Shown: in pieces, positions 1 through 64,000 of the stretch
How positions within the stretch are numbered: the stretch's first letter is position 1
Layout: the number at the start of each line of letters is the position of its first letter
Source of the DNA: a virus
Taxonomy: Duplodnaviria; Caudoviricetes
IMG/VR virus record: IMGVR_UViG_3300025387_000016
Coordinates: 5,544-69,543 of that record
Direction: 5' to 3' (one strand)
Length of the DNA stretch: 64,000 nt
Notes under the pieces: model-generated
Seen by the model: the letters and a program-made list of their open reading frames with translations, nothing else
What the model was told of the DNA's origin: nothing
The model's database searches: none
Translations under genes and position numbers: made by a program

Positions 1-1766
1 GTGATTGCGACACTTCCGGCACTAATAGTTGCTGGGGTATATGACCACGTTGTAGGGGTGGCAAATATGGGCGAGGCATCGCTCGCAAAGTAAATAGGAA
101 CTTGCCCAACGCTATTCACCACTTGACCCGAGGCGGCAGCAATAGTGAGTGTGTTTGCGACACTAAGAGTTGAGCCAGCAGAGACAATAAGGTTTCCGCT
201 AGTTGTGGTTGAGATAGTTGGTGCGTGGGTAAGGCTAGACAACGGGAACGATGCCGAGCCTATCGCAGAAAGAAAATAGAAAGGACCCGTGCCGTTATAG
301 GTAATTGGCGGGTGGGTTGAGTTCGTTCCTAATGAAGCAATATAGAAAACCGAACCAAATCCAAGTGAGTTATTAAACGTTATGGAGCACCCATTTGAGT
401 AGGTAATTGTGTTATTCCCGCTAAGACTCCAAGATGGTGATGTATCCCCCGAAATAATAGGGCCGCTAGTAATAGTTATTGCGGAAGTTCCAAAACTAAG
501 CGTTGAGCCGCTAAAAGAAGCGTTTGGAAGCGAGCAAGCGTAGTTGTTTGTGGTGAACGTTCCATTACAACTCAAAGACCCCGTAAGCGTTCCACCAAGA
601 GATACTCTTCCGCCTGATGAGATAGATAAAGAACCAACACTTACGTTTCCCGATGTAGTGACTTGTGAACCAGAGTGCGAGTCAATAACGACAGAATCAC
701 CAGAAACGGGAAACACATTTGCCACGCCGCCAGAAACGTATGTGTCGGTTGGCGCGACTATAGGGATTACTTGGAACGATGAAGTATCGGCATAGACAAC
801 TTGACTCTGAAGGTTGTAGTCAGACGGGCTAATACTAGATACAAGTGCTGTTTGACCAACGCTAAACGAGTTTGTGGCCGTGTATCCAATTGTTGACGTT
901 ATGGTTGGCGTTCCACCCGACGAGTAGAAGTCAAGAACGCCGCCGTTGTAAGGATTGGAAACCAAAACTGTAAATGATGACGAAGACGCTGCTGTTATGT
1001 ACGCATTACTTACATTGAAGCCACCCGTGTTTAGAGCGCTAAAAACGCCCGTGACGTTTGCCAACTGCCCTACTTGGAAGTTGTTTGGACAGGTATAAGT
1101 CACGGACGGATAGATACTTGCATAACCATCCGTTGCTACAGAAACGGCTGGGGTTGATGTTGTCGCAACAGTAAACGAGTTTGATGTCGTTGATACAACT
1201 GTCCAACTATTGTTAAAGACGTCAGCCGGGGTTGTGTCAAAGCCAGAAGTCTCAACATAATCACCAACAGAAAATACGTTTGGCAACGAGTTCGCCGTAG
1301 TAAACGTAATGTTTAGGCCACTCGCACTCGCTCTACTTAGGCCGCTTGTCTTTGCAAGAAATGCGTATCCACCATAAGCAGTTGAGGGGGTCGCATAAAC
1401 ATTTGAGGACGTAAAACTATTTGAGGTTGTTGAGACAACGACTTGTAATCCGTTATACGAGTTATCAGACATACCCTCAACGAAAATAAATTGCCCCGTG
1501 ACAAATGGGTTGGTTGCCATCTTGTAGGTCGTATTGCCCGAACCATCTGTTGTTGCTGAAGTTATCGCCTGTGACGTAGCGATATAGTTGGATACGGCGT
1601 TGGTGATTGAGCCACCCGTGTTTACCGATGGATTGTTATAGGTTGCGGCGATAATAGTTGCGGTCGGAATTGGCGTTCCATTTGATTGAGTTGCCCAGTT
1701 GTTTTGTGGTGTATTCCAAGACCACGTTTGAGAACCAGAGCCTACGAAGTAGTAACTAGTCGCCAT
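1..1766 (-). CDS. Ser/Thr/Gly-rich virion protein (tail fibre/receptor-binding type), partial, runs off left edge
   Basis: Not in the ORF track because it has no stop in the window. ATG at 1766 overlaps the upstream TAA (TAATG). The frame I read (MATSYYFVGSGSQTWSW...) stays open and has about four repeats of F.VG[QD]...V.G...[YF]N....V...S..SFT, a beta-barrel repeat common in phage tail proteins. Confidence 0.7.
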   Translation of the reverse strand, partial: MATSYYFVGSGSQTWSWNTPQNNWATQSNGTPIPTATIIAATYNNPSVNTGGSITNAVSNYIATSQAITSATTDGSGNTTYKMATNPFVTGQFIFVEGMSDNSYNGLQVVVSTTSNSFTSSNVYATPSTAYGGYAFLAKTSGLSRASASGLNITFTTANSLPNVFSVGDYVETSGFDTTPADVFNNSWTVVSTTSNSFTVATTSTPAVSVATDGYASIYPSVTYTCPNNFQVGQLANVTGVFSALNTGGFNVSNAYITAASSSSFTVLVSNPYNGGVLDFYSSGGTPTITSTIGYTATNSFSVGQTALVSSISPSDYNLQSQVVYADTSSFQVIPIVAPTDTYVSGGVANVFPVSGDSVVIDSHSGSQVTTSGNVSVGSLSISSGGRVSLGGTLTGSLSCNGTFTTNNYACSLPNASFSGSTLSFGTSAITITSGPIISGDTSPSWSLSGNNTITYSNGCSITFNNSLGFGSVFYIASLGTNSTHPPITYNGTGPFYFLSAIGSASFPLSSLTHAPTISTTTSGNLIVSAGSTLSVANTLTIAAASGQVVNSVGQVPIYFASDASPIFATPTTWSYTPATISAGSVAI

Positions 1767-3052
1767 TACACAACACCAATAAGTCGCCAAACACTATCGC
1801 TAGTCCAAGTAAAGGCATAATCGGTTCGACCATTCGCAAACTGAGTTGGAAGCAAGATGCTTGAAGATTGGAATTGGCTACCCCAAGAAATAGTGAGTGG
1901 GATTCCCGAAGTGTTGTAAATAGCGATTCGCGCAATTTTGCCATCGTTTAGCCCGGTGGTGATTCCGGTAGACATTGACGTAATAGCGTTTGTTTGACCT
2001 TTAATCTCAATAAGGTCATAGTTCGCCCACACCATCGTCGTGGGGATTGGTTGGGCGGCGTTGCCCGTAAGGGTATACACCAAAGGAACGTAGGGCGTTG
2101 AGGTAGATGAAGTGTCTGCCCAAAGAACTGTTGTGCTGACTGGGGCGGTTGACTGCTCTACAAATGCCGTGATGTTCTGATAGGTATAGCCGTTCGCACC
2201 AGAGTTCACCACTACGGCTTGCCCAGCACTTCCGTAGTTTGTTAGGCCGCCAAGAGCGAACGTGAGCGTTCCATCTCCGTAAGAAACAGTAAGCGGCCCC
2301 TGACCCACCATTGACGGAATAACCGATACCCAGTTTCCTGCTGAACCCGTGCTTTCTACAAAACCAAGCCAATAGGCGTTAGGTGCAATATAGATTGGCG
2401 TTCCTGCCGTGTATCCGTCAATACTTTGCGACGAGAGGTTTGGATAAACGGTGAGCGAATACGTTGAGTTGTTGTTGCCAATATAGATAAACTGACCATT
2501 AGCAACAATTGGGGGAAGCGTGACGGATTGCCCCGATGCTGATGTGTTGACCTTATTGAACTGCCCCGTGAGTGTTGGGTTTGAGGTTGGGGATACGGCA
2601 TAAAAGTTGTATGCCTGACTCGTCCCGCCATTTGGAAAGAGCGTTGAGATAACTTTTGTGATTGCGGCGAAATCCGTGCCACCAACAAACGGGAAGCAGT
2701 TGAGGTTGCTCGCTGCCCCTACCGAGTGTGCTGAAATCGGCGTTCCATCCCAACCACGACCATTGAGGGTCCCGTCTGTCCAAATCGTGACAACGCCGGT
2801 GCTTGGGTTTACGGCAGAGCAGAGGATATGTTCTTCGGTGGATAATCCAAAGTCCACAACGACATCAAAAACACCACTCGTTCCCAATGGGTTTGTTGTG
2901 ACTTTGCCGTTCGTTCCTACCTCATACCACGTTGAGGCACTCGCAACAATAAAGGTTGTCTCAACGTATGAACTTGAAAGCGTTGTGGTGATATAGGAAG
3001 GACTAGCCGAACCCGGCACAGAACGTTGAGTTGTGACAGAGGGGTAGGCCAT
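1766..3052 (-). CDS. Ser/Thr/Gly/Asn-rich virion structural protein (tail-associated)
   Basis: 428 aa, beta-rich composition, translationally coupled to the downstream fibre-like gene and preceded by a late-type promoter element. Function inferred from composition and context only. Confidence 0.55.
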   Translation of the reverse strand: MAYPSVTTQRSVPGSASPSYITTTLSSSYVETTFIVASASTWYEVGTNGKVTTNPLGTSGVFDVVVDFGLSTEEHILCSAVNPSTGVVTIWTDGTLNGRGWDGTPISAHSVGAASNLNCFPFVGGTDFAAITKVISTLFPNGGTSQAYNFYAVSPTSNPTLTGQFNKVNTSASGQSVTLPPIVANGQFIYIGNNNSTYSLTVYPNLSSQSIDGYTAGTPIYIAPNAYWLGFVESTGSAGNWVSVIPSMVGQGPLTVSYGDGTLTFALGGLTNYGSAGQAVVVNSGANGYTYQNITAFVEQSTAPVSTTVLWADTSSTSTPYVPLVYTLTGNAAQPIPTTMVWANYDLIEIKGQTNAITSMSTGITTGLNDGKIARIAIYNTSGIPLTISWGSQFQSSSILLPTQFANGRTDYAFTWTSDSVWRLIGVV

Positions 3053-3090
3053 AGCGTTATTCTACGCTTAGTTTGGAAATACTTAGGTGG

Positions 3091-3561
3091 CTACCAGCCG
3101 TAGCGCGTTTGCAAACTATCGGGTTTTGGCGCGCGGTCAACAATCAGCAAGCCGTTGAGATGGTCAATCTCGTGTTGGAAGATTCGGGCAATTCCACCAC
3201 TCGCCTCAATCTGTATGTTGTTGCCCTCAAGGTCAAACCCCGAAAGAACACAATCCGTGCTTCGCTCAATATGGCAAATACGATTTGGAACTGACAAGCA
3301 CCCCTCTGGGTGCGACTCTATTTCAGCACCGAGCTCCAAAGTCGGGTTGATAATAACTTCGTAGAAGCCCGACTCATCTGCGTCGTACACAAACACACTC
3401 TTGGTAATGCCGATTTGGTTTGCCGTTATTGCTACCCCGCCGTGCCGATACATAACTTCGGCCATATCTTGAGCGAGTAGAGCAATCTTCCCGTCTATTT
3501 CGGTGACGTTCCTTACCGGCAGGGCAAGAACGGCATCAGGGAATAGTCGTAGGCCGAGCAT
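3091..3561 (-). CDS. def: Peptide deformylase
   Basis: All three PDF motifs are present: GGVAITANQIG, EGCLS and QHEIDHLNG. Confidence 0.93.
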   Translation of the reverse strand: MLGLRLFPDAVLALPVRNVTEIDGKIALLAQDMAEVMYRHGGVAITANQIGITKSVFVYDADESGFYEVIINPTLELGAEIESHPEGCLSVPNRICHIERSTDCVLSGFDLEGNNIQIEASGGIARIFQHEIDHLNGLLIVDRAPKPDSLQTRYGW

Positions 3562-3562
3562 T

Positions 3563-3730
3563 TCAGCATTTACAGTTGCAGTTGCCGCCGCACTTCTTGA
3601 TTCCTAGTGTCTCGCTAGTGTCAAGCGTGGTTTCTATATTGGAAACGTCGCCCGATACGGAAACTAGACGTGGAACTTTCCCAGTAGTACTTGGGTGAAG
3701 TGCGATACTTTCGTTGAGGTTTGGGTCCAT
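3563..3730 (-). CDS. 55-aa protein with Cys-rich C-terminus
   Basis: Read manually: MDPNLNESIALHPS...LGIKKCGGNCNCKC*. It fills the gap between two genes, and its stop is 1 nt before the def start. Confidence 0.5.
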   Translation of the reverse strand: MDPNLNESIALHPSTTGKVPRLVSVSGDVSNIETTLDTSETLGIKKCGGNCNCKC

Positions 3731-3745
3731 ACCGACACATTACCC

Positions 3746-4162
3746 CTATTCGTCGCCCAAGTGCATTACATCGTGCTCGAGAATCTCCAAATCAGTCTCG
3801 ATACGTTCAGCAAGACCAGAGTTTCGCTCGACCATATCCTTTATATCCAAAACAAGATTCTTGAGTTCCTCAAACTGAGCCATCTCCATAGCCAAAATCT
3901 TGCGGATAACTTCAGCATCGGCGGCGGTTTGCTTAAACATAGCGATACCGACTACCGACTCAATAAACAAAGCCATATAGGAAGCCCAAACGTTCCACCA
4001 CGAAAGAATCGTAAAATCGTGAACCCCCCAAATAACGCAAATAACGGTAATCGTTGTGATTCCAATAAGGAAAGACCAACGGCGAATCGCGCGCTGAATA
4101 CCCCAAGAAATCGCTTCGCCAACCGAAATAGGTTCTTTGGTTACGGGGTGGAAGTAAGGCAC
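3746..4162 (-). CDS. Membrane protein with two TM helices plus coiled coil (DUF1003-like)
   Basis: Hydrophobic segments WSFLIGITTITVICVIW and WASYMALFIESVVGIAM followed by a heptad-rich tail. Confidence 0.55.
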   Translation of the reverse strand: MPYFHPVTKEPISVGEAISWGIQRAIRRWSFLIGITTITVICVIWGVHDFTILSWWNVWASYMALFIESVVGIAMFKQTAADAEVIRKILAMEMAQFEELKNLVLDIKDMVERNSGLAERIETDLEILEHDVMHLGDE

Positions 4163-4213
4163 GATAGTAGTCCTTTGGGGGTTGGGTGACTACCAAACTT
4201 TACAATAGGTTCT

Positions 4214-4558
4214 TTATTTCAGCATCTCGGCGCGCGTGATGATGTTGATGCCGATTAGTTCCTCAAGATTCTGTGGGCGATGGCGATAGTAGCCCATAAT
4301 CTTCTTGCCGATAGTGGTGGCAAAGAGAACTTCGGCCTTTGTTCCGTTTGAGCCAGCCCAACCGGGCAAAAGGATTACGCCGTCGCAGTCGAAGAGTTGG
4401 CGATACGCACTTTCGGCGGTTATTTCGTTTCCAGACTCAAGGATTTCAGCAGGGCAGAAGATTTCGTAGGTGCGACGTAGTGTAGAAAGTGCTTCCTCAA
4501 ATGAGGGATAGTTGTTGTGGGGTACGCCCGTTCGTGGTCCAGCGAGATAATACGGCAT
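4214..4558 (-). CDS. DUF4406 / nucleoside 2-deoxyribosyltransferase-like protein
   Basis: YYLAGPRTG...N.P.F...CDGVILLPGW..SNGTKAE signature. Confidence 0.75.
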   Translation of the reverse strand: MPYYLAGPRTGVPHNNYPSFEEALSTLRRTYEIFCPAEILESGNEITAESAYRQLFDCDGVILLPGWAGSNGTKAEVLFATTIGKKIMGYYRHRPQNLEELIGINIITRAEMLK

Positions 4559-5835
4559 TAGATAATCAGCAAGTCTCCCCAGCCACGCTTGCCGTAGGCC
4601 GAGCCAGCACCAAAAGTCAACATACCGGCAGGGGAGCTCTTGCCCGTTTGGTCAACGAACCACTTTGAGCCACCATCTTGAGCGGGGCATTGGAAGCAGG
4701 TGCGACCAGAGCCTTCGGACGCAATGTAGTGGTGAAAGTGACCGCTAACCACAATATCTGCTTCAGAAGCCTTTGTGCGCCCCCTAATCTGCCCCAGAAT
4801 CCACGTTTCTATCTTGGCAATAGTTCCGCCCCCATTACCCTTGCCGAACTGATGTCCGTGCGCCAAGGTGATGATAACGCCACATACGTTTAGGGTCATA
4901 GTGAGGTCTTCCTCAATCAAACCCTCAAACTGCGGGAACGAGACATTTCCAAATCTCGCCGGGTTTGCGGCACAGATTTCAGCAACGCCCTCAAACACGG
5001 ACAAGTCCATATTGTCGGTCCACGTTGTATAGGCCTTGCCGTTGAGTCGGTTTTCGCCGTGATTACCGGGAACGGCCACCACAACGAGTGGGATTTCGGG
5101 GAAGTTTTCTACGCAGAGTTCGACGTAGCGAAAAATAAGGCGACGAGCGACTTTCTGCTGTTCTCGTGAATCCAAATCAACGGAAAACGTCTGCATCGCA
5201 TAGTGATTCGAGCAGTTTTCAACTAAATCGCCCATTCCGCAGCAATAAATGACCGATGGGCCACGACCAATCTTGATGAGTTCCTTGATTCGCTCGATAG
5301 AGGCATCTTGAGAAGCCATAATGCGAGCGATAGTTGCTTCGGTTCCGCCGCCTTCTGATTTGCCTAGTTGCCAATCAGCAAAAAACGCCATAAACGCACG
5401 TTCTTCGATAGAGACTTCTCGCTTGGCTGTCTTTGCGGGCTTCTTCATTATCTCTTTACAGAGAGCCTCGATATCTGCCCTATCGCCCTTTTCGGCGCGT
5501 CGGCGGATTTGCGCTCGGTAGTAGCGCATCTTGGCGATTTCACCACCGCCGATATTGGAGTCCCACGCTCGGATATGGACAGAGCCGTCAATAATTTCGG
5601 TGAGGTTTGGGTCAAGACCCCAATCCTGAATCACCATATCCCAAAGGGCTTGGTCGGGTTCTGCGTCGGTAGCGGGGCTGTCTATGTAGCCCTTTTCGCC
5701 GTCCCAACGAATCTCTCGCTCGTATCCCTTGGCAATAGAATCTCTCCGCACTTGGGCGCGCTTCTCTGCTTCGATTTCAGCACTCTCAAAGGTCATTATA
5801 CGAATCCTTGTATTTGGTTTTCGCAGGGCAACCAC
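4558..5835 (-). CDS. Calcineurin-like metallophosphoesterase (actinophage type)
   Basis: Motifs ADWQLG, GDLVE, GNHGE, HGHQ and GHFHH in the canonical order. Confidence 0.85.
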   Translation of the reverse strand: MVALRKPNTRIRIMTFESAEIEAEKRAQVRRDSIAKGYEREIRWDGEKGYIDSPATDAEPDQALWDMVIQDWGLDPNLTEIIDGSVHIRAWDSNIGGGEIAKMRYYRAQIRRRAEKGDRADIEALCKEIMKKPAKTAKREVSIEERAFMAFFADWQLGKSEGGGTEATIARIMASQDASIERIKELIKIGRGPSVIYCCGMGDLVENCSNHYAMQTFSVDLDSREQQKVARRLIFRYVELCVENFPEIPLVVVAVPGNHGENRLNGKAYTTWTDNMDLSVFEGVAEICAANPARFGNVSFPQFEGLIEEDLTMTLNVCGVIITLAHGHQFGKGNGGGTIAKIETWILGQIRGRTKASEADIVVSGHFHHYIASEGSGRTCFQCPAQDGGSKWFVDQTGKSSPAGMLTFGAGSAYGKRGWGDLLII

Positions 5836-6040
5836 AGCCGTCTTTGAGGTGGCGTGAGAGTGTCTTGTCGTTTAGCCGCTTGCCGTCACTTGAGGCAACA
5901 CGAGCAATCCAGCCAATAGGCTTCTTGTCGTCAAGCCAGCGAGAAAGAGTCGCTTGGTCGTCTTTGTCGAGTAAGTCGAAGAACTCAATAAACCGACAAG
6001 TTCGTTCCGACGCTCGCTTTTCAGCATCCGCTAGTGACAT
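5786..6040 (-). CDS. Small hypothetical protein (possible HTH) preceding the metallophosphoesterase
   Basis: 84 aa with C...LSRH...C.C pattern, in operon position. Confidence 0.5.
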   Translation of the reverse strand: MSLADAEKRASERTCRFIEFFDLLDKDDQATLSRWLDDKKPIGWIARVASSDGKRLNDKTLSRHLKDGCGCPAKTKYKDSYNDL

Positions 6041-6079
6041 AATCCAAACTGTATCATCAGTTTGGAACGAAATCTGTCT

Positions 6080-6460
6080 CTACTTTTGGGGAGACTTTTT
6101 GACTGTCTTTTTGACGGGCTTATTGGCGACTTTTTTGGCGACGGGCTTTGTTGCTTTCTTCGCCGGGGTTGTCTTGCGAACCGCCTTTACTTTCGCAACG
6201 ATTTCAGCATCGGTAGGCGCAATTTTCTCAACGAACGCATCGGCAACCTCGTTCTTCGCATCACGCTCTTCTTGTGCGACCAACTCGGCGTAGTGAGCAA
6301 CCAACTTCGGCTCTAATGGCTCTACCCACCCACGAGCCTCGACGTAAATCTTGCCTTGCCACGTCCAGTCGTCAGATGAAACAAGTTCACCACGTTCGTA
6401 TGTGTTGCCATTTATAGGAAAACCACGAAGAACTCGATGTGTGTATCTCTTAGAAGTCAT
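6080..6460 (-). CDS. Hypothetical protein with Lys/Ala/Pro-rich histone-H1-like tail
   Basis: C-terminus VRKTTPAKKATKPVAKKVANKPVKKTVKKSPQK. Confidence 0.6.
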   Translation of the reverse strand: MTSKRYTHRVLRGFPINGNTYERGELVSSDDWTWQGKIYVEARGWVEPLEPKLVAHYAELVAQEERDAKNEVADAFVEKIAPTDAEIVAKVKAVRKTTPAKKATKPVAKKVANKPVKKTVKKSPQK

Positions 6461-6481
6461 AGGGTCACAATATCACCACAC

Positions 6482-6522
6482 AAAGCAAAAACCCCCCACC
6501 CGTGAGGGCAGGGGGCTTTCGC
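6482..6522 (-). terminator. Intrinsic terminator after the major capsid gene
   Basis: Minus strand reads GCCCCCTGCCC-TCAC-GGGTGGGGGG followed by TTTTT, about 15 nt after the MCP stop. Confidence 0.8.
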
Positions 6523-6537
6523 AGTGAACTACTGGGC

Positions 6538-7539
6538 TTAGATAATCGAAGACCAGAAGTAGCCGAGGTCGGCAGCAACAACCTTGTTGTCGAAGGCGAT
6601 TTCACCCTCAACACGGTCGGCCTTGAGCTCTTCCATACGGAAGCGCGAGACACCGACAGTCGTTCCAAGACCACCCGAAACACCAGTCCACATAAAGGTA
6701 TAGCCAGCCGAGGGGGTCAGCAAACCGGGGTTAGGTGCGGAGTAGCACAGAAGAGCCGAGTTACCAGCAACGAACGCAAAGTTGTCGTTCGTTGGGCTGT
6801 TCGAGCCTTCGTTGGCGTTGTTGACAACGGCCTTGGCGACAAGCACACGGTCCACGCCGAACAGTTGTGCGAGCAACTCTTCAGTTACAATCGCACCGGC
6901 TTGGGTGTACTTGTAGCGGTCAATCAGCAGAGGGTGGTTCTTCAAGGTTTGGAAAACCTTGTAGCCCAAGACGAAAGTGTTGGGCTCGTAACCAGTGTTC
7001 TGCAGAATTGAAGCCTTGGCGATGTCCACCTGTGCGATGGGGTCCGAGGTGTAAGACGTTGGGTTGTTCACATAGTCAGACCAAACCGTACCTGCCTGAG
7101 CAGTGGTGGTCGTACCAATGACGGTCGTTGACCAAACACCTGTGGCGAAGAAGTCGTTAGTCCATTGGACTTCCTTACGGAGAAGCAGACGTTGCGTAAC
7201 GAACTGCGTAGCCTCCATATCGGGGTTCAATGGGTTGTCGGCGTTCGCACGGGTCTGGTCGCCAATGTCCTTGTGGAAGGCGTAAACGTCGGTCGAGTAC
7301 GTTTCGGTCTGCAAGCCGTAGCCTGAACCAGCCGAAGCAGTACCGTCAGCACGACGCTGAGCCTCGTCACGGAACCAGTCTTCCTTGGTGTAGCGGAAGT
7401 AAAGGTCGGACTTCTTGTCCACCGGCACGACAGGGAAAACCCGGTCAGCGATGAAGTTGTTGGTGTTCTGCAAGTAAGCAACCGAGATGTTGGTCAAGAT
7501 TGCGTCAATGTGAACGTTGTTTACGTTGGGCTGTGGCAT
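6538..7539 (-). CDS. Major capsid protein (HK97 fold, phage capsid E-like)
   Basis: 333 aa. HIDAILTNISVAY..N..FIADRVFP.VPV.K pattern, position after scaffold and decoration genes, strongly biased codons, followed by a terminator. No N-terminal delta domain. Confidence 0.88.
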   Translation of the reverse strand: MPQPNVNNVHIDAILTNISVAYLQNTNNFIADRVFPVVPVDKKSDLYFRYTKEDWFRDEAQRRADGTASAGSGYGLQTETYSTDVYAFHKDIGDQTRANADNPLNPDMEATQFVTQRLLLRKEVQWTNDFFATGVWSTTVIGTTTTAQAGTVWSDYVNNPTSYTSDPIAQVDIAKASILQNTGYEPNTFVLGYKVFQTLKNHPLLIDRYKYTQAGAIVTEELLAQLFGVDRVLVAKAVVNNANEGSNSPTNDNFAFVAGNSALLCYSAPNPGLLTPSAGYTFMWTGVSGGLGTTVGVSRFRMEELKADRVEGEIAFDNKVVAADLGYFWSSII

Positions 7540-7559
7540 AGTTCCTCAGTCCTTTCTAA

Positions 7560-8321
7560 CTAAGCCGCACGGCCTGCGTTGTGGCAGGCGATAGCGGCAG
7601 TGATGTAGTCACCAGCGGCGGCGGAGCTCGAAAGAGCAGTACCAACAACGAAGTCGGTGGTGTCCGCAGGTGCGGTGTTCACCGAACCACCAGAGGTGTA
7701 AGTGATGGTGCTAGCAGCAGGGTTAGCAATCGTGAAGGTGTAAGAACCTGACGAACCACCAACGGCGGTAATCAGACCCTCAACGTTCAGCGAGCCGGAA
7801 CCCGAGCCAGCGGCAACAATGCCCGTGACGATGGCAGTCTGACCAACCGTGAAAGCGGTGGTCGAGCTCGTGGTGTAAACCACCTGCGTACCACTAGCAA
7901 CGGCGTTGGTGATGGTTGCGGTCTGGGTGGTTCCACCGATACCGAACTTCACCGAAACGGCCTGACCCGAAGCGTTAACCGTAATGGCATCGCCCACGCT
8001 TACAAGACCACCGGCAATAACCTTGGTGATACCCGAAATCGTGACTTCAGCCTCGTCAACACCCTCAACAACGCCAAGAGCGTTGTAGCGAACCTTAGGC
8101 GCGTTCTGAACAACACCCAGAGGGCGAGTCGAAGCGGCCGAAACGACACCAACGAGAGGTACGTTCTGGTTCGAGCCGGGGTTAGCGGTACCAGTCAGGT
8201 AAACGAACGAGAACTGCGTCATAGGCGCAGAAGAGTTCGTGTTGGTCAACTGACCACCCATCGTCGAAACGTCAGGTGAGCAAGTCAACTTGAGTGAGTA
8301 TGGATTTTGTTCCCAAGCCAT
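7560..8321 (-). CDS. Head decoration/cement protein (DUF2190-like) with inserted beta-domain
   Basis: PLGVVQNAP...AEVTISGITKVIAGGLVSVGDAITVNASGQAV...VVGTALSSSAAAGDYI, interrupted by a roughly 90-aa S/T/G-rich insert. Confidence 0.75.
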   Translation of the reverse strand: MAWEQNPYSLKLTCSPDVSTMGGQLTNTNSSAPMTQFSFVYLTGTANPGSNQNVPLVGVVSAASTRPLGVVQNAPKVRYNALGVVEGVDEAEVTISGITKVIAGGLVSVGDAITVNASGQAVSVKFGIGGTTQTATITNAVASGTQVVYTTSSTTAFTVGQTAIVTGIVAAGSGSGSLNVEGLITAVGGSSGSYTFTIANPAASTITYTSGGSVNTAPADTTDFVVGTALSSSAAAGDYITAAIACHNAGRAA

Positions 8322-9103
8322 TAGCGACCAGCCTTTTCATTGAGGTAAGAGGTGTAGAGGTCAGGGTTCGTCTGAGCAACCGACAACAGCGCGGCCTCGA
8401 ACGATGGGGCAACGCCAGAGGCAACAGCGGCCTTAGCGAGATTTTCCATCTTTGAGTAAGCGTCGTCAGCGGCAGGTGCTTCGCTTGAACCGACTTCCTT
8501 GAAGATTACGTTGGACTCAAGCAGGGCGTTAGCCGAGTCAAGTGCCTTTACGACCTCGTTAGCGAGGGTCGTGTCAGTCTCGGCAAGGCGACGAAGCGCG
8601 GGTCCGAGGATAGTTGGGTCCGAGTTGAGGTGCGACCACTCGGCAGCCTTGATAACCGCAGCCTCATCAGCACGAGCCTCACGCTCGGCAATAAGGGCAC
8701 GCTCACTAGCAGCAGCCTTGTAAAGAGCCTCTTCGGCAGCGGCCTTGCTGTCATCAAGCATCTTCTTGATAACGGCAGGCATAGCCTTGATAATCTCTTC
8801 TTCGCTCGCAACTTCGGGGATAACGACGACTTCAGCCGCCTTGAGTGTTTCACTCATTGTTTCCTCCTGTGGAGTTGTAATTTCAGCAGGGGCGATTGCC
8901 TCTACTGGTACGGCAACCTTGGTGGATTTTTCCACTTCGGCGGTGTGTCCATCGGCAAGAGCCTCCGGGCGCAGTTCGTCAAGAACGGCGGTCACATCGG
9001 ATTGAGAGGCTGATTTCATAACGGCCCAACCATCGTGGAGGTGCGCCGGACGGTCAACGCCCGACGTTTCCTTGATTGAGAGTCGCACTAGTTTGCGAGC
9101 CAC
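8321..9103 (-). CDS. Scaffolding protein
   Basis: N-terminal L..LSIKETSGVDRPAH...MK pattern seen in XkdF-associated scaffolds, Ala/Glu-rich coiled coil, upstream of MCP. Confidence 0.75.
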   Translation of the reverse strand: MARKLVRLSIKETSGVDRPAHLHDGWAVMKSASQSDVTAVLDELRPEALADGHTAEVEKSTKVAVPVEAIAPAEITTPQEETMSETLKAAEVVVIPEVASEEEIIKAMPAVIKKMLDDSKAAAEEALYKAAASERALIAEREARADEAAVIKAAEWSHLNSDPTILGPALRRLAETDTTLANEVVKALDSANALLESNVIFKEVGSSEAPAADDAYSKMENLAKAAVASGVAPSFEAALLSVAQTNPDLYTSYLNEKAGR

Positions 9104-9136
9104 ATTTTCTCCTAAGAACTTTCACTATCGGAATAC

Positions 9137-9184
9137 CAATAGTCTTGACAACTGAAATCATAGAAGCGATTTCCAAACTGTCAA
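9137..9184 (-). promoter_or_regulatory. Promoter for the scaffold-decoration-capsid operon
   Basis: Minus strand TTGACA-gtttggaaatcgcttc(16)-TATGAT at 9157-9184, containing the TTTGGAAA element. Confidence 0.6.
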
Positions 9185-9214
9185 TAGTTGAACTCTTGGA
9201 GTGAGTGATTTCCT

Positions 9215-10030
9215 TTAGAAAGGCGAGTACTCGGGCCGTGCGAATACGGGGCAGATGCTCTTGAACGAACACCATTTGTCACAAAGATTATTTGGAGTGG
9301 GCGGGAAGAAACCAAGTTCATACCACTTCTCAATCTTGCCCCACGCTTCGCGCACTCGCTTTTCTGCGTAGGCAACATCAGCATCGGTAACTTCTATATT
9401 GAGTGTCTTGCCGAACTGAACGTAGAGTAGTCGTATGTTCTTGGGTCGCTCGCCCAATACCTTCTCACAGAGATAGGCGTAAATCTTTGAGGGGAGAACT
9501 GCCGAAGCCTTGTATTTGTCGGTCGGCACTTTCCCGGTTTTGTAGTCAACAATTTCCAAGTTGCCATCAGCATCTCGGTCAAGGCGGTCAAGGATGCCAC
9601 GAAGTAGCCACCCACCCATATCCACTTCCATTTGGATTTCTATGCCCTCGGAGGTGATTTGCGTGGGGTCTTCCATCGTGAAGTAGGTGCGGATGTATTT
9701 GGCAACGTCACGGCCAAAGACTTGTATGCCTTGTTCGTCAATGCCCATTTCTTCGGCATACTCGGCGGTGACTAAACCACGGAACATTTCTCGCATAAGG
9801 GCAAGGGTGTAATCAACTGTCCGTAGTTCGGGCGTTTCAGCAGTTCGATTGAACATCTCTTCCAAGATGGCGTGGAAGACAGTTCCCCGATATGTCTCCA
9901 TTTTCTTGCGTTCGGGCAACTTGTCAATGCTTGATAATTGGTATTGCCGGGGGCAAGACTCAATCTGATTCACTCGGCTTGGTGATACGCCGTAGGGCTT
10001 CGGGCCGAGCGTGACAGGGGTTGAGTTCAT
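9215..10030 (-). CDS. RecB-family PD-(D/E)XK exonuclease (Cas4-like fold)
   Basis: SPSRVNQIESCPRQY; GTVFHAILE; LRGILDRLD..IVDYKTGK; C..C..C C-terminal cluster. Start placed at ATG 10030. Confidence 0.85.
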   Translation of the reverse strand: MNSTPVTLGPKPYGVSPSRVNQIESCPRQYQLSSIDKLPERKKMETYRGTVFHAILEEMFNRTAETPELRTVDYTLALMREMFRGLVTAEYAEEMGIDEQGIQVFGRDVAKYIRTYFTMEDPTQITSEGIEIQMEVDMGGWLLRGILDRLDRDADGNLEIVDYKTGKVPTDKYKASAVLPSKIYAYLCEKVLGERPKNIRLLYVQFGKTLNIEVTDADVAYAEKRVREAWGKIEKWYELGFFPPTPNNLCDKWCSFKSICPVFARPEYSPF

Positions 10031-10094
10031 AGTTTCCACACTAGCAAAGTGGTATGTCACACCCTTGAGTTATCGTATATTTGTCAAGAAATAC

Positions 10095-10123
10095 TTGACA
10101 GGGGTTTAGTTTGGAAATACAAT
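10095..10123 (+). promoter_or_regulatory. Consensus sigma-70/sigma-A promoter, leaderless
   Basis: TTGACA-N17-TACAAT with ATG 6 nt after the -10. The -35 is one arm of the inverted repeat TGTCAAG-N5-CTTGACA (10082-10100). Confidence 0.85.
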
Positions 10124-10129
10124 AGAAGT

Positions 10130-10447
10130 ATGGAAAACAAGGAGAAAGAAATGGATGAGAACCTGAAGTTGGTTCAGCAGTGGCTCAAGGAAGAGTGCAA
10201 GGACAAGACTGTCTTGGCTTGGTATATGGACCACAACGAGTCTTGCCTAATCAGCATCGGCGGTGTGGAAGTCCCAGACTACGCCGAGTGGGGCTATGAG
10301 AGTGGCTATGAAAACTACATCTACTTCATCAACGCAAACGGTGAAGAAGAGTGGGCCGGCGACCTTGACAATGCCTACGAGGATGAGATGTTCCTCAAGA
10401 AGATTGCCGACTTTGACGAGTTCAAGCAGTTCGCAGGAACTCTCTAA
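10130..10447 (+). CDS. Acidic hypothetical protein (isolated plus-strand gene)
   Basis: ATG directly after the promoter; an internal AAGGAG/ATG at 10151 is an alternative start. Confidence 0.7.
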   Translation: MENKEKEMDENLKLVQQWLKEECKDKTVLAWYMDHNESCLISIGGVEVPDYAEWGYESGYENYIYFINANGEEEWAGDLDNAYEDEMFLKKIADFDEFKQFAGTL

Positions 10448-10450
10448 AAG

Positions 10451-10717
10451 TTAGAAGAGTTCCTCAAAGTGGTTATAGTCGGCCACGCTTGCTAAAGCCG
10501 TAGCAATAGTTTCAGCAAGAATGATTGCGTCTTCCTTAGACCCAGCGTAGATAGAGAAATCCTGCATCGGCACAATCATTCCGCCCACGTTATCCTTACG
10601 CACCACTCGCAACTCGCTTGGTGCTTTGGGGTCTTCGGGTGTCCAAATAACGAACTCGTAAGGATTATCCTTAGCGCGAGTTTGGTTGAAATCTAGTTCT
10701 TCCCAAGTAAGGGGCAT
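10451..10717 (-). CDS. Hypothetical protein
   Basis: 88 aa, coupled (TAATG) to the upstream gene. Confidence 0.65.
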   Translation of the reverse strand: MPLTWEELDFNQTRAKDNPYEFVIWTPEDPKAPSELRVVRKDNVGGMIVPMQDFSIYAGSKEDAIILAETIATALASVADYNHFEELF

Positions 10718-10992
10718 TACTGCACAACCTCTTCTGCGAACTGCGTGAGGTGTTCATATTTGTCAAGACGAGCGCGTAGCGATTCGTTTGCCTCGCCAGC
10801 AATCTCAAGGGCGCGAACGAGTCGAGCTCGGTCTTCCTCAAGGGCATCACACTTGACCTGCAGTTCTTCAGCCCTTTCGCTAAGGCTTAGGGTCGCGCTG
10901 ATTAGGTTGCCGATGTCGGTTGCGTCGTAAGCATCTTGCGTTACGCCACGCCACACCTTGTCGGTAAGTTCTTGTACGTTAGTTGAGGTCAT
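10717..10992 (-). CDS. Coiled-coil hypothetical protein
   Basis: AAAGGAG RBS; heptad-rich. Confidence 0.65.
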   Translation of the reverse strand: MTSTNVQELTDKVWRGVTQDAYDATDIGNLISATLSLSERAEELQVKCDALEEDRARLVRALEIAGEANESLRARLDKYEHLTQFAEEVVQ

Positions 10993-11037
10993 AGTGACTC
11001 TCCTTTCGTGACCCCACTATACCATACCTACGTTGCT

Positions 11038-11442
11038 TTACACCCCACCTGTGTATTTGAGCAGGTTTTTTAGTGGAGTTTCGGGGGTCGGGGCATACTC
11101 AACCTCGGTTCTGTGTTCGCAATCAGCACAGACGATTTGGATAAGGCTATTCGCAATAGTGCGAACTCGCCAGTCGTGGAAGCACGTTTCCCTATCGCCG
11201 TTATTTACAACCCTAATTTGGTTGTGAACGGGGTCACGGACGATTCGTTTCTGCCGTTCAAGGCGGCTGATTATGCCGTGAATAGTAGAACTACTACTAA
11301 TCCCTAATGCTTTGGCGATAGAGCGATAGCCCGGTGGGAATCCGTATCGTTCCCAATACCAATTTATGTATTTGAGAACCTTTACGTCGCGCTCTCGTTT
11401 CTCTACGGCGGTGAGATACGGCTTATAGGGGCGATATTCCAT
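11038..11442 (-). CDS. LexA-type winged-HTH DNA-binding protein with C-terminal Zn ribbon (no peptidase domain)
   Basis: VLKYI..Y...YGFPP.YRSIAKALGISSSSTIHGIISRLE...I.RDP matches the LexA DBD; C-terminal CFHDW...CADC. Confidence 0.75.
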   Translation of the reverse strand: MEYRPYKPYLTAVEKRERDVKVLKYINWYWERYGFPPGYRSIAKALGISSSSTIHGIISRLERQKRIVRDPVHNQIRVVNNGDRETCFHDWRVRTIANSLIQIVCADCEHRTEVEYAPTPETPLKNLLKYTGGV

Positions 11443-11460
11443 ACCACCCCATACTACCGA

Positions 11461-11754
11461 CTATGAACGCTCGTTCTCAATTTCAGCAAGGGCTTTGCTT
11501 AGTATCTCTTGGATAAGAACTTGCGTAGAACCCTCTGCTTTGGAGTAGGCCGCAAGTCGCCCGATAGCGATATTAAACGCCATTCGGTAAAGGTCGCGCT
11601 CGCTTTCCATTTCAGCAAACGACTCCACGAGGGCTTGATTCGTGATGCCAGCAGAGTGAAGCGCCTTTGTAATTGTCGCTACGTTATCCACTTCTTTGAC
11701 GAGGGCATCGCTCAAAGATTCAATCATCCGAAGTTTGGATTTCTTGCCTATCAC
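11461..11754 (-). CDS. Hypothetical protein
   Basis: 97 aa, helical, in operon. Confidence 0.6.
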   Translation of the reverse strand: MIGKKSKLRMIESLSDALVKEVDNVATITKALHSAGITNQALVESFAEMESERDLYRMAFNIAIGRLAAYSKAEGSTQVLIQEILSKALAEIENERS

Positions 11755-11915
11755 GTTGTTTTCCGATACTTATCCGGCACGGGGCCGCTATAGGTTGTGC
11801 CGTTGTATTCAGAGGTGAACGGGAATCGTGCGCCACACGGGATACACATTACATACGTCTTTGCCCCGGCGTTCATAAGAATCCACTTATGCTTGTTGTC
11901 TACGCATTTCGCCAT
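11751..11915 (-). CDS. Small Zn-finger-like protein
   Basis: Read manually: MAKCVDNKHKWILM...CIPCGARF...; overlaps both neighbours in coupled fashion. Confidence 0.5.
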   Translation of the reverse strand: MAKCVDNKHKWILMNAGAKTYVMCIPCGARFPFTSEYNGTTYSGPVPDKYRKTT

Positions 11916-12139
11916 TTCGCCCTCTCGCTGATTGTTTTGCGAAAGAACGCTACTGCACTATCGGCTTCCTTGCGAGTGTTGAAGTCTTCGGTCTTGATGA
12001 CGAGGTGATAGGTTCCGTCGCCATCGTGGATAGTCTCAATAAAATATCCGTAGCCGAGCCAAAAGTCTACTTTTTTAGCCACTTCGCCCACCATTTCTTG
12101 TCGGTCTGCTTCTTTGCGTCGTAAACGCTTTCTCGCCAC
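11900..12139 (-). CDS. Hypothetical protein
   Basis: 79 aa, AAGGAG RBS upstream. Confidence 0.6.
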   Translation of the reverse strand: MARKRLRRKEADRQEMVGEVAKKVDFWLGYGYFIETIHDGDGTYHLVIKTEDFNTRKEADSAVAFFRKTISERAKWRNA

Positions 12140-12172
12140 GTTGCGAACTTCTCCTTGGCGGTAATGCTTGCT

Positions 12173-12505
12173 CTAATCTGCTTCATTCGCACTCCTTTGG
12201 TGAACGCCTACGATTCCGGCGATAATCCAAGTGACCACAGGAACGGCAACGGCGTTGCCCATTTGCTTATAGCGATTGGTATCGGAGTTGATGCCCGTCC
12301 ACCCACGAGGAAAGCCCTGTAGAGACTCGCACTCTTCTGGCGTTATTCGGCGCACCCTCGTTTCAGCACTACGGACAGGAACGTTTCCACCGCCCGTTCC
12401 CATAAAAGCAAGGAGAGTCGGGGATACGGCTTCGTGGACTCGCATTTCACCAGTACGGCGATTTGCTTCATAGACCGTGTTGTTATCTAGCGTGGACACT
12501 GACAA
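12173..12505 (-). CDS. C5 DNA methyltransferase C-terminal module 3 (TRD + motifs IX/X)
   Basis: RRITPEECESLQGFPRGWT...YKQMGNAVAVPVV. Confidence 0.8.
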   Translation of the reverse strand: MSVSTLDNNTVYEANRRTGEMRVHEAVSPTLLAFMGTGGGNVPVRSAETRVRRITPEECESLQGFPRGWTGINSDTNRYKQMGNAVAVPVVTWIIAGIVGVHQRSANEAD

Positions 12506-12932
12506 TCCCCTCGATTACCCAATCAACAACTGGAACTGCAACTGCGTTCCCCATTTGCTTATAGCGATAGCGGTCTAGTTGGCCGTTGTCTGTCCATCCA
12601 ATCGGAAACCCTTGTAGTTGTTCGCACTCTTCGGGCATTAGGCGACGGATTTGTGGCTTGGTGGCAAACACTTGGGCGTGGTGACTCTGCACACTCGGTT
12701 GGTGTGCTGAAACCGTGCCAGAAACCTCTATGGGCGTGGCACTAAAGGTATTTGCCTTGGCGTCCTCACGGATTGAGTAGGCGAGTGCCTCTTTTTCGGC
12801 GGCTTGGATAGACATAGAAAGAACTTTCAGTACATAGGCATCTTGCGTTGTTCCCGTTGCCGCGTCCCCCATACCAGCGAGCAAAGTCGGCATAATAGGT
12901 TCTTCGGATAGGGAGAGACTTACTCTAGCCAC
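12483..12932 (-). CDS. C5 DNA methyltransferase C-terminal module 2 (TRD + motifs IX/X)
   Basis: RRLMPEECEQLQGFPIGWT...YKQMGNAVAVPVV. Confidence 0.8.
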   Translation of the reverse strand: MARVSLSLSEEPIMPTLLAGMGDAATGTTQDAYVLKVLSMSIQAAEKEALAYSIREDAKANTFSATPIEVSGTVSAHQPSVQSHHAQVFATKPQIRRLMPEECEQLQGFPIGWTDNGQLDRYRYKQMGNAVAVPVVDWVIEGIVSVHAR

Positions 12933-13743
12933 GATTGTTTATAGACACAATTCCGGCGATTACCCACTCCACGACTGGTATAGCAACGGCGTTGCCCATT
13001 TGCTTATAGCGGTGGACATTGGATTGTTCCTTGCCATCAGCACGAAGAAGTGTGTGGTCGTCTGGGAAGCCTTGAAGCCGCTCGCACTCAGTAGGGGTCA
13101 AACGACGAACGACCGATTCCATCCGAACGGCGGCGTAGCCTTGACCGGGCTTTCCGCCACCACCCGTAAGAGCGTTCGTCACGTCAACCTCTCGGATTTC
13201 GGCGCGCTGATTCTCGACCATCGCTTTTGGGGTGAGGATGTTGTGTCGGTTGTTATCCACAGTTCTTGCCACCGCATCCGTTCGGTACACACGATATGGC
13301 TGTGGCATTTCGGGCCACGGCGTTAGCGAACCCACTTCGGAGTTGTTCTCTATTTCAGCACCAGCGCTTTCTTCTATAAGGATGAGATGGCGATTGTTGT
13401 CAACCGTTCTCGTTGGGGTATCCGTGCGATAGACCATATTTGCTTGACCCATTTCGGACCACGGGGTCAAGTTGCCCATTGGGGTTGCCTCTACATCGTA
13501 AAACGTTGCGAGTTGGTTATCGCCCATATGAGCTCGGATGGTTGGGGCTATTTCAGCAGGGTCGTGACCCTCGATTCGACTCAACGCACCCGGCTCAAAG
13601 ACTTGAGGGTTCTGGGGAACCATAACCGAAGCACCGCCCGTAGCCGTAAGGGTGTACGAGGGGTCGCCCGGATTTCCGATGCCCAAACCGTTCTGCTTCT
13701 GCTCTAGGCCGCGCCCGTCTTGGATTGGAATTGGCTCACTCAT
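12925..13743 (-). CDS. C5 DNA methyltransferase C-terminal module 1 (multiple TRD-like units + motifs IX/X)
   Basis: RRLTPTECERLQGFPDDHT...YKQMGNAVAIPVV. Start at ATG 13743 overlaps the upstream stop (ATGAGTGA). Confidence 0.82.
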   Translation of the reverse strand: MSEPIPIQDGRGLEQKQNGLGIGNPGDPSYTLTATGGASVMVPQNPQVFEPGALSRIEGHDPAEIAPTIRAHMGDNQLATFYDVEATPMGNLTPWSEMGQANMVYRTDTPTRTVDNNRHLILIEESAGAEIENNSEVGSLTPWPEMPQPYRVYRTDAVARTVDNNRHNILTPKAMVENQRAEIREVDVTNALTGGGGKPGQGYAAVRMESVVRRLTPTECERLQGFPDDHTLLRADGKEQSNVHRYKQMGNAVAIPVVEWVIAGIVSINNRG

Positions 13744-14887
13744 CTTCGCCCGTTTCAGCAAAGGTCGTGTGGACAGAAACCATTGGTATTCCAAGGCCGA
13801 TGAAGTCACTCCCACTCGCCGTGACGGTCGGGGCAATACCCTCTCCGTACATTGAGTTGACTCGACGTTCTACGACTACGTGCGCCTCGGCTCGGTTGGA
13901 GTCGGTGGCAGTTAGCGTTGCGAATGGGGGCGAATCAGCATACCCATTGAAGTTCCCACCCGAATAAGCCGATTGCTCGACAACAATAAAGTCCTCTTGG
14001 CTCATAGATGCCCGAAGCGTGTTTAGCCCCTCGGCGTATTGGGCGAAGTCACTCTTAGAAAAAGGGATGGTCGAGTTCTCGTCAGCGACGGCCTCTCCCT
14101 CCTCTAACGGCTCAAACGCATACGGCGTGTTATTGCTACCCGTTGAGGCGAGCAAAGTGGTTGATGTTTCAGCAACTCGCAAGTCGCCGCGCTGGTTCTG
14201 CGTGACTACTGCGGGTCGGGCGTGTAGCCCTCGGCTTGCTTCTCCAAGGCTGTCTGTAGTGCTGTCGGCAAGGTCTTCCCACGCCGCTTCGCTCTCGCCA
14301 GAATCCCCGCACACGCTTTCGCGCTCAAATAATACTTCTGTGGCACTTCGCCAGTCTCCAGCACGTCGGCCAACGATGAAGACGCGCCGCCTGCGCTGGG
14401 GAACTCCGAAGTATTGAGCATCCAACACCCGCCAACTGACGCCGTACCCGAGTTCGACCAACGTGGCGACAACGCTTCCCATATCTGCCCCTCCGTTACT
14501 GGAAAGAAGACCGGGGACGTTTTCGAGGACGAACCACTCTGGCTCGACTTCTTTGATGATGCGCGCAACTTCGTAGAAGAGGCCGCTTCTCTTTCCAGCC
14601 AGCCCAGCACGTCTTCCGGCAACGGAAAGGTCTTGGCAGGGGAATCCTCCGACAAGGATTCCGTTTCGTGGAACAAAGCCTGCTGAAATAAGTTGCTCAC
14701 CTGTTACCTCCGTAACATCGTTGAATAGTTGAGTGTTTGGGAACTGCTTTGCCAAAATCGCTTGCGCGTGTTTGTCAATCTCTACGGCGGCTACGACTTT
14801 CACCCCATTGCGTTCGAGAGCAAGGTCGAAACCCCCCACGCCCGCAAAGAGGGAAACCGCAGTCATCTGTTGGGTTTCATTAGCCAT
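13736..14887 (-). CDS. C5 cytosine DNA methyltransferase catalytic subunit (motifs I-VIII, lacks IX/X)
   Basis: SLFAGVGG (I), EID (II), GGFPCQDLS (IV), ENVPG (VI), QRRRRVFIVG (VIII). Start at ATG 14887. Confidence 0.9.
   Translation of the reverse strand: MANETQQMTAVSLFAGVGGFDLALERNGVKVVAAVEIDKHAQAILAKQFPNTQLFNDVTEVTGEQLISAGFVPRNGILVGGFPCQDLSVAGRRAGLAGKRSGLFYEVARIIKEVEPEWFVLENVPGLLSSNGGADMGSVVATLVELGYGVSWRVLDAQYFGVPQRRRRVFIVGRRAGDWRSATEVLFERESVCGDSGESEAAWEDLADSTTDSLGEASRGLHARPAVVTQNQRGDLRVAETSTTLLASTGSNNTPYAFEPLEEGEAVADENSTIPFSKSDFAQYAEGLNTLRASMSQEDFIVVEQSAYSGGNFNGYADSPPFATLTATDSNRAEAHVVVERRVNSMYGEGIAPTVTASGSDFIGLGIPMVSVHTTFAETGEDE
14206..14700 (-). CDS. Nested alternative-frame ORF resembling the M.EcoHK31I beta polypeptide
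   Basis: Lies wholly inside the MTase gene in another frame; carries SSLADVLETGEVPQKYYLSAKACAGILARAKRRGKTLPTALQTAL, the conserved overlapping-frame motif of EcoHK31I-type MTases. Confidence 0.7.
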   Translation of the reverse strand: MSNLFQQALFHETESLSEDSPAKTFPLPEDVLGWLEREAASSTKLRASSKKSSQSGSSSKTSPVFFPVTEGQIWEALSPRWSNSGTASVGGCWMLNTSEFPSAGGASSSLADVLETGEVPQKYYLSAKACAGILARAKRRGKTLPTALQTALEKQAEGYTPDPQ

Positions 14888-14932
14888 AGTTGAAACTATA
14901 ACTGATTCAGCAACGTTTGTCAGGTCAATCGC

Positions 14933-14968
14933 AAACAAAAAACCCCACCCGGGATTGGGTGGGATTCT
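14933..14968 (-). terminator. Intrinsic terminator downstream of the Rpf-like gene
   Basis: Minus strand ATCCCACCC-AATCCC-GGGTGGGGT followed by TTTTTGTTT. Confidence 0.75.
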
Positions 14969-15032
14969 TGTAGGTCACAAGGAACGAGTAGTGCCTATGA
15001 ACACTATAGTCACGTTTAGCGACCACATCAAG

Positions 15033-15656
15033 TCATACGCACCCGTCGCCGTTCCACGGCGAGAACCCGTCTCGTTTCCAATACCAAATCGCAACGGCAC
15101 TCTGCTGTTCGGGCGTTGCGTAGTTGGCACTAGACACGGGGATACCGAGAGCCTTCGCACCGAACTGCCAGATATAGGGCAAGAACTGATATAGGCCTTC
15201 TGCGCCCGAATACTGATTTGTGTCGTTGGGGTGATTTCGGCTTTCGGCGTATCGGATACAGGCAAACGTCACTTGGTCGGCCATAGGGAGTGACCTAACC
15301 GGGTCGCTTGCCGATGGCTCGTATGCCGTTGGGTCGGTCTGCCACGTCCACCAAAGAGAGTTGCCGATGTCATATGAATCAGCACTAAGGGTGTGGGAGT
15401 GGGCCACAAGATGTGGGGCGATAGGTTGCGGCGCGACAACGTGAGCCGTGACAACGTGGGGCTTTACAACGGCCTTTGGCGCAGGCGTGGGGAACCACGC
15501 CCCCTTGTTGGGGATTAGACCAGTATTGCTTCGATAGGCAATAGTGGTGATATGTGTAGGGGTCGCACTCTTGACGGCGTGAGCGTGTGGGTGGCTTGTT
15601 GCCGTGCTTACGCCTAGAGCGAGAACTAAAGCGACGCCTCTAATAGCGCCTCTCAC
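15033..15656 (-). CDS. Secreted lytic transglycosylase (Rpf/SLT-like lysozyme domain)
   Basis: N-terminal signal peptide; CIRYAES (catalytic Glu), GLYQF..W, ATPEQQ.AVA, GFSPW..C. Confidence 0.8.
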   Translation of the reverse strand: MRGAIRGVALVLALGVSTATSHPHAHAVKSATPTHITTIAYRSNTGLIPNKGAWFPTPAPKAVVKPHVVTAHVVAPQPIAPHLVAHSHTLSADSYDIGNSLWWTWQTDPTAYEPSASDPVRSLPMADQVTFACIRYAESRNHPNDTNQYSGAEGLYQFLPYIWQFGAKALGIPVSSANYATPEQQSAVAIWYWKRDGFSPWNGDGCV

Positions 15657-15756
15657 CGACTTCCGGTGCTAGAGGGATACGGCACACTTCTACTTACGTT
15701 GATGCTGTTCATAACAGACACCTTTCTTGGGTAGCCTCGTCAAACGAGGATATTCA

Positions 15757-15785
15757 AGTTTACCCGAACGTGACACCCTAGGCAA
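15757..15785 (-). promoter_or_regulatory. Promoter for the Rpf-like gene with TGTCAC in the spacer
   Basis: Minus strand TTGCCT-agggtgtcacgttcggg(17)-TAAACT. Confidence 0.65.
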
Positions 15786-15818
15786 GTATCAACCGATATA
15801 GCCTCGTTTATCGGTTTT

Positions 15819-18800
15819 TTATTCCGTGTCTGGGTCGGTGAGCTCCACGCCGGGCATATCAGCATCATCGCCCACGAGCGTCACAGGGCCGTCAAGCGTG
15901 TAGAGGAACTGAACGATACCGACTTCGCCATCTGGCGACCAATAGGTATTACTTCCACGACGAGGTGAGATTGCTTCGGTGTCCATATCTGCCGCCTTGC
16001 TTACGCTTTCCGTTGAGTTGTTCCAACCATAGGCATCAGCAAATGCTTTTTCTGCTGGCGTGTCTCTCAAACCCATTTCCTTTTGAGCATAGGCTTCGGC
16101 GTATGCCTCTTGCATCTTCCAGCACCCATATTGCGTCATACCTAGTTGGCTAAGTGCATCTTTCTCTTTACTTGAAAGTTCTCCGATTCCTGAATCAGTA
16201 TCGGCAAGGAACTTTGGAAGGTCGGCGCGTGAAACGATAAGGTTGCCACCGAAGTCAACTCTTGCGTATTTTGCGTTGGCACGAACGAACTTACCTTGGG
16301 CATCTTTCTGCCCTTTTACCCAATCAACTTTTGGTGATACTTTCAAGAGTTCGTTGAGAACGGGCGTGATTTTTAGGCCGTTCTTAAAGAAATTGCCGTG
16401 ACCGATTTCGTGGATAAGTGTCGCCTCAAGATTTCGTTGAGTGGACATAAACATATCGCCAATGCTGAAAGAGCGACCAATCTTGCCTTGATTTATCTTA
16501 ATGTTGGCATCGTCGGCTTTTTCCAAAGTGCTCTCAATTTTGTTGACCGCATCTCGACCCTCTGGCGTGTCTGACTTACCTTTGATTTGCATTTCAGCAG
16601 TGGCGAGTAGTGCGTTCCAATCCGTTTGGGCCTGTGCGGGGTCGGCCGCACCACGAGTCGGATTGTATTTGGCAATAGATTCCATAAGGTTTCGGCTAAT
16701 GAGACTGTGCTTGCCCATAGCAATAGTATCGGGGTCGCCCATACAAACAGCAGCGAGGGTTCGGGTGCTTAGTTTGCGATTGGTGTCAAAGTCAATCTTC
16801 TTGCCAGTAGACCACTTATCCACGATTGCGAGAACGTTGTTTGTCGCTCGGTCGCCAATCTTCCAACCTCGCGCGGTGTTCCTAAATACGGCAGTGTTTC
16901 CGGCTTTGGAAACATAGACAGTATGGTTATTGCCCTTTTTCAGCATTGACCAACCATCGGGCAATACGCCCTTTCCATACTTCACATCAAGGCGAATACT
17001 TGGAGAGTCTTCTATGGGCGCAGAGTCGTTGGTTTGCTTCGTTCCGCTAGTGCGTGCCTCACTCTGCTCGCCACCCACGCCGTTTTCCCATTGGTTCCCG
17101 TGGAAAACGTGGCCGGGCTTATCCCCTGATTCGCCAGCGACTCCGGTTTTTTTTATTTGTGTATCACCTAACGAGAGTCGTGGGTTGCCGATATGGTCGT
17201 GCCACTCGTTCGCAACGTGGAGCGCGGTCTTGGCATCACACGAGAGTCGTTGGATTGGAAGTTTGTAGTCGGGGTTGGCGGCCTTTATTGCCAATGCTGC
17301 TGACCAATAGTGATGTCCGTCAATGATATAGCCGTCGCTTGACACAAGGGGTGCGCGCTTTTCGGGGATTCCCGTTTCAGCAAACTCCTTAAATACGCCG
17401 CCAGTCTTCCACCCGTCAATCTCGCTCTGTGAGGGCTTGATGGTTCGGGGGTCTACGGCTTCTTGTTTGGCAGTGATTCCATACTTCGCCTCAATATCCT
17501 TTAGGAATTGGGGGCGTTGGCTCGGTAGGATTTGCGGCATATGCTCACGCAGCAAATCAGCATTATTATCAGTCTTAAACGGCTTTTGCCCGTCAACGAC
17601 GAGATTCGTGATGTTGTAGCCCTTGTCTCGCGTCCCTAAGTCGTAGATACCCGTGACGAGTGAGGGCAAATCAGCACTCTTGACTTCGGGGCTCGCACCG
17701 TTGTCGAGTTGTTCGACTACGCCCGATGCGTCATATTGGTTCCCGTGAAATATATGACCGAGAACGTCGCCCTTTAGGACTTCGAGGTGTCGGTTCCACG
17801 CTCGGCGTGAAGTTTGGCCGCCAACTGGCGAGCCAACGTGCGAATCTCGTCCTTGTCCATCTTGTCTATGCCCTTTGGCAACTTGATTACCTGAATCGGG
17901 TTGTGCTTCTCCGACATTTCCTGTGCCTCCTGTGGGTACTTCGTCTTGTGCGGCCACATCCCAAATGGAAATCTGGTCACGGTCTTGGCCGGCCTTGATG
18001 GCCGCTTCCTTATCCTCAATGTTTTCGGATACGTCTAGGTATACTTTACCATCATTTAGCCATAGACCCAAGTAGTTATTCTCTTTGCCGAGCTCGGCTT
18101 GGTGTTTCAGCAGGTAGTCATTGAGGATATCTTCGGTCTTTGCGGGGTCGAAGAAATCCTTTTCGTCAACTACCGCCCCAAACTTCGAGTCGGTGGCAAC
18201 CATAAAGCCCTTGACTGGTTCGCTTCCGTCAATCAACTTGACGCTCAAACCGCCGTTTTCTCGCACCTTTTCAGCAACTTCTTGGGCTACGCCCTCACCA
18301 GTTGTGTATTGGTTGCCGTGAAAATTGTGTCCGGGGAGGTCGCCTTTGTTTACGGGGTCAATGCCACCAGACCACGCACCGTCATCCACCCACGTTCCAT
18401 CGTTCATTTCAGCAGGGCTGTGTTGTTCGCCCATCTGGTCAGTAAACCGGGCTTGCTGGGCTAGTTCCTTTTCGGCCTGTCCACGACCTAGTGCGGCGAG
18501 TGAGTTTCCGTCATCGTCGTTGCCGTAGTGCTTTGAGGCATCAAAGAACGCACGGGCAGCGGCATCGTGCGCTCGTGCTGCTGACTCAAATTGTTCTTTA
18601 CGGCGAAAAGCGTGGGCTTGGTTAGAAAGTTTTTCTGCTTCGGCTACTTTTCCGTGACCTTTGCTTTTATTGTCTTCCTCAAACGACTTGGCTACGGCTT
18701 CACTTGCCTTTTCAGCACGAGCAACCATCTTTTTTGCCCACGCATACCCAGCGTCGCCACCCCACGCATACCACGCCACCTTTCCGGGGCTTGGTTCATT

Positions 18801-19718
18801 CCAATGTGGTGATTGTTTATCAACGCCGTGTCGGTCGAAAAACGCTTTCATACGCTTGAGGGTGTCAAGGGATACAGGGTGGCCATTGGCGAGGTCAGAG
18901 GCGCGTTTACGGCCTACTGACGTGAAGTTGCGACCAGCCTTGCCGTCCGCCATCCACTCAAGGGCTTTCTTGGCCGCTGATTGAACGGCGAGTGGTGGGG
19001 TTTGTGACTCAAAGGCGGCCTTCGCAACGACAACTGCCTCAATCTTTTGGAACGCCGAAATAAGGGCATTGAGGTTCCCCATAAGATTTCCAAACTTGTC
19101 TGCCATACCGAGTGAACCGAATACGCTAGAAAGGGGCATCAACTTTGATTTCAGCACGAGCAGACTTTCGGTAGTCACGCCGCCGTTCCAAAGTTCCGTG
19201 ACCAACTCTGGCTTTGGGAGTCGTGGCCGGAAGTTGCAGAGCGCGTGGTCAATGCCGACAATGCGACCATCTTTAGTCCACATCAAGTTCTTGGGTCGGC
19301 GGTCGGAGTTTGCTGTTAGGTAGTCAAACAAACGAAGGGCGATACCCTGTTCGTTATTGGGGATATCTTCCTTGCCAGCAAGAACGCCGTTGTTTCCCTC
19401 AATAAAAGGCATAATGATACTTTGGGCATCCGAGTTGGTGAAGTAGCAGTCACGGATAGGAGCGTTCATTACTTCGCCCACACGAGCCGCTAGATACTCC
19501 TGTGCGCCGAGCAACTCGCCTCGGTATGTCCTACCACTCTTATTGCCTGTCCAATCCTGTAAACGCTTCTCAACGCCCTTAGAGCCATCAGCAAATGTGA
19601 CGTAGAAGAACCCGTCATTCTGGTTTCCGTGAAAGAGTTTTCCGCCAATAGGTTCTCGGCTAATAATATCCGTGTTCGTAAACGTGACGAAGTTGGGTTG
19701 AAAAACGTTATTGGACAT
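15819..19718 (-). CDS. 1299-aa multidomain tagged head-cargo polyprotein (kinase-like, AWGG domain, ParB-like, zincin)
   Basis: FDYLTANSDRRPKN...IDHA (PI3K/HipA-like); AWYAWGGDAGYAWA; three GHxFHGNQ tags; DGHHYW ParB-like; HEIGH...EAYAEAY zincin. Confidence 0.8.
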   Translation of the reverse strand: MSNNVFQPNFVTFTNTDIISREPIGGKLFHGNQNDGFFYVTFADGSKGVEKRLQDWTGNKSGRTYRGELLGAQEYLAARVGEVMNAPIRDCYFTNSDAQSIIMPFIEGNNGVLAGKEDIPNNEQGIALRLFDYLTANSDRRPKNLMWTKDGRIVGIDHALCNFRPRLPKPELVTELWNGGVTTESLLVLKSKLMPLSSVFGSLGMADKFGNLMGNLNALISAFQKIEAVVVAKAAFESQTPPLAVQSAAKKALEWMADGKAGRNFTSVGRKRASDLANGHPVSLDTLKRMKAFFDRHGVDKQSPHWNEPSPGKVAWYAWGGDAGYAWAKKMVARAEKASEAVAKSFEEDNKSKGHGKVAEAEKLSNQAHAFRRKEQFESAARAHDAAARAFFDASKHYGNDDDGNSLAALGRGQAEKELAQQARFTDQMGEQHSPAEMNDGTWVDDGAWSGGIDPVNKGDLPGHNFHGNQYTTGEGVAQEVAEKVRENGGLSVKLIDGSEPVKGFMVATDSKFGAVVDEKDFFDPAKTEDILNDYLLKHQAELGKENNYLGLWLNDGKVYLDVSENIEDKEAAIKAGQDRDQISIWDVAAQDEVPTGGTGNVGEAQPDSGNQVAKGHRQDGQGRDSHVGSPVGGQTSRRAWNRHLEVLKGDVLGHIFHGNQYDASGVVEQLDNGASPEVKSADLPSLVTGIYDLGTRDKGYNITNLVVDGQKPFKTDNNADLLREHMPQILPSQRPQFLKDIEAKYGITAKQEAVDPRTIKPSQSEIDGWKTGGVFKEFAETGIPEKRAPLVSSDGYIIDGHHYWSAALAIKAANPDYKLPIQRLSCDAKTALHVANEWHDHIGNPRLSLGDTQIKKTGVAGESGDKPGHVFHGNQWENGVGGEQSEARTSGTKQTNDSAPIEDSPSIRLDVKYGKGVLPDGWSMLKKGNNHTVYVSKAGNTAVFRNTARGWKIGDRATNNVLAIVDKWSTGKKIDFDTNRKLSTRTLAAVCMGDPDTIAMGKHSLISRNLMESIAKYNPTRGAADPAQAQTDWNALLATAEMQIKGKSDTPEGRDAVNKIESTLEKADDANIKINQGKIGRSFSIGDMFMSTQRNLEATLIHEIGHGNFFKNGLKITPVLNELLKVSPKVDWVKGQKDAQGKFVRANAKYARVDFGGNLIVSRADLPKFLADTDSGIGELSSKEKDALSQLGMTQYGCWKMQEAYAEAYAQKEMGLRDTPAEKAFADAYGWNNSTESVSKAADMDTEAISPRRGSNTYWSPDGEVGIVQFLYTLDGPVTLVGDDADMPGVELTDPDTE

Positions 19719-20115
19719 AGTTCTTTAGTCCCCCATAGAGCCAAGAGTTCGCCGTACCCTTTGGAGAGCTCGGAGGCTGGATGAAGTTTTGCCCGCTAAC
19801 CAACTTCCAACGATTTGCGAGAGGTTTGGAACAAGTCACACAAGTCCGAGTTTGGTTTCCGGCAGAGAACTGACCAGTTGGCCGCCCTTGATTGTCTCGC
19901 TCAATCCATTGTTCGGGGATAGCGATAGTGTTTTGGTGGCCTGAAGCACAAATAGTCATCAACGTCGCCTTTTGCGGGTCAAAGTGACCTACCCCGCCAA
20001 CGCTGTGCTGATTTCCACGAAAAACGTGACCAGAGAAGTCGCCCTTATAGAACTCTTGATAGACGCCCTCTGGTCCAAGAAGGCTCGCCCTACTAAAGTC
20101 GATTGCTTTCGTCAT
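19708..20115 (-). CDS. Tagged cargo protein with Zn ribbon
   Basis: EFYK-GDFSGHVFRGNQH then CASGH...CVTC. Confidence 0.7.
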   Translation of the reverse strand: MTKAIDFSRASLLGPEGVYQEFYKGDFSGHVFRGNQHSVGGVGHFDPQKATLMTICASGHQNTIAIPEQWIERDNQGRPTGQFSAGNQTRTCVTCSKPLANRWKLVSGQNFIQPPSSPKGTANSWLYGGLKNYVQ

Positions 20116-20127
20116 AATCCTATTATT

Positions 20128-21039
20128 TCACGACTTTTGCGAGTTGGTGTCGGGGGTTGGTGGAGAGGGGGTGTCAAATCCTTGTAGCGATACGTTGTGC
20201 TTCTTATCCCACGCCAAGCCGACATCCATAGCCGTTTTCCAATCGCACGACAATTGATACACCGGCATCGTCGCACTTTTGCCCGCAAACTTCAGCGCAA
20301 CGGCAGCGGCCCAAGTGTGGTGGCCGTCAACAACGTATCCGTCTTTGGAAACGAGGATACGCATACTGTCGGGAATACCATCTGGGTTCTTCCCCATAAT
20401 TCCGCCCGACTTGTCGCCGTTGATTTCCTTTTGGATTGGCTTGAGGGTCGTGGGGTCTACACGCATTGGTTTTACGGTGATTCCGTTTGACTTCTCAATA
20501 TCTTTGAGGAACTGGGGGCGTTCCTTCTCGTCAATTTGTGGCATTTGGCTGCGAGAATAGCCCTTACCATCCAATCCCATAAGGCGAGTTCCGTCAATGC
20601 GAAGATTTGTGATGTCGTTGCCCTTGGTTTTAGTGCGAGCCATTTCAGCAAGAAGGTCGGGCAGGTGCTTGTCCGAGACAACTGGTTGCTCGCCTCGCAT
20701 TAGGGCAAAGTGGATTTCATTCGCCCACGCACGGATTCCCTTTGGCGAGGTATCGGTTGGGTCGCTCTTGATACGAGTGTCGTGGTTTGGAAGAGGCTTC
20801 GGCTCTAACTTATCAGCAACGACAGGCTTGATATCTTGGGTGGTTTGGGGCGAGCCGTATCGGTCGGATGCCACTTGGTTGCGATTCGGGTCGGTTTGAC
20901 GGGCCGGTTGAGCACTAGCCGACGAGTCGGAACCTACCCCTTGTGAGTATTGGTTCCCGTGAAAGGAGTGACCCTCAACATCTCCGACCTTAGCGAGCCT
21001 GACCCACTCAATGATTTGCAAGTCAATTTCAGCAGTCAT
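20128..21039 (-). CDS. Tagged cargo protein with ParB/Srx-like domain
   Basis: IIEWVRLAK-VGDVEGHSFHGNQY; VDPTTLKPIQ...ILVSKDGYVVDGHHTWAA. Start at ATG 21039 (or 21054). Confidence 0.78.
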   Translation of the reverse strand: MTAEIDLQIIEWVRLAKVGDVEGHSFHGNQYSQGVGSDSSASAQPARQTDPNRNQVASDRYGSPQTTQDIKPVVADKLEPKPLPNHDTRIKSDPTDTSPKGIRAWANEIHFALMRGEQPVVSDKHLPDLLAEMARTKTKGNDITNLRIDGTRLMGLDGKGYSRSQMPQIDEKERPQFLKDIEKSNGITVKPMRVDPTTLKPIQKEINGDKSGGIMGKNPDGIPDSMRILVSKDGYVVDGHHTWAAAVALKFAGKSATMPVYQLSCDWKTAMDVGLAWDKKHNVSLQGFDTPSPPTPDTNSQKS

Positions 21040-21077
21040 TGTTGGGCCTTCCAAACTAGGTTCCCAGCAACTTTACC

Positions 21078-21305
21078 CTATCGGATTAGGTTTCCCTGTG
21101 CGTCGTAAGCCCAATCTGGTATTCCGTCTAAGCGGTCTAGGTTCGGCTCGCCTCTAACAATCTTGTCTAGAAGACCGAGACTATCCACCCAACCGTTAGG
21201 GCCGAGAATCTGCGCCTTGTCGCTATCAGCAAAGTCGTAGCGATACCCACCTAGTAGTTGACCATTAGGGGTCCGAACTTCGTAGTAGGTCCAGTTATTT
21301 GCCAT
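21078..21305 (-). CDS. Putative immunity/antitoxin protein for the upstream RelA/SpoT domain
   Basis: 75 aa, no tag, starts 2 nt after the toxin-like gene stop. Function is inferred from position. Confidence 0.5.
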   Translation of the reverse strand: MANNWTYYEVRTPNGQLLGGYRYDFADSDKAQILGPNGWVDSLGLLDKIVRGEPNLDRLDGIPDWAYDAQGNLIR

Positions 21306-21307
21306 AA

Positions 21308-23590
21308 CTATAGTATAGTCTTCTTGACCGAACGGATGCCAACGCCCTCAATGTCCTTGGGAATACGGACTTGTGAGAAACTAGTCATCATTGTTTTCCG
21401 CCCCTCTTCGTATTCAGGGCTACCCTTGCCGGCCTTACGCACGTTGTTGTAAATCTTGTGCATCGCTTCAGCAGTATCCAAACTCTGTTGAGTGTGGAAC
21501 TGAATCTCAACGACCATACCCGTCTTGGGGTCTACGAAGTTTCCGTTGATGCCTCGGTATCCGTTTTCGGGGTCGTTATTAAAGTAGTTCTTTACATACT
21601 CGTTGCCTAAGCGGTCCTTGAGTGGGCTAAATCCTTGCGCACGAAGACTATTCAGCATTTCTAAAGCACCGTTAGTAATTCTCTTTTCCGGCCACGTCAC
21701 GGTGTAGCGAAGCAAGTCGTGGATATGGCTTGCCGTTGCCGTGAGTTGCTCGTGGGTAAGGTCTTTGGTCTTGTTGTAGTCAATAGAGTCTTTGAGAGTC
21801 TTCTCGGTCGCACTCTTGAGTGACTTTATGGCGAAGCGGGCTCGAGTTCGGGTTCCGCCCGATTCCTTTGCTGATTTGGAAATCTCCGCAGACACTCGCT
21901 TGGCCTCCTTGTTGGATGCCACAACGAATGGTCGAGTTGCTTCCATAGCCGCACGAACAAGTGCGGGTGGCAACTTCATTTCGTCGGAGAGTTTGGAAAC
22001 AATCATTTCTGATTCTGCTTGTGAGCCGAAAGGTGGTGTTTCTTCATCCGCACCAGCAGCGGCCTGATACTGATTGCCGTGGAACTCGTGTCCGAGTTTG
22101 TCGCCCTTTTGCACCGTTTCGTCTTCAGGGTTATCGTCGCCGTCTCCGGGAACACGAATGGCTTGGCTTAGGTCAATCGGTACGTTATTCGCAGCGTCAT
22201 CCGCACCCTCTGGGCCGAAGTTAGAGCCGGAGATTTTGGTGGCGTAGTTGTCGGGCATCACCATCGCACCACGGTTGAGAATCATCAAGTAGTTGTGGCT
22301 TTGGTCACGGAGGCCATCGTAACCAGCGAGTGCGGGGGTAAGGCTCTTACAGCCATTGTTCCCCTGAAAACACTCACTACTAATACGGTTCACCTCTTCA
22401 TCGGTGTAACCGGCTTCTTTCATAATCTCACCCATTTTGTAGTCAGGGTGGTCCATAGCATCGTATTTCCTGTGGTCACGAGCATCCGCCGTAATGATGT
22501 CCAACTTCAGCATAGGGCCTTCGCCCTTTGCCTCATAGATATTGGATGGGTCCGTCATCTTCACTCGGAAGATACAGGAGTTTAGGTCCCTAGAGCCACT
22601 TTGGGTCGCATACGTTGATGGCGTTCCCTTATCCGTTGAAGAGTAGAACGCCGCACCAAACATAGGGCCGCCGTAACGTGGGAATCCACCACTAGCGAGC
22701 GTTGCCAACTTCTGCTGAAGTGTCTGTGTCGACCTATATGAGTTGGTAAGACCAGAGTAAGTGACCTTACCCGGCTCAGCACGGAACTCCGCTTCGCTAA
22801 CAAAACGTGGCTTTCCCGTAAAACCGCACATCTTGAGTAGGGCTGCGTTGGCGCGAACATTGCTGTTTACCTTTACGGCATTTGCCTGTGCGAGAGCCTT
22901 GCGGAAATCATCTGGGTTCGTCAAGATGTTGGTGAGGTTTTTTACGAAGAGGGGTTGGCGTTCCTTTGGAACGTAGATTCTTTTGGCAAGTGCGAGGGCA
23001 GATGCCGCAGCCTTTTCTTCGAGCTCGCCCTCGGGCTTCCACTCTTTCGCATCAGCAATACGTTGGGCAAGCGGCTTTTCTCCTTCGGTGGCGTATGTTT
23101 TTTCCGCAACCTCGGTTCGGGGCTCGCTTTCCTTTTCCTCTGCGACAGTTGGCGCTTCTACCTTTGGTTCTTCTTTAGGTGTAGGCGTAGACGTAGGCGT
23201 AGGAGTGGGTGCTGGCGTGGGCGTTTGAGCCGTAGCCGGGGCGGGTGTAGGCGTTGGCACTACTTTTGGCGTTCGTGGCGCGCGAGGGGCTTTAGGGGCC
23301 GCAGGTGCTGATGGCGTAGTCGCTGGCTTGGCCGTAGCGGCACGGGTCTTGCCGGGTTTGGAAACAACCGGAATAGGCGTAGAGGGGCTAGGATATAGTC
23401 GTTTTAGTTCAGCATCTAGAGCAGGACCCTTTAGGGGCTTGTTCGTTGCTGGGTCACGGGGTCGTGGAACAGGAACGCCCCACGGACCCATAACCGTCCA
23501 TTGGTTGCCACGAAACTCGTGACCATCTTTATCACCAGATTGACCAGCAACGCCAACTTTTAGAACTGTAAGGATACTCCGAAAGTCCAC
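21308..23590 (-). CDS. Tagged cargo protein: ART-like domain + C-terminal RelA/SpoT (small alarmone synthetase-like) domain
   Basis: Two tags. Middle: TYSGLT...GAAFYSS...TYA...GYDGL...YLMILN (ART-PolyVal-like). C-terminus: R..IKS..S...K, HDLLRYT, KNYF...YRGIN...EIQFHT. Confidence 0.8.
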   Translation of the reverse strand: MDFRSILTVLKVGVAGQSGDKDGHEFRGNQWTVMGPWGVPVPRPRDPATNKPLKGPALDAELKRLYPSPSTPIPVVSKPGKTRAATAKPATTPSAPAAPKAPRAPRTPKVVPTPTPAPATAQTPTPAPTPTPTSTPTPKEEPKVEAPTVAEEKESEPRTEVAEKTYATEGEKPLAQRIADAKEWKPEGELEEKAAASALALAKRIYVPKERQPLFVKNLTNILTNPDDFRKALAQANAVKVNSNVRANAALLKMCGFTGKPRFVSEAEFRAEPGKVTYSGLTNSYRSTQTLQQKLATLASGGFPRYGGPMFGAAFYSSTDKGTPSTYATQSGSRDLNSCIFRVKMTDPSNIYEAKGEGPMLKLDIITADARDHRKYDAMDHPDYKMGEIMKEAGYTDEEVNRISSECFQGNNGCKSLTPALAGYDGLRDQSHNYLMILNRGAMVMPDNYATKISGSNFGPEGADDAANNVPIDLSQAIRVPGDGDDNPEDETVQKGDKLGHEFHGNQYQAAAGADEETPPFGSQAESEMIVSKLSDEMKLPPALVRAAMEATRPFVVASNKEAKRVSAEISKSAKESGGTRTRARFAIKSLKSATEKTLKDSIDYNKTKDLTHEQLTATASHIHDLLRYTVTWPEKRITNGALEMLNSLRAQGFSPLKDRLGNEYVKNYFNNDPENGYRGINGNFVDPKTGMVVEIQFHTQQSLDTAEAMHKIYNNVRKAGKGSPEYEEGRKTMMTSFSQVRIPKDIEGVGIRSVKKTIL

Positions 23591-23616
23591 GATAGAACCT
23601 TAGAACACTAAGGCTC

Positions 23617-25335
23617 TTATAGACCTACGATTTTGGTAGCGGCATCCTTAGCGGACTCTGACTGCTTGTAGGCAGCAATAATCTTGTTCGCAAAGTCTTC
23701 GGCTAGTGGAATCTTGTTGTCGGCAATATCGCGCGCTTGCTTGCGATATGACATAGCCTCACTATTTTCCGAAGCGTCGGCCTGTGGGAACTTGCCCTCG
23801 AACTTCTGGTGCGTGAAGAAAACACCACGTCCGGCTTGGACCGCGTTGGCGAGTTCGTCAACTGCTTTCTGTGCCTTTTGTGCTGCGGTTTCGAGGTCGC
23901 CCTTAGCAACGGCGGCCTTAGCATCAGCAGTTGCTTTGTCGGAGTTCTTCAAGTGAGCGTCAAACGAAGCCTTGTATTCACGAATAACGTCATTGAAACC
24001 ACGTTGCATACCAACCCTAGGCATATTTATCAGTGGACCACTCGTGCGTGGGTTCCACTTCGGGTCACGAACCTGTGGGACCTGCTTCGGGTCAATTGGA
24101 ATCTTGCGAGCCTCGTTCTGCTCATTCTTCACGCCACCGCCACCAGTACCCGAAGTGTATTGGTTTCCGTGGAACTCGTGGCCATCTACGTCACCCTTAG
24201 CCAAAATGTATTCTTGGTAAGCGACCGACTTCTCAAAGTCACGGGTAAGAAGTGAGTCGGTGCTGAAAGCACTCATAGCAATAGGCATTTGGTCGCCACT
24301 GTCCACAACGTCGCCCAAGTGGTCGCCCAAATCGCTTTGGTTGATTGCACCATTATCACAGCCATCACAGCCACCGCCCATACAGGAAGGACACATAATC
24401 AGCATCACTGCCTTACTTACTTTCCAGTCATCGGGCAGAGTGTCTACGGCATCGAGGTCCTTGGCACGGTCAATAATGTGAGCCTTGGCCGCATCGTAAT
24501 CCTTGGCACGGCCAACCGACTGAACGGCGTTGGAGATGTCACCCTTGGTTTCGATAGGGAAAGAACCATCGGGCAGAGCGTGACCCTTAGCGGCGAGCTC
24601 GTCACGCTTCTCGTCGGAGAAAGCGCGCTTGCCTACGAAATCAGCAGCCGACTTGAACGTTTCCTTGTTGTTGGCGTGGGCACGAGCGATGATGCTCTTC
24701 GCACGGAGGCGACCGGCTTCGGCGGCGTGAGCCGAGTGAGCCGAGATGTCGCCAGCCTGACGAGCCATACCCGAGAGGCGCTCGTGAGTGTCGGCAAGGG
24801 TCGAAAGGGCATCAGCAGCGGCCTTGGGGTCGGTTCCAGCCATAGCGTCGGCTGCGCCCTCTTCGTTAGCGGTGACTGCGTAAATCTTGGGGTTAGTGAC
24901 CATAGCCTTCTCGTATTCGTACTCGTCCTCGGATGAGTCATCGCCCGAGTAGTCATCATCTGATGAATCGTCGTCATTATCCATCTTTGCCTTCTTGCGA
25001 AGACCCGAGAGAACGGATTTAGCCCTAGCGAGCTCCTCGGATGCAACCTGTGAAGCGATTTCAGCATCACGGAACCCGGCGAGAGCGTTGTTGTAGGAAG
25101 CCTTGAGAACGTCGAGGTTCCAAGCCGACTTCTCGATGGCAGCGAAGTAAGCAACCTTTGAGGCTTCTAGGCTTTCGGTAGCCTTGCGAAGAACAAAGTT
25201 GGCGGTGCTAGCAGCCGACATCGCAACGACCTCGGCACTAGCGGCCTTGGCAATCTGCTTGCTAGCAATTTCGGCATCAAAAGCCTTTTGTCCACGGGGA
25301 ACGTAGGTCGGCTTGACGTTTTGGTTTTCAATCAT
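23617..25335 (-). CDS. Tagged cargo protein with DUF6582-like domain and mini Zn finger
   Basis: RDELAAKGHALPDGSFPI...DISNAVQSVGRAK....HII.RA..L....LPDDW; CPSCMGGGCDGC; ILAK-GDVDGHEFHGNQY. Confidence 0.72.
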   Translation of the reverse strand: MIENQNVKPTYVPRGQKAFDAEIASKQIAKAASAEVVAMSAASTANFVLRKATESLEASKVAYFAAIEKSAWNLDVLKASYNNALAGFRDAEIASQVASEELARAKSVLSGLRKKAKMDNDDDSSDDDYSGDDSSEDEYEYEKAMVTNPKIYAVTANEEGAADAMAGTDPKAAADALSTLADTHERLSGMARQAGDISAHSAHAAEAGRLRAKSIIARAHANNKETFKSAADFVGKRAFSDEKRDELAAKGHALPDGSFPIETKGDISNAVQSVGRAKDYDAAKAHIIDRAKDLDAVDTLPDDWKVSKAVMLIMCPSCMGGGCDGCDNGAINQSDLGDHLGDVVDSGDQMPIAMSAFSTDSLLTRDFEKSVAYQEYILAKGDVDGHEFHGNQYTSGTGGGGVKNEQNEARKIPIDPKQVPQVRDPKWNPRTSGPLINMPRVGMQRGFNDVIREYKASFDAHLKNSDKATADAKAAVAKGDLETAAQKAQKAVDELANAVQAGRGVFFTHQKFEGKFPQADASENSEAMSYRKQARDIADNKIPLAEDFANKIIAAYKQSESAKDAATKIVGL

Positions 25336-25404
25336 AGAAAGAAGTTCCTTTCGCTCTGCTGAAAGGCTACACTGCGATTTGGAAAATCCGTTTGCTTACC
25401 CGCA

Positions 25405-25611
25405 CTAGAGGACCTCGGTGTCCATATTCGATGAGTCATCTTCGGGGTAGATGTAGTTATCTGGCACGGCATCATCTAGCCAACCGAAACTCTGACTATT
25501 TTTGCGTTGCTCATCAAGCGTGACGTATTCGGGCTTTTTCAGCACGTTGCCTACTACTTGTTTGTAAAGCCGAGACTTTAGAAGTTCCTCAATCTCAAAC
25601 GGATTACTCAT
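25405..25611 (-). CDS. Small protein coupled to the upstream cargo gene
   Basis: 68 aa starting MSNPFEIEELLK at ATG 25611, overlapping the upstream stop (ATGAGTAA). Confidence 0.55.
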   Translation of the reverse strand: MSNPFEIEELLKSRLYKQVVGNVLKKPEYVTLDEQRKNSQSFGWLDDAVPDNYIYPEDDSSNMDTEVL

Positions 25612-27211
25612 CTTGGTCAGGCGAGTCACGCAAAAGCATATCGGGGTATACACCGTGTTGGCTCTTGCCATCGGTGGGGGTTTCCGCTTCAGCAGCGGCC
25701 GAGGCGGCGGCGGCCTCGGCACTAGCCTTCATCCACGCATCGTGGTCTTTGTCGGCCTTGCCATCGCTAACTCGACCCTCTTGGTTCCCAACATTGGATT
25801 CGATTGCCTTGTTCGCTGCCATCGCCGCAACCTCGTGGGCGTGAGCGGCGGCCTCGTGCAAAGCAGCAGCCTGACGAAAGGCGTAAGCCCTATAGCCATT
25901 TCCGCCAGAACGCTCGTGCTGTGCGGCAACCGCCATAAGTGCGCGCGCAGCGTCGTGGTGGTCATTGGCAAGGTTCGTGTGCTCTACGTCAGGTAGGTAG
26001 TTTCCGTGACCCCCACCACTCTTTGAGTCTTTGTCGAGATTTGCGGCCTTTTCAGCAAGGTTCGCACCCTCAATGTCCTTACTTGCCAACTTTGACGGGT
26101 CAACATTGACACTTCCGGCGTAGTGCCCCTCTCGTGTTGAGTGAGTAAACGCACCATACCGTCCATTGGAACCGGGAACTGTTGACAATTTCATCTGTGG
26201 GGTCGCTTGGGATTCGCTCTGCTCGGTTTGGATACCGGCCTGTCGGTCGGCATTGACCGCTTCTGGCACTACGGAATCCGAGGCATCAGTCGCCGTGCCA
26301 GAGGCTTCCTTGGCACTCTCGATAGCCCCATCTAACTCATCGGGGTCTTGTGATGGGTTGCCGAGCATATCAGCAACCTTGTTCCAAGCCTCTGATGCGT
26401 TGGCGTGTTCGTCACTAGCGTCGGCGTGGAGGATTTCTGCGTTCAGGTGGGTTTCATCATCGTTCTGTATGCGGATTCCCTCGTTGTAGTGCGCTAATGA
26501 CTGCGCCGAGTGTTCGTCGGCAATCTTCTTTGCGGCACTTGCGGGGCTATTGCGGTCGAACTTGTCAATTTGATTACCATCATAGATTTGACGGGCTTTT
26601 TCGGCAAGGTCTTTCGCGCCCTCCGTGGCACTCGAATACTGATTTCCGTGAAACTCGTGACCGGGGACGTCACCCTTGGCAACGCCGAAGTTCCAAACCT
26701 CAACGCCATCTTCTCCGATTTCAGCAACTCCGGCAACTGCCTTATACATATCGGCAAGCCCGGGAACCTGTCCACGGGATACGGGGTTGTTGATTGTCTC
26801 AACGGGGTAAGTGTCGGATTCGGCAACGGTCGTACCCGTAACGCCAGCGTCGGTAACTGATTCAGCAGGGGTTCCATTGAGGGCGTGAACGAGCTCGAAC
26901 GCTTGTTGTGCCTTGGCTTGTTGTTCCTTGGCCGCTTCGAGGTACTCCGTGCGAGCGAGAGTGTTGTATGAGGAGGCGCGAATGAAGTAGTCGCTTGCCT
27001 CAAGGTGTTGTTGGCCGCACGTCATCAACGCATTGGTAGCACCGGGAATATCACCACTCTGCTCGCACGATACGGCAAGGTTATAAAAGTCCTCTGCCTT
27101 GTTCGCACGGTCCATAGCAAACGTGATTGACTCGTTGTAGAGCGCACCGGGCGAGGTCTTCGTGATAGTGGTAATCCACTCGGTGGCGGCGTTGAGGACA
27201 TTGTCGGTCAT
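25604..27211 (-). CDS. Tagged cargo protein, Ala/His-rich helical bundles
   Basis: GVAK-GDVPGHEFHGNQY; repeated H..AA..H..A helices. Confidence 0.75.
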   Translation of the reverse strand: MTDNVLNAATEWITTITKTSPGALYNESITFAMDRANKAEDFYNLAVSCEQSGDIPGATNALMTCGQQHLEASDYFIRASSYNTLARTEYLEAAKEQQAKAQQAFELVHALNGTPAESVTDAGVTGTTVAESDTYPVETINNPVSRGQVPGLADMYKAVAGVAEIGEDGVEVWNFGVAKGDVPGHEFHGNQYSSATEGAKDLAEKARQIYDGNQIDKFDRNSPASAAKKIADEHSAQSLAHYNEGIRIQNDDETHLNAEILHADASDEHANASEAWNKVADMLGNPSQDPDELDGAIESAKEASGTATDASDSVVPEAVNADRQAGIQTEQSESQATPQMKLSTVPGSNGRYGAFTHSTREGHYAGSVNVDPSKLASKDIEGANLAEKAANLDKDSKSGGGHGNYLPDVEHTNLANDHHDAARALMAVAAQHERSGGNGYRAYAFRQAAALHEAAAHAHEVAAMAANKAIESNVGNQEGRVSDGKADKDHDAWMKASAEAAAASAAAEAETPTDGKSQHGVYPDMLLRDSPDQDE

Positions 27212-27257
27212 AGGAACTCCCTTACGTTCAGTCTAAATAATAGACTGCGATATAGAT

Positions 27258-29492
27258 TTACAGGGCATATGACCGTTCGCGCTGATAAGCGTTGTTCTTT
27301 ACTTTTGCTTCGTCCATCTTCGCTTTGACCTCATCTCGCTGACTTGTGAGTTTGGCGACATCCTTGTTTTCCGACATTTCGGAAGGGGGGGTGCTCTGTA
27401 TCTGCTTGTTGATGGCTTCGTAAGCGATTTTGTATTGCTCGAAAGCGTTGTGCCACGCATACATAGGGTTATCGCTATTGGGGTCCTTGGCGCTCGCCAC
27501 TTCAGCATCGCCGTTTTTGAGGGCCGAGGCAAGCACCTTTTCGTCGTGGTTGCTCGTTAGGGCATTGAGTGTTGCCTCCGCTTGACCAGCCGCTTTGTCA
27601 ATCGAGTCGGAGATGCTCTTCTTATCAGCATCAGAGAGGGGAGAGCTCGCTACCGTTCGGCGCGCTCCATCGAAGTAGTATTTTGCGTCGTTTAGGGCAT
27701 CCATAACGTTCTCCGACCGATACATATAACTATTCGGGTCGGTTTTGTTGATGTCCTTAGTGTCCACCTCTGGGAGTGTCTTGGCGTTCTCGATTGCGAC
27801 AAGCGCCTTGTTCTTTCCGGTGATTAGGTCGGAGAAGACGGATGACTCGGTTCCTAGTTTGGAAGCCTCTTTGTACTTGCCCTCAAACCCCGATGTCTGC
27901 TTTCCGTAAACACTAGTGCCGACTCCCGAACACTTGCTGACGAATGAAAGGTAGTCATTAGCCTTTGCGATTTTCTCTGGGTCGTTACTATCTGCGTTCT
28001 CACGGATGTAATCCATCATTTGATGGCCGATTGCTAGGTGGGCATCGGCAATCTTCCTGCCAATCTCCTGTACCTCGGGGGCGTTTGCCTTGTATTCATC
28101 CAACTTCTTTTGGGCGAGGCTCGAATCTTCACCTAATGCGTTCTTCGCCGCTTGCACCTCTTCCCAAGCACTTTTCGCATCGCTTGTTTCACGAACGAGG
28201 TTTTTGTATTCGCCATACGCCTTTGATGCGTTGATGAGGTTTTCGGGTTGTCTTACCGACAAAACCGAATCGGTAACGATTTTGTCTAGGCTTCCCGTGC
28301 CGACCTTTGGCATAAGGGTCTTTAGGCTTTCTTTGGCCTGATTTACTGCGACATCCTCTGATAGAGCCGAGTAGATTTTCAACTCCGCCCTTACCTTTTC
28401 AGCAGTGCTTTGGGCGACACTCCGAGATGGGTTGTCGTATTGGAGGCCGTTTATTAGGGTAGTAATTGCTCTTAGGGAGAGCACGGCTTTTTGCCGTGCG
28501 TCGGTGATTTCCTGCGAGGCTTTTTCGGTCGTTGGGTCAAACGTGGCGGGGTCAACTATTTCTTTCGCTCTATTTAGGTAAACCTCGGAAGCCTTTGATG
28601 CGATACCAAGACCATTGGTTTGGAGGTATTTCTCTGCGGTGGCCGCACCAGCATCGCTCTTTTGGGCATTCTTTTTAGCAGCGAGCTCGTTTGCCGAGTC
28701 GTTTGCCATACGGTAAACCTGCGTGAGAAAGTTGTTGGCTTTCTCGGCATTTTTTGCCATCGCTGACCAAGAAAAAAGTGCCGAATAACGCTCGGTGGGT
28801 TCGGCGTTCTCATCTTGGGCGGTCTTTGCGGCCGTCTTGTAATCGTTGCTAATACGCTCTACGTCTTTGACGACAATTGCGAGTGCCTCTGGTCGGGGCT
28901 GGTTGTTCTTGTCGAACAGGCTCTTAGCCTTTGGTGGGGTAATCATCCCCACAATAAGTTCTTTGTAGCCACGGTTCAGCGCGGTAACGGCATCCTTGCT
29001 AAGAGACTGAATCGTGTGGTCACCACGACTACTCCATCCGGCGCTAATATTTGGGTCCTGAACAATCTCTTCTTCTCTTACCTTGTTGTTGAACTGGAGT
29101 AAGAGGTCTTTTTTAGTGGGGTCATTCTGGTATCCCGGCCAATCACCCGGATGCATACCCGCAGCGATAACCTTTTGCCTTAGGTCCTCGACCTCTGCCT
29201 TTATGTTTGCACCCTTTTTCTGGGAAGCGACCTTGTGGTCAATGGCATCCATCGCTGCCTTGGCTAAATCACCATCGAGTGAGTAACCGTGGCCTCGACT
29301 GCTATTGCGCCTACGCCCCTCTTTCTTTAGTCTAGAAACCCGGTCACCCTCGCTATTTGCCAATTGAGCGTGCTCGCCCGCAGTCGTGGTCGTGTATTGG
29401 TTTCCGTGAAACTCGTGACCAACGTAGTCACCCTTGAGGATGACAAACCGTTCGCTAACTAGGAACTTGCGGAGCTCGTAAATGGAGGGCAT
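27258..29492 (-). CDS. Tagged cargo protein, 744 aa, all-helical, unknown function
   Basis: VILK-GDYVGHEFHGNQY at residue 20. Confidence 0.75.
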   Translation of the reverse strand: MPSIYELRKFLVSERFVILKGDYVGHEFHGNQYTTTTAGEHAQLANSEGDRVSRLKKEGRRRNSSRGHGYSLDGDLAKAAMDAIDHKVASQKKGANIKAEVEDLRQKVIAAGMHPGDWPGYQNDPTKKDLLLQFNNKVREEEIVQDPNISAGWSSRGDHTIQSLSKDAVTALNRGYKELIVGMITPPKAKSLFDKNNQPRPEALAIVVKDVERISNDYKTAAKTAQDENAEPTERYSALFSWSAMAKNAEKANNFLTQVYRMANDSANELAAKKNAQKSDAGAATAEKYLQTNGLGIASKASEVYLNRAKEIVDPATFDPTTEKASQEITDARQKAVLSLRAITTLINGLQYDNPSRSVAQSTAEKVRAELKIYSALSEDVAVNQAKESLKTLMPKVGTGSLDKIVTDSVLSVRQPENLINASKAYGEYKNLVRETSDAKSAWEEVQAAKNALGEDSSLAQKKLDEYKANAPEVQEIGRKIADAHLAIGHQMMDYIRENADSNDPEKIAKANDYLSFVSKCSGVGTSVYGKQTSGFEGKYKEASKLGTESSVFSDLITGKNKALVAIENAKTLPEVDTKDINKTDPNSYMYRSENVMDALNDAKYYFDGARRTVASSPLSDADKKSISDSIDKAAGQAEATLNALTSNHDEKVLASALKNGDAEVASAKDPNSDNPMYAWHNAFEQYKIAYEAINKQIQSTPPSEMSENKDVAKLTSQRDEVKAKMDEAKVKNNAYQRERSYAL

Positions 29493-29498
29493 TAGTGA

Positions 29499-30848
29499 TT
29501 AGTAGTCCTCAAGTGATGGGAAGACGGTTTCATCGGCGGTTGTGTAGGGGGATTTTGGTAAATAGTCAGAACGCATAGAGGTCGTACCTCTATACATAGT
29601 GCCGTAGGAGTCATTTTTGTCAAATCCCACCGTGCGCATTTTGTATTCGGTTCCGGCCTTTGTTGCCTTCGCTTGGTATTCTTTGGCTTTTTCAGCATCG
29701 CCGGCCTTATTCGCCGCCGCCGCAGCAACGGCGTATCCAGCGTAGACTCGACCCAAAGCCTCTAGATAGTTTCTCTGCGCCTCATTTACAGTTCTTGACG
29801 CACTATCAAAGTTGTCATAATCCTCGCCAGTGGCATCGTGGCTAGCGTAGTGAACACCCTCGTCAGACTGAAGACCAATCTTTTCCGCAATATCGTTGTA
29901 TTTGTCCTCTGCGTCTCCCCAAGTCTTTTCTAATGATGGGATTTCTTTTTCAGCACTTTGGGCATCCGTTAGAGCCTTAGCCCCCATTTCTGGCGTCGAA
30001 CTGACTAGACCCTTATCCGATAACGCTGCCTTCAAGATTGTTTGGTGCATCGCAAGGTTCGCACTTACAAGAGCAGACTGTAGTTTCTCAATCTCATTAG
30101 GAATCGGGTTCCCGCCAGTTCGCCCAGCATAGTCATAGTCAATTTGCGAACTAAGCAAATTGCTAGCGTTATATATGTCACCAATTGGCTGTGGGGTTTT
30201 GCCGTAATAGGTTGTTAGCACCGCCCCCTCTAGGGGCTTACTTAGAGCCTTTTCGATTCCCTTTGAGATACTTTGAGCGTGTTCTTGGACATTTTTTAGT
30301 TCATTGTCTACGTTGGCAAAACTAATCGTAGCCGACCGTCTAGGTGCAATACGTCCATTGGTATCACTGTATACAAGTTGTGATAGGCGAATACTCGCAC
30401 GAAGCCCATCGCAACGAGAGTAGATTTCGTCGGCAAGAGCCTTGGCTTTCCCTAACTGCTTTCCCGTGTAGTAAGAAGTAATCTTAGTACCGTTCGGAAG
30501 AGATATTTCCTCGGACCCTAGGGGCGATTTAGGCTTTAGGTTTCCTAGACCCTCTCGCTCAAGTAGCGCAGTTTGCGGATAATCCCAAAGAGAGTTTGGC
30601 TCTATAAGAGCCAAATCTTTTTTCTGCTCAAGTTCACTTTGGGATGAGTCGGGTTGCTGACCATACCCATATCTTCCAATGTCGTAGGTTTTCCCGGCGA
30701 TATTGGATACCAATCGCAACTCGTTGATTTGAGCATCTGCGTTGGTCCATTGGTTGCCATTGAAAGCGTGACCGGGAGTGTCTCCCGAGCCCGGGCCACC
30801 CTTAGCAACCCGAATCCAGTTTTCGATTTCAGCATTTACGTTTGTCAT
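29499..30848 (-). CDS. Tagged cargo protein, 449 aa, unknown function
   Basis: AEIENWIRVAK-GGPGSGDTPGHAFNGNQW. Confidence 0.75.
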   Translation of the reverse strand: MTNVNAEIENWIRVAKGGPGSGDTPGHAFNGNQWTNADAQINELRLVSNIAGKTYDIGRYGYGQQPDSSQSELEQKKDLALIEPNSLWDYPQTALLEREGLGNLKPKSPLGSEEISLPNGTKITSYYTGKQLGKAKALADEIYSRCDGLRASIRLSQLVYSDTNGRIAPRRSATISFANVDNELKNVQEHAQSISKGIEKALSKPLEGAVLTTYYGKTPQPIGDIYNASNLLSSQIDYDYAGRTGGNPIPNEIEKLQSALVSANLAMHQTILKAALSDKGLVSSTPEMGAKALTDAQSAEKEIPSLEKTWGDAEDKYNDIAEKIGLQSDEGVHYASHDATGEDYDNFDSASRTVNEAQRNYLEALGRVYAGYAVAAAAANKAGDAEKAKEYQAKATKAGTEYKMRTVGFDKNDSYGTMYRGTTSMRSDYLPKSPYTTADETVFPSLEDY

Positions 30849-30863
30849 AGTTTCTACTCTGCT

Positions 30864-32483
30864 TTACGCCTGTGACACGGACTTCTTGAACTTGTCGTTG
30901 TCGAAGTAACCCGTTGGATTCCCGTCAGTTCCCTTGTAGAAGTCATCATACGCTTGTAGCGCGGCATCAACCTTTGCTTGCGCCTTGGGCGCATCCTTGG
31001 CGTATTCACCAGATGCCATATAGTGCGTTGAGTTGGCAACGGCGTTGCCGTTGTCATCTCGGGTAGAACCACGAAATCCCGAGCGCAGAGCTCCGACCGC
31101 AGATGAGGCAGACGTTAGTTTGGAAATCAAGTCCTTGTAATCAGCAGCCGAGCGTGTTGGGTTGTTTCCGCCACCCTTAGTGAACTTTGAGCCACCAGCA
31201 AGAGCCTCGTTCTTGAGGTCGGTAATGCGGTCTTGGATTGCCTCACGGATGGAACCAAGTTCACCACGAACGCGCGTGGATGCGAAGCCGTGGTCTGGGT
31301 CGGCAAGTTTCGTCATTGAGGTTGCGGCGAGTCGGAAGTCTTCTAAGCGATTCGAGGTAGTACCCGAGATGATGTTGCGCCCACGGTCGCCGGTCGAAGC
31401 ACTAGCAGGGCTATAGGTACTAGAAGCATCGTTAGCCGTTACTCCATCGGGGCGTTGATTGTTTCCCCTGCGCCAATACGAGTTCCCTTGGAGTTTCTCG
31501 CCCTCATCGGGGTCTTGACGGTTTGAGTTGGTGGGCGGTGCTGATTGACTTGCGGCAACGTTACGGAGATTTGCCGCAATCTTCTCGTGTTCAAGGGCAA
31601 GAGCATTGAGGTCTTGTGGAGTGTTACCGCTACTATCCACTTTGAGGTGATTGTTTACAAGAGTCTGGGCCGCTGCGGTAAGCGAGCTCGGGGTCGAGTA
31701 TTGGACTTGGTAGGGGTGTGAGAACTTATTGGCGTTTGGAGTCGGTGTCGGCTCTGGGTGGCGCATCTCACTTTGTTCGCTCTGAATACCAGTCGGGTTT
31801 GTGCGAACTGTCGCCAACAACCTATCCACCTTGTCAACCGCTTCTCGTGCGGCCTTTTCAGCAGTTAGTGCCGTTGCACTTGAATCTTCTGCCTTTTTGG
31901 TTGAGTCAATCGCCTTGTCTTTGGTGGCGGCCCAAGTGCGAGTGGTGTCTTGGTGGGCAAACATAGCGTTTAGGTGGTCTTTCTTGGCGGTGTTAGCCGC
32001 CTCGACTGCCTTAGCGATAGCGGAACGGGCTTCCGCCTTTAGTTTGTATGTCTTACTACCGGATGAAAAAAACGATTCACCAGAGGTAGGCAAGACCTTT
32101 TGGTTTAGTTCGTCTAACTCTCTTTTTTGCTTGTCGTGAAGATTGGAAATATCCCAGTGTTCACGCGCGGCAACATTGGACCGGAATACTCCAGTTCCTA
32201 CTTTGCCCGAAATTGCTTTTGCTCGGTCTGCCGCTTCAGCACCACTTGAGTATTGATTCCCGTGAAACTCGTGCCCGACAACATCACCCTTAGTGACTTC
32301 AGCCTGAACCTCTGCGTATTTGGCTCGCTTTTGAGCGCAATCTGCCTCTGAGGTGCAAGGTGCGTCGCCGTGCATCTTGTGCCAATTGTCGTGGTCTTGG
32401 TCGTGGCGAATCACGTCAGCAAGGGATTCGTTCATACCCTTTGCTACGGAGAGCCAAATAGCGATTTCCGATTCAATAGACAT
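30864..32483 (-). CDS. Tagged cargo protein, 539 aa, unknown function
   Basis: SEIAIWLSVAK leader, His/Cys mini-domain (HDQDHDNWHKMHGDAPC..C), EVTK-GDVVGHEFHGNQY. Confidence 0.75.
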   Translation of the reverse strand: MSIESEIAIWLSVAKGMNESLADVIRHDQDHDNWHKMHGDAPCTSEADCAQKRAKYAEVQAEVTKGDVVGHEFHGNQYSSGAEAADRAKAISGKVGTGVFRSNVAAREHWDISNLHDKQKRELDELNQKVLPTSGESFFSSGSKTYKLKAEARSAIAKAVEAANTAKKDHLNAMFAHQDTTRTWAATKDKAIDSTKKAEDSSATALTAEKAAREAVDKVDRLLATVRTNPTGIQSEQSEMRHPEPTPTPNANKFSHPYQVQYSTPSSLTAAAQTLVNNHLKVDSSGNTPQDLNALALEHEKIAANLRNVAASQSAPPTNSNRQDPDEGEKLQGNSYWRRGNNQRPDGVTANDASSTYSPASASTGDRGRNIISGTTSNRLEDFRLAATSMTKLADPDHGFASTRVRGELGSIREAIQDRITDLKNEALAGGSKFTKGGGNNPTRSAADYKDLISKLTSASSAVGALRSGFRGSTRDDNGNAVANSTHYMASGEYAKDAPKAQAKVDAALQAYDDFYKGTDGNPTGYFDNDKFKKSVSQA

Positions 32484-32544
32484 AAAACCTCCGCAGTAGT
32501 TCTGCGTAGATACTACATCCTACTTTGGAAATACCCCGTGCTGA

Positions 32545-34446
32545 TTACTGGTTTACTGCTGGGAACGTCTGATAGTTGTCGGGGGCGGGCATATCTACTT
32601 CAATGCCCGCACCAGTGCCACCCATTGAGTAGCCGCCAATTTTTCCTTGCTTTACGAGGTCCCACGCCCACGGCTTCCAAATCACGCCGAGGAATACAGT
32701 TCCGGCGGGGAACTTGACGTTGGAAACAGCACCCGTTCCGGCTTGGACCATTGGCAACGAGGTTTCGTAAGGCCACGTCATAGCCTCTACCCATTCACCA
32801 GCCACGATATCTACGTTGTGTTGGAGTCGAATGTCACGGTCGCCCGAACGAACGTATCCCCAAAGGGCTTGCTGTAACTCGTTGGGGTCAGTCCACTCGC
32901 CGTGTGCGTCTGACGAGTATGGAACGTACCAAGGTCCGAGCGTGTAACGCAGGTCGGCATCCTTGCGAATAGTTCCCGGGATTGAGTCATCTTCGATAAC
33001 TTCACCAAACTCCGTAAGGGGTTCTGGCATCTGGCTTTCGAGAACGGTCATCGTTTCTGGGAGCTCGGGTTCCACCGAACCACCCCATTGAGTTGAGTCA
33101 ACGTGAACCGAGCCTAATGCGGGCTGTGATTTCAGCATTGGGCCACTAGCGAGCGAGTCACGGCTCGGTGCGGAGTTTGGGTCGGTGAGCGGTGCGCCGT
33201 AAGTTCCATCTGCGTTTACTTGCATACCAAATGGGTCAGAGTAATCCGAAGACGAGTCGTCGGTTATTTGGTCGCCGTAAGCGAGGCTCTGAACTTTGGA
33301 AACCTCCGGGTTAGCCATAAATGAGGCCGTTTCAGCAGAAGAGCGAATCAGGACTGGAACAATATTGAACTTGCACCAGCCATCGCTTACGCACGAAACC
33401 GCTACCCAGTCACAACCAGCCTCGCCAGATGCGATGCAGTTACCGCACGTTTGGCCGCTTGAGAGGTACGGGGAGAAGTCGGTGTAGTTGGCATCAGTCG
33501 TGGGGATGCGGCCGATTTCCGAAACGATTTCGTCAAGGTTTTCAGCAAGTTCGATTTGCCACGGGTCAAGACCATCGCGCCAGTTTTCGCCCAAGATTCC
33601 GCTACTGCTACTTCCCGTGCTACTAGATGATTCCGAGCCCTCGTCTACGAGGTTGCTTAGGAATCCCGAACCCGACGAAGAAGAACTTGACGATGAACTA
33701 GAACTTGATGAACTAGAACTTGATGAACTGCTAGATGATGACGAGGAACTACTTGACGAGTCATCGCTCGACGAAGACGAGGAACTACTGCTTGATGAAG
33801 AACTACTGCTTGATGAAGAACTTTCCATACTCATTTCAGCAGAGTGGCTTGACGACGAACTCTCCGACTCTTCGGATGGGGCTACTAGCGTAGGGTTCTG
33901 AACGGCACTAAGGATTGAGGCAACTGTATTTGGGTCAAGTTGTACCTGCACCGCGCCGTCGTTGGGGATATCGGCGGATGGGGCTACGGGGCTTGTGTTG
34001 AACGTAAAGGGGAATCCAACTGCCTTGTCTAGTGGGGCGCACATATCAACTTGGTTGGTTGAGCCGCAAATCAAACAGGCGTGGGAATCACCAAAAGGGT
34101 TGGCACTCTTGACAAATGGGTGCTCAACTGAAGCCAAACCCTTAGCAACGTTGCGAGAAATAAGGCGTTGTTCTGCCCCGGCAGATAGAACTTCGTCGGG
34201 ATTTCCAAATACCTTGTTGGCGAGTCGTTTCCAAATTGGGGAGTTATCCTTGATTTCATCGTTGGGAACCAAGACAACCTCCATTTCACCATCGCCCTTA
34301 GAAACGGCCATAACATCGGCGGTCAAGTAGCCCTCTTTGATAAGGTCTGCGGCACCTTCACGAACACTTACGTTGAGGTTGTGGTTCTTGATAATGTCGC
34401 CCAAAGCAACATCAGCAACGACATCAAAGATGCTTACTTGTGACAT
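32545..34446 (-). CDS. Prohead maturation protease, XkdF family domain at C-terminus, with long N-terminal extension
   Basis: RYTLGPWYVP...DAHGEW....L..A...Y......IRLQH....AGEWVE...P...GTVF.GV.W....W..VK.GKIGGYSMGG; directly follows portal. Confidence 0.82.
   Translation of the reverse strand: MSQVSIFDVVADVALGDIIKNHNLNVSVREGAADLIKEGYLTADVMAVSKGDGEMEVVLVPNDEIKDNSPIWKRLANKVFGNPDEVLSAGAEQRLISRNVAKGLASVEHPFVKSANPFGDSHACLICGSTNQVDMCAPLDKAVGFPFTFNTSPVAPSADIPNDGAVQVQLDPNTVASILSAVQNPTLVAPSEESESSSSSHSAEMSMESSSSSSSSSSSSSSSSSSSDDSSSSSSSSSSSSSSSSSSSSSSSSSSSSSGSGFLSNLVDEGSESSSSTGSSSSGILGENWRDGLDPWQIELAENLDEIVSEIGRIPTTDANYTDFSPYLSSGQTCGNCIASGEAGCDWVAVSCVSDGWCKFNIVPVLIRSSAETASFMANPEVSKVQSLAYGDQITDDSSSDYSDPFGMQVNADGTYGAPLTDPNSAPSRDSLASGPMLKSQPALGSVHVDSTQWGGSVEPELPETMTVLESQMPEPLTEFGEVIEDDSIPGTIRKDADLRYTLGPWYVPYSSDAHGEWTDPNELQQALWGYVRSGDRDIRLQHNVDIVAGEWVEAMTWPYETSLPMVQAGTGAVSNVKFPAGTVFLGVIWKPWAWDLVKQGKIGGYSMGGTGAGIEVDMPAPDNYQTFPAVNQ
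33672..33870 (-). repeat. Poly-serine coding tract (about 60 codons) inside the protease gene
   Basis: Imperfect tandem units such as gatgaactagaactt and gaactactgcttgat encoding SSSS...DD...SSSS. Confidence 0.9.
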
Positions 34447-34608
34447 AGCCGACTCCTTGTGGATTTTCTAGACATTACTTTACCCTACGCTTTCCAAATC
34501 TCTAATTTGAGCGTGGGCGTTTTGCGGCTTTGAGTGGTGATTGTATACGAAGAAGACTATTTGCACTCTTCTTTTTTTGATGGCGCGCGCTTACAAAGAG
34601 GATTCGCT

Positions 34609-36222
34609 TCACGAAGTCGTGCCTTGATTGTTCGTAAGCGGACCGTTTTGCCCGGTCGTGTTCTTTGTGTTGCCCTTTGCCGATGGTGGCACTTGACCTG
34701 TTTCGCCGGGATAGCCGTGACTGCTGATATCCGCTTGTAATCCCGAACCGCCCGATTGGTCGTTGACACCGCCCTGCGGGTTTTGGACTGGACCGGCGGT
34801 GGCATCGCTTCCACCAGATACGGGGCTCTTGACTCCGATAAATGGGTGCTTGCCTTCCATAATCTGCTGTTGGGCAAACTGTCCACCATCGCCATAGCGT
34901 AGGTTCTGTGCCATACCATTTGGCTGTGACATAAAATCAGGCAGACCGGCGAGTTCACGCAGGAAGTCTTCAAGGTTGTTGTCGGGCGTAATCAACTTGT
35001 TTTGGGTAAGCGTTCCCAAGAATCCGCCGAGTTCTTGTAGGTCAACTGCTGTTACCTGACCATATGAAAGGGTCGGGCAACGCTCGGTGTCATAGCCGTT
35101 GAGGTTCATCAAGCGTGGAATAGCGTGGGAGTTGAAGACCTCGGCAATCAGCCGGACCCACGACTCTACGGCGGCCATAAACAACTCGATTTTGGAAGTA
35201 CCAAGCGAAAACGAGCCAACGCTCTCGTGACCCAACATAATAAAGTCGGCCAAGACAGTCATTGAGATTTGCTGGTTGTAGCGAGAGATAATTTGGTCGG
35301 TGTTGAACTGTCGTGCGCCACCGCTATTCAGCAACTTAAAGTCAATAAGTTGCTTGCCATTTTCGTCAAAGAGGGTCGGCAGAATAATGCCTTCGGTTTC
35401 ATTTCGCTTGACATTACGCACGATTGTCTGCATCGCGCCCAACGCCATCTTTTCAGCAGGGGTGGCGGTAGAGCTCAACCACTCGGCAGGAACGTAAGCA
35501 ACGGGAAGACCGGCAAGGTCACGCTCAACGCCCACCGCCTCAAACTCTTCGATACGACGCTTGTAATACCACGACTTAAACGCATTACGGAGAATTGAGC
35601 GACCTTCGGGGTTTCCACGAGCCGCCGTAGTACGAAACAGCAAACCCTTTTCGACGGGGATTACGTTGAGGCGACCAGTCGTGGGGTCACGCTGGATAAA
35701 CGCCTTGATGCCACCCGATTCGTCAAACTGCCACTGCCAAAGTGAGTCTTGGGCGCGCATAACAATCTTGCGCCACCCAATCTTGTTGTCGGAAAACTTG
35801 GAACGCTTCGAGGGGTCTTTCTGGTTTGGACCCTTGCGCTGTTTGTAGACAATCTCAAAGAAAGCAAAGCCGTAGGGGAGGAACGAGAGGATAGCAATCA
35901 TCAACTCGTGCCACGAGTGGCTCATATCGTCCATACACTCCTGAACGAAGTTTGCCGCTTCCCTATCAGCATCGGTAGGCGTAGTGCCTTCTGCGTCATC
36001 GTAGGGGTCTACACGCCAGTCCACTTGGAGAATGATGCGCTCGATAGCGAACAGCATCGCACCGATAACCGGGTCGTTTTCGGACATATCCCGATACGCA
36101 ATAAGGGCTTGTCGGCCTCGTAGTTGCGGGAGGATATCGTCAATGACGAATCCACCCGTGCGCCAAAGACCTGACGCACCGAGTTCAGCAAAGTTATTTA
36201 CCCTATTCTGGTCGTCGGGCAT
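34609..36222 (-). CDS. Portal protein
   Basis: 537 aa; D.VIGAML.AIE..I..V.W.V; NPEGRSILRNAFKSWYYK..IEE.EAVGVERDLAGLPV; heads the head-morphogenesis cluster. Confidence 0.88.
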   Translation of the reverse strand: MPDDQNRVNNFAELGASGLWRTGGFVIDDILPQLRGRQALIAYRDMSENDPVIGAMLFAIERIILQVDWRVDPYDDAEGTTPTDADREAANFVQECMDDMSHSWHELMIAILSFLPYGFAFFEIVYKQRKGPNQKDPSKRSKFSDNKIGWRKIVMRAQDSLWQWQFDESGGIKAFIQRDPTTGRLNVIPVEKGLLFRTTAARGNPEGRSILRNAFKSWYYKRRIEEFEAVGVERDLAGLPVAYVPAEWLSSTATPAEKMALGAMQTIVRNVKRNETEGIILPTLFDENGKQLIDFKLLNSGGARQFNTDQIISRYNQQISMTVLADFIMLGHESVGSFSLGTSKIELFMAAVESWVRLIAEVFNSHAIPRLMNLNGYDTERCPTLSYGQVTAVDLQELGGFLGTLTQNKLITPDNNLEDFLRELAGLPDFMSQPNGMAQNLRYGDGGQFAQQQIMEGKHPFIGVKSPVSGGSDATAGPVQNPQGGVNDQSGGSGLQADISSHGYPGETGQVPPSAKGNTKNTTGQNGPLTNNQGTTS

Positions 36223-36592
36223 CTCTACTCCGTATATCTATGAACTTGCTGGCTTCTATAAGGCTACTACCCTTTTTCATCATTGAACTAATACGCCTAC
36301 GTTGCGATGGTGAGTGGCCACCCCAAACGCCAAATGCTTCGTCAATCCCATAATCTAGGCACTCATATCTCACCGGACACTCAAGACACATCTTTCGTGG
36401 GGCGATAAGGTGATTTCCGCCGTGCGTTCCGGCCTCGGGGTAGAACTTGTCAATATGGCAAGCGTCGCCAGTGCGACAAAGGGCAAACTCTTTCCACGGC
36501 GGCCCAATAAACACCTTGAGCAAGTCTCGCTCTAGGTAGATATAGTCGGGCAGTTCCTCTTTCTTCTCAAAAAACTGGGCGAACTCTTCCAT
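36203..36592 (-). CDS. whiB: WhiB family transcription factor (copy 1)
   Basis: W...ALC...FYP...C..CPVR.ECL.Y.....GVWGG.S..QRR. Confidence 0.9.
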   Translation of the reverse strand: MEEFAQFFEKKEELPDYIYLERDLLKVFIGPPWKEFALCRTGDACHIDKFYPEAGTHGGNHLIAPRKMCLECPVRYECLDYGIDEAFGVWGGHSPSQRRRISSMMKKGSSLIEASKFIDIRSRDARRPE

Positions 36593-36811
36593 CTAGTCGC
36601 CCTCGTAAATTGAGCAGAAAGCCAAGAATCGTATGGCTTGCGACTCACTCCACCCGGCCTGAATCATCGTTTGTAGCGTGTGCCAAAGCCCGTGGAACGT
36701 TTCTACGGCATCAAGTTGCGAGTTTTCCAAATCAGCAAACCCACTTATGGGGTCGGTTGAACCCGTGATGTCTTTGTCGAACTCGTCGTCGTGCTGGTTT
36801 GGAAGGTCCAC
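36593..36811 (-). CDS. Hypothetical protein
   Basis: 72 aa, acidic N-terminus, AGWSESQAI pattern. Confidence 0.55.
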   Translation of the reverse strand: MDLPNQHDDEFDKDITGSTDPISGFADLENSQLDAVETFHGLWHTLQTMIQAGWSESQAIRFLAFCSIYEGD

Positions 36812-36864
36812 GTTTGGAAATGCTACAGCATCTAAAAGCGTGTTTGTGTTCTAATACAGGAAAA

Positions 36865-36919
36865 CCCCTAAGCCGAATCCACTACCTAAGGAGATAGAGA
36901 TATGGATTCGACTTAGGGG
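36865..36919 (-). terminator. Long hairpin (17-bp stem, one mismatch) with T-tract downstream of ssb
   Basis: CCCCTAAGCCGAATCCA-N21-TGGATTCGACTTAGGGG; minus strand is followed by TTTT. Confidence 0.6.
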
Positions 36920-36967
36920 CTGATTTGATTAGCGTTGCCGTGTGGCAATCACTATCAACTCTTTCGC

Positions 36968-37411
36968 CTAGAAGGGTTCTTCGTCAGTAAAAGAACTCTG
37001 AGCAGGTGCTTGGCGCGATGATGCGGGGACAGAACCACCCTCGCTCTTGTTGCCGACAGACTTCGTGACCTGCGCGGTGGCCCAACGCAGGTCGGGTCCA
37101 ATCGCCGTAGCACGGATACTGTAGGCGGTGCGCTTGACACCTTCCTTGTCTTCGTAGGCGCGTGAAGTCTGTGAGCCAGTCACGATAACGCGCTGACCCT
37201 TCACGAGCGAATCGGCAAGGTTTGTGGCGTGTGAGCCGATAACGGTGCAGTCAAAGTATGATGTTTCACCATCAACCCAGTTGCCATCGGCGTCCTTCTT
37301 ACGGCTACCGACTGCGACAGTAATGTTGCAGTAAGCATCTCCGCTATTGAAGAACTTTACTTCGGGGTCGGAGACAAGATTGCCTACGACCGTAATGGTT
37401 GTATCGGACAT
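36968..37411 (-). CDS. ssb: Single-stranded DNA-binding protein
   Basis: ITVVGNL..DPE..F; TSYFDC; LVKGQRVIVTG; IGPDLRWA; acidic tail DEEPF (actinobacterial type). Confidence 0.93.
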   Translation of the reverse strand: MSDTTITVVGNLVSDPEVKFFNSGDAYCNITVAVGSRKKDADGNWVDGETSYFDCTVIGSHATNLADSLVKGQRVIVTGSQTSRAYEDKEGVKRTAYSIRATAIGPDLRWATAQVTKSVGNKSEGGSVPASSRQAPAQSSFTDEEPF

Positions 37412-37456
37412 TGAAAGTCCTCTCTCTCTACTATTTACAGCATTTATGCTCGCAAC

Positions 37457-37693
37457 TCAAATAAGATTGCGAACGGCTCTAATTGTATCAAGTGAACGCT
37501 TTACTTGTCCAGCCCTTTGATAAGAAATCTCTCGGCGGATTTCGGATTTATCCATTCCGGTTATGTCTTCTATCCAATCAACGGCGTCATTCAGCATCGC
37601 TAAACGCATCGTATCAAGGTTGATAGCGGCGCGAAGCCCCTCTTCTAGTGCGATTACTTTTGTCTCTACTTCTGTGATTGGATTTGCTTCCAT
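37457..37693 (-). CDS. Hypothetical protein
   Basis: 78 aa ORF with GAGG RBS. Confidence 0.55.
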   Translation of the reverse strand: MEANPITEVETKVIALEEGLRAAINLDTMRLAMLNDAVDWIEDITGMDKSEIRREISYQRAGQVKRSLDTIRAVRNLI

Positions 37694-37758
37694 AGGGCTA
37701 CCTCTGCCCTACGATAACACGACCTAAAGCAAGAGGTGACTCAACTACAAGTAATCAA

Positions 37759-38109
37759 CTACACGATATTGCGATGTGACGCAGCGAGGGTGCGTAGCCC
37801 GTCCATATTGGTCTTAGCGGCGGCCAAAGCCTCTCGTAGTGTGGAGAGATTGTTTCGAGCGAGCAAGGCCGCACGACGCAAATCAGCAGTGGCTACGACT
37901 GCCGTATCGTCAGTAGCCGGGGCGGTAATCTTCTTGCCCTCTTCGTTGGCGTTGTATCGGGCGAGTAATCGTTGTTGAGCGAACGCCGTTTCGTAGTCGG
38001 CTTCAGCAATCGCAGCGTCGTGACCTGCCGCGCGAATCTCGTCGGTCAACGTTTCAATATGGTCTTCCAACTTCTCGATTCGCTCTTGGATTTCACCTTG
38101 CGATAGCAT
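37759..38109 (-). CDS. Coiled-coil hypothetical protein
   Basis: 116 aa, AAAGGAG RBS. Confidence 0.65.
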   Translation of the reverse strand: MLSQGEIQERIEKLEDHIETLTDEIRAAGHDAAIAEADYETAFAQQRLLARYNANEEGKKITAPATDDTAVVATADLRRAALLARNNLSTLREALAAAKTNMDGLRTLAASHRNIV

Positions 38110-38128
38110 CGCATCTCCTTTGATATGA

Positions 38129-38167
38129 CAGAACTCCTAGAGGACACTCTAGCCTCTAGGAGTTCTG
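38129..38167. repeat. Perfect 15-bp inverted repeat, intergenic
   Basis: CAGAACTCCTAGAGG-acactctag-CCTCTAGGAGTTCTG; no T-tract. Confidence 0.85.
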
Positions 38168-38175
38168 AACACAAG

Positions 38176-38379
38176 TTAGTTTGTGACTATTTGCTCGCCA
38201 CACACGGGGGAGTTACAACGGAGTGGCCGCCCATAGATTGCCTCGTTTGCTTTCAGCAAATCAAGGTCAACGGGTAGGAGCTCGTCTTCGGGCGCACGGT
38301 TGTTCGGGTCGGTCAAACCGAATCGGTCTACACACGCTAGGCAAAGAAGAATCCCATTATTTGTGTATGCGACTGTCAT
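38176..38379 (-). CDS. Small Cys-containing hypothetical protein
   Basis: CLAC ... CNSPVC. Confidence 0.55.
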   Translation of the reverse strand: MTVAYTNNGILLCLACVDRFGLTDPNNRAPEDELLPVDLDLLKANEAIYGRPLRCNSPVCGEQIVTN

Positions 38380-38639
38380 AGTGGCACAACCTTAGCCGTT
38401 GCGAAGCCGTTGGCGTTGATTTCACCAAACGCCCCGTCACGCTTGTAGCCCCAACTGCCGAGTTTGTTATCAACGTTGACGAAGGCATCGTTCCAATCGC
38501 CTGCGGCCACAGTTGACTTCTCCGAAAACGGACCCGAGATGCCACCCTCAACGTCACGGATAAGCAACATCTCATACATCAACTTGAGGCCAACCATCTT
38601 GGGGGTGATAGCAATCTTGTAGGTAGCGTTGGGGGTCAT
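38376..38639 (-). CDS. Hypothetical protein
   Basis: Start MTPNATY at ATG 38639 (TAATG coupling). Confidence 0.55.
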   Translation of the reverse strand: MTPNATYKIAITPKMVGLKLMYEMLLIRDVEGGISGPFSEKSTVAAGDWNDAFVNVDNKLGSWGYKRDGAFGEINANGFATAKVVPL

Positions 38640-39325
38640 TACAGCACCCCCAAACGCTTTGCGCAGATTGGGCCAAGACCCCGACGAACCGACTGTCCGA
38701 CAGTCAAGGTCTTGAGGCAAGCGAGGCAGTTGCCCGAAGCGAAAGCGTGGGCTTCCGAGAGTTCGAGGAACTTCTCACGAGCCGTATCCACGCCACCCGT
38801 CAAGAGGAACTGCAAGGCGGCAATCGTCTTCTCCGAGACACTCACCGTGCTGAACTTCTTTACGCCCTTGTCGGTGAGGCTCCCGAACTTCTTGTAGGAC
38901 AACTCGTTATCGGGACCCACGAGCAAGGCAACGACCAACTGACCCTGACGATACTTGTCGGCGGTGAACTTGAGCGTGGTGTGCTTTCCGTCGCCGTGTT
39001 CCACAGTGTAGATACCGACAGGAATCTGCGTAGTGGGAACGGTGTTGGGAATCAAGTTGCGGTCAACGTAGACGTAGGGCTTCGGGGCAACGGGCGTTGG
39101 AATCGCCGGGGCTGGCTGCTGAATCGCTACGGGGGGAGTGGCTGGGCGACCCGAACCAATCTTCCGTGGCTGCTTGAGCAACGTTCCGATGATTGTGCTT
39201 GCCTCGGCACGAGTGAGCAGGTCAATCGTGAGGTTTCGCAGGTTGGCCGGCGCAACTCGTGAGTTGAGCAGGTCGTTGATGTAGGCAATCTGCTTCTCAG
39301 TTGCCTTCAGCACTTCTGTAGTCAT
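38639..39325 (-). CDS. DUF6011-like Zn-finger protein
   Basis: N-terminal ATEKQIAYI..L; C-terminal CLAC.KTLT...S..RGLGPICA. Confidence 0.7.
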   Translation of the reverse strand: MTTEVLKATEKQIAYINDLLNSRVAPANLRNLTIDLLTRAEASTIIGTLLKQPRKIGSGRPATPPVAIQQPAPAIPTPVAPKPYVYVDRNLIPNTVPTTQIPVGIYTVEHGDGKHTTLKFTADKYRQGQLVVALLVGPDNELSYKKFGSLTDKGVKKFSTVSVSEKTIAALQFLLTGGVDTAREKFLELSEAHAFASGNCLACLKTLTVGQSVRRGLGPICAKRLGVL

Positions 39326-39357
39326 CGTTTCTCCTTTGTTTGATTTCTACATAAATA

Positions 39358-39470
39358 ACTATAGTGGGGTTCTGTGACATAAGCAAGGATAGTTTGGAAA
39401 AACTTTCTAAACCCTTTATTTGTATGGTGATTTACAAATACTTGACAGGGCTATAGTTCCAAACTATATT
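39358..39470. promoter_or_regulatory. Divergent promoter pair
   Basis: Minus: TTGCTT-N17-TATAGT (39358-39386). Plus: TTGACA-N17-TATATT (39442-39470). Confidence 0.75.
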
Positions 39471-39511
39471 TAGTTATGTAAGGAACTACATAACAAACAA
39501 GGAGACAAGAA

Positions 39512-39745
39512 GTGTCGGAGAACAAGGAATACATAAACAAGGAGTTCGGCGGATTGGTCGGTGCGACAATCACCAACGTTCGCCCGCTCACCCCCGCCGA
39601 GTTGGAGATGTATGGCTGGGACGACTCTTACGGAAGCGTTCCGTTCGTAATCTTCCTCGACAACGGCAAGGCACTCGTGCCTAGTTCCGACGAGGAGGGC
39701 AACGACGCAGGGTTTATCTTCGTAGAGGACTTCGCTACGAAGTAG
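39512..39745 (+). CDS. Hypothetical protein
   Basis: 77 aa, AAGGAG RBS; LVPSSDEEGNDAG pattern. Confidence 0.7.
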   Translation: MSENKEYINKEFGGLVGATITNVRPLTPAELEMYGWDDSYGSVPFVIFLDNGKALVPSSDEEGNDAGFIFVEDFATK

Positions 39746-39765
39746 CCAAAGCGAATCACCACTTA

Positions 39766-39800
39766 GCCCACCTGAGAAATCGGGTGGGCTTTGTTATTTT
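39766..39800 (+). terminator. Terminator between convergent genes
   Basis: AGCCCACC-TGAGAAATCG-GGTGGGCT then TTGTTATTTTT. Confidence 0.75.
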
Positions 39801-40207
39801 TAGTGGCGAGTTTCCTCGTCTAGTTCGTGGTGCATCTCAATCTCGTCTTCGAGCTCGTCAAGTGCTCGGTGGGCTAGCGCCAGCGCCGCTTCCGTTTCAG
39901 CAAGGCGTTCTTTCGTGGCAACGTCATCGTGGTCGGTCACAAACTTCTTGCCAATCGTCACGCCTACCCACGCGCCCAAAAAGTTTCCGGCGACGAGGGC
40001 AACCAACTCAACAATAGTGTTCGTTGTGTCGTGTCCATTCAGAGTGTTTACGGAATACTTGGCGGCCACAATCCAAAACAAAGCGTAGAGTGCCTCAAAT
40101 ACGCCACTCATAACAGCACGATTACGGCTCTCGGCCTGAACCATCAACGTCGAGGCGATATTGGAAACGAGGAAGCAAGCCAGCGTGAGAAGTGCGACAA
40201 TAATCAT
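39800..40207 (-). CDS. Three-TM membrane protein (holin candidate)
   Basis: Three hydrophobic segments plus charged C-terminal tail; last gene of the lysis cassette. Confidence 0.55.
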   Translation of the reverse strand: MIIVALLTLACFLVSNIASTLMVQAESRNRAVMSGVFEALYALFWIVAAKYSVNTLNGHDTTNTIVELVALVAGNFLGAWVGVTIGKKFVTDHDDVATKERLAETEAALALAHRALDELEDEIEMHHELDEETRH

Positions 40208-40659
40208 TAGATAATCAAGCCCCGGACATACTTCAACCCCTCAAAGTCACTAGCGGAAGCGACGTGCGCGCCGCCGTGACCTCGATGATGGAACTGACAA
40301 AGGACCATTAGGTTGTCAGCACTCTCCACCCACGCGCCCAACTTGTCTGGGTCGGAGATTCCGGGGTAGTCCTTTTCTAGCCACGCCAACTCAATGCCGT
40401 TCTGTAGCGAGAACTCAACGTGGGCGTGGTGAAGTTCCAACGGATGCACGAGGTCGCACTCCGAGAAATCGCCCCGATGCTTTCCAATAAAGCACTGCCA
40501 CTTGTCTGGGTCTTTTTTCCAAGCGGTGTGAATATGGTTGAAGTCAATATAGTGAGGGTCGTTTTCGCGCGCTGGGTGTTCGGGGAAGCGAACTGTGTAG
40601 TTGTGCGTAACTTTGGAAACGTGGGCCTCTACGGCCTTGTCTTCGTCACTCATCAGCAA
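40207..40659 (-). CDS. HNH-like protein
   Basis: LELHH...NLMVLCQFHH.G..H. Confidence 0.55.
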   Translation of the reverse strand: MLMSDEDKAVEAHVSKVTHNYTVRFPEHPARENDPHYIDFNHIHTAWKKDPDKWQCFIGKHRGDFSECDLVHPLELHHAHVEFSLQNGIELAWLEKDYPGISDPDKLGAWVESADNLMVLCQFHHRGHGGAHVASASDFEGLKYVRGLII

Positions 40660-40957
40660 CCTTCTTACGACGCTTGGGCTTGAGTTGCTCTACTTCGGCA
40701 ACTGAGGTTCGGTCAATGTGTGCTTCTAGGCGTATCGTGGTTTCCTCTACGTCTTGGCGCGTCTGGTGAATCTCTTTCTTGAGTTCACGCAGGTCTTCCT
40801 TTAGTTCGTCTTTCATAGCCAGCGTGGTCGCATCATTCTGCTTCGTTCCACGAGTCGACTTCCAGATATTGAGGGAAGTCGAAACTATTGACAACACAAC
40901 AAGTAGCGCCTGCCAAGTGGCGTATGTGGTTAGTGAGATAGTGACTGAAGCAATCAT
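40646..40957 (-). CDS. Single-TM plus coiled-coil protein (holin-like)
   Basis: N-terminal TM then coiled coil and basic tail; directly after the endolysin. Confidence 0.55.
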   Translation of the reverse strand: MIASVTISLTTYATWQALLVVLSIVSTSLNIWKSTRGTKQNDATTLAMKDELKEDLRELKKEIHQTRQDVEETTIRLEAHIDRTSVAEVEQLKPKRRKKVADE

Positions 40958-42045
40958 TAGAACCCCTTGATATGGAACGAGTGAAGAAGTGTGTAGAGGC
41001 TTTTCATCGCCTTGTATGTGACCAACGTATACCCGTGTGCGATATAGAAGTTACTTGCAGTTTGCGTTTCAGCAGCCCACTCGCCGTCGGCCTTTACGCC
41101 AATAACTGTTTGCCACTTCTCAAGGGCGGTCTTTGTTGCCGACCCGAATACGCCGTTCGCCTCGCTTTTGGCAAGGAGTTTGTGCGCCACGAGAATCTTT
41201 TGGATTGCTACGACTTTCGCACCATACGAGTCGGTCGTGTAAAGCGGAACGGGAACCTTCGTCACTCCCTTTGTGGGCATCACCACTCCCGCACCAGTCC
41301 ACCGAGAAAACCACGATTCAATAGCAACCTCAATATCCGTGTTGTTCTTCGTTCCGGCGGGTTTAGCAACGCTCGTGTATTGCCACAGTGTCCAGCCAGC
41401 ATTATCCCACGAAGCGGGCAACTTTGGAAGAGGCAACGAGCAGACGTTTCTTACTCGTGAGTAGCCATTTGGGTAAGCAGGAAGCCATAGGTTCCAACCG
41501 GCAAACGCCAACGTCGAACTCCACGATTGTTCAGCACCCGTGTAGATGATTGGTGTGCGCCCCGTGAGATGACGAACTTGGTCAAGCCACGCAATCGTCC
41601 ACTTGATTGTCTTTATTGGCGAAGCCCCGGCTACTTCAAGGTCAAGGGCGGGTGGCAACTGACCACTTGCCCCGCCGTGCTTTACAAAGTAATTAGCACT
41701 AACGATTGGGTCGACGTTGAGGGGATTGGCAAAGTAGTAGTAGCCATAAGGCAAGCCAGCACTCGTCGCACCTTTGGCATCAGACTTGGCGTATGGGTTG
41801 ACATACCAGTTGCCCTCGGAGTTCTTGATATAGACCCCGGCGATACCAGCGTTAGAAAGTTGTGTCCAGCCGAGCGGGTGAACGTTGTTTGAGGATACGT
41901 CAATGATTTGGACCCACGGAACGGTGCTGCAAGCCTTGACTTTTCCAAACTTTGTGGTTGTTGCCCCGCAAGCCGAAACTAACGAAACGGTCAGCAGAAT
42001 AGCCGTGAAGATAGAAGCGATTAGGTTCCGGGTGGTGTGCGCCAT
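40957..42045 (-). CDS. Endolysin: GH25 muramidase + peptidoglycan-binding domain, with signal peptide
   Basis: IIDVSS, YIKNSEG, GYYYF, PALDLE, PIIYT, LWQYTS; G..V..IQ..L...G.FG..T..AL..WQ...G..ADG. Confidence 0.88.
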   Translation of the reverse strand: MAHTTRNLIASIFTAILLTVSLVSACGATTTKFGKVKACSTVPWVQIIDVSSNNVHPLGWTQLSNAGIAGVYIKNSEGNWYVNPYAKSDAKGATSAGLPYGYYYFANPLNVDPIVSANYFVKHGGASGQLPPALDLEVAGASPIKTIKWTIAWLDQVRHLTGRTPIIYTGAEQSWSSTLAFAGWNLWLPAYPNGYSRVRNVCSLPLPKLPASWDNAGWTLWQYTSVAKPAGTKNNTDIEVAIESWFSRWTGAGVVMPTKGVTKVPVPLYTTDSYGAKVVAIQKILVAHKLLAKSEANGVFGSATKTALEKWQTVIGVKADGEWAAETQTASNFYIAHGYTLVTYKAMKSLYTLLHSFHIKGF

Positions 42046-42077
42046 ACCTCAAAAATACAATAAGGTTTGGAAAAACT

Positions 42078-42518
42078 CTATCGTTCTTGTTTGTGCCTAA
42101 TTATTGAAACGGCATACTTTCGACGTTGATAGATTCGATACTTAGTTCGGCAACCTACACAGGGTATTTCACCACGGTCAAGATGTGCCACAAATCCTTC
42201 TGCGGACGGACCCTCTCCGAGCTCGCAACTCGGAATCTCTTTTACAAAGTTCGTCGGTTTCTTCCGAAACGCTCTCTTTAGCCCACGAGCAATAATGACG
42301 CGCGCTCGGTCTTGGCGTGATAGCCCGCCCCAATAGCCAAAGATTTCATCATTGTCTATGGCGTATTCAGCACACTTACTTGCGCATACGCACTGGTCGC
42401 ACTTCTCAAGAAGATGTATCGGCGGCGTGATATTTCTTTCAGGGAAAAACTCTTGGGTTGATGCGCCCTTACAGTTGCGTTCTTCTGGCCAAGAAACAAA
42501 CACGATACTTTGCGACAC
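42078..42518 (-). CDS. whiB: WhiB family transcription factor (copy 2) with extra C-terminal Cys/His domain
   Basis: W....C.G.....FFPE...C..C.....C.EYA.....GYWGGLS...R; C-terminal H..RGE.PC..CR. Confidence 0.85.
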   Translation of the reverse strand: MSQSIVFVSWPEERNCKGASTQEFFPERNITPPIHLLEKCDQCVCASKCAEYAIDNDEIFGYWGGLSRQDRARVIIARGLKRAFRKKPTNFVKEIPSCELGEGPSAEGFVAHLDRGEIPCVGCRTKYRIYQRRKYAVSIIRHKQER

Positions 42519-42785
42519 TTATTTCACTCCGTAGTTCCGTCCTAGTAAGCACCTTACTTTATGTAGGCCGGTTCGTTGTGTATCCTGCCAATCACCACTA
42601 GGCGTGATATCTAGTTCGTCAAGGACAGCCTCTAAATCATCTTCTCGTAGAGGTATGTTGCCAAGTGGGGTTATCTTGCCGACAATCTTGCTATTGAAAC
42701 GCTCAACGAGATAGCCGTCGGCAACCCCGGTCTTTAGTGAATCAGCGTGAAGTCGGCGGTATATGTTGCGCCGTATTGGGTTCAT
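42519..42785 (-). CDS. Hypothetical protein
   Basis: 88 aa, TAATG coupling. Confidence 0.55.
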   Translation of the reverse strand: MNPIRRNIYRRLHADSLKTGVADGYLVERFNSKIVGKITPLGNIPLREDDLEAVLDELDITPSGDWQDTQRTGLHKVRCLLGRNYGVK

Positions 42786-43039
42786 TATGCTTTGGCGTAG
42801 TGCGCAACGAGGAACTCGACTTCATCAACCCACGGGGAGATGATGACTATGTTGTGCCTGCTGAAGAGATAATCTTCGACGTTGGAAAAGAACTTTGGTT
42901 CCATAAGACCGCCGTTTGGCGTATTCCACAAGTGATTCATCTGCGAAACGATTTGGTCGCTACGCCCTACATAAAGTTTCCACGGGTCGGGATTGGGCGG
43001 TGTGCTGATAACAACGATATTGTCGTCGGGGTAGTTCAT
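42785..43039 (-). CDS. Hypothetical protein
   Basis: 84 aa, AAAGGAG RBS. Confidence 0.6.
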   Translation of the reverse strand: MNYPDDNIVVISTPPNPDPWKLYVGRSDQIVSQMNHLWNTPNGGLMEPKFFSNVEDYLFSRHNIVIISPWVDEVEFLVAHYAKA

Positions 43040-43205
43040 TGTTCTCCTTTGTTGGCCGAAACCCTAGTTTCTAGTCGCCGTAGTTGTCAAATGAGGCGAG
43101 CCAGCCGAAAAAAGCCGTTAGCGCAATTAGTCCTACGATAATCATTTCTCTCCTTTGGTCATATCAAGGGTATGTTGTCGCTAAACCATAGTCAAGCATC
43201 TATCC

Positions 43206-43234
43206 TTGATTTTTATATCAGCACATACTAAACT
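43206..43234 (+). promoter_or_regulatory. Leaderless promoter for the GGCT gene
   Basis: TTGATT-N17-TAAACT with ATG 6 nt downstream; back-to-back with a leftward TTGACT-N17-TACCCT. Confidence 0.65.
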
Positions 43235-43240
43235 AGGGTT

Positions 43241-43675
43241 ATGACAATAAACAACGAACCTAAAGCCCCGGTGCTTCCCGACACGATTCTTTTCGTGGCA
43301 TACGGAACGCTTCGTAAGGGCGAGGCATTACACAATTGGATTGAGGATTCAATCGTTCAAGACTTGGGCGAGGTGTTTATCAAGGGGGCAAAGTTGTATT
43401 ACCCCGACACACACAAACAATACCCAGTGCTTGTGTGGAGTGGCTCAATCGCAGACAAGGCAGTTGGCGAGTGCTACGAAATCAAGTTGAATGACCAAAC
43501 GATTTCGATGCTTGAAATGGAAATCGGTGCGGGATACACGCTCAACGAAACGAGTGTTGAAACGCCTAACGGCGACTTGCTGCAGGCAACTATCTGTGCG
43601 TGGACGCATCAGCACGGAAGCGAAGTTCCTAACAACGATTGGACCTGTGTAGAAAGAAAGGAGTGGTGGAAGTGA
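43241..43675 (+). CDS. Gamma-glutamylcyclotransferase (AIG2-like) protein
   Basis: LFVAYGTLRKG...YP.L...A.GE.Y...L..LE..Y signature. Confidence 0.85.
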   Translation: MTINNEPKAPVLPDTILFVAYGTLRKGEALHNWIEDSIVQDLGEVFIKGAKLYYPDTHKQYPVLVWSGSIADKAVGECYEIKLNDQTISMLEMEIGAGYTLNETSVETPNGDLLQATICAWTHQHGSEVPNNDWTCVERKEWWK

Positions 43676-44124
43676 GTAAGAAGATTGAGATTTCGTCGTT
43701 TATGGCGGAAGACGATTACAACTATTGCGTGAGGCAGTTCGGGATTACCGAGGACCACGCGCGAGGTATGAGAGACGAAGATTGGATGGCGTTCTTTGAT
43801 TGCACAAAGGCAGACTTGCCTTTTTACCTCTTAGACGAGTGGCGTTGGGAAGAGATGCTTAGCGACCCAGAGTTGGCCGACTTGTTTTCGGAAACGATTG
43901 AGGACCCGTTCGACTCTTACGAAGACGACTTCGCTGACTCGGAAATCTTTGATGAGGTCGTTAGTGATGACGAAGACTTGTGGACTTCTACGTTTTCTAA
44001 GTATTCGCCCGTGACCAAATCACCGTCACAGCCAGCGTGGTTGTCTCCACGTCCTACGGCTACTCGTGCAAACCCCAAGCCGAAGCCCAAAAAGATTCCG
44101 CACTACTTCGTAGTCGTTCGCTAG
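43672..44124 (+). CDS. Acidic hypothetical protein
   Basis: GTG 43672 overlaps the GGCT stop (GTGA). Confidence 0.6.
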   Translation: MSKKIEISSFMAEDDYNYCVRQFGITEDHARGMRDEDWMAFFDCTKADLPFYLLDEWRWEEMLSDPELADLFSETIEDPFDSYEDDFADSEIFDEVVSDDEDLWTSTFSKYSPVTKSPSQPAWLSPRPTATRANPKPKPKKIPHYFVVVR

Positions 44125-44411
44125 AGGTCTAGCGTTCGCTTCGGCGGAACATAGAGTTTGGCAACGTTCGTGGCCGCCTGTGCAGTGGTCACGGCGTTGT
44201 CATATTCCTCGTTAAGCCCTGCTGATAGTTGGGCAACAATCTCTTCGGCAGGCATCTTCGTCAAGCCGTTGATTACTTGGATAGCACGAGTGAGCATCGT
44301 TCGCTCAATCTCGTGAATCTTCATTACTTGCTCTAGGCCGACCTGAATAGCGGTTTCACCAAAGTCAACTTCAATCTTGATTTCTTCTTTTGGCTTGTTG
44401 TCTTCGGTCAC
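44121..44411 (-). CDS. Hypothetical protein
   Basis: 96 aa, in operon. Confidence 0.6.
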   Translation of the reverse strand: MTEDNKPKEEIKIEVDFGETAIQVGLEQVMKIHEIERTMLTRAIQVINGLTKMPAEEIVAQLSAGLNEEYDNAVTTAQAATNVAKLYVPPKRTLDL

Positions 44412-44719
44412 TCTAACTCTTTCTCTAACACTTCGTTGAAGCCTACTATTTCCCCGGCTAGGTCGTAGGAAGCGCGAAGCGAACTTACGAGTCGCTCGAT
44501 TTCAGCATTGAGCTCTTCGTCTACGCCGACTTCAATTCCCATTTCGTCAAGCGATTGGACTAGCCCAGAGAGGACGCCCTGCTGGATAACGCATAGTTGG
44601 ATAGCCGAGTTTAGCGCCTCGTCCTTAGCGATTTCTATCTGTGTCTCTTCGGAGAGGAAATCATCTTCGCTCTCTTTGTGAACAAAAAGCCGAGCAATAA
44701 AGTTCTTCAGCACAATCAT
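44408..44719 (-). CDS. Hypothetical acidic protein
   Basis: Likely start MIVLKNF overlapping the upstream stop; the longer ORF 44408-44875 in the track overlaps a TM gene. Confidence 0.5.
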   Translation of the reverse strand: MIVLKNFIARLFVHKESEDDFLSEETQIEIAKDEALNSAIQLCVIQQGVLSGLVQSLDEMGIEVGVDEELNAEIERLVSSLRASYDLAGEIVGFNEVLEKELE

Positions 44720-44958
44720 TTCGTTTTCCCCAACGCCCATAACGTAATCGCCATACCGACCCATACCAACCAGATTCCCCAAAACACGGAAGTTGCGAGG
44801 ACTGATAGGTAGACCAACATACCAAAGATGGCGAAAAAGATGAGGAATACGGACACAAAAAGCAGGCCGAGCCACGCCTTAGCGATTGCTTCTGATGGGC
44901 TCATTTCACCAAACGTGCTACGAGCCTCTCTAAGCCACTCTTTTGCGAACCTACGCAT
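44716..44958 (-). CDS. Two-TM membrane protein
   Basis: Long hydrophobic stretches. Confidence 0.55.
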   Translation of the reverse strand: MRRFAKEWLREARSTFGEMSPSEAIAKAWLGLLFVSVFLIFFAIFGMLVYLSVLATSVFWGIWLVWVGMAITLWALGKTK

Positions 44959-45169
44959 TACCCCCTGCCTTTCGTTTGTCTAGCAATAGGACAAGATTAG
45001 CCACCTCTTGTGCCTTTTTGTGTAGCAAGTGGACAGGTTCCCCAGCGCGCACCTTGTTGGCGAACTCTTTACCACTCATACCTAGTTTGATTTCGGCGTA
45101 TTGGTTAATACCAAACTCAATCTCTTCGTTGGAGAAGAGGTCTTGGAACTCTTTGTTGGGGTCGGTCAT
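44951..45169 (-). CDS. Hypothetical protein
   Basis: Likely start MTDPNKEF; the upstream extension overlaps another gene. Confidence 0.5.
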   Translation of the reverse strand: MTDPNKEFQDLFSNEEIEFGINQYAEIKLGMSGKEFANKVRAGEPVHLLHKKAQEVANLVLLLDKRKAGGNA

Positions 45170-45170
45170 T

Positions 45171-45386
45171 TCACCACGGGTTAAACGTTCGTCCACGATT
45201 GAGGCCCGTGATGATTCGGTTCGCCGTTTTCTCGGCGTTGTCGAAGTGTTTGCACAGGGCAAAAACGAGCCGCTCTTTGGGCGTGTAAAGGACGACTTCG
45301 TTGAGTTGCCCGGTCGCTTCTTCAATCCGAACTGTGTAGTCGCCTAGTTTCTGCTGAAACAGAACGTATCGCTTTTCGTCGAACAC
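45171..45386 (-). CDS. Hypothetical protein
   Basis: 71 aa. Confidence 0.55.
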   Translation of the reverse strand: MFDEKRYVLFQQKLGDYTVRIEEATGQLNEVVLYTPKERLVFALCKHFDNAEKTANRIITGLNRGRTFNPW

Positions 45387-45444
45387 TAACGATACTTTCG
45401 CCCGGCGAGCAACAACACGAAAAAGACAATAATAAAAACGCCCA

Positions 45445-45843
45445 TTACTTGAACGTTTCCCAACACATCTCTAGGATTTCGTCAATGCTTCCGCCGATAA
45501 GGTTCGTGCTCTCGTCGTCATCAGCAAAAAACGCCTCAAACCAACAATTCATATCAACGTCAACGAGTTGCTTGTCTAGCAACAAAAAGATTTCGTCATC
45601 GGTTTCTACCGAGATATCGGTTGCGTTTCGCCAAATCTCAACGTTCCCCGATTCGGGGTCTTTCACGTTCCAACGCATTTCACCAAGACAATAGATACTA
45701 AGTGTCGTGCCGTTGATTGTGTATTGACCAAGAATCATACTTCCACTTACGTCGCAATACCAAAGGTCGAGCGTTTGGTTGGCTGGGATTGTCACGGCTG
45801 GAACGAACTCGCCATCGACGCTTGATTTGTAGATTTTAGTCAT
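45445..45843 (-). CDS. Hypothetical protein
   Basis: 132 aa, acidic. Confidence 0.6.
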   Translation of the reverse strand: MTKIYKSSVDGEFVPAVTIPANQTLDLWYCDVSGSMILGQYTINGTTLSIYCLGEMRWNVKDPESGNVEIWRNATDISVETDDEIFLLLDKQLVDVDMNCWFEAFFADDDESTNLIGGSIDEILEMCWETFK

Positions 45844-46086
45844 TAGTGCGCGTGTAGGTTGTCAATAACTAAGAGCACGCTGTTCAGCACAAGGATAAGA
45901 AGGACAAAAGGGTGGACCCTCACTAGTTCTTCCCATCTCGGATAGCGGCCACGATACGCAGGGCCTCGGCAAAGCCTTGAGCAAAGCCGTTCTCAAACTC
46001 GGTCTGCTTGGCAAGCGCCAACTTCGTGTGGTGACGAGTTTCGTTTGAGAGTCGGAAATACGCCTCTTCTATTTTCTTACCCATAA

Positions 46087-46689
46087 CTATTCTCCTTTCG
46101 TTGCCGCTAGATACTTCTCGGTTTCGTCGGTAAAGACGAAGTGGCGATACTCTTTTAGCAAGTCAATGGTAGCCCAGATGTCATACCACGCGCGATGAGG
46201 GAACGAATTAGGGTCGCTCGCTATAACGATGTGGTCGTATGCGTTCGGAGTCCAACGCTGAACCAACTTGCCAATCGAGGTGACATCGAGGTTCTGATGC
46301 GTGAATCGCGCCATCAACTTCGGCATACGGGTTTCCAACATACGGCGGTCAAAGTGAACGCTCGCCCCTGCCAAAAGCAAGTTCTTGGTCAAGCCGTTGC
46401 GGTCAAGCACTTCAAGGATTTCTTTTTCAACATCAGCAATCGGCGTTCCCCCGAAATACTTGAGGTCGGCAAGGAGCTCCGAGTCGGTGTGCATACAACG
46501 AACGTAGTCGTTCATACGACGCAACTTACGCTTCGGGGTCTTGACGATATTGCAGTAGGAGTCAATCATCTCAAGGTCGTTGTTTGTAATCACCACGGCG
46601 ATTTCGAGCACCGCTTCTTTCTTGAAGTCAAGCCCGGTTGTCTCAATGTCAATCCATACGATTGTTTCTTTGGGGTCAAGTTTTGTCAT
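46087..46689 (-). CDS. orn: Oligoribonuclease (DEDDh 3'-5' exonuclease)
   Basis: VWIDIETTGLD...LEIA...MHT.S.L...LAGASVHFDRRML...F....DVTSI...HRA..DI. Confidence 0.85.
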   Translation of the reverse strand: MTKLDPKETIVWIDIETTGLDFKKEAVLEIAVVITNNDLEMIDSYCNIVKTPKRKLRRMNDYVRCMHTDSELLADLKYFGGTPIADVEKEILEVLDRNGLTKNLLLAGASVHFDRRMLETRMPKLMARFTHQNLDVTSIGKLVQRWTPNAYDHIVIASDPNSFPHRAWYDIWATIDLLKEYRHFVFTDETEKYLAATKGE

Positions 46690-46866
46690 TGTCTTCCTTT
46701 ATTGTATCAAACTATAGGGTCGCTCATAGGGCGATTAGTTGGCTTAGGAGTTCGGCGTTTGCTTTTTCACCACACGAAACGCAACGCAAGTTATCCCAAT
46801 ACTTCGCGCCACAGTAGCAACGGACTACGCCCTCAAGGTCTGCGTCAATAATGTAGTCGGTTGGCA

Positions 46867-47343
46867 TTAGTTGACTCGCTCGCATCCGTAGAGCGAGTAG
46901 CGAGTAGCGACACCATTCTCATCAACGGCGAGAACCTTGAGTTCGGCATCCCAAGCACCGTCATCCTCAATCTGCCAATCCGAGTAGTTGGTGTAGCCGA
47001 AGTTGTAGACGTGGTAGCCCGTTGCTTCGTACTCCGCACCGTAGTCGGGGTGTTCGTTCATAAACTCAATAACAGAAACCCACTCGTAGTCGTTGTTGAT
47101 TATCGAAAGAGCCAACTTCTCGTTGGGCTTCGCACCCTCGATGTGGTCGAGGACAAACTCTTCGCAAACAAACTTCGGGTCGAACGTTTTGCTATTCGCC
47201 GCTTCTCCGCACTCACGGCAAGAGAAGTATTCCGACTCGACTTCGCTACTCCCGGGGTACGAGGGGAAAGTCCAAAGGTGTTCCGCTTCGGTGCAACCGC
47301 ACTTACACACCTTGATAATCGTCGTGGTGGTCGTTTCCATTAG
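46867..47343 (-). CDS. Cys-rich hypothetical protein
   Basis: CKCGC...H; CREC; start ATG 47343 overlaps the upstream stop. Confidence 0.6.
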   Translation of the reverse strand, partial: LMETTTTTIIKVCKCGCTEAEHLWTFPSYPGSSEVESEYFSCRECGEAANSKTFDPKFVCEEFVLDHIEGAKPNEKLALSIINNDYEWVSVIEFMNEHPDYGAEYEATGYHVYNFGYTNYSDWQIEDDGAWDAELKVLAVDENGVATRYSLYGCERVN

Positions 47344-47582
47344 AGCCATCCAATCGTGCTACGGGGCTGACCGTCGAGAACCTTGTTCGCTTCGGCAACA
47401 ACCTTGAACGTTACGGTCTTGTCAAATGCGAGGCCGACCGTCTTGATGATTTCTGCTACCTCGGCGTTGAGTTTCTCCGCCTTGGCCGAATCACCTGACC
47501 TGTATGCGAGCATCTGCTCGACACGAAGAGCAACTGCCTTTTCGCAGAGCTCGTTTCCCTGTTCTTTTGTTATTTTTTCCAT
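47340..47582 (-). CDS. Hypothetical protein, leaderless
   Basis: ATG 6 nt after TACAGT of the promoter TTGTTT-N17-TACAGT (47589-47617). Confidence 0.65.
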   Translation of the reverse strand: MEKITKEQGNELCEKAVALRVEQMLAYRSGDSAKAEKLNAEVAEIIKTVGLAFDKTVTFKVVAEANKVLDGQPRSTIGWL

Positions 47583-47621
47583 ACCAATACTGTATCAGGG
47601 TATAGTGACACAAACAAGGAT

Positions 47622-48116
47622 TTATTTTGGAATCCACTCAAGTCCGTTTAGAAGTATGGGCTTTACGTTCGGTATCTCGTGGGAGATATCTATGAGTTTT
47701 ACATCGGCCTCTCGGAACATCGTTTCAGCAGCGTCAACTGATGCTTCCCAGTGTTCGGGCGTTTCCAACTTGTAGCGAACAAGTGTCGTAATACCACTTT
47801 GGATAATTGAGCGAGCGCAGTCGGCACACGAGGCCCATATTGCCACCATCGTCAAGCCGTTCGTGCTGATACCCGCATTTGCCGCAGCGTAAATAGCGTT
47901 TCGCTCGGCGTGTTCCGTATAGAAGTATTTGGTTGGTCGCTCTAAACGGTCGGGCGACTTTGGAACGCCGTGGGGGAAGTTATTTGCCGAGATTGTCTGA
48001 TAGATGATTTGCCCGGACTTTGATATCAGCACGGCGGCGTTTTGCGTGGACCGGTCTGGCGACTTCTTGGCGTATGAGAAGCAGACCTTGAAGTGTTCGT
48101 CGTAGGCGTGTGTCAC
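47622..48116 (-). CDS. dCMP deaminase
   Basis: S.D.STQ.AAV; HAERNAI; SCADCARSIIQSGI. Confidence 0.88.
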   Translation of the reverse strand: MTHAYDEHFKVCFSYAKKSPDRSTQNAAVLISKSGQIIYQTISANNFPHGVPKSPDRLERPTKYFYTEHAERNAIYAAANAGISTNGLTMVAIWASCADCARSIIQSGITTLVRYKLETPEHWEASVDAAETMFREADVKLIDISHEIPNVKPILLNGLEWIPK

Positions 48117-48574
48117 TCGATTACAAACGGCTCATCATCGTAGGCGAACGGCTCGTTGGCAGTGAAGTCGTCGTATGTCCAACCGAACGGCTCGTGGAGT
48201 CGAAGCGTGGCAATCACCTTGCCCTCGTCGGCTACGAGTTCTTGGTGGGCTACTCCGGCTACCGAGAACCCCGCCATCTGTGCGTAGGAAGCCGCCGTTT
48301 CTTCCGAGACAATTTCAGAGCAGATGAACGAGACTTTGGTGGGCGTGGGTTCAACATACGCCCACATAACTACACCCGATTCTGATTCTTGCCACTCACT
48401 CGATATTGACCAGCCGAAGCCAGCAGCGATTTCAGCAGAGTTATCCAATACCTGCTTGATGTTTGGGCTCTCAATCGTGGCCACCGGGAGTTGGCTTACG
48501 ATAAACCCATCTTTGTTTTCACGGGCGAATCGAATCTCCCCAGCGCGAAAGTCTGCCTCTAAGAGAAGTTTCAT
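48113..48574 (-). CDS. Hypothetical protein
   Basis: 153 aa, ATGA coupled. Confidence 0.6.
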   Translation of the reverse strand: MKLLLEADFRAGEIRFARENKDGFIVSQLPVATIESPNIKQVLDNSAEIAAGFGWSISSEWQESESGVVMWAYVEPTPTKVSFICSEIVSEETAASYAQMAGFSVAGVAHQELVADEGKVIATLRLHEPFGWTYDDFTANEPFAYDDEPFVIE

Positions 48575-49674
48575 TTGGTCTTCTTTCTTTGGGTACTAAT
48601 GTCCTTGATGAGTTTCTTGTAGTTGTTCTTGATTTCACCAACGGCGTGTTTCTCCGCCTCGCGCAAGTAATACAAGCCTTCTTTTTCGTTTCCCGTGTTG
48701 AGGTAGCAGAAACCAAGTTTGCCTAGTGGGTAGTAGTTGTAGAACGATTCGTTTGTCGGTGCGCCGTCATTGACGATTTTCATACCGAGCGTCGCCTTGT
48801 AGAAAGGAATCGCCTTGAGCCACTGCTCTTGGTCAAAGAAGATATCGCCTAGACCAATAAACGCATCAGGCTTAGTGGGGTCAAAGAACACGGCTTGTTG
48901 TAGCCAATTCACCATTCGCCCCATATCTTTTTTTGCGTAGGCGATTTTCGCTAAGTGAATTAGTGAGAAGTAGCGTTGGTATGTAAAGTCTTTGGTTTCC
49001 AAAAGCGCGATGAAGTCGGCCTCGGCCTCGTCAAACTTTCCGTGTGCCAATTCTTCTTGACCTAGGTAGTAATAGGTTCGTGCTGATACGTCGCCCTTTG
49101 CCTTGAGCCTCTCAAGGATTCGTAGGTTCCTATCGGTTGCCTTTTGGTAGAACGCCAATGGGTCGTTGATGTAAGGCGTGTCAAGGAACGTAAAGAATCG
49201 GTTGTTATCCGTGGCGATGGTTTCGTGGATTGGCTCTACCCAAACTGGATTTGCTGATTTGCGCGCAATTCGGCAGATGTAATACCACTGGAGAACTTCG
49301 CCGTTCGGGTCAATAATTCGGTTGGTGCGAAGCATTATGCCCTCAATATCCGTGTTGGGGTCACTTAGAAAGTTGGCGGTTCGCATCTTCCTAAAGTTTG
49401 GAACGGAATCCGGTGGGATTACATCACCAGAGTCGAGCCACATAATCCAGTCGCCCGTCGTTTTCTCAAAAGAGAAGTTCCGGGCGGCGGCGAAGTCGTC
49501 TATCCACTCAAAGTCATAGACCTTTGCCCCATACGATTCAGCAACGGCCTTTGTGTTGTCCTTAGAGCCTGTGTCAACGATAACGATTTCGTCAACCAAG
49601 CCCTTTACTGACTCAAGGGTTTGCCCCAATACGCTTTCGTTGTCACGGACAATCATCGCCAAAGAGAGTTTCAT
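48571..49674 (-). CDS. Glycosyltransferase family 2 with C-terminal TPR repeats
   Basis: LSLAMIVRD; VDEIVIVDTGSKD; DFAAARN; W..WLDSGD; IHE; DRNLRIL; YYLGQE TPRs. Confidence 0.88.
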   Translation of the reverse strand: MKLSLAMIVRDNESVLGQTLESVKGLVDEIVIVDTGSKDNTKAVAESYGAKVYDFEWIDDFAAARNFSFEKTTGDWIMWLDSGDVIPPDSVPNFRKMRTANFLSDPNTDIEGIMLRTNRIIDPNGEVLQWYYICRIARKSANPVWVEPIHETIATDNNRFFTFLDTPYINDPLAFYQKATDRNLRILERLKAKGDVSARTYYYLGQEELAHGKFDEAEADFIALLETKDFTYQRYFSLIHLAKIAYAKKDMGRMVNWLQQAVFFDPTKPDAFIGLGDIFFDQEQWLKAIPFYKATLGMKIVNDGAPTNESFYNYYPLGKLGFCYLNTGNEKEGLYYLREAEKHAVGEIKNNYKKLIKDISTQRKKTK

Positions 49675-50089
49675 CTATCGCCTTTCCCGTTAGGTAAGAG
49701 TAGCGAAATTGGCGTGAGTCTGCTTGCTGAAACGAAAACTCTGTTTGGGTCTTCGTATTTCTTGCCAACTTCCCACAACGCCCTAGCGTAGCCACCACCG
49801 AGCAAGCGAACACGGGTTTCGGTTCTAACGCCGTTTGCTGGCGCGCACTCGGCGCACTCGCAACCAGCCAGCCGAGTTTCGGCCCACAAGACCAACCGAT
49901 TTCAGCAGCGACGGAGTGAACGTTGGCGAGCTCGTTGTCTGCCATAAGTCTCTCGGCATCGTAGGAGTGACGATTTTTCTTCGTGAGGTTTTGCTCGGCG
50001 CGAGCGATACCAATACGTTGAGCAAGGTCAAACTCCCACGGGTATAAAGTCGCTACCCAACCAGAGGCTTGTAGGTCAACGAGCTCCAC
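49671..50089 (-). pseudogene. Probable frameshifted/deleted gene (N- and C-terminal halves in different frames)
   Basis: Frame A is protein-like up to ...NVHSVAAEIG. Frame B (49671-49895) gives LVLWAET...RALWEVGKKY...LTPISLL and its stop overlaps the GT2 start. Confidence 0.4.
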
Positions 50090-50093
50090 CCGA

Positions 50094-50720
50094 CTATTCC
50101 TCTAGCGTGGCGTTGAACTCCGTCGCAAGGAGTGTCTCGATTTCAGCATTGGTCGGAACGAGTCGTTGGATTTGGCGATAACGAAGTTCGGAACCGAACG
50201 CGCGCTCAACGTCCCTCACTGGAACGAGGTAGCCACGAGTAACGTAAACCGAGCCATTTGGTCGAATCGTGTGTGTCCTAAAACTTACAAAGCGATTGGC
50301 CCGTGACCCCACCTCACGGATAAACCACTCGCGCACCGGGGCAAGCGGGAATATCCAAAGTTCGTTTGTCTCAATAGAGAAGTAGTAGAAGTAGTCGGCC
50401 TTGCTTCGCATAAAGCAACCCTGCGTGAAACCTATTTCGTTGCTGATTGTCTCAAAAGCGAAGTTGCCCGAGTTCTGAATAGTCGTATCGCCCTTGACCT
50501 CAATAGAGATAGTCGTGGTCTTGCCCTTGTGCGCGCGTGTCCAAAAGAGGTCAATATCATCACGGCGTTGCGTTTCAATATCGGCATCTTCTAGGTCCAT
50601 CGTCGCATCAAGCGAGAGGATATATTCCTTGATGATTGGCAACGCCCTCGCTTCAGTTTCCAAGCGTTGCTCAAAGGTCGCTAGACCTCTATCTATTTCT
50701 TTGGCCATAGCCCACGACAC
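50094..50720 (-). CDS. PD-(D/E)XK-like nuclease fold protein
   Basis: DIDL...SIEVKGD...GNFAFE...S.ADYFYY. Confidence 0.6.
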   Translation of the reverse strand: MSWAMAKEIDRGLATFEQRLETEARALPIIKEYILSLDATMDLEDADIETQRRDDIDLFWTRAHKGKTTTISIEVKGDTTIQNSGNFAFETISNEIGFTQGCFMRSKADYFYYFSIETNELWIFPLAPVREWFIREVGSRANRFVSFRTHTIRPNGSVYVTRGYLVPVRDVERAFGSELRYRQIQRLVPTNAEIETLLATEFNATLEE

Positions 50721-50748
50721 TACTACCTAGAGGGCAGTAGTGCGTGGA

Positions 50749-51048
50749 TTACTTGCGAACGTGCTTAAAGATTTCAGCAAGAACTTTCTCATTGTGGCGC
50801 TCAATCCGAGCGATGTATGAGAGGTAGATGCCCGCCATAATGAAAGCGAACACCACAGTCAACGCCCCGGCGATTCCAAACACTCGTGCGAATGATGCGG
50901 CCCAACTAAGCGTCACTACGCCGTGAACGAATCGAGCAAGCATCGCCGCTACAAACACACCCAACATAAATGAGTAGGTCCACACGGCGGGCGTGTATTC
51001 ATTGCCACGAACTTTCTTCTTTGCGTGGCGTGGTTGATACTTCGTCAT
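50749..51048 (-). CDS. Two-TM membrane protein
   Basis: KYQPRHA N-terminus and two TM segments; AAGGAG RBS. Confidence 0.6.
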   Translation of the reverse strand: MTKYQPRHAKKKVRGNEYTPAVWTYSFMLGVFVAAMLARFVHGVVTLSWAASFARVFGIAGALTVVFAFIMAGIYLSYIARIERHNEKVLAEIFKHVRK

Positions 51049-51173
51049 CTCTATCTCCTTAGTTTTGATTTGACTTACATAACATTACTTTAGTAAGGTT
51101 GAGTTTGTCAAAGATTTTTTGTTATCACCTCAAAGCCCTTTATTTACAAGGCGAAATAAATCCAAACAAATAT

Positions 51174-51202
51174 TTGACATTGGTTCCAAACTAAACTAGA
51201 GT
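51174..51202 (+). promoter_or_regulatory. Promoter for the plus-strand amidoligase operon
   Basis: TTGACA-N17-TAGAGT; AAAGGAG RBS at about 51235. Confidence 0.8.
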
Positions 51203-51247
51203 TGAGTATGTAGGCAACGATGACCTACGAAAGCAAAGGAGATTCAG

Positions 51248-52348
51248 ATGCCGGTTGTAAACCGACCTGAGAACTACAACTGGTCCAACGTGGACCGGTC
51301 CCGGGCGGCAACTCGCCGTCGCCAAGACACCGCTTGGAACCTACGCCAGACGGGTATGTCTTACATCAACATCGCAGCCCAGTTAGGCTACGTTGACGCT
51401 AATGGTCGCCCAAAGGCACAGTCGGCGGCAGAGGCCGTTCGTGCTTCGGCTCGTCGTCGCGCAAGTGGTGACGCAGACACGGCTCTCGACATCGTGAGCA
51501 ACACGGCCGAGTTCCCAATGCTTCCGAGCGACCGCACCTTTGGTGTCGAAGCCGAGTTCTTCGGTATCACCCCACAGGCGGCGATTGACGCGCTATATCA
51601 GGTTGGTATTGACTGCCGACACGAGAATCACAATCACGTCACTCGGACGTGGTGGAAGATTGTCTACGACGCTTCCGTAAACTCTCGTGGCACGGGTCAG
51701 GGTCACGGCATTGAGTTGGTTTCACCTATCCTGCGTGGCGAAGAGGGTATGGCTGTGGCCGCCCTCGCCGTAAACACGCTTCAGGGTATCGGTGGCAAGA
51801 CCGACAAGACCTGTGGGCTTCACGTTCACGTTGGTATGGACGGATTGGTTGGTCGTGACGTGGTGAAGATTATGGACCTCTACACGGCGAATCAGGAGAA
51901 CATCAACAAGTTGATTGCTCGTAGCCGTTGGCGCAATATCTATTGCCAGCCCATTGACAACGCAACTCGTAATAGCCGTGTCGTGAACGACTTTGCTAGT
52001 GCGACGACCGCCTTAGAGACGAGTCGGTTTGGTAACGCACTTCAGTATTACGACCGCTACCACGCTGTAAACCTCGCTTCCTACGCCAAGTATGGAACGA
52101 TTGAGTTCCGTCAGCACCAAGGAACGCTCAATGGCGAGAAGTTGACCTCGTGGGTTCGCTTCTTGCTCGCCCTTGTAGAAAAGGGTTCGAGCTCCACGAA
52201 CGCCAATGAGGACTTCGGTTCGCTTGGCGGATTGCTGAACGGCGTTCCACTCCACTCGGAGACTCGCTCGTTCCTCACTCGTCGTGCCGAGCGTCTTGAG
52301 CGTAGCCGTGAAGAGGCCCGACTCCGCGCCACCGGCGCAACGAACTAA
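51248..52348 (+). CDS. Putative amidoligase (COOH-NH2 ligase, Amidoligase_2-like) with N-terminal HTH
   Basis: RTFGVEAEF; WKIVYDASV; IELVSPIL; TCGLHVHVG; RYHAVN; TIEFRQHQGT. Confidence 0.88.
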   Translation: MPVVNRPENYNWSNVDRSRAATRRRQDTAWNLRQTGMSYINIAAQLGYVDANGRPKAQSAAEAVRASARRRASGDADTALDIVSNTAEFPMLPSDRTFGVEAEFFGITPQAAIDALYQVGIDCRHENHNHVTRTWWKIVYDASVNSRGTGQGHGIELVSPILRGEEGMAVAALAVNTLQGIGGKTDKTCGLHVHVGMDGLVGRDVVKIMDLYTANQENINKLIARSRWRNIYCQPIDNATRNSRVVNDFASATTALETSRFGNALQYYDRYHAVNLASYAKYGTIEFRQHQGTLNGEKLTSWVRFLLALVEKGSSSTNANEDFGSLGGLLNGVPLHSETRSFLTRRAERLERSREEARLRATGATN

Positions 52349-52360
52349 GGGGGTATAAGT

Positions 52361-53089
52361 ATGTGTGGAATCGCAGGATTTTGCCTAGCCCCCGGTGAGG
52401 GTCTTGACCCCACTCGCCTCTCGTCGTGTCTCTTGGACCAGATTGTCGAGCGAGGGCAACACGCCACAGGTGCTTCGTGGGTATTCACCGAGAAGAATAA
52501 GAAGGCAGGGATTGCCGTGAGTAAAGCCCCCGTGCCAGCGTGGGCGTTTAAGCCTTATCTTGCCAAGATGCCCAAGACAACGAAGCGAGCAATCCTTCAC
52601 ACTCGTTGGGCTACACAGGGTTCACCACAGGACAACCTCAACAACCACCCGATTGTGTCGGGTCGTATCGTGGGCGTTCACAACGGACACCTAGCAAACG
52701 ATAAGGCTATCTTTGATGCTCTCCAATGCGAGCGTCACGGCGAGGTGGATTCGGAAGCGGCGTTCGCTCTCTTGGCGAACACCACACACAAGCCCGAAGA
52801 CGTGCTCGAGTCTCTCAAGGGTCGGGCGGCGTTGGCGTGGTTTGACGCACGGGACAAGCGTGACCTACACCTTGCCCGTGTGACGGATTCACCTCTCGCT
52901 ATAGGCTCAACGGAAAAGGGGTCGCTTATCTTCGCCTCAACCGTGCCGTTGCTCGCTAAGGCGTGTGACGAGGCGCAGGTGGAGTTGGAGTGGATTGAGA
53001 GCGTCAAGCCCTATACCTATATGCGAGTTCGCAACGGCGTTATCCAAGACATTCAGGCTATTGGGCGAAGCCTCAAGGAGATTGCCTAA
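52361..53089 (+). CDS. Class II glutamine amidotransferase (Ntn fold)
   Basis: MCGIAG; RG.HATG; HTRWATQG; NNHP; HNG; VDSE. Confidence 0.9.
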   Translation: MCGIAGFCLAPGEGLDPTRLSSCLLDQIVERGQHATGASWVFTEKNKKAGIAVSKAPVPAWAFKPYLAKMPKTTKRAILHTRWATQGSPQDNLNNHPIVSGRIVGVHNGHLANDKAIFDALQCERHGEVDSEAAFALLANTTHKPEDVLESLKGRAALAWFDARDKRDLHLARVTDSPLAIGSTEKGSLIFASTVPLLAKACDEAQVELEWIESVKPYTYMRVRNGVIQDIQAIGRSLKEIA

Positions 53090-53409
53090 TGAAATACCCC
53101 ACTAACGCAACGTGGTCGGTTGATTGGAACGGCGAAACTATTTCAGCACCGAGCGCGTTTGACCTACTCGCCACAATCGGGGAGACTTCCTACGTTCCCT
53201 CGGATGCCAAGTATCCGAAGCGTGGGATTTCCTTCCGGGTGTGGACACAGTTCGGGATACTTATTGACCCCGACCTTGCCGATGAGTTGTTCCTTATCGC
53301 TTTGGCCGAGTTCGGTATCCTCACGCTCACTATCAAAGGCGAAGTTCCAAGCGACTTCTTACAGGAAGCCGCCGACTTCTCACAATCATTTCACCACGAG
53401 GGATTCTAA
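53089..53409 (+). CDS. Hypothetical protein
   Basis: TAATG coupled to the GATase. Confidence 0.65.
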   Translation: MKYPTNATWSVDWNGETISAPSAFDLLATIGETSYVPSDAKYPKRGISFRVWTQFGILIDPDLADELFLIALAEFGILTLTIKGEVPSDFLQEAADFSQSFHHEGF

Positions 53410-53417
53410 GGAGAGTT

Positions 53418-54338
53418 ATGAGTCGTATGTCTATTGACCAAAACGCAATTCGTCAGAGCGTTTATGCCTACGCAAACAACCTAGCGGCGCTAGCCGAATC
53501 GTCTAGTGGAAAGTTGCCACCTTTCTTGGTGACTCTTACCGCCTCAACGGGCTACGCCGTTGCCGATGCCCTTGACTACGACACCGAGCAGTCTTGTAGA
53601 AACGGCAGCGTGAAAATTGTTATTAGCGACGTTGAGCAGACCTATGCCGATATTGACGAGGCCAAGCAAACTGCCAACCCTATTTTGAGGCGCGCTCTCA
53701 ATAGTTTCCGCAACTCAATCCGAACTCGTGTCGCCAATCTTGGTGATGAGGTTGCGGAAACATTTGCCGCGCCGTATCTCGCTATCCTTGACGGGTCTGC
53801 GCCGCTACCAGCAAATAGCAATACGGGTTTTGCTCGCCACGACATCACCTCGTTGATTTCGTTCTACAACTCAACGATTCGTTATAAAGAGAATCGTTCA
53901 TCACTTCGATTTGAGTATTGCAACTCTAATCGTGTGGAAGCGAGGGTAGACAACTTCAACTATGTGTTCGCTCGTGTCACACCTCGCTATGAACAGACGG
54001 GTGAAGGAATCGAGTTGCGAAACAACGTTGAGTTCTTCCCCTATAACTCAGGAACGCTCGGCAACGCACACAGTATCTTGCGCTCCAACTCGGATGTATC
54101 ACCACTTGTCTCTATTGACAACGGCACGTTTGGTGGCAACCCTATTCGGAGTATGGACGAGGTGAAGATGTCTATCGTCTCAGTCCTTGACTTGAGTGCG
54201 TCGCTTATCCGTGCGGAAGTTCTTGCGGAACTTGAGCGCCGCTTCGCACTACTAGAGCCCGTATGCGGAACTATCACGGCTTCGTTTGCCGATGGTTCCG
54301 TCAAAGTGTTCAACGCTACCGAGAGTTCGGTGGCGTGA
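53418..54338 (+). CDS. Hypothetical protein
   Basis: 306 aa, AAGGAG RBS. Confidence 0.7.
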   Translation: MSRMSIDQNAIRQSVYAYANNLAALAESSSGKLPPFLVTLTASTGYAVADALDYDTEQSCRNGSVKIVISDVEQTYADIDEAKQTANPILRRALNSFRNSIRTRVANLGDEVAETFAAPYLAILDGSAPLPANSNTGFARHDITSLISFYNSTIRYKENRSSLRFEYCNSNRVEARVDNFNYVFARVTPRYEQTGEGIELRNNVEFFPYNSGTLGNAHSILRSNSDVSPLVSIDNGTFGGNPIRSMDEVKMSIVSVLDLSASLIRAEVLAELERRFALLEPVCGTITASFADGSVKVFNATESSVA

Positions 54339-54352
54339 TGAGGGGAGGTGAA

Positions 54353-54757
54353 ATGAACAAGAACAACCAAGTAATCGCACTTTTGACCGATGCGTTGACC
54401 AACGTTGCCGCCGAACGTAAAGAGGCAGCAATCACGAGCATCGCTTCGGCAATCCGCCTCGTGAACGAGACAACGACTACGGCTATCACCACCCCAGCAG
54501 TGGCAAAGCCTACGTCCGTCGCTCGACGTGGACGCCCGGTGGGGAGTAAGAACGGCAAGAACGCTCGCAAGACGGGTCCAAAGCCGGGTCGAACTCGCTT
54601 CTCGGTGGACAACATCAAGTCCATCAACGAGCGTCTTAGCAACGGAGTGCCTGTCGCGCGTATCGCCAAAGATATGAACGTCAGTTATCAAACGATTTAC
54701 ACCTACGCAAGTCGCTTGAAGAAGACTCCGGCTACGTCAGTCACTACGGCTAACTAA
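54353..54757 (+). CDS. DNA-binding protein with AT-hook-like motif and C-terminal HTH
   Basis: RRGRPVGSKN; RLSNGVPVARIAKDMNVSYQTIY; GGAGG RBS. Confidence 0.7.
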   Translation: MNKNNQVIALLTDALTNVAAERKEAAITSIASAIRLVNETTTTAITTPAVAKPTSVARRGRPVGSKNGKNARKTGPKPGRTRFSVDNIKSINERLSNGVPVARIAKDMNVSYQTIYTYASRLKKTPATSVTTAN

Positions 54758-54766
54758 TCACCACTA

Positions 54767-54819
54767 TTTAGGCGGTTGTGGCGTGGGTTCTTGCCTATGT
54801 CACAGCCGCCTAGTAGTAT
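54767..54819 (+). promoter_or_regulatory. Long hairpin overlapping a TGTCAC-containing promoter
   Basis: TAGGCGGTTGTGGCG...TGTCACAGCCGCCTA (15 pairs with G-T wobbles); TTGCCT-N17-TAGTAT at 54791-54819. Confidence 0.6.
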
Positions 54820-54849
54820 CTAAACGTAGGTTTAGTAAAGGAGATGCCT

Positions 54850-55128
54850 ATGGCAACGAAGAAGTATGTAGTGACCCTAGAGGTTGAGTGCGACCCCGAC
54901 GAAGTTCAGGGCTTGCCACTCAATCACCCGGCTTGTTGGAACTACAACGCCTTGCTTCGCGCTGGCGGATACAACGTATGGGCCGACGCAAAGCAGGTCT
55001 ACGAGGCTTGCTGCGATGGATACATCAACTGGGTATCGACCCCTGAAGACGAGCGTTTTATCAAGAAGTTTGATGCGTTCTTCCACGATGAGGATTGCGT
55101 CAATTTTGTTGACATTGACGAAGAATAG
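54850..55128 (+). CDS. Hypothetical protein
   Basis: AAAGGAG RBS. Confidence 0.65.
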   Translation: MATKKYVVTLEVECDPDEVQGLPLNHPACWNYNALLRAGGYNVWADAKQVYEACCDGYINWVSTPEDERFIKKFDAFFHDEDCVNFVDIDEE

Positions 55129-55191
55129 TTAGGCACAGGTCGCTCGTAGCCCCTACTATGTGTTGAGTTATTTCAGCACGAGAGGAACGCT

Positions 55192-55530
55192 ATGAGCGAT
55201 ACCGCCCCTAATATCCAATACCCAACCGCAGAATCCGCTAAGGCTATGCCCACTAAGGAAGCGGCGGTCGGTGCAGAGTTGATGTTCGTCCACAACGTTA
55301 TCGTTGCGACCGTCAACGAACTTGTGGCGAAACACAACGCATTGGCCGACCCCAACGACCCTACGAAAGTGGAAACACCAGAGGGCAATCAGAACTTTGG
55401 CGCAATCAACGCGCTGGGCTGGGTATTGGCGTTCACGGAAGACCGCATCAAGGTCTATGTAGATGACTTAGAGAAAGTTGTTGGCACGGATGGTGAAGGC
55501 CCTACGGAAGATACCCCCAGTGGCGAGTAG
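55192..55530 (+). CDS. Hypothetical protein
   Basis: 112 aa, GAGG RBS. Confidence 0.6.
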   Translation: MSDTAPNIQYPTAESAKAMPTKEAAVGAELMFVHNVIVATVNELVAKHNALADPNDPTKVETPEGNQNFGAINALGWVLAFTEDRIKVYVDDLEKVVGTDGEGPTEDTPSGE

Positions 55531-55888
55531 CGAACCTTTTGATTCGTCGGTGCTCGGCTCTATCGAGCATCAGGCCGAGAAGTTGGGATACCTCATCGCA
55601 ACGGTGGACAACGCATTTCAGCAGCGAGCGAAAGATGCGAAGCACGTCACGTTGGTAGAACACTCCAAAATTGGAATCGAGATGATGGATGCCTATCTAA
55701 AGGGCGAGCTCACGATTGACCAATATGCCGAGGGTGCGGCCCAACTCTTAGCCGACACGACACGGCGTAATGATGAAACGAACGCCAACCTATCAAACGC
55801 AATCAACCAACTAAACAAAGCAGTTCAGGATTCGGTTGAGCAAGGAAAACTCCGTTTTTTTCTTGAGGGTATTCAAGAAAATCCTTGA
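55520..55888 (+). CDS. Hypothetical coiled-coil protein
   Basis: GTG 55520 overlaps the upstream stop. Confidence 0.55.
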   Translation: MASSEPFDSSVLGSIEHQAEKLGYLIATVDNAFQQRAKDAKHVTLVEHSKIGIEMMDAYLKGELTIDQYAEGAAQLLADTTRRNDETNANLSNAINQLNKAVQDSVEQGKLRFFLEGIQENP

Positions 55889-55913
55889 CTTACTAAACTC
55901 TAGGCACTAAACT
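55885..55913 (+). promoter_or_regulatory. Internal promoter
   Basis: TTGACT-N17-TAAACT; AAAAGGAG RBS follows. Confidence 0.7.
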
Positions 55914-55942
55914 AGAGTAGAGCAGAGAAAAGGAGATTAGTA

Positions 55943-56182
55943 ATGACTACTGTTCAGCAGCCATACGAACCCGTATGGAAGCCCGGTATCAAGTGCCTCA
56001 CGTCAGTCGTGACCCTGAATAATGGTTTCGTCGTAAGTGCGGAGATGTATCTTGAGGGCGAAGGCGTGACGCTAGAAATGTCCTGTGACGGACAAACGAT
56101 GAGTCACTACAATATTGAAAACACAGCAAAGGCTCGTCAAATCTTTGTTGACTTCATCAACGCTAATGGTGGGGGTCAGTAA
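55943..56182 (+). CDS. Hypothetical protein
   Basis: 79 aa. Confidence 0.65.
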   Translation: MTTVQQPYEPVWKPGIKCLTSVVTLNNGFVVSAEMYLEGEGVTLEMSCDGQTMSHYNIENTAKARQIFVDFINANGGGQ

Positions 56183-56577
56183 TGGGTTTGGACCAATACG
56201 CATTTGCCGTGATGCCCAATGAGGACAACACGGATTTCTCATACGCCGTAGAGCCGAGCAAACGGATTGCCCAGTGGCGTAAGAATAGCAACCTACAGGG
56301 TTGGATGGAAGAGTTGTATCACCGCAAGCGTGCCGAGCAGGGCTTAGAGGACATCAGCGAGGATTGGCAGGCGTTCAACTGCCAGCCCCTACGCCTGACG
56401 TTTCAAGACCTCAAAGACTTGCGAGAGGCAGCCACCAACAAGGCTCTGCCTCACACGGAGGGGTTCTTTTTCGGGGCGACCGACGAACACCACTACGAGG
56501 AAATTATGGAGTTTCTTGATGAGGCGGAAACGGCTATGCGTCAAGATATGGAAATCTATTACGACAGTTGGTGGTGA
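56182..56577 (+). CDS. Conserved phage protein (MGLD.Y...WRK...YY.SWW type)
   Basis: Recognisable recurring phage motif; no function known to me. Confidence 0.7.
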   Translation: MGLDQYAFAVMPNEDNTDFSYAVEPSKRIAQWRKNSNLQGWMEELYHRKRAEQGLEDISEDWQAFNCQPLRLTFQDLKDLREAATNKALPHTEGFFFGATDEHHYEEIMEFLDEAETAMRQDMEIYYDSWW

Positions 56578-56579
56578 CT

Positions 56580-56981
56580 ATGAAGAAAGCACTAAAGATT
56601 TCTACGAACAACGTTCGTGAAGTTGTGGAGTTTGACAACTCAACTTCCTACGACACAATTCGCACCGCCGTAGGTGGGTGGATTGAGTGCGTCCGCATCC
56701 CCTCGCTCAACGTTGAGATGTGGGTCAATGAAGAGGGGAAGTTATCCGACGACCCTATTCAGAATCCAACGGGAACGGCTCTGTGGGTTGACAACTATGG
56801 TGAAACTGATGTCATTATTGGCGACATTATCTTCACGAGCGGAACCGACGCAAACGGTCACACGCTTGGATTGAGCGACGAGCAACTCAACTCGCTTCTC
56901 AACTACACGAAGACCGCTTTCGTTGAAAACCTTGAAATCACAGACTTCACAGGTTTCACTATTGCGCCACTAGACGTTTAG
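56580..56981 (+). CDS. DUF3846-like protein
   Basis: AVGGWIECV...MWVNEEGK...NP.GT.L...I.GDIIF. Confidence 0.75.
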   Translation: MKKALKISTNNVREVVEFDNSTSYDTIRTAVGGWIECVRIPSLNVEMWVNEEGKLSDDPIQNPTGTALWVDNYGETDVIIGDIIFTSGTDANGHTLGLSDEQLNSLLNYTKTAFVENLEITDFTGFTIAPLDV

Positions 56982-56983
56982 GG

Positions 56984-57607
56984 CTACATACCTTTCCAAA
57001 CGTTTGCCTGCGGCATATCTATCGGCATCATATCGGGCAGGGCCTTTCGGGGTTTCCTGCCCGATATGTTTAGTTCCGTCAACGCCCATACGAGGGCATC
57101 CATACGGTCGGGTGATTCCCTCTTGCTTTGCCCGGGAACCCACGTTGTCATTTGGTCTTCCAATGCGGCGAACTGCGCAGGGTCGCCTATGTGATGGATG
57201 CGCCCTTGCTCGTACATCGCCACGATAGGTTCAGCACGGGCTTTCTTACCCTCGCCTGCGTTGGGTCGCAAGACGGGGAGTGTCGGGCGAATCGTGCGTA
57301 GCGTCATCTCCAAGAGCTCGTGACCAGCGTTACTTTCTACGACAACGACACCAGCATCCCATTCATCAAACGCCTCTACGACCCGTGTAGCCCATTTCTC
57401 GGGCGTTGCCTTGTTCCCCTTGGGGATTGTGGCATCTTCTAAGACGTAGCCGTGAACGGTGCAGTGGTCGAGCGAGCAAGTTTCGGGTTGGTGTGGCCCT
57501 GATGCGGCCACGATGATTCCCGTTTCGTCTGCGTTTTCACCACTCGTCATCGCCGGGTCAACGCCGACAACGATGCGAATAAAGTCTTCCGCCCTAACCG
57601 TTATCAC
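56984..57607 (-). CDS. terL: Terminase large subunit, nuclease domain (separate ORF)
   Basis: VVGVDPA...DETGIIVA; VVVESNAG; K.ARAEP...YEQG...H; SPDRMDALVWA. Confidence 0.88.
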   Translation of the reverse strand: MITVRAEDFIRIVVGVDPAMTSGENADETGIIVAASGPHQPETCSLDHCTVHGYVLEDATIPKGNKATPEKWATRVVEAFDEWDAGVVVVESNAGHELLEMTLRTIRPTLPVLRPNAGEGKKARAEPIVAMYEQGRIHHIGDPAQFAALEDQMTTWVPGQSKRESPDRMDALVWALTELNISGRKPRKALPDMMPIDMPQANVWKGM

Positions 57608-58551
57608 GCCACCAACTCCCCACGGGTCGAGTCAATAAGTTCCAAACTCCATAGCGCGCCCTCGACGTCAGTGAGAACCAATCCATCGAGCTCCTGTCGC
57701 CCGATTCGAGTTCCGGCATATGCCGACATCACTTGGTCACGGAATGACGGTGCGAGGTTTTTGAGATTGTCATAGGTTGTTCCGTTGGTGATTGTGGTTG
57801 TCTTTCGTTCCATTACTTGACGAACAAGTTTCACGCGCTTCGGCGTAGTAGTCACCAGAGCCTTTGGGTCTTTGCCAAGACGAAGACCGAGCATTAGGTT
57901 GTTCCAACTCGTATCCAAAGTATCGCCCTTTGCCGCATCAGACCAAGCGGCCAACTCGTCGCACCACGCAGCATCGTGCTGTGGACCACGCAACTGACTC
58001 GGGGCGTGAGCAGAGTAGGTGAACGCTTGCGCGCCATTGGGCCACACAAGTCGGCGTTTCGTTGGTTCGTGGCTCGGCTTCTCGTGGGGCGCAGAGCAAT
58101 TCATAATGCCCGAGTCGCCGTAAATCATTACGTCTCGCACGTCGGCTGGGGTTCGCCCTACGAGGGCAATACGCTTGTAGCCCTGATTCCAAACTAAATC
58201 AAGCACCCATTCAGCACCCGCGCGAGTTTTCCCGGTTCCACGGCCGCCACTAAAGAACCAAGTAAGCCACGGGGCTTCGGGGTCGGAGTATGGGGGTCGC
58301 TGTGGGGTTCGAGCGTGTTTACAGAACGGCGTGTGGTTCTCGGAGTCAATCGGGTGGTCGCACCAGTGGAATCCGGCGTGTGGTTCACCATCACACTCTT
58401 TACGAGTGCAGTACCAGCGTCGCTTCGGGGCGTTTTGCTCTACCTCAATCTCTTGCTGTACGGCGAAGAGCTCTTCGGGTGTAAGCGAGTTGAGGACAAT
58501 CTCACGCTGGTCTTTTGGCAACTCCAAGAGTTTTTGGATTGTCGGGTTCAT
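57604..58551 (-). CDS. terL: Terminase large subunit, ATPase domain (separate ORF)
   Basis: Walker A GGRGTGKT; LRGPQHDAAWCDELAAW (Walker B); VTTTPK; QELDG. Confidence 0.9.
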   Translation of the reverse strand: MNPTIQKLLELPKDQREIVLNSLTPEELFAVQQEIEVEQNAPKRRWYCTRKECDGEPHAGFHWCDHPIDSENHTPFCKHARTPQRPPYSDPEAPWLTWFFSGGRGTGKTRAGAEWVLDLVWNQGYKRIALVGRTPADVRDVMIYGDSGIMNCSAPHEKPSHEPTKRRLVWPNGAQAFTYSAHAPSQLRGPQHDAAWCDELAAWSDAAKGDTLDTSWNNLMLGLRLGKDPKALVTTTPKRVKLVRQVMERKTTTITNGTTYDNLKNLAPSFRDQVMSAYAGTRIGRQELDGLVLTDVEGALWSLELIDSTRGELVA

Positions 58552-58554
58552 TTG

Positions 58555-58638
58555 CTACTTCTGACGCAGAAAAGATACGACCAGCATCAGCACAATGCCA
58601 GCCCCAAAGCCCCAAAGATACGAAATGATGTGGTTCAT
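58555..58638 (-). CDS. 27-aa single-TM peptide upstream of terminase
   Basis: MNHIISYLWGFGAGIVLMLVVSFLRQK; start 7 nt after the TAGTAT -10. Confidence 0.45.
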   Translation of the reverse strand: MNHIISYLWGFGAGIVLMLVVSFLRQK

Positions 58639-58678
58639 AAGTGCCATACTACCGCCTAGTTTGGAAAGCGGGGGTTAG

Positions 58679-58909
58679 TTATGGCTTCGAGTAGGTTCCG
58701 CCACGCCGCTTGTATTCCTGAACGACCCAGCCATTTGCGACTGCTGATGGGTAGACATCGAACTTCTTTTGTGCGTCGGCCTTTACTTGGTCGTAAAGTT
58801 TCTGATTGTCTGGCTCACCCTTTCGATTGCCAATTAACTTGGAGTAGTTAGGCTTCTTCTTGGCGAGGCGAATCCAAGATTCGATTTCAGCACGGGTTTC
58901 GTTGTTCAT
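58679..58909 (-). CDS. Small protein with the cargo-type leader plus DUF5872-like domain
   Basis: AEIESWIRLAK leader; P.NQKLY..VK..A.KKF..YPSA.AN.WVVQEYKRRGG.Y. Confidence 0.7.
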   Translation of the reverse strand: MNNETRAEIESWIRLAKKKPNYSKLIGNRKGEPDNQKLYDQVKADAQKKFDVYPSAVANGWVVQEYKRRGGTYSKP

Positions 58910-58931
58910 ACCCGCAATCTTACATAGGGGT

Positions 58932-59228
58932 TTAGAGAATCCCGTTGTTTATTGGCGGGGCGAGCCTAACGGCGCAGAGAGGGCAGAAAACGAACTCGTA
59001 ATCCATTTCATCGGGCGGGCTACTTACGCCGTAATACGAGCCATCTGGGCCTCTATGGGCGCAACCTACGGGTTTATCAGCACGGAGTTCGCTTTCACTC
59101 CACGAGGCATTGGCCGCAACGTAGGTTATGTAGACATCTACCTCTACGGCTTCAATCGTTATCTCGCGCCCAAAGCGAGTAAAGACTTTTTGCCCTTTGT
59201 CAAACTTTGGAATGATTGTCTGGCTCAT
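58932..59228 (-). CDS. Hypothetical protein with Cys/His motif
   Basis: F.KGQKV; GC.H...FCPLC. Confidence 0.55.
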   Translation of the reverse strand: MSQTIIPKFDKGQKVFTRFGREITIEAVEVDVYITYVAANASWSESELRADKPVGCAHRGPDGSYYGVSSPPDEMDYEFVFCPLCAVRLAPPINNGIL

Positions 59229-59407
59229 AGGTCTTCTAGCCACGTTACACGAGTGGTGAATCGCTCGCTACCCCAGTCCAAGTCACGGTCTTTGGAGTAG
59301 AGGCGTTGTAGTGCGCGTTCTTTATCCGAGGCTTCGACGTAATACTTTACGAACGCACCCTCGTTATAACCATCGTGTTCTACGAGCCAACGGGAAAAAC
59401 GAATCAT
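59225..59407 (-). CDS. Hypothetical protein
   Basis: 60 aa, ATGA coupled. Confidence 0.5.
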   Translation of the reverse strand: MIRFSRWLVEHDGYNEGAFVKYYVEASDKERALQRLYSKDRDLDWGSERFTTRVTWLEDL

Positions 59408-59634
59408 TGGAAAATCCTATGCTCATTTCCCTCGGTGTGTGCGTCAATAATGTCGCAGAGTTGTTGGTAGCACTCCCACCAGCCCTCGTCATAGCCCGTG
59501 ACTCGCTCGGTTGGCGGTTCGTCGCTTGACGTGGGCTTGTATTTCAGCAGTCGCTCAGAGATAAGTTCCAAAAGGAGTTCCTCGGAACGGTTCTGTGCCT
59601 TATGGCAGTCGCACGGTGGCTTAGGGCCGCCCAT
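59404..59634 (-). CDS. Hypothetical protein
   Basis: 76 aa; GYDEGW..C pattern. Confidence 0.5.
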   Translation of the reverse strand: MGGPKPPCDCHKAQNRSEELLLELISERLLKYKPTSSDEPPTERVTGYDEGWWECYQQLCDIIDAHTEGNEHRIFQ

Positions 59635-59650
59635 TATTCCACCTTCGTCA

Positions 59651-60811
59651 TCAGAACAACTTTTCTTGTTTCGGTTCCACTTGTTGTTGGTGCGCCCAAG
59701 CCACCCGTGCCTCGATGATGGGCCAGTAGTCCTCGGTCATCTCGCAGCCCACCCAGTCAAAGCCCTCTAGGATACAGGCCACTGCCGTTGAGCCGGAGCC
59801 GAGGAACGGGTCTAGCACGGTTCCGTTCGGGGGGGTGACCAACTTGACCAAGTAGCGCATCAGGGCAAGGGGCTTGACGGTGGGGTGGAAGTTCTGGCGT
59901 AGGGCTTGGCTTCTGTTCCGAGGGTTTGTAGTGCCAGCCCTTTCGTAATCGTCCTCATCTTGGCGACGTTCCGGCAGCCCCTCCAGCCCTGCGTTGCGCT
60001 CGGACTTGCTGGCCTTAGCGCAGTAGAAGAAACGCCCTGCGTCGTTTGGAAACCCTGACAGCACTTCGTCGCTTCCGTCGTGGATGACGTTGGCAGGCCA
60101 GCGACCTTCTCGTTCAGCGCCACCATTATTGTTTGTGCCACCCTCAAATAAGCCGTTAAAGCCCTTACCGTTTGTGGTGACTACGGTTTCAGTCCCCACC
60201 CGTGACCCGTCAATGTTCAGCGCACCCGTTCCCCACTCCAGCACGTTCGAGGCCACTGTGCCGGTCAGGGGCTTGCGAGCGACACATATAGGTTCGTGGG
60301 CTGGCTTTAGGGCTGTTCCCCAGCCTTGCCAGCGTTGGGCTTCGGGAGTGACGGGTGCGGTAATGTTTGCTGTTGCCGAGCCACCCATACTGTCCGAGAA
60401 GCCAACGGGGGAGTTTGCCGCTTCTGACGGGCGTCTAGCAGCGTATCGGTTTTGACCCACCACCTCACGCTCCGCACCGGCAGCCTTGTCTATTGCCTTG
60501 CTCACGTCCAGCGACTTCGGGAAGCCCGAGCCGTAGAGCCACATAATCTGGTCACGGATTTCAAAGCCAGCGTCCTCGATAGCCACGGTCATCCGGTGGT
60601 AGGTGCGAGAGCCGGAGAACGCCAGCAAGTGTCCGCCGGGTTTCAGCACACGGAAGCACTCTTTCCAAACCTTAACGTTGTAGGCGATACCAGAGTTATC
60701 CCACGCTTTGCCCATAAATCCTAATTCGTATGGGGGGTCGGTCACAACTGCGTCAATTGAGTTGTCGGGTAAAGATTTCAGCGTGACGAGACAGTCGCCT
60801 TTGAGTAGCAT
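59651..60811 (-). CDS. N6-adenine/N4-cytosine DNA methyltransferase (beta class)
   Basis: GDC; VVTDPPY; VLKPGGHL; HPTVKP; VLDPFLGSGST. Confidence 0.92.
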   Translation of the reverse strand: MLLKGDCLVTLKSLPDNSIDAVVTDPPYELGFMGKAWDNSGIAYNVKVWKECFRVLKPGGHLLAFSGSRTYHRMTVAIEDAGFEIRDQIMWLYGSGFPKSLDVSKAIDKAAGAEREVVGQNRYAARRPSEAANSPVGFSDSMGGSATANITAPVTPEAQRWQGWGTALKPAHEPICVARKPLTGTVASNVLEWGTGALNIDGSRVGTETVVTTNGKGFNGLFEGGTNNNGGAEREGRWPANVIHDGSDEVLSGFPNDAGRFFYCAKASKSERNAGLEGLPERRQDEDDYERAGTTNPRNRSQALRQNFHPTVKPLALMRYLVKLVTPPNGTVLDPFLGSGSTAVACILEGFDWVGCEMTEDYWPIIEARVAWAHQQQVEPKQEKLF

Positions 60812-60887
60812 TAGTCCCCCTTGCTCCAACGACCAGCGATGTAGCCGAGGTTACCACAGACCAGTGCGATGAGAAAGGTTTTCAACA

Positions 60888-61109
60888 TTACTTACCGCTC
60901 AGTAGTGAGCCAACCAGCAGGCCAGCGGAGAATGCGAAGCAAACTCCAGCGAGGGCGTAGCAAAGTTTGGCGCAGATGCCAGCGTTTGGGCAAGTGACGT
61001 GGTTCTTGCCGTTCGTAAGGCGAGCGTTCAGCGCGGGAAGTGTCCAAGTAAACACGCCATCCTTGGCGAGTTCCCGATTTCCATTGGTGAGCAGATACTT
61101 GACGGTCAT
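60888..61109 (-). pseudogene. Truncated GP88-like gene fused to a hydrophobic tail
   Basis: LLTNGNREL.KDGVFTWTLPA...TCPNAGICAKLCYA is the GP88-family N-terminus, ending after about 50 aa in LAGVCFAFSAGLLVGSLL. Confidence 0.55.
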
Positions 61110-61345
61110 ACGCTAATCACGCTCTCTAGGGCCTCGCACCCGGGCATAAGACGAGACTTGGTTTGCCCATCTTCGTAGTAGTAATCCGTGTGTTGCTTCC
61201 ACTTGTGGTCAATGATTTCGGGCAGGCAGTAAAGGCTACGGCCCGTTGGGCCGCAAATCACGCAGTAGTAGCCGCTCATTTCACCACTAAAGACGTAAAC
61301 ATCTTCCCCGGTTATCCGACTCACAAATCGGGCGCGTTCGGTCAC
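61106..61345 (-). CDS. Small Zn-finger-like protein
   Basis: YYCVICG...H. Confidence 0.55.
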   Translation of the reverse strand: MTERARFVSRITGEDVYVFSGEMSGYYCVICGPTGRSLYCLPEIIDHKWKQHTDYYYEDGQTKSRLMPGCEALESVISV

Positions 61346-61846
61346 GTTATCTACGCTTCTTGATAATCATTAGGTCGCACGAACAGTCAGACTGATTGCA
61401 CTCGCCCAACTTCACCACGCCGTTTGTTTGTGCCGTGTGTAGGTAGCGAGTGTGGCCGCAAACGCACTTTGACGACAATGAGTGTTCAATAATGCCCACA
61501 AGGACTCCTTAGTAAAGCCAACGAGAGAAGAGCGTAATACAAAAGAGAGCGCCAACTAGTGCAATCGGCATCAGCAAGACATAAAAGGCGTCGTTCTTAT
61601 TGCGCCACCTATCCGAGAAAAACCACGACGCAAAGACCCATACAAACAAAGGAATAAGAATCTCAAAAGTTAGTCCCATAGGTTCACCACCACCCACCTT
61701 GTTTGTTGAGCACTTTCCAACAAACGATAGCGAGAGCAACGGCGCACGAGAAGATGCCCGCCACAAAGCCAATCAAAAAGTTAGTCATATATCTCCGTTC
61801 AGGATGTTGATTGCCGATTCTAGATACTCAAAGTCATCAAAGTCAC

Positions 61847-62230
61847 TCATAGTTTCTCTCCGCACTTGGGGCAGTAGGTGAAGAAGGTGCTTGGCTCAAA
61901 GTCTCTTGCTTCGTCTAATTCAACCAAGCGAGCGTCATTCATTCCGTGTCGGTAGCCGACGATGTGATTACATTTTGGCAATTCCGTAATGGTTTCGTGG
62001 TCGCAACACTCGTCGCAGTTCCCACAATTACCACAACGCCCATCACGGCTTGCGAGTTCGTAGGGCTTTCCGCAGGTATCGCATACGCCTAGTTCTTCTG
62101 ATGGGCCGACGTTATCAAAGTCACCATCCCATCCCTTGCCCGAGAGCCACGCAGCGAACGCTACGCCGAGCTCGTCGTCCTTGATTTTGTGCTTCTCTAC
62201 GAAAGCGTCAAAGTCATCAAAACTTCCCAT
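61847..62230 (-). CDS. Cys-rich Zn-finger protein
   Basis: CDTC, CGNCGNCDECC, C.H, CPKCG. Confidence 0.6.
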   Translation of the reverse strand: MGSFDDFDAFVEKHKIKDDELGVAFAAWLSGKGWDGDFDNVGPSEELGVCDTCGKPYELASRDGRCGNCGNCDECCDHETITELPKCNHIVGYRHGMNDARLVELDEARDFEPSTFFTYCPKCGEKL

Positions 62231-62616
62231 TACGCCACTTCTTTCTTTGCTTTACGCTTCTCTTGATTCTTTCGCCAATGGTCACGGCCCGCTTCAGCAC
62301 AGGGGGCGCAGCGACATCTGTGGCGTTGGTAGGCACTAAGAGTTCCGTGTTTGACGTTCCAAAGTTCCCTTACCTCGCCCTTGTTTCCCCTAGCAAAAGC
62401 GGCTCGGCCTCGTTCGCTTAGACCGCCGTATATGCCAACCACTATTTCTTCTGCGATTGCGTAGTCTCGGCACTCGTCAATAACGAGGCAACTCGCACAA
62501 ATCGCAACGGCTCGTTCCATTTGTTCTTTGTAAATCACCCCGCTATCGTCGGGCATAAAGATATTCGTATCTAGACCACGACATTTAGCGAGGTCTTTCC
62601 ATCCTTGAACGTTCAC
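62230..62616 (-). CDS. whiB: WhiB family transcription factor (copy 3) with C-terminal HGT...CRC..C domain
   Basis: WKDLAKCRG....IF.P...A..IC.SC.V..ECRDYA......GIYGGLSER.R. Confidence 0.88.
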   Translation of the reverse strand: MNVQGWKDLAKCRGLDTNIFMPDDSGVIYKEQMERAVAICASCLVIDECRDYAIAEEIVVGIYGGLSERGRAAFARGNKGEVRELWNVKHGTLSAYQRHRCRCAPCAEAGRDHWRKNQEKRKAKKEVA

Positions 62617-62804
62617 GATGCGAGATTATTCTCTCTCGATTCGTTTGTGTCGCTAGTAGACCTCGGCATATTCCGAGTGAGGTAGGCAACCTGCTCGAAG
62701 AGGTCGTCAATCTGACCTTTGAGAACGGCAATTTCAGCGCAGATAGGGCAAGAGCCAATCCACCCGTGCTTGCACTCAACGAAGTTTCGTAGTTCGCCAC
62801 TCAT
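62613..62804 (-). CDS. Small Cys/His plus coiled-coil protein
   Basis: Start MSGELRNFVECKHGWIGSCPIC at ATG 62804. Confidence 0.5.
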   Translation of the reverse strand: MSGELRNFVECKHGWIGSCPICAEIAVLKGQIDDLFEQVAYLTRNMPRSTSDTNESRENNLAS

Positions 62805-62935
62805 TACTTCTTGTTCCTCGCAATTGCGCCACAAATAATGGCTATAGCGAGTATGCCGCCGGCAGTTAGTATTAGCACTTGTTCTCCTTTGACTGTTGGG
62901 CAAACCCTACTATAGGGCCGCCCAGCAGTCAAGGA

Positions 62936-63216
62936 TTACGAGTCAACTAATACGCCACGAATCTTTACGGCAAAGTCGGGGATTGCCCCGTGATTTGTCT
63001 CAATGTCACGATTGACGTGAATCCACTTTTTGACAATAAACGGATGTTGGGAGATGCGTTCTTGACACTTGCGACAGAACACTACTTTGCCCCAAACGTG
63101 AGTGGTGATACCAAGACAGGTTGCGGGTAGTGCGCCGTGTGGCAGAACAGGTGCGACCAACGGCTCGTGCGAGTTTGCTCAATAAGTGGGAACTGCTTAC
63201 ACTTTTGACAATTCAT
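62936..63216 (-). CDS. Two tandem mini Zn-finger ORFs (63082-63216 and 62936-63082)
   Basis: MNCQKCKQ...RWSHL...HYP and (V)FCRKCQE...KWIHV...HGA, joined by a TAGTG overlap. Confidence 0.45.
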
Positions 63217-63483
63217 TTATTTTTCTTTCGGAGTGTATAGGGGTTTAGTGTTTGGGGAAACCCCCGAAGAAAAAAACGGGGGGCTATCTATTATAGCCCA
63301 AATAATCCGATTTCTATCTATGGGGGGAATAACTATTACATTGTGGCTCAACTCTTGTGAGTGTCAAGACCGCTTCGCACAAAGTTCACTTTGCCCTGCG
63401 TGGGGGGGGCCCGGAACGTGGGGGGAAGCCAAAGGCGCGAGCCAAAGAAATTATTTTTTTCAGAGAAGGAACAATACGCCCGT

Positions 63484-63936
63484 CTAGTTAGCGGAGTATG
63501 GCATTAGTTCAGCACGAGATTTTCGTGCCGCTTTGTGTGCCTCTTCTTCGGTGCGAAAGAACCCGATGTGTTTGTTGCCTACTCGTGCGACCCACGGCTT
63601 GTCAAAGAGGTCTTTGCGATACGACACGCCTCGGTGCTCACTATGGAACTTGTTGCCTCGCCCCGGTGTGTTCGGCAGGTTCTGGGCGTTCTCCCTTTTG
63701 GTGAGGACACGGAGATTCTCACGGCGATTGTCTAACCCATCATTGTTGATGTGGCCGACGACCATACCCTTTGGCGAGCCAAGAAGTAGTCGGTGCATAT
63801 GAACGGTGCTATTCCCCATCCTCGCTACGGCGTAGTCGCTGATGCTTCTCTTGGCACGAACTGATATCCAACGATACGGAAGTAGCAACGGCAAGTCCTC
63901 TATGTCTACGAGGACGTATTCGCCACTAGGTTTCAT
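63484..63936 (-). CDS. HNH homing endonuclease with AP2-like domain
   Basis: MHRLLL...VVGHINNDGLDNRRENLR; S.HRGVS...WVAR...IG.F.TEEEA. Confidence 0.85.
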   Translation of the reverse strand: MKPSGEYVLVDIEDLPLLLPYRWISVRAKRSISDYAVARMGNSTVHMHRLLLGSPKGMVVGHINNDGLDNRRENLRVLTKRENAQNLPNTPGRGNKFHSEHRGVSYRKDLFDKPWVARVGNKHIGFFRTEEEAHKAARKSRAELMPYSAN

Positions 63937-64000
63937 TGACGCTCCCTGTCGGGAATACAAAGGGATACTCGCTGTGCCGTCGCCGTTGTCGCACTCTTCA

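Follow-up and report, generated by a model that had tools for sequence, protein, structure and literature searches.

Gene context and distribution of the word

The window, a 64,000-nucleotide stretch of a viral contig, opens in the start of a minus-strand tail-gene module (positions 1-3052), which comprises a 428-aa gene at 1766-3052 and a 1514-aa gene running off the window. The major capsid and scaffold genes lie on the same strand (6538-8321), an HNH-like protein is encoded at 40207-40653, and a block of plus-strand genes, including an amidoligase and a glutamine amidotransferase, occupies 51248-56981. The phage also encodes Cas4-like and SbcD-like nucleases. Among the approximately 70 window proteins scanned, many of which have no family, neither a strand-annealing protein nor a Gam-type inhibitor was recognised, and no integrase was recognised in the window. 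According to CheckV, the contig represents about 56% of the genome, the full size being roughly 120 kb, and about 44% is missing. Together with homologues on contigs of 121-125 kb, this estimate led us to reject the view that the contig is a closed circle in which polarity switches a second time at the ends.

The commonest octamer of the contig is TTTCAGCA on the plus strand, which reads TGCTGAAA on the sense strand of minus-strand genes. It is found 57 times in this orientation versus 12 times in the other over the contig, or about once per kb (990 copies per Mb). Within the window, 57 copies were counted on the plus strand and 8 on the minus strand, compared with 3.0 expected for both strands after dinucleotide shuffling (maximum 10); the sequence-only reading, which had given about 56 and 7, was right in its numbers and coordinates. 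The plus-strand copies span 3321-60648, with starts at 3321, 3561, 4217, 4444, 4977, 5775, 6019, 6202, 8881, 9835, 10510, 11481, 11610, 12361, 13353, 13551, 13753, 14167, 16592, 16938, 17375, 18105, 18269, 18407, 18710, 19149, 20643, 21027, 25059, 25537, 26050, 26719, 28397, 29690, 29948, 30827, 31856, 33130, 33330, 33540, 33834, 35451, 38251, 39895, 41067, 44500, 47723, 48430, 49900, 50141, 50772, 53141, 55171, 55616, 58885, 59542 and 60641 (the last copy being 60641-60648). The opposite-orientation copies, with TGCTGAAA on the plus strand, span 2729-49732 (starts at 2729, 12705, 14681, 16463, 24261, 25357, 45352 and 49725), and the tail genes of the contig contain 4 more before the window begins.

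The second-best form, TTTCACCA (complement TGGTGAAA), has 15 plus-strand copies within 5538-61286 (starts at 5538, 12445, 34284, 37264, 38420, 42167, 44354, 44904, 45169, 45678, 46765, 48633, 53389, 57535 and 61279) and 2 minus-strand copies (4730 and 56798). The core common to both forms, WTCASCA/TGSTGAW, occurs 170 versus 54 times in the window. The base after the word is T in 32 of the 57 copies and G in one, and extending the motif adds little information. The spacing of the copies is no different from random (CV 0.93), which rules out regular spacing. Searching the literature for the word yielded primers and unrelated sequences only.

Selection on the DNA word

The word is over-represented beyond coding needs. 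Shuffling synonymous codons yields 7.8 +/- 1.9 copies (maximum 14) and shuffling codon order yields 4.4, so the 57 copies observed, a 7-fold excess over the synonymous expectation, are not accounted for by either codon-preserving null. The opposite-orientation copies are also above expectation, with 12 in the contig versus 3.4 after codon-aware shuffling. Positions at which a synonymous change could create the word are occupied in 50 of 95 cases (53%). At the amino-acid level, there is in addition a 2.3-fold enrichment of the compatible positions. T stands at the wobble position before GCTGAAA in 57 of 59 cases, versus a background of 24%. Three copies are intergenic (38251, 55171 and 59542, versus 0.11 expected), all in the genomic orientation. 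About half of the compatible positions are filled, the wobble base is fixed, individual sites are conserved in a relative (see below) and orientation is maintained both in minority-strand genes and between genes; on these grounds, the target of selection is the DNA word itself. The word is under purifying selection at the DNA level and is kept even at the cost of amino-acid changes that create it. The core proposal of the sequence-only reading, strand-polar selection at the DNA level, therefore holds.

Its claim of frame independence was not borne out. Among the 52 copies in minus-strand genes, 44 (85%) are in the frame nnT-GCT-GAA-Ann, encoding Ala-Glu, 7 are read as CTG-AAA and 1 overlaps a TGA stop. 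The absence of the word between 6210 and 8880, which had also been noted, is real and is uninformative: the capsid and scaffold proteins have no synonymous-compatible position for sense-strand TGCTGAAA, which explains why the word is missing from their genes. In the opposite orientation, the capsid gene has no compatible position and the scaffold gene has one, which is unoccupied. The tail-gene module, which contains opposite-orientation copies only, is explained in the same way by protein composition, with 1 compatible position for sense-strand TGCTGAAA (0.6 expected) versus 15 for TTTCAGCA (14.7 expected). On this ground, we rejected the flip at approximately 2729-3321 as a replication origin, terminus or genome end.

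Polarity and transcription

The polarity follows the genomic DNA strand, not transcription, since both minority-strand genes and intergenic copies keep the genomic orientation. In the plus-strand block, the word retains this orientation at 53141, 55171 and 55616, as had been noted from a few cases inside plus-strand genes (53141 and 55616). Sense-strand TGCTGAAA occupies none of the 6 compatible positions of the block and TTTCAGCA occupies 2 of 6. When the orthologous block of the relative G001 is added, the sense-strand form is present at 2 of 13 positions (Fisher p = 0.008 and 0.018). The word is a genuine directional signal in the DNA, similar in kind to Chi sites.

Conservation and polarity in related phages

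In G001, which is 75% identical in DNA, 21 of the 31 alignable plus-strand sites are kept, versus 2.9 expected, as are all 4 alignable opposite-orientation copies. Two G0 sites read TGGTGAAA in G001, and occupancy in this relative is even, at about 55% in every 10-kb bin. The recurrence of the word and of many of the same sites in independent metagenome contigs rules out an assembly artefact.

Nearly all relatives with a capsid identity of at least 75% are enriched in the core TGSTGAW, across 50-58% GC; it is absent from the 61-63% group. The number of sites per contig ranges from 57 to 200. Both orientations exceed the synonymous null in G0-G5 (1.9-4.5 fold), and some relatives are enriched on both strands. 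Polarity is reversed in G003, G808 and L009, whose orthologues of the same genes have the word in antisense. Sister phages collinear with the contig, with the same gene order, differ in polarity (opposite in G003 and G808). The polarity of G808 is 12 versus 101, the disfavoured orientation being at or slightly below the null; it is uniform over about 100 kb and bounded by a 24-kb site-free region around the terminase and early genes. G806 uses a different word, TTGCGYC. Direction and word are both lineage-specific in these comparisons. Two other candidate polar words in relatives, AAYCARGG and part of TGGTGGAA, correspond to 9-bp-periodic collagen-like or Gly-rich coding repeats of tail fibres.

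Candidate hosts

The host is probably an actinobacterium. The only consistent lead is the SSB, which points to Microbacteriaceae, while the peptide deformylase homologues are taxonomically mixed. Megablast against isolated phages gave no match, a capsid search of 185,579 species genomes found no prophage copy, and a tRNA search found none. No enrichment comparable to that of the phage was observed in about 800 sampled Actinomycetota genomes, the densest having about 210 copies per Mb versus 990; none of them shows the saturation on both strands that is expected in the host of a DNA uptake sequence (DUS/USS-like). In the candidate host lineage G036, the word ranks 30th among octamers (for reference, the Pseudomonas Chi ranks 43rd in PAO1), and 10% of compatible positions are occupied, which is close to codon expectation. 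Sense-strand TGCTGAA is about twice codon expectation in G036, so a mild context bias exists in this lineage. The contigs of G036 and G648 exhibit no genomic-strand polarity of the word. Five small Microbacteriaceae genomes have no RecC.

Comparison with known systems and proposed function

Chi-rich phages include the E. coli lambdoid phage LLS and P1 (GCTGGTGG), and P. aeruginosa MD8 and its relatives (GCTGGCGC) (Zheng et al., Genome Res 2025, PMC12315714). In each of them Chi outnumbers every other octamer, with 23 sites in LLS (20 one way), 32 in MD8 (all one way) and 50 in P1 (PMC12315714). As in these phages, the word is a single top octamer, tens of times over chance, one-stranded and not explained by codon usage. 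Its density, about 1 per kb, is comparable with or above that of LLS (about 1 per 1.9 kb), and it reads in the sense direction of the terminase and structural genes of the contig, which is the map geometry of the active Chi of LLS and lambda. In contrast to the Chi of these phages, no organism is known to use the word as its Chi, the sampled candidate host lineages neither enrich nor polarise it, and some of them have no RecBCD. The sites also differ in being evenly distributed, in exceeding the null in both orientations and in having opposite polarity in sister phages of the same gene order.

Bacterial Chi and KOPS/SRS, which are replication-skewed octamers, are likewise short asymmetric words that tolerate degenerate variants and whose orientation reflects a DNA-tracking process rather than gene direction. 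A RecBCD- or AddAB-type host enzyme reads Chi on the strand with the 3' end and alters its nuclease activity there, and host chromosomes are enriched in Chi, usually co-oriented with replication; KOPS/SRS are skewed by replichore and point to dif. Unlike them, the word is in a phage genome and has no demonstrated origin-to-terminus switch, the switch in the tail genes being a coding constraint. The stoperators of cluster A mycobacteriophages are asymmetric 13-bp repressor sites spread through the genome and oriented with transcription. They share with the word an actinobacterial host group and many asymmetric copies inside and between genes, whereas the word keeps its genomic orientation in genes transcribed the other way and is antisense in sister phages.

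A Chi-type signal for an end-tracking helicase-nuclease is, tentatively, the best reading of the word. The Chi analogy of the sequence-only reading is the best supported of those it offered, with precedent in LLS, MD8 and P1, and the interpretation given there is, as a whole, partly supported. According to this model, TGCTGAAA (core TGSTGAW, with TGGTGAAA tolerated) would be a recognition word on DNA, read in a direction-dependent manner by an enzyme tracking along one strand. A helicase-nuclease would enter at a free double-strand end, such as ejected DNA, a concatemer tail or a packaging-cut leftover, and, on meeting the word in the right orientation, would stop degrading and hand the end over to recombination. 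The enzyme may be of the host AdnAB, AddAB or RecBCD class, or conceivably one of the Cas4-like or SbcD-like nucleases of the phage. The high, even density would protect a genome whose ends can lie anywhere. We infer that the reader may be an end-processing nuclease and that its effect may be protection and recombination. Differences between lineages in direction and word would be expected with a reader, or an exposed DNA end, that is not the same in all of them.

The density, the selection, the polarity and the tolerated one-mismatch variants, as in Chi-like sequences, argue for the Chi reading. The rank of the word in G036 and the lack of a recognised annealing protein or Gam-type inhibitor among the window proteins scanned, and of a phage replisome in five related contigs, may also count in its favour. 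Against it, the sites show none of the clustering towards one end that LLS and MD8 have, opposite polarity in collinear sister lineages would not be predicted by a reader linked to the direction of packaging, and both orientations exceed the null in most relatives. The low density in the sampled Actinomycetota genomes, the near-codon occupancy and absent polarity in G036, and the Microbacteriaceae genomes without RecC weigh against it as well. The same core in phages of 50-58% GC fits a reader carried by the phage family, and the nucleases encoded by the phage also count against the Chi reading. We know of no Chi for AdnAB, and it is unlikely that the word represents the first equivalent of Chi for an AdnAB-type enzyme of actinobacteria, or the track signal of an undescribed direction-sensitive enzyme of the family, whose direction would have flipped between sister lineages, with more than 100 sites per genome moved to the other strand.

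To our knowledge, polar words such as Chi have been described for very few bacteria. The phages that carry the present word are abundant, uncultured freshwater phages that write it into half of the positions allowed by their proteins, so the word offers a sequence-defined handle on a DNA-tracking enzyme. Relatives that have it on the other strand, have it on both or have replaced it by another word (TTTCAGCA/TGCTGAAA versus TTGCGYC) are natural controls that bring the reader and its direction within reach of experiment. The word could also be useful in assigning hosts to these phages.

Alternative explanations

A reader encoded by the phage family itself must be taken seriously as a competitor of the Chi reading, although we consider it rather unlikely overall. 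The word would then be bound or targeted by a methyltransferase or hypermodification enzyme that marks self DNA, by a ParB-like or SNF2-type tracker, or by a packaged coating protein (the sequence-only reading had suggested a cargo protein), and it would act in either orientation with a secondary strand bias. The gene content of the family includes several DNA methyltransferases, ParB-like proteins, an SNF2 helicase and a base-modification-like gene block, and the wide GC range over which the core persists, the excess of both orientations, the conservation of the reverse copies and the lack of a comparable signal in sampled candidate hosts are all consistent with this proposal. However, none of these proteins is linked to the word, and enrichment would be unusual for restriction or modification targets, which tend to be avoided. 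Moreover, an orientation-blind site would predict neither the switch of minority-strand genes to the costlier sense-strand form nor the near-absolute polarity of G808. A replication signal on the lagging-strand template, with a priming or loading site about every kb and a polarity set by a fork direction that differs between lineages, is more doubtful than either. The even density and the independence from transcription suit it, the uniform polarity of G808 with its site-free region fits one unidirectional process, and relatives enriched on both strands could be replicated bidirectionally. Nevertheless, the spacing is random, and no match to DnaB_C, Prim-Pol or DNA_pol_A was found in G000-G004, which are 54-87% complete by CheckV, in a search limited to these three families. 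The primases known to us read three bases, not eight, which also counts against a replication signal.

The nicked phages known to us have roughly 5-20 nicks, and single-strand interruptions at specific sites of the virion DNA, such as those of T5, tf and LUZ24-like phages, are a very improbable origin for the 57-200 copies per contig, an order of magnitude more. The asymmetric word on mainly one strand, the positional conservation of individual sites and the HNH-like protein recall such nick sites, although 12 of the 69 copies are on the other strand and conserved too, and the selection for maximal density, down to amino-acid changes, is left unexplained. It is still harder to see the word as a KOPS/SRS-type signal orienting a host FtsK/SpoIIIE-class translocase, which would be relevant if the phage resided in the chromosome: an 8-base polar word, with the wrong orientation in G808 at or below the null, would suit such a signal, but the lack of a recognised integrase in the window, of a prophage copy among the species genomes searched and of polarity in the candidate host contigs argues against it. 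The least probable explanation, already largely refuted, is a coding by-product or RNA signal, such as an Ala-Glu dicodon or codon-context preference, or a message motif in long operons. The predominance of the GCT-GAA frame and the doubled TGCTGAA of G036 are in its favour, yet it accounts neither for the excess over the synonymous null nor for the intergenic copies. It is also contradicted by the scarcity of the sense-strand form in plus-strand genes and by G003, G808 and L009, in which orthologous genes carry the word on their antisense strand.

Abundance and form of the word

The sequence-only reading had claimed a strand-skewed excess of the octamer TTTCAGCA, hereafter the word, and exact counts bear this out: the window holds 57 copies on the plus strand and 8 on the minus strand, where 3.0 are expected for both strands together. 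Across the whole contig, the word occurs 57 times on the plus strand and 12 times on the minus strand and tops the octamer ranking. The copies are not repeats, as the sequences flanking them are unrelated from copy to copy, and the gaps between them are random in size (CV 0.93). One-mismatch variants are scarce, with the exception of TTTCACCA (15 versus 2). The last base is nearly invariant, since TTTCAGC is followed 57 times by A, twice by G and never by C or T. On the sense strand of the genes, this base occupies the wobble position of the codon before, where T is found in 97% of cases, compared with 24% in general.

Other words are abundant as well. TTTGGAAA/TTTCCAAA and the longer TAGTTTGGAAA (5 versus 0) are among the commonest words on both strands, window-wide and in the related phage contigs G001, G002 and G806, and may be the promoter-like element flagged in the sequence-only reading.

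The word is selected at the DNA level

The word is real, strand-polar and under strong selection as DNA, and it is not a by-product of coding, although coding shapes where its copies fall. The frame independence initially attributed to it does not hold: according to crude gene calls, 44 of the 52 genic copies are read as nnT-GCT-GAA-Ann (Ala-Glu), 7 as CTG-AAA (Leu-Lys), and 1 lies over a stop codon. This last copy (3561-3568) spans a gene junction, where the TGA ends an upstream ORF of 55 aa and the last base is the A of the peptide deformylase start codon (ATG).

A codon-preserving null, proposed earlier as a check, leaves the excess in place: shuffling synonymous codons within genes yields 7.8 ± 1.9 copies (maximum 14), against the 57 observed, and shuffling codon order yields 4.4. 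Among minus-strand genes other than those of the tail module, the word occupies 50 of the 95 compatible positions, i.e., those where the protein sequence allows it by synonymous change alone (44/75 for Ala-Glu and 6/20 for Leu-Lys). Such positions show a 2.3-fold excess of their own over amino-acid shuffles (96 versus 41.7), which indicates that selection extends to the protein sequences. Between genes, 3 copies are found, where 0.11 are expected. Conservation in relatives was also proposed as a check: in G001, which aligns over 33 kb with 75% DNA identity, 21 of the 31 alignable sites are intact, where flank identity predicts 2.9 and 16.5% of random 8-mer windows are conserved. Two of the altered sites read TGGTGAAA, and all four alignable copies on the opposite strand are intact.

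Polarity of the word

Of the six positions in plus-strand genes that are compatible with the sense-strand form TGCTGAAA, none carries it, and two of the six compatible with the form in genomic orientation are occupied. When the plus-strand block and its G001 orthologues are considered together, the sense-strand form fills 2/13 positions in minority-strand genes versus 97/177 in majority-strand genes (Fisher p = 0.008), and the other form 9/18 versus 15/72 (p = 0.018); as the two genomes share ancestry, the sites in these tests are only partly independent.

The tail genes exhibit opposite-orientation copies only, because the tail proteins have nearly no positions for the sense-strand form. Their composition predicts 0.6 such positions and 14.7 for the other form, and they offer one and 15, respectively, which rules out a polarity switch at about 2729-3321. 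The absence of the word from the capsid and scaffold genes is real as a gap but not as a signal, a lack of compatible positions being the same trivial cause as in the tail genes.

Distribution in related phages

No close DNA match was found among isolated phages. The closest capsids, which are 46-55% identical, are from siphoviruses of Arthrobacter, Microbacterium and Pseudomonas, and IMG/VR contains 187 related contigs. Nearly all relatives with a capsid identity of at least 75% are enriched in the core TGSTGAW, which is absent in the group at 61-63%.

Relative to the shared collinear genes, the direction of TGSTGAW varies by lineage. Counted on the strand opposite the genes and on their sense strand, respectively, it occurs 71 and 171 times in the present contig (28 and 38 under a synonymous-shuffle null), and the sense strand is also favoured in G001 and L045. 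The opposite strand is favoured in G003 (201 versus 41), and the counts are 101 versus 12 in G808 (null, 49.8 and 18.5) and 39 versus 2 in L009. G002 and G005 carry it on both strands. No enrichment of TGSTGAW is observed over the whole of G806, a 113.7-kb contig (91% complete, capsid 78% identical), where a different polar word occurs, TTGCGYC (96 versus 29; synonymous null, 35 and 17.5). As relatives enrich the antisense strand of orthologous genes, explanations at the RNA or codon level are ruled out. This shows that the direction of the underlying DNA process, and at times the word too, is lineage-specific.

In G808, a 24-kb stretch (about 36-60 kb) around the terminase, methyltransferase, amidoligase, endolysin and early genes is nearly devoid of copies, and beyond it 1-2.5 copies per kb lie on one strand. 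In G806, the terminase gene runs in the opposite direction to the portal and capsid genes. Another apparently over-represented word, AAYCARGG in tail-fibre genes (L052:12900-19400), was rejected, as it reflects collagen-like Gly-X-Y coding repeats in multiples of 9 bp.

Possible readers of the word

Phages that depend on host recombination enrich the host Chi, as do LLS, P1, and MD8 and its relatives (PMC12315714). The geometry of the present contig matches theirs, in that the terminase and structural genes carry the word on their sense strand. The contig represents a variant of this phenomenon not described before, and is a putative member of it. A Chi-type signal to an end-tracking helicase-nuclease is the best single mechanism, which we propose tentatively. 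Less likely, but a serious alternative, is a reader carried by the phage family, where methyltransferases, a SNF2 helicase and ParB-like proteins are present as candidates. A replication-linked signal is less likely still; its phage-primase version is weakened because five related contigs yielded no DnaB-type helicase, Prim-Pol or family A polymerase.

With regard to the Chi-type signal, the host-side data neither confirm nor exclude such a reading. The named bacterial homologues of the SSB are all from Actinomycetota, mainly Microbacteriaceae. Word density reaches at most about 210 per Mb in the 401 Microbacteriaceae and 401 Actinomycetota genomes sampled (the latter including 15 flagged as unpublished, used in aggregate only), versus 990 per Mb in the phage. 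In small genomes of moderate GC content, the word is 4-30 fold above a reversed-word control. In 400 kb of G036, a candidate host among the word-richest genomes sampled, it ranks 30th among octamers, fills 10% of compatible positions (37 versus 23.7 expected) and does not differ between genes of the plus and minus strands. For comparison, the Pseudomonas Chi itself is only the 43rd octamer of PAO1. The strands of the word are mixed within contigs of G036 and of G648, another candidate, and RecC is absent from five small Microbacteriaceae genomes. In G036, a small actinobacterial genome, the top octamer is GCGCATCC (92 copies in the 400 kb; contigs C1, C10 and C11), which may be this lineage's own special word.

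Gene content of the contig

The contig totals 69,543 bp, of which the window covers bases 5544-69543. It is a partial genome, given its completeness of 56% (CheckV) and the presence of protein homologues on contigs of 121-125 kb. Nearly all window genes with matches in family searches are on the minus strand. These searches identified the SbcD-like phosphoesterase (4558-5796), major capsid (6538-7539), scaffold (7560-8321), Cas4-like nuclease (9215-10030) and portal (34609-36222), as well as an SSB, a GH25 endolysin, several DNA methyltransferases, a peptide deformylase and a series of large proteins without family. Collagen-like tail-fibre genes lie upstream of the window on the same contig, and a plus-strand block (51248-56981) carries an amidoligase and a glutamine amidotransferase.

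The terminase large subunit is encoded by two adjacent minus-strand ORFs, at 57604-58551 and 56984-57607. Of these abutting halves (56984-58551), one is the ATPase part (315 aa) and the other the nuclease part (207 aa). The identical split recurs in G001, G002, G806 and G808, which shows it to be conserved rather than a sequencing error.

A set of genes is found at 4214-4558 (minus), 43241-43675 (plus), 47622-49674 (minus) and 51248-53089 (plus). It includes an amidoligase, a class-II glutamine amidotransferase, a gamma-glutamyl cyclotransferase-like protein, a glycosyltransferase, a dCMP deaminase and a nucleoside 2-deoxyribosyltransferase-like protein, and as a whole resembles a DNA base hypermodification pathway. 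On the minus strand at 12173-14938, the catalytic ORF of a C5 cytosine methyltransferase is followed by three short ORFs, each with a match to the C-terminal portion of DNA methyltransferase families (PHROG 16528 and 116).

Follow-up and report, generated by a model that had tools for sequence, protein, structure and literature searches.

What kind of enzyme is encoded by one catalytic C5 DNA methyltransferase gene that is followed by three different genes for the closing half? In the window, that is, the whole 64,000-nt stretch of viral DNA analysed here, a catalytic ORF (N; 13736-14887, 383 aa) and three overlapping ORFs, cassettes A (12925-13743, 272 aa), B (12483-12932, 149 aa from a GTG) and C (12173-12499, 108 aa from GTG 12499, or starting at TTG 12505), follow each other on the minus strand, to which all gene, motif and module coordinates below refer. 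The ORFs are as described in the initial annotation. We propose that their product is probably a phage C5 DNA methyltransferase that is split and multispecific and whose specificity subunits can be exchanged; we infer its assembly and specificities. Across the whole 69.5-kb record, matches to PF00145 comprise one N-type and three C-type sequences and no others; as the record is an estimated 56% complete, additional methylase parts could lie beyond it.

The N ORF matches only positions 1-165 of the 324 positions of PF00145 (E 1.6e-56) and positions 2-163 of TIGR00675. It carries the large-domain motifs of a C5 DNA methyltransferase, namely motif I (FxGxG, 14831-14848), PCQ of motif IV (14633-14641), ENV of motif VI (14516-14524), and QRRRR of motif VIII (QxRxR, 14384-14398), each located in the sequence. 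Motifs IX and X are absent from N according to both the Pfam profile and the sequence, which bears out the proposal of a catalytic ORF with motifs I-VIII and without IX/X. Cassettes A, B, and C, in turn, match only the C-terminal end of PF00145 (from positions ~226/264 to 322, E 1e-11 to 2e-13), and each contains motifs IX and X once, identified by QGFP and GNAV and by the Pfam match (A, 12955-13113; B, 12510-12650; C, 12218-12358), with conserved IX/X residues. To our knowledge, every known C5 methyltransferase needs motifs IX/X for closure of the catalytic domain. Motifs I-VIII and IX-X hence reside, as in M.AquI, on separate ORFs that have their own starts and shifted frames. Presence of one catalytic half and three differing closing halves suggests that one core probably takes several partners.

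All three junctions (N/A, A/B, and B/C) involve a +1 shift of frame, and in each the start of the downstream ORF overlaps the stop of the upstream one. The overlap is ATGAGTGA at N/A and GTGGCTAG at A/B, and at B/C a GTG is located 17 nt ahead of the TAA. The junctions are thus out of frame and each provides its own downstream start, in agreement with the earlier view that they are not read through. Two start positions given previously had to be corrected: cassette A begins at ATG 13743, and cassette C most likely at GTG 12499. The C ORF of the relative L017 has an ATG start at the residues matching the start of cassette C. Inspection by eye revealed no Shine-Dalgarno sequence before the starts of A or B, so that expression of the cassettes rests on assumed coupling, in which the genes would be translated as one operon through start/stop overlap. 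A terminator-like hairpin with a T-run (14941-14963, pattern scan) and a promoter-like site just upstream of the catalytic ORF (CTGACA-17-TATAGT, 14895-14923, consensus scan), both on the minus strand, likely mark the start of this methylase operon (14895-14963); promoter- and terminator-like matches of this kind are patterns only and no more numerous than in shuffled sequence. No nuclease gene was recognised near the methylase genes.

The uniform +1 shift at the three junctions of the window, together with a slippery CCCTTTT within the N gene of L017 and L133, could also be taken to mean that programmed frameshifting at the overlaps joins the cassettes to N or to each other, yielding fusions or alternative C-termini. 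We regard this as quite improbable, as every cassette possesses an ATG or GTG of its own to start from at the overlap, the N-to-C frame offset differs among split relatives (+1 in 35, +2 in 9, and 0 in 2), the array of L114 shows classic ATGA/TGATG coupling, and an N-A-B-C product would hold three sets of IX/X. A frameshift does interrupt the N gene in L017 and L133, so that recoding is either tolerated or needed in part of the system. Since the source is a metagenome assembly, one multi-TRD gene might alternatively have been broken up by errors of assembly or sequencing. This is hardly conceivable: the same ORFs are found at 62-96% identity in independent samples (IMG 3300025410, 3300020731, Ga0208380, Ga0007809, and an ENA assembly), and a single gene could not hold three IX/X sets. 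The recurrence of the layout in independent metagenome assemblies, with three, four, and five cassettes, answers the doubt about an assembly artefact that had been raised for this locus.

The variable regions ahead of IX/X in A, B, and C are unrelated to one another and are composed of short TRD-like modules, recognised by sequence. About five are present in A (13126-13731), two of which form an internal duplicate, two in B (12663-12899), and one in C (12374-12475). The initial annotation, which described three cassettes of TRD plus IX/X, was thus right about different variable regions followed by IX/X, but the cassettes do not carry one module each. Nor are the modules confined to the cassettes, as the tail of the catalytic ORF (residues ~226-372, 13772-14212) adds about four more of the T-L/T-V type, with no IX/X downstream in the N chain, giving about 12 modules in total. 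The N tail has a dN/dS of 0.15 in comparison with the L017 tail ORF, its last three modules are common to four other loci, and the point at which N and C are split falls between TRD-like modules. The same modules occur in other phages in other orders and numbers; module 1 of A was found in 14, module 2 of B in 25, and the module of C in 45 other loci, at other positions in single C ORFs. This pattern suggests that the TRD-like modules behave as units that may be functionally independent.

Because fold confidence in the variable regions is very low, the definition of the modules relies solely on their sequence pattern and on their being shared between loci. The fused relative L083 has module types of split relatives strung in one chain. 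Its AlphaFold model is confident for both the catalytic domain (1-180) and the IX/X region (340-391); Foldseek matches it best to M.HhaI, over about 170 columns. The variable region of the model has a pLDDT below 35 and is unmodelled in its entirety, which leaves the modules without structural support.

The cassettes are linked by a repeat at the DNA level. The 17-mer CCCATTTGCTTATAGCG is present in exactly three copies (12258, 12550, and 12995), with none expected from 100 shuffles, and lies within a 77-nt direct repeat that encodes motif X. Copy 1 belongs to cassette C (12210-12286), copy 2 to cassette B (12502-12578, 73% identical to copy 1), and copy 3 to cassette A (12947-13023, 78% identical to copy 1), which substantiates the common DNA core claimed previously. 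That such repeats allow shuffling, as was suggested along with the core, is supported by two phages that are 99% identical. Cassette turnover can be observed directly here: L133 has one cassette more than L017, placed precisely at the motif-X repeat, with a 72-nt segment of motif X aligning to either side of the insertion. At a smaller scale, the first module of cassette B (135 nt) is absent in L016. We propose that cassettes enter or leave the array when the conserved repeat coding for motif X recombines; within cassettes, modules are gained or lost singly. A shufflon or inversion switch was considered and rejected; the repeats are direct, and no recombinase gene was noticed among the neighbouring genes scanned.

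Comparison with 54 non-redundant relatives places the locus in a broader context. N and C are split in 46 of them and fused in one ORF in seven, so that the split is normal in this clade and only the multiplicity, i.e., the array of alternative C-terminal subunits, is unusual. The earlier statement that the arrangement is not recognised as described consequently applies to the array and not to the split: a literature search found no paper describing such a cassette array, and no deposited phage genome in INPHARED had more than one place for cassette C. Cassette number and order were compared, as had been recommended. The order A-B-C is the same in relatives with N proteins 79% and 96% identical, and the IX/X cores cluster by position (A-A, B-B, C-C) across the window, L016, and L017. 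Among the records of relatives, one of 75 kb holds one N and three C ORFs and one of 72 kb holds one N and five; four C ORFs are present in an ENA contig and in L133, and five in L114-L116, each with an ATG start and with ATGA, TGATG, and ATGTCTGA overlaps. A search for the exact DNA pattern of two motif-X sites 250-280 nt apart retrieved the L016 contig alone and is too strict for estimating prevalence.

Purifying selection, and not relaxed selection, acts on all three cassettes (dN/dS 0.05-0.17). In comparisons at dS 0.2-1.9, dN/dS was 0.17 against L016 and 0.10 against L017 for cassette A, 0.13 and 0.06 for B, and 0.11 and 0.15 for C. It is very unlikely that tandem duplication left the array as a relic, with only one cassette that functions with N and the remainder being redundant or decaying copies. 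Although a duplication within the lineage is suggested by the close placement of the three IX/X cores in the tree, and motif-X repeats are present, all three ORFs are intact in the window, L016, L017, L133, and L134, as are the arrays of four and five. Furthermore, the low dN/dS of each cassette extends to a dS of up to 1.9 and the three variable regions are mutually unrelated.

In two relatives, L203 and L207, a complete fused enzyme is followed by one extra small C cassette; an enzyme that is already closed can thus be accompanied by a C cassette. This layout would fit cassettes that act without N, for example in DNA binding or regulation, or as the partner or poison of a host methyltransferase. 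Such a role is nevertheless unlikely, given that the cassettes directly follow an N gene without IX/X in every record examined, that their IX/X residues are conserved, and that fused relatives join N and C in one chain.

In the split enzyme as we propose it, the N chain would bind AdoMet and catalyse methyl transfer with motifs I-VIII and contribute a few TRD-like modules, and each of A, B, and C would supply IX/X behind its own module set. By analogy to the alpha and beta chains of M.AquI, N may pair with one C chain at a time. One catalytic chain would then give rise to three enzyme species, which would methylate many short sequences of different kinds, and the phage DNA might in this way be protected from several host restriction systems. 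A difficulty for this reading is that a single N chain must serve three partners.

The N gene harbours a further ORF of 164 codons in its +1 frame (14206-14700), with a GTG start and GGAGG ahead of it. This nested ORF is conserved in relatives, in particular within a block of residues 110-152 (14245-14373), bears marks of selection acting on its own frame, and is a strong candidate for an overlapping gene that is widespread in phages. AlphaFold is confident for residues ~120-160 only, which form two helices. The nested protein had no homologues among PDB sequences (phmmer and profile search) and no match in Pfam and NCBIfam; in PHROGs it matched phrog_16143 ('DNA methyltransferase') only, and in the ESM Atlas only viral hypothetical clusters. 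Its conserved block might resemble the stretch that follows motif VIII in frame in Dcm-type enzymes. It has neither a PF00145 match nor an IX-like sequence, the feature that would identify a nested chain of the M.EcoHK31I type. It is conceivable, though we lean slightly against it, that the system comprises three kinds of chain: the catalytic subunit, a nested-frame protein conserved across phages of very different hosts, and plug-in specificity subunits whose array gains and loses members through recombination at the motif-X repeat. If true, C5 methyltransferases would have a division of labour like that of Type I systems, in which one catalytic core serves a dozen or more target modules.

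Natural two-chain C5 methyltransferases such as M.AquI and M.EcoHK31I are textbook rarities, and most known multispecific ones come from a few Bacillus phages. In the clade studied here splitting is the rule, and in some lineages it has been extended to arrays of three to five alternative closing subunits that turn over between near-identical genomes. Subunit arrays would be a simple route for phages to gain or lose protection against restriction enzymes, and they could serve as a natural source of parts from which split or retargetable cytosine methyltransferases are engineered.

The multispecific enzymes of Bacillus phages, M.SPRI, M.Phi3TI, M.Rho11sI, and M.H2I, likewise are phage-borne. 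They combine several short position-independent target modules on one core, as the TRD-like modules here may do, and have an anti-restriction role, which the present system may share. They are, however, single polypeptides with one IX/X, whereas the window encodes four chains, three of them with their own IX/X. Cluster J mycobacteriophages (e.g., Dove gp107 and gp108, annotated as 'DNA methyltransferase') share the N/C split, with an N chain that is 62% identical, but have a single C gene. Type I restriction-modification systems with several alternative HsdS genes are comparable by analogy only; they also combine one catalytic component with exchangeable specificity subunits and repeat-mediated exchange, but are of unrelated family and chemistry, and the phage locus has no inverted repeats and, among the neighbouring genes scanned, no recognised recombinase. 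In M.EcoHK31I, the beta chain is encoded in another frame inside the alpha gene (PMC2836561, PMC3404938). A same-strand ORF nested in another frame of the methyltransferase gene is found here as well, yet the beta chain of M.EcoHK31I supplies motif IX, which in the phage is located in the cassettes. The chain architecture, motifs I-VIII and IX-X on separate chains, is like that of M.AquI of Agmenellum quadruplicatum, an active two-chain C5 methyltransferase that is split in the variable region and encoded by separate genes, with motifs I-VIII along with a portion of the variable region on the large chain and the rest of the variable region and motifs IX-X on the small chain (PMC3404938). M.AquI has one beta chain and one specificity within a restriction-modification system, whereas the phage has three, and elsewhere four to five, alternative small chains with different variable regions.

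The methylase locus comprises, on the minus strand, one catalytic ORF (N; 13736-14887, 383 codons) and three cassettes, A (12925-13743, 272 aa), B (12483-12932, 149 aa) and C (12173-12499, 108 aa). N aligns with positions 1-165 of 324 in PF00145 (E 1.6e-56), i.e., with the first half of the family only, and covers positions 2-163 of TIGR00675; motifs I, IV (PCQ), VI (ENV), and VIII (QRRRR) were all located. The PF00145 matches of A, B, and C are confined to the last ~60-95 profile positions, which represent motifs IX and X. This confirms the initial annotation, which had described a catalytic ORF without motifs IX and X next to three ORFs that bear them. A profile search of the whole parent IMG/VR record (69.5 kb, estimated completeness ~56%) returned one N-type match, three C-type matches, and nothing else. 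The 17-mer reported as shared by the cassettes indeed occurs exactly three times, against zero expected, and sits within a 77-nt direct repeat (73-78% identical) coding for motif X.

The junctions, previously described as out of frame, are all +1 shifts with start/stop overlap: the downstream start overlaps the upstream stop at N/A (ATGAGTGA) and A/B (GTGGCTAG), and at B/C a GTG lies 17 nt ahead of the TAA. That frameshifting at these junctions gives fusion proteins is, in our judgment, very unlikely. Directly upstream of the N start are a terminator-like hairpin and a promoter-like site, and no terminator-like site was found on the coding strand within the methylase block. Just upstream of the operon, a 207-aa protein (15033-15656, minus strand) has a weak transglycosylase-like match to PF06737 (E 1e-3, under Pfam's cut-off), a domain known from resuscitation-promoting factors that may hint at an actinobacterial host; an ENA relative has a PF06737 gene in the equivalent position. 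Downstream of the methylase, in the same transcription direction and likewise in the ENA relative, lies a 134-aa protein (11038-11442, minus strand) that has a LexA-type DNA-binding domain (E 1e-8) and may also contain a zinc finger.

The most economical reading, and probably the correct one, is that one catalytic chain can be completed by any one of three specificity chains, each bringing motifs IX and X. A single operon would thereby provide several forms of the enzyme and a large number of target sequences, which would serve protection against host restriction. The data show how the locus is built, how it is conserved, and how it evolves; chain assembly, module function, and target sequences are what we infer here.

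The N-A-B-C order recurs in related loci from independent assemblies, namely L016 (IMG 3300025410; nucleotide identity 95% across N and A, 89% across B and C), L017/L132 (IMG 3300020731; N amino acid identity 79%), and L134 (Ga0007809), which makes it most improbable that the breaks between the ORFs are assembly errors. The ENA contig with the closest relative of the nested ORF discussed below encodes four PF00145 C-ORFs of 270, 127, 141, and 169 aa. Nei-Gojobori dN/dS values for A, B, and C were 0.17, 0.13, and 0.11 against L016 and 0.10, 0.06, and 0.15 against L017 (dS 0.2-1.9), such that relaxed selection was seen in no cassette in either comparison. Hence, we give little credence to the array being a set of decaying duplicates. 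In the tree of IX/X cores, each of the three cassettes clusters with the one in the same position in L016 and L017, and the triplication therefore predates the divergence of the three phages.

Cassette number is not fixed. L133, a 125-kb contig from a different sample with both flanks 99% identical to L017, differs from the latter by a fourth cassette between A and B, and a 72-nt motif-X segment of L017 aligns at both edges of this insertion. This directly supports the earlier suggestion that the repeats allow cassette shuffling, with the conserved motif-X repeat as the likely mediator of cassette gain and loss.

Short units of ~25-45 aa, mostly of T-L/T-V type, make up the variable parts. The variable regions differ between cassettes as proposed, but a single module per cassette proved too simple: A holds ~5 modules (two of them an internal duplicate), B ~2, and C ~1, and the N tail also carries ~4. 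The modules behave as units: A module 1, B module 2, and the C module were found again in 14, 25, and 45 other loci, respectively, where they take other positions and combinations inside single C ORFs. B module 1 is missing from L016, where 135 nt are cleanly deleted, and L017 has additional modules in A and C. The duplicate in A (13231-13474, residues ~91-171) comprises two adjacent, similar ~33-aa modules that both end in a D-N-N-R-H motif and occur in no other lineage of the sampled relatives.

A nested ORF of 164 codons lies in the +1 frame of the catalytic gene (14206-14700, minus strand). Its conserved terminal block had tblastn matches in 139 phage records, and was in the +1 frame of an annotated methylase gene in every case examined (phages of Mycobacterium, Roseobacter, Caulobacter, Vibrio, Cronobacter, and Ruminococcus). 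The ORF is about 160 codons long in 54 of 55 relatives, in which no stop interrupts the +1 frame over at least 96 codons before and ~60 codons after motif VIII; the corresponding open stretches of the +2 frame have medians of 8 and 22 codons. Across N codons 191-210, identity is 0.66-0.73 in the +1 frame versus 0.27-0.32 in the main frame, and synonymous diversity is 0.08-0.17 versus about 0.6 at the N-terminus. Pairwise dS is 2-8-fold lower inside the overlap; over codons 179-228, dN (0.38) exceeds dS (0.24) in the main frame, while dN/dS is 0.21 in the +1 frame over roughly the same codons. The first start codon lies 95-102 codons ahead of motif VIII in 43/55 relatives and is preceded by an SD-like motif in 36/55 (8% at random positions). 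Together, the open frame, low dS, +1-frame dN/dS, and conserved start with its SD-like motif provide sequence-based evidence that the nested ORF is maintained. A confident fold, two helices, was predicted only for the last ~45 residues of its product, which had no match among the families or solved structures searched. Unlike the beta chain of M.EcoHK31I, it has no motif IX and is therefore not a chain of that type. Roles as a third chain, as a DNA-binding element, or as a regulator are conceivable.

A single T is missing from the N gene at CCCTTTT in two independent assemblies (L017, 5715-5730, and L133 at the matching position; about 14060-14075 in window coordinates). This heptamer (C_CCT_TTT) is a canonical -1 slippery site, and the TRD-bearing N tail is intact in the -1 frame (dN/dS 0.15 versus the window). 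The site may be a programmed -1 shift yielding short and long N chains; no strong structure was found downstream of it (z = -1.6). The called proteins P0019, P0033, and P0050 change from the main frame (motifs I-V) to the nested-ORF frame ahead of motif VI and could represent either variants with a natural switch of frame or indels that recur; one cluster of such proteins has 24 members on 6 contigs.

Cassette arrays are not restricted to close relatives. In a second lineage of three IMG/VR contigs (L114-L116; phmmer E 6e-52 to the window's N), N precedes five cassettes (about 275, 85, 88, 92, and 160 aa) that all have an ATG of their own and an overlap of the ATGA, TGATG, or ATGTCTGA kind; a 72-kb record of this lineage has one N-type and five C-type matches. 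Three further loci, L203 (3705-5653), L207 (8-657), and L188, encode a complete fused C5 methyltransferase directly followed by one small extra cassette (a single module and IX/X). A closing subunit can thus be present next to an enzyme that is already closed, a layout that favors cassettes acting without N, which we still regard as a very unlikely account of the array. Cassette C matched at most one place in any deposited phage genome in INPHARED, and literature searches returned classical two-chain enzymes only and no other such arrangement.

N-chain relatives collected on viral contigs were scanned in three forward frames with the IX/X profile. Among 54 sequences below 90% identity, 46 have split N and C ORFs, seven are fused into a single ORF, and one has no C in the fetched stretch. 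In split relatives, C is offset by +1 (n = 35), +2 (n = 9), or 0 (n = 2), with its start codon usually no more than a few tens of bases away from where N stops. The fused members are evidence from nature that N and C belong to a single enzyme. One of them, L083, holds in one frame the module types that split relatives divide between N and C ORFs; its AlphaFold model is confident for the catalytic domain and IX/X region, with the variable region unmodelled, and best matches M.HhaI in Foldseek. In Mycobacterium phage Dove (locus L002, 2992-4110), only a stop codon separates N and C ORFs in the same frame, and the annotated N and C methylase genes are 21 nt apart. In Schatzie (locus L003, 3004-4888), the methylase region contains an HNH endonuclease gene, and its depositors were unable to delimit the coding region. 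PHROGs already contains families of stand-alone N and C pieces, and cluster J mycobacteriophages, with an N chain 62% identical, have two adjacent genes annotated 'DNA methyltransferase'. Given these and the 46 split relatives, the two-chain form is the norm in this family, and the window phage resembles the cluster J mycobacteriophages in having its methylase split over separate genes.

Follow-up and report, generated by a model that had tools for sequence, protein, structure and literature searches.

A short peptide tag that heads the modules of phage proteins and probably marks head cargo

Genomic context of the tagged genes

The window (the whole stretch of DNA analyzed, 64 kb) carries on its minus strand the genes of a Mu-type portal protein (537 aa; 34609..36222; Pfam Portal_Mu, E 1.4e-34), with ~51% identity to its counterparts in Arthrobacter phages Salgado, Laroye, and Shrooms, and of a 633-aa head protein (32545..34446). 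The latter starts with a conserved N-terminal domain, followed by a ~90-residue poly-Ser tract and a region rich in Cys, and ends in an XkdF-type protease domain (~aa 490-633). PF14550 (Peptidase_S78_2) scored 33.3 bits with the whole protein and 37.5 bits with the domain alone (cutoff, 24). In an alignment of 15 sequences, Ser120 (G-[YF]-S-x-G-G) was invariant and His28 (DAHGEW) nearly so, both being candidate catalytic residues. Nine genes that share a peptide tag sit between these portal and protease genes and those of the scaffold and capsid; the two Pfam matches agree with a preliminary description of this DNA, which had placed the array directly after the portal and an XkdF protease. That description had recognized no MuF domain, and none was detected in the whole record even at E ≤ 10 (the record is ~56% complete), by Pfam in the nine tagged proteins and the 633-aa protein, or in a complete 121-kb relative. 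A fold search with the 633-aa protein's N-terminal domain gave nothing clear and no MuF.

The tag and its copies in the window

The tag has the consensus [VIL]-x-K-GDxxGHxF[HR]GNQ[YW] (16 residues) and is present in exactly 12 copies, spread over nine consecutive minus-strand genes (15819-32483). All 12 had been reported before; a six-frame scan of the entire 64 kb found no 13th, and the whole 69.5-kb IMG/VR record of this uncultured phage has the same 12 and none extra. The G, D, G, H, F, G, N, and Q of the core are invariant in 12/12 copies. With a tag profile, they score 35 to 55 bits, and the next-best site in the window scores 3.5 bits. The string LFHGNQN at ~19634 was rejected as a tag (0.5 bits with the same profile). 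The same codon is used among the 12 tags at a rate of 0.53 (0.50 expected), and the median nucleotide run in common between copies is 9 nt. Codon choice being random, selection acts on the peptide. In the wider tag set, conservation is 81% for K, 96% for G, 89% for D, 97% for G, and 98% for H, a hydrophobic residue is found at K-2, T-x-G-x-G-G-G comes after the core, and the near-invariance of the eight core residues holds over >600 distinct copies. AlphaFold2 with a 147-sequence tag alignment predicted no secondary structure (pLDDT near 60), a result compatible with a linear motif in need of a partner. The tag has no Pfam or PDB counterpart and our literature search found no published description, in line with the earlier remark that no named family was known for the motif.

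The nine genes are all on the minus strand, and core coordinates are given from GD to [YWH]. Gene 1 (539 aa; 30864..32483) starts with the leader MSIESEIAIWLSVAK, has one tag at aa 66-78 (GDVVGHEFHGNQY, 32250..32288, 51.9 bits), and has no match in Pfam or PHROG. Gene 2 (449 aa; 29499..30848) has a leader ending in AEIENWIRVAK, followed by a GGPGSGD-type tag at aa 22-34 (GDTPGHAFNGNQW, 30747..30785, 40.7 bits); the leader AEIxxWIRxAK is common to three tagged genes and one DUF5872 gene. Gene 3 (744 aa; 27258..29492), tagged at aa 21-33 (GDYVGHEFHGNQY, 29394..29432, 42.6 bits), has no match to any family or in the Atlas. Two modules each are found in gene 4 (535 aa; 25604..27211), with an internal tag at aa 180-192 (GDVPGHEFHGNQY, 26636..26674, 52.1 bits), and gene 5 (572 aa; 23617..25335), with an internal tag at aa 381-393 (GDVDGHEFHGNQY, 24157..24195, 55.3 bits). 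Gene 6 (760 aa; 21308..23590), also of two modules, matches phrog_7625 (E 3.5e-12) and has tags at aa 19-31 (K-VGVAGQS-GD variant; GDKDGHEFRGNQW, 23498..23536, 36.5 bits) and aa 496-508 (GDKLGHEFHGNQY, 22067..22105, 41.1 bits). Its last module is RelA/SpoT-like (RelA_SpoT, E 1.9e-4, 22.1 bits, below the cutoff of 27). Gene 7, listed as 308 aa (20128..21054) with a likelier start at the ATG at 21039 (MTAEIDLQ...), consists of a leader, a tag (GDVEGHSFHGNQY, 20947..20985, 40.8 bits), and a phrog_2859-type module (E 1.1e-43). Gene 8 (135 aa; 19708..20115) has a tag of the GNQH variant at aa 25-37 (GDFSGHVFRGNQH, 20005..20043, 40.6 bits). Finally, gene 9 (1,299 aa; 15819..19718) is split into four modules by three internal tags at aa 459-471 (GDLPGHNFHGNQY, 18306..18344, 46.5 bits), 650-662 (GDVLGHIFHGNQY, 17733..17771, 35.6 bits), and 865-877 (GDKPGHVFHGNQW, 17088..17126, 37.0 bits); it matches phrog_2859 and phrog_17808, and single modules of it have stand-alone relatives in cultured phages.

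The other five of the nine proteins are single modules. Four proteins carry the tag internally, and the maximum in the window is three copies per protein. With the tags masked, BLAST among the nine links only residues 671-839 of the 1,299-aa protein with residues 118-282 of the 308-aa protein (46% identity), and the sequences are indeed largely unrelated outside the tag, as had been proposed. Seven of the nine have no match to a known family. The enzyme-type matches in the window are the RelA_SpoT one (22.1 versus 27 bits) and a weak one to PI3_PI4_kinase; no zincin domain was found in the window.

Distribution of the tag beyond the window

An exhaustive profile search recovered at least 2,404 metagenomic protein clusters at E ≤ 1e-3 (513 at E ≤ 1e-10) and a word-indexed search at least 188 tag-bearing clusters, with up to nine tags in one protein. 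The tag pattern matched 568 stretches in IMG/VR (322 confirmed) and 53 in the cellular genomes of 185,579 species (15 confirmed, nearly all MAG contigs). The tag is restricted to phages and almost absent from cellular species genomes, and hence nearly absent from the prophages of sequenced species. These searches brought up no cultured phage bearing the tag. The tagged proteins carry ADPrib_exo_Tox, ART, ART-PolyVal, PARP, GNAT, ParB, Topo IB, Zeta toxin, LigT, SprT, PI3K-like, and MuF domains, together with modules of no known type. The idea of an effector set, put forward in the preliminary description, draws its support from these relatives; in the window itself it comes down to one module, the weak RelA/SpoT match below the cutoff.

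Tagged modules may also be part of much larger chains. One locus (L002) packs 24 tags into 24.5 kb and encodes, among others, a 2,646-aa portal+MuF protein, and another (L003) is similar; in these fused ORFs the tag comes after the portal, which is of the Phage_portal family in both and Portal_Mu in the window. In L030 and L067, a cassette of tag plus module is inserted within the XkdF polyprotein. The system had been called MuF independent, a label that does not hold as such, since polyproteins of other phages with a MuF, portal, or protease fusion have modules headed by this tag too. Roseobacter phage CRP-811 has the phrog_2859-type module of genes 7 and 9 in fusion with a protease-scaffold-capsid polyprotein, and in L097 and L081 this module comes directly behind the portals. 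Module order and content vary among close relatives while the tags persist. At equivalent boundaries of the same polyproteins, the tag is replaced by two other headers, GSGNFGHxGRPGxVGGS and NPxHDxxGRF. The tag marks the boundaries between modules of head-associated, effector-type proteins. Strict confinement to portal-protease neighborhoods, about which the preliminary description had asked, does not hold, given that L098 has a nine-tag protein among DNA metabolism genes and no head gene within 10 kb.

XkdF was found in 15/23 long tag-bearing viral records, mostly fragments, and in most of the loci examined the XkdF-bearing ORF (500-690 aa) is directly upstream of the first tagged gene. The XkdF domain of Arthrobacter phage Salgado is 69% identical to that of the window and no tag is found in the first 32 kb of this phage; therefore, the protease does not require tags. 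The association of XkdF with the tag may just reflect the common ancestry of the IMG/VR relatives.

Position of the tag and the residue before GD

We analyzed the position of 767 tags in 219 proteins. The first tag is <45 aa from the N terminus in 47% of the proteins (16% at random) and the last one <60 aa from the C terminus in 1.8% (21% at random), with a median spacing of ~205 aa. The tag is a header, often near the N terminus and almost never near the C terminus. Together with the positions in the window, this bears out the earlier observation that tags lie near N termini or before internal domains.

The residue before GD is the same throughout one phage and different between lineages. All 32 XkdF-bearing loci have K at this place, or S together with a K that lies 5 or 7 residues upstream, and L, A, or N was found before GD in none of them. 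The tags of L097 (10/10) and L099 (8/8) have L, those of L081 either A or L; in ~4% of tags, the 13 residues upstream contain no K. In the stretches examined of the L- or A-type lineages, L002, and L003, no protease was identified, and for this reason we can only infer a link between the P1 residue and the protease.

Possible function of the tag

The tag is probably a previously undescribed “cut here/cargo” label for enzymes carried in the capsid. The tagged proteins would be phage-type polyvalent or internal proteins, most likely built into the head and delivered with the DNA, and the label would have two elements. The first is a short phage-specific site (here hydrophobic-x-K directly before GD; in the GGPGSGD and GVAGxSGD variants, 5 to 7 residues upstream of it) that is most likely cut by the phage's own XkdF-type prohead protease, which would release the modules of polyproteins and strip the short N-terminal leaders. 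The second, the universal core GDxxGHxF[HR]GNQ[YW] with its Gly/Ser/Thr-rich flexible stretch, would be the new N terminus of every freed module and would be read by something common to very different phages. Our preferred guess is a sorting or ejection step via the portal/tail channel and not the initial capsid targeting. The protease site gains indirect support from the pre-GD residue, constant within a phage and lineage specific; the at least 13 conserved residues on the primed side, far beyond what a prohead protease normally reads, count against it, as do the ~4% of tags with no K nearby upstream. Further points against this reading are the XkdF domain in a phage with no tag in its first 32 kb, the lineages in which no protease was identified, the L098 protein away from head genes, and the single weak enzyme match among the modules of the window. 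As a whole, a protease cut site plus a universal core heading the modules of head-borne proteins that are codelivered with the DNA has, in our judgment, an even chance of being correct. The preliminary interpretation, a combined protease site and capsid-targeting or ejection signal that loads effectors into the head, is partly supported.

A more ambitious version, which we regard as doubtful, is that the tag and the GSGNFGHxGRPGxVGGS and NPxHDxxGRF headers form one universal cargo code of tailed phages, each combining a phage-specific cut site with a conserved N-terminal threading signal that would let every freed module exit the capsid through the portal/tail channel with the DNA.

The tag could instead be a pure capsid-targeting peptide that would attach, together with the flexible linker behind it, to the scaffold or to the inside of the HK97-fold shell, in the manner of the peptides that load encapsulin cargo or of the capsid-targeting sequence of T4; cleavage would be incidental or absent. 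The linear nature of the motif and the Gly-rich linker after it, the head-gene context, and the short leader plus tag with which stand-alone tagged genes begin (the 47% of proteins mentioned above) are all consistent with this. However, modules fused to portal, MuF, or protease keep one tag each, a fact that weakens the capsid-targeting half of the preliminary interpretation as well, and there are up to nine tags per polyprotein, whereas one would be enough. Besides, the core is near-invariant across different portal families, with shell proteins that are presumably divergent too. On balance, targeting alone seems unlikely.

It is quite unlikely that the tag is a self-processing linker, in which the conserved Asp, His, His/Arg, Asn, and Gln would cut the polypeptide at the tag or close to it with no need of a separate protease, e.g., after ejection, freeing active modules in the host. 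The tag does contain these catalytic-type polar residues over 13 positions, and its presence in lineages with no XkdF or other protease found in the stretch examined fits a partner-independent function; but alone it is predicted to be unstructured (AlphaFold2), no match to it was found among known self-cleaving motifs and solved structures, and the residue before GD, which is lineage specific, points to a reader outside the tag.

We consider very unlikely an in-cell signal by which the tag of a delivered module would attach to a conserved factor of the bacterium (such as a chaperone, protease adaptor, or nucleic acid machine) or prevent degradation. There is one tag per module, always N-terminal to it, and the core is conserved among phages whose hosts probably differ, with MAG labels of Actinomycetota, Verrucomicrobiota, Acidobacteriota, and Chloroflexota. 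These labels are, however, binning assignments and not hosts, structural modules such as MuF are tagged too, and we know of no host factor binding motif that the tag resembles, which also speaks against such a signal. Lastly, a passive junction, either a functionless conserved linker or a VENN-like recombination joint for module shuffling, would explain that tags persist while module order and content differ between close relatives and that cassettes have been inserted at new places (L030 and L067), but it is extremely unlikely, since random synonymous codons and short nucleotide runs (median, 9 nt) leave no DNA homology for recombination, and eight near-invariant residues over >600 copies are unexpected for a spacer.

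What is understood of how phages choose, process, and eject the proteins carried in their heads comes largely from T4, P22, T7, N4, and the phiKZ group. With a tag on each cargo module of thousands of uncultured phages, this question would become testable. Such a tag would provide predicted cut sites for N-terminomics and a sequence handle for head cargo, leading to early antidefense or host takeover enzymes in metagenomes where domain searches fail. Should the core serve as a signal for loading or ejection, chosen proteins could be brought into laboratory phage capsids in a simple way, and, if the cargo code were true, ~20 added residues could make any protein phage deliverable.

Comparison with known systems

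VENN junctions of CdiA and other polymorphic toxins show DNA-level conservation and are found a single time, ahead of a C-terminal toxin. The tag is likewise a conserved short motif at the boundary before swappable modules; unlike VENN, it has no DNA-level conservation and precedes every module. Encapsulin cargo-loading peptides, usually C-terminal, one per cargo, and covarying with the shell, route enzymes into an HK97-fold shell and are also short linear motifs with a Gly-rich linker, whereas the tag is N-terminal to each module, multicopy, and found on portal-fused chains too.

The T4 internal proteins IPI-III and Alt have a capsid-targeting sequence that is removed by the prohead protease gp21; the related ejection proteins of phiKZ and SPN3US are cut at a short motif. 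In common with the T4 sequence (~10 residues, phage specific, once per protein, and discarded), the tag is a short common N-terminal peptide on unrelated proteins, beside a (here putative) protease site. However, its sequence is dissimilar, its core is conserved over thousands of clusters, and it stands before every module. A single N-terminal copy per protein, as in T4, is not what we found (the tag is internal in 4/9 proteins, with up to nine copies elsewhere), and the protease here is XkdF (S78_2-like) instead of gp21.

As in the MuF polymorphic toxins (Jamet et al. 2017, PMC5576092), a variable toxin-like module occupies a portal-proximal slot, and some tagged proteins elsewhere combine MuF with ART or ADPrib_exo_Tox. 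On the other hand, the record (~56% complete) lacks MuF at E ≤ 10, and in tagged proteins MuF sits inside the chain with a tag in front of it, instead of being the anchor at the N terminus as in those toxins. Unlike the MuF toxins of temperate phages, the tag hardly occurs in cellular genomes. Jamet et al. mention neither a linker motif nor cleavage.

Polyvalent proteins (Iyer, Burroughs, Anand, de Souza, and Aravind 2017, PMC5512222) are large, multimodule proteins with 2 to 15 unrelated domains per polypeptide; their genes are next to those of the head, and packaging and injection have been proposed for them. Their description contains no GNQ string and no conserved linker peptide, and processing is attributed, as a proposal, to zincin metallopeptidase domains. 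The 1,299-, 760-, 572-, and 535-aa proteins fall within this range of domains, the tagged genes are among late/virion genes, and the tagged relatives carry ART-PolyVal, ParB, GNAT, SprT/zincin, and MuF. The window differs in that no zincin or MuF domain was found in it and in that the modules are distributed over nine genes, each headed by the tag. The tag would extend the polyvalent protein concept to modules that are spread over many genes and are still recognizable as one system.

A repeated header peptide in nine consecutive genes

The nine consecutive minus-strand genes running from 32483 down to 15819 carry 12 copies of a short peptide, the tag ([VIL]-x-K-GDxxGHxF[HR]GNQ[YW]), and a regular-expression scan of all six frames of the window found no others. 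A profile built from 147 tags scored these copies at 35 to 55 bits and the next-best site at 3.5 bits; the 12 copies first listed in the preliminary description are all borne out. A candidate 13th copy (LFHGNQN, near 19634) reached 0.5 bits and was ruled out. G-D-x-x-G-H-x-F-x-G-N-Q is invariant across the 12 aligned copies. With the tags masked, the sole similarity detected by BLAST among the nine proteins was between residues 671-839 of the 1299-aa protein and residues 118-282 of the 308-aa protein. At amino acids shared between tags, codon identity was 53% versus 50% expected from codon usage, and the exact nucleotide run common to two tags had a median of 9 bases, which indicates that the repeat is maintained by selection at the peptide level. 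The same codon statistics rule out an origin by DNA copying or as a recombination joint, since there is no DNA-level homology.

The IMG/VR record is 69.5 kb long (CheckV completeness, ~56%), and the window covers 64 kb of it. Its closest cultured relatives are Arthrobacter phages of the Salgado/Laroye group (portal, ~51% identity; capsid protein, 49%), pointing to an actinobacterial host; the 20-kb block had no megablast match to phages. All the genes of this region are on the minus strand. An SSB (36968-37411), a WhiB (36203-36592) and a Mu-type portal (34609-36222; Portal_Mu, E 1.4e-34) are followed by a 633-aa protein (32545-34446) with an XkdF-type protease domain (PF14550, above the cut-off) in its C-terminal ~140 residues, and then by the tagged genes. 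The order portal, XkdF polyprotein, tagged genes is kept in close relatives, which vary in how many tagged genes they have, in the size of these genes and in the modules encoded. The block ends with an untagged, transglycosylase-like 207-aa protein (15033-15656; weak Rpf-type match, E 1e-3) that has a signal-peptide-like N-terminus and a His/Pro-rich stretch; a similar gene also comes after the tagged block in one relative. Next are a split C5 cytosine methyltransferase (12173-14938), whose catalytic ORF precedes three short ones, each matching the C-terminal part of the DNA_methylase profile, and an exonuclease. Then come a helical, Ala/Glu-rich scaffold-like protein of 260 aa (8321-9103; phrog_13547), a Gly/Thr-rich 253-aa protein with a "scaffolding" PHROG match (7560-8321) and the major capsid protein (6538-7539). 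The first 30 residues of the 260-aa protein are 70% identical to Salgado and the remainder is unrelated; this protein may be the true scaffold and the 253-aa one a decoration protein.

Sequence and placement of the tag

The consensus of 377 copies is [VIL]-x-K-G-D-[VL]-P-G-H-[EP]-F-[HR]-G-N-Q-[YW]-T-x-G-x-G-G-G. The tag is a header: in a set of 219 proteins (767 tags), 47% have their first tag less than 45 residues from the N-terminus (16% under random placement), and 1.8% have their last one less than 60 residues from the C-terminus (21% under random placement). The median spacing between tags is ~205 residues, roughly one domain. Leaders ahead of the tags are short and diverse, some of only 3 to 6 residues, and thus the leader cannot act as a general targeting signal. 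One leader family, AEIxxWIRxAK, is common to three of the tagged genes in the window. A distant, untagged 76-aa DUF5872 protein (58679-58909, minus strand; Pfam E 1.5e-9) has the leader AEIESWIRLAK, and DUF5872 is also a module inside two tagged proteins (P0069 and P0117).

AlphaFold2 gave no secondary structure for an alignment of 147 tags (pLDDT near 60), so the tag looks like a linear motif needing a partner, and a folded mini-domain is unsupported. No PDB chain contains it. A likeness to the picornavirus 2A peptide (L-x-K-x-A-GDVE-x-NPGP) was judged coincidental, the NPGP end being absent from the tag; moreover, 2A skipping is not known to operate on bacterial ribosomes.

Polyproteins that carry the tag also contain other conserved headers. 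The peptide GSGNFGHxGRPGxVGGS occupies equivalent boundaries in eight tagged proteins (it is present in P0092, P0128, P0136, P0211 and ORFs of the tag-bearing locus L081), and NPNHDERGRF stands at a module boundary in one (P0102). The GGPGSGD-x-PGH variant of the window and GSGNFGHxGRPGxVGGS have G-S-G-[DN]-x-x-G-H in common, which hints, at the level of sequence, that the tag and the latter peptide could belong to a family of interchangeable headers.

Distribution in viral and cellular genomes

A profile of the 12 copies recovered at least 188 protein clusters from 8,000 scored candidates, many of them multi-copy. An exhaustive search of 1.84 billion representatives with the 147-tag HMM retrieved 2,404 clusters at E<=1e-3, of which 513 also passed E<=1e-10, and individual proteins carried as many as nine copies. 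The figure of 2,404 is a lower bound, because single-copy proteins fall mostly below significance. The string GHxF[HR]GNQ matched 568 stretches in IMG/VR, 322 of them confirmed. Among 185,579 bacterial and archaeal species, each represented by a single genome, it matched 53 stretches, of which 15 were confirmed, nearly all in MAG contigs. Sequenced species therefore essentially lack the tag, in chromosomes, plasmids and prophages alike.

No entry of Pfam, PHROG or PDB covers the tag, and tblastn of a 45-aa tag segment, a query too short for this search, found nothing useful among 50,697 phage records. A full-text literature search for the motif strings returned unrelated papers only, and the motif is not mentioned in Iyer 2017 (PMC5512222) or Jamet 2017 (PMC5576092). 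It is apparently so far undescribed in the literature.

The XkdF protease and the residue before GD

Of 23 long viral records with the tag, mostly fragments, 15 contain XkdF; its ORF (500 to 690 aa) immediately precedes the first tagged gene in most loci examined. A narrow HMM of XkdF derived from the relatives gave no weak matches in four loci (L002, L003, L022 and L081), and neither Peptidase_S78 nor ClpP was found in five XkdF-negative viral fragments. The XkdF domain of Salgado is 69% identical to that of the window, and there is no tag in the first 32 kb of this phage, so XkdF is the general head protease rather than an enzyme specific to the tag. In Salgado (14389-15510), the domain is the C-terminal third of gp18, annotated as "RNA ligase"; the adjoining gp17, annotated as "capsid maturation protease", has no similarity to the protease protein of the window. 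The XkdF domain is likewise found at the end of PHROGs that bear the labels RNA ligase and DNA methyltransferase, and such enzyme-XkdF fusions may themselves be head cargo.

Within the 633-aa protein, residues ~195-290 (window 33500-33900) are almost exclusively serine, a tract of roughly 90 residues, and shorter Ser tracts occupy the equivalent place in two relatives (L030 and L067). The N-domain of the 633-aa protein was modelled by AF2 with a pLDDT of 68; the best hits (E 0.026 with Foldseek against BFVD, Z 4.4 with VIA-align against PDB representatives) are uninformative on a MuF-like fold, and a word-indexed homologue search retrieved one protein. The proposed independence from MuF holds for the record itself, where PF04233 has no match at a threshold as loose as E<=10, and for a 121-kb relative that is complete; of 23 relatives, only 4 gave this match. 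It does not hold for the tag in general: in other phages, the tag heads MuF modules.

The residue before GD in the 32 XkdF-bearing loci was K (154 tags), S (31) or V (5) and never L, A or N. The S class comprises the GGPGSGD and GVAGxSGD variants, in which the hydrophobic-x-K is kept 5 or 7 residues upstream. In contrast, the residue is L in all 10 tags of L097 and all 8 of L099, and A or L in L081. For the L and A lineages, no protease was identified in the stretches examined, and literature searches on the XkdF cleavage site and HK97 provided nothing usable. A residue that is the same throughout a phage and differs from lineage to lineage, next to a constant core (GD to [YW]), is what would be expected if it were the P1 of a phage-specific protease site.

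Tagged chains and the possible role of the tag

In L002, a 2,646-aa ORF joins a portal (PF04860), a weak MuF match and a chain of tagged modules, with 24 tags in the 24.5 kb examined, and L003 has a portal-LigT-kinase-like fusion with a tagged SprT-like protein after it. Where MuF occurs in tagged proteins, it is an internal module, itself preceded by a tag. In L030 and L067, a cassette of tag plus module is inserted into the XkdF polyprotein, where it separates the Cys-rich region from the protease domain. The tag is not strictly limited to portal-protease neighbourhoods: in L098, the neighbours of a 2,588-aa protein with nine tags are genes for a helicase, a methylase, ParB, a kinase and WhiB, and there is no head gene within 10 kb. 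In L097, tagged genes come after tail-like genes; both contigs are still phage-like.

The preliminary description took the tag for a protease site combined with a capsid-targeting or ejection signal. Its first component is indirectly supported by the pattern of residues before GD, which may be the P1 of a phage-specific cut site, with a core read by a factor common to all these phages. With 13 conserved residues behind it, a candidate cut site must have some function besides being cleaved. We infer that the tag combines a cut site with a sorting or ejection signal: the core would stay at the new N-terminus of every freed module and there serve a per-module step, e.g., ordered exit via the portal and tail channel. 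Alternatively, the core may self-cleave the chain, bind the shell or act within the host. Capsid targeting is weakened as an explanation, since it needs one tag per chain and chains tethered to portal, MuF or protease keep one per module.

Modules carried by the tagged proteins

Pfam and PHROGs gave almost no matches for the nine tagged genes, whether as whole proteins or as single modules, and ESM Atlas gave no usable match for the 744-aa protein. The sole enzyme-like match in the window is the last module of the 760-aa protein (RelA/SpoT, E 1.9e-4, below the cut-off; also phrog_7625). The module common to the 308-aa and 1299-aa proteins is phrog_2859, with relatives directly after the portals in L097 and L081. 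Residues 238-370 of the 1299-aa protein, another segment of this type, match the N-terminus of the protease-scaffold-capsid polyprotein of Roseobacter phage CRP-811, which fits a location inside the head. This 816-aa ORF (L096, 4559-7009) is annotated as "major capsid protein" and is polyprotein-like: a phrog_2859-like N-domain, an HK97-type protease motif (EVSVVSIPAD) and an Ala/Glu-rich scaffold-like stretch seem to be fused with the capsid protein.

Pfam domains in tagged proteins as a whole include ADPrib_exo_Tox, ART, ART-PolyVal, PARP, DRAT, GNATs, Zeta toxin, ParB-type nucleases, eukaryotic-type topoisomerase I, LigT/2'-5' RNA ligase, SprT-like, PI3/PI4-kinase-like, pentapeptide repeats, NUDIX, DUF5872 and Phage_Mu_F. 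Strongly selected and specific to phages, the tag is a genuine header peptide on the modules of polyvalent-type proteins, which are probably carried in the head; their domain repertoire is the same as that of phage-type polyvalent proteins.
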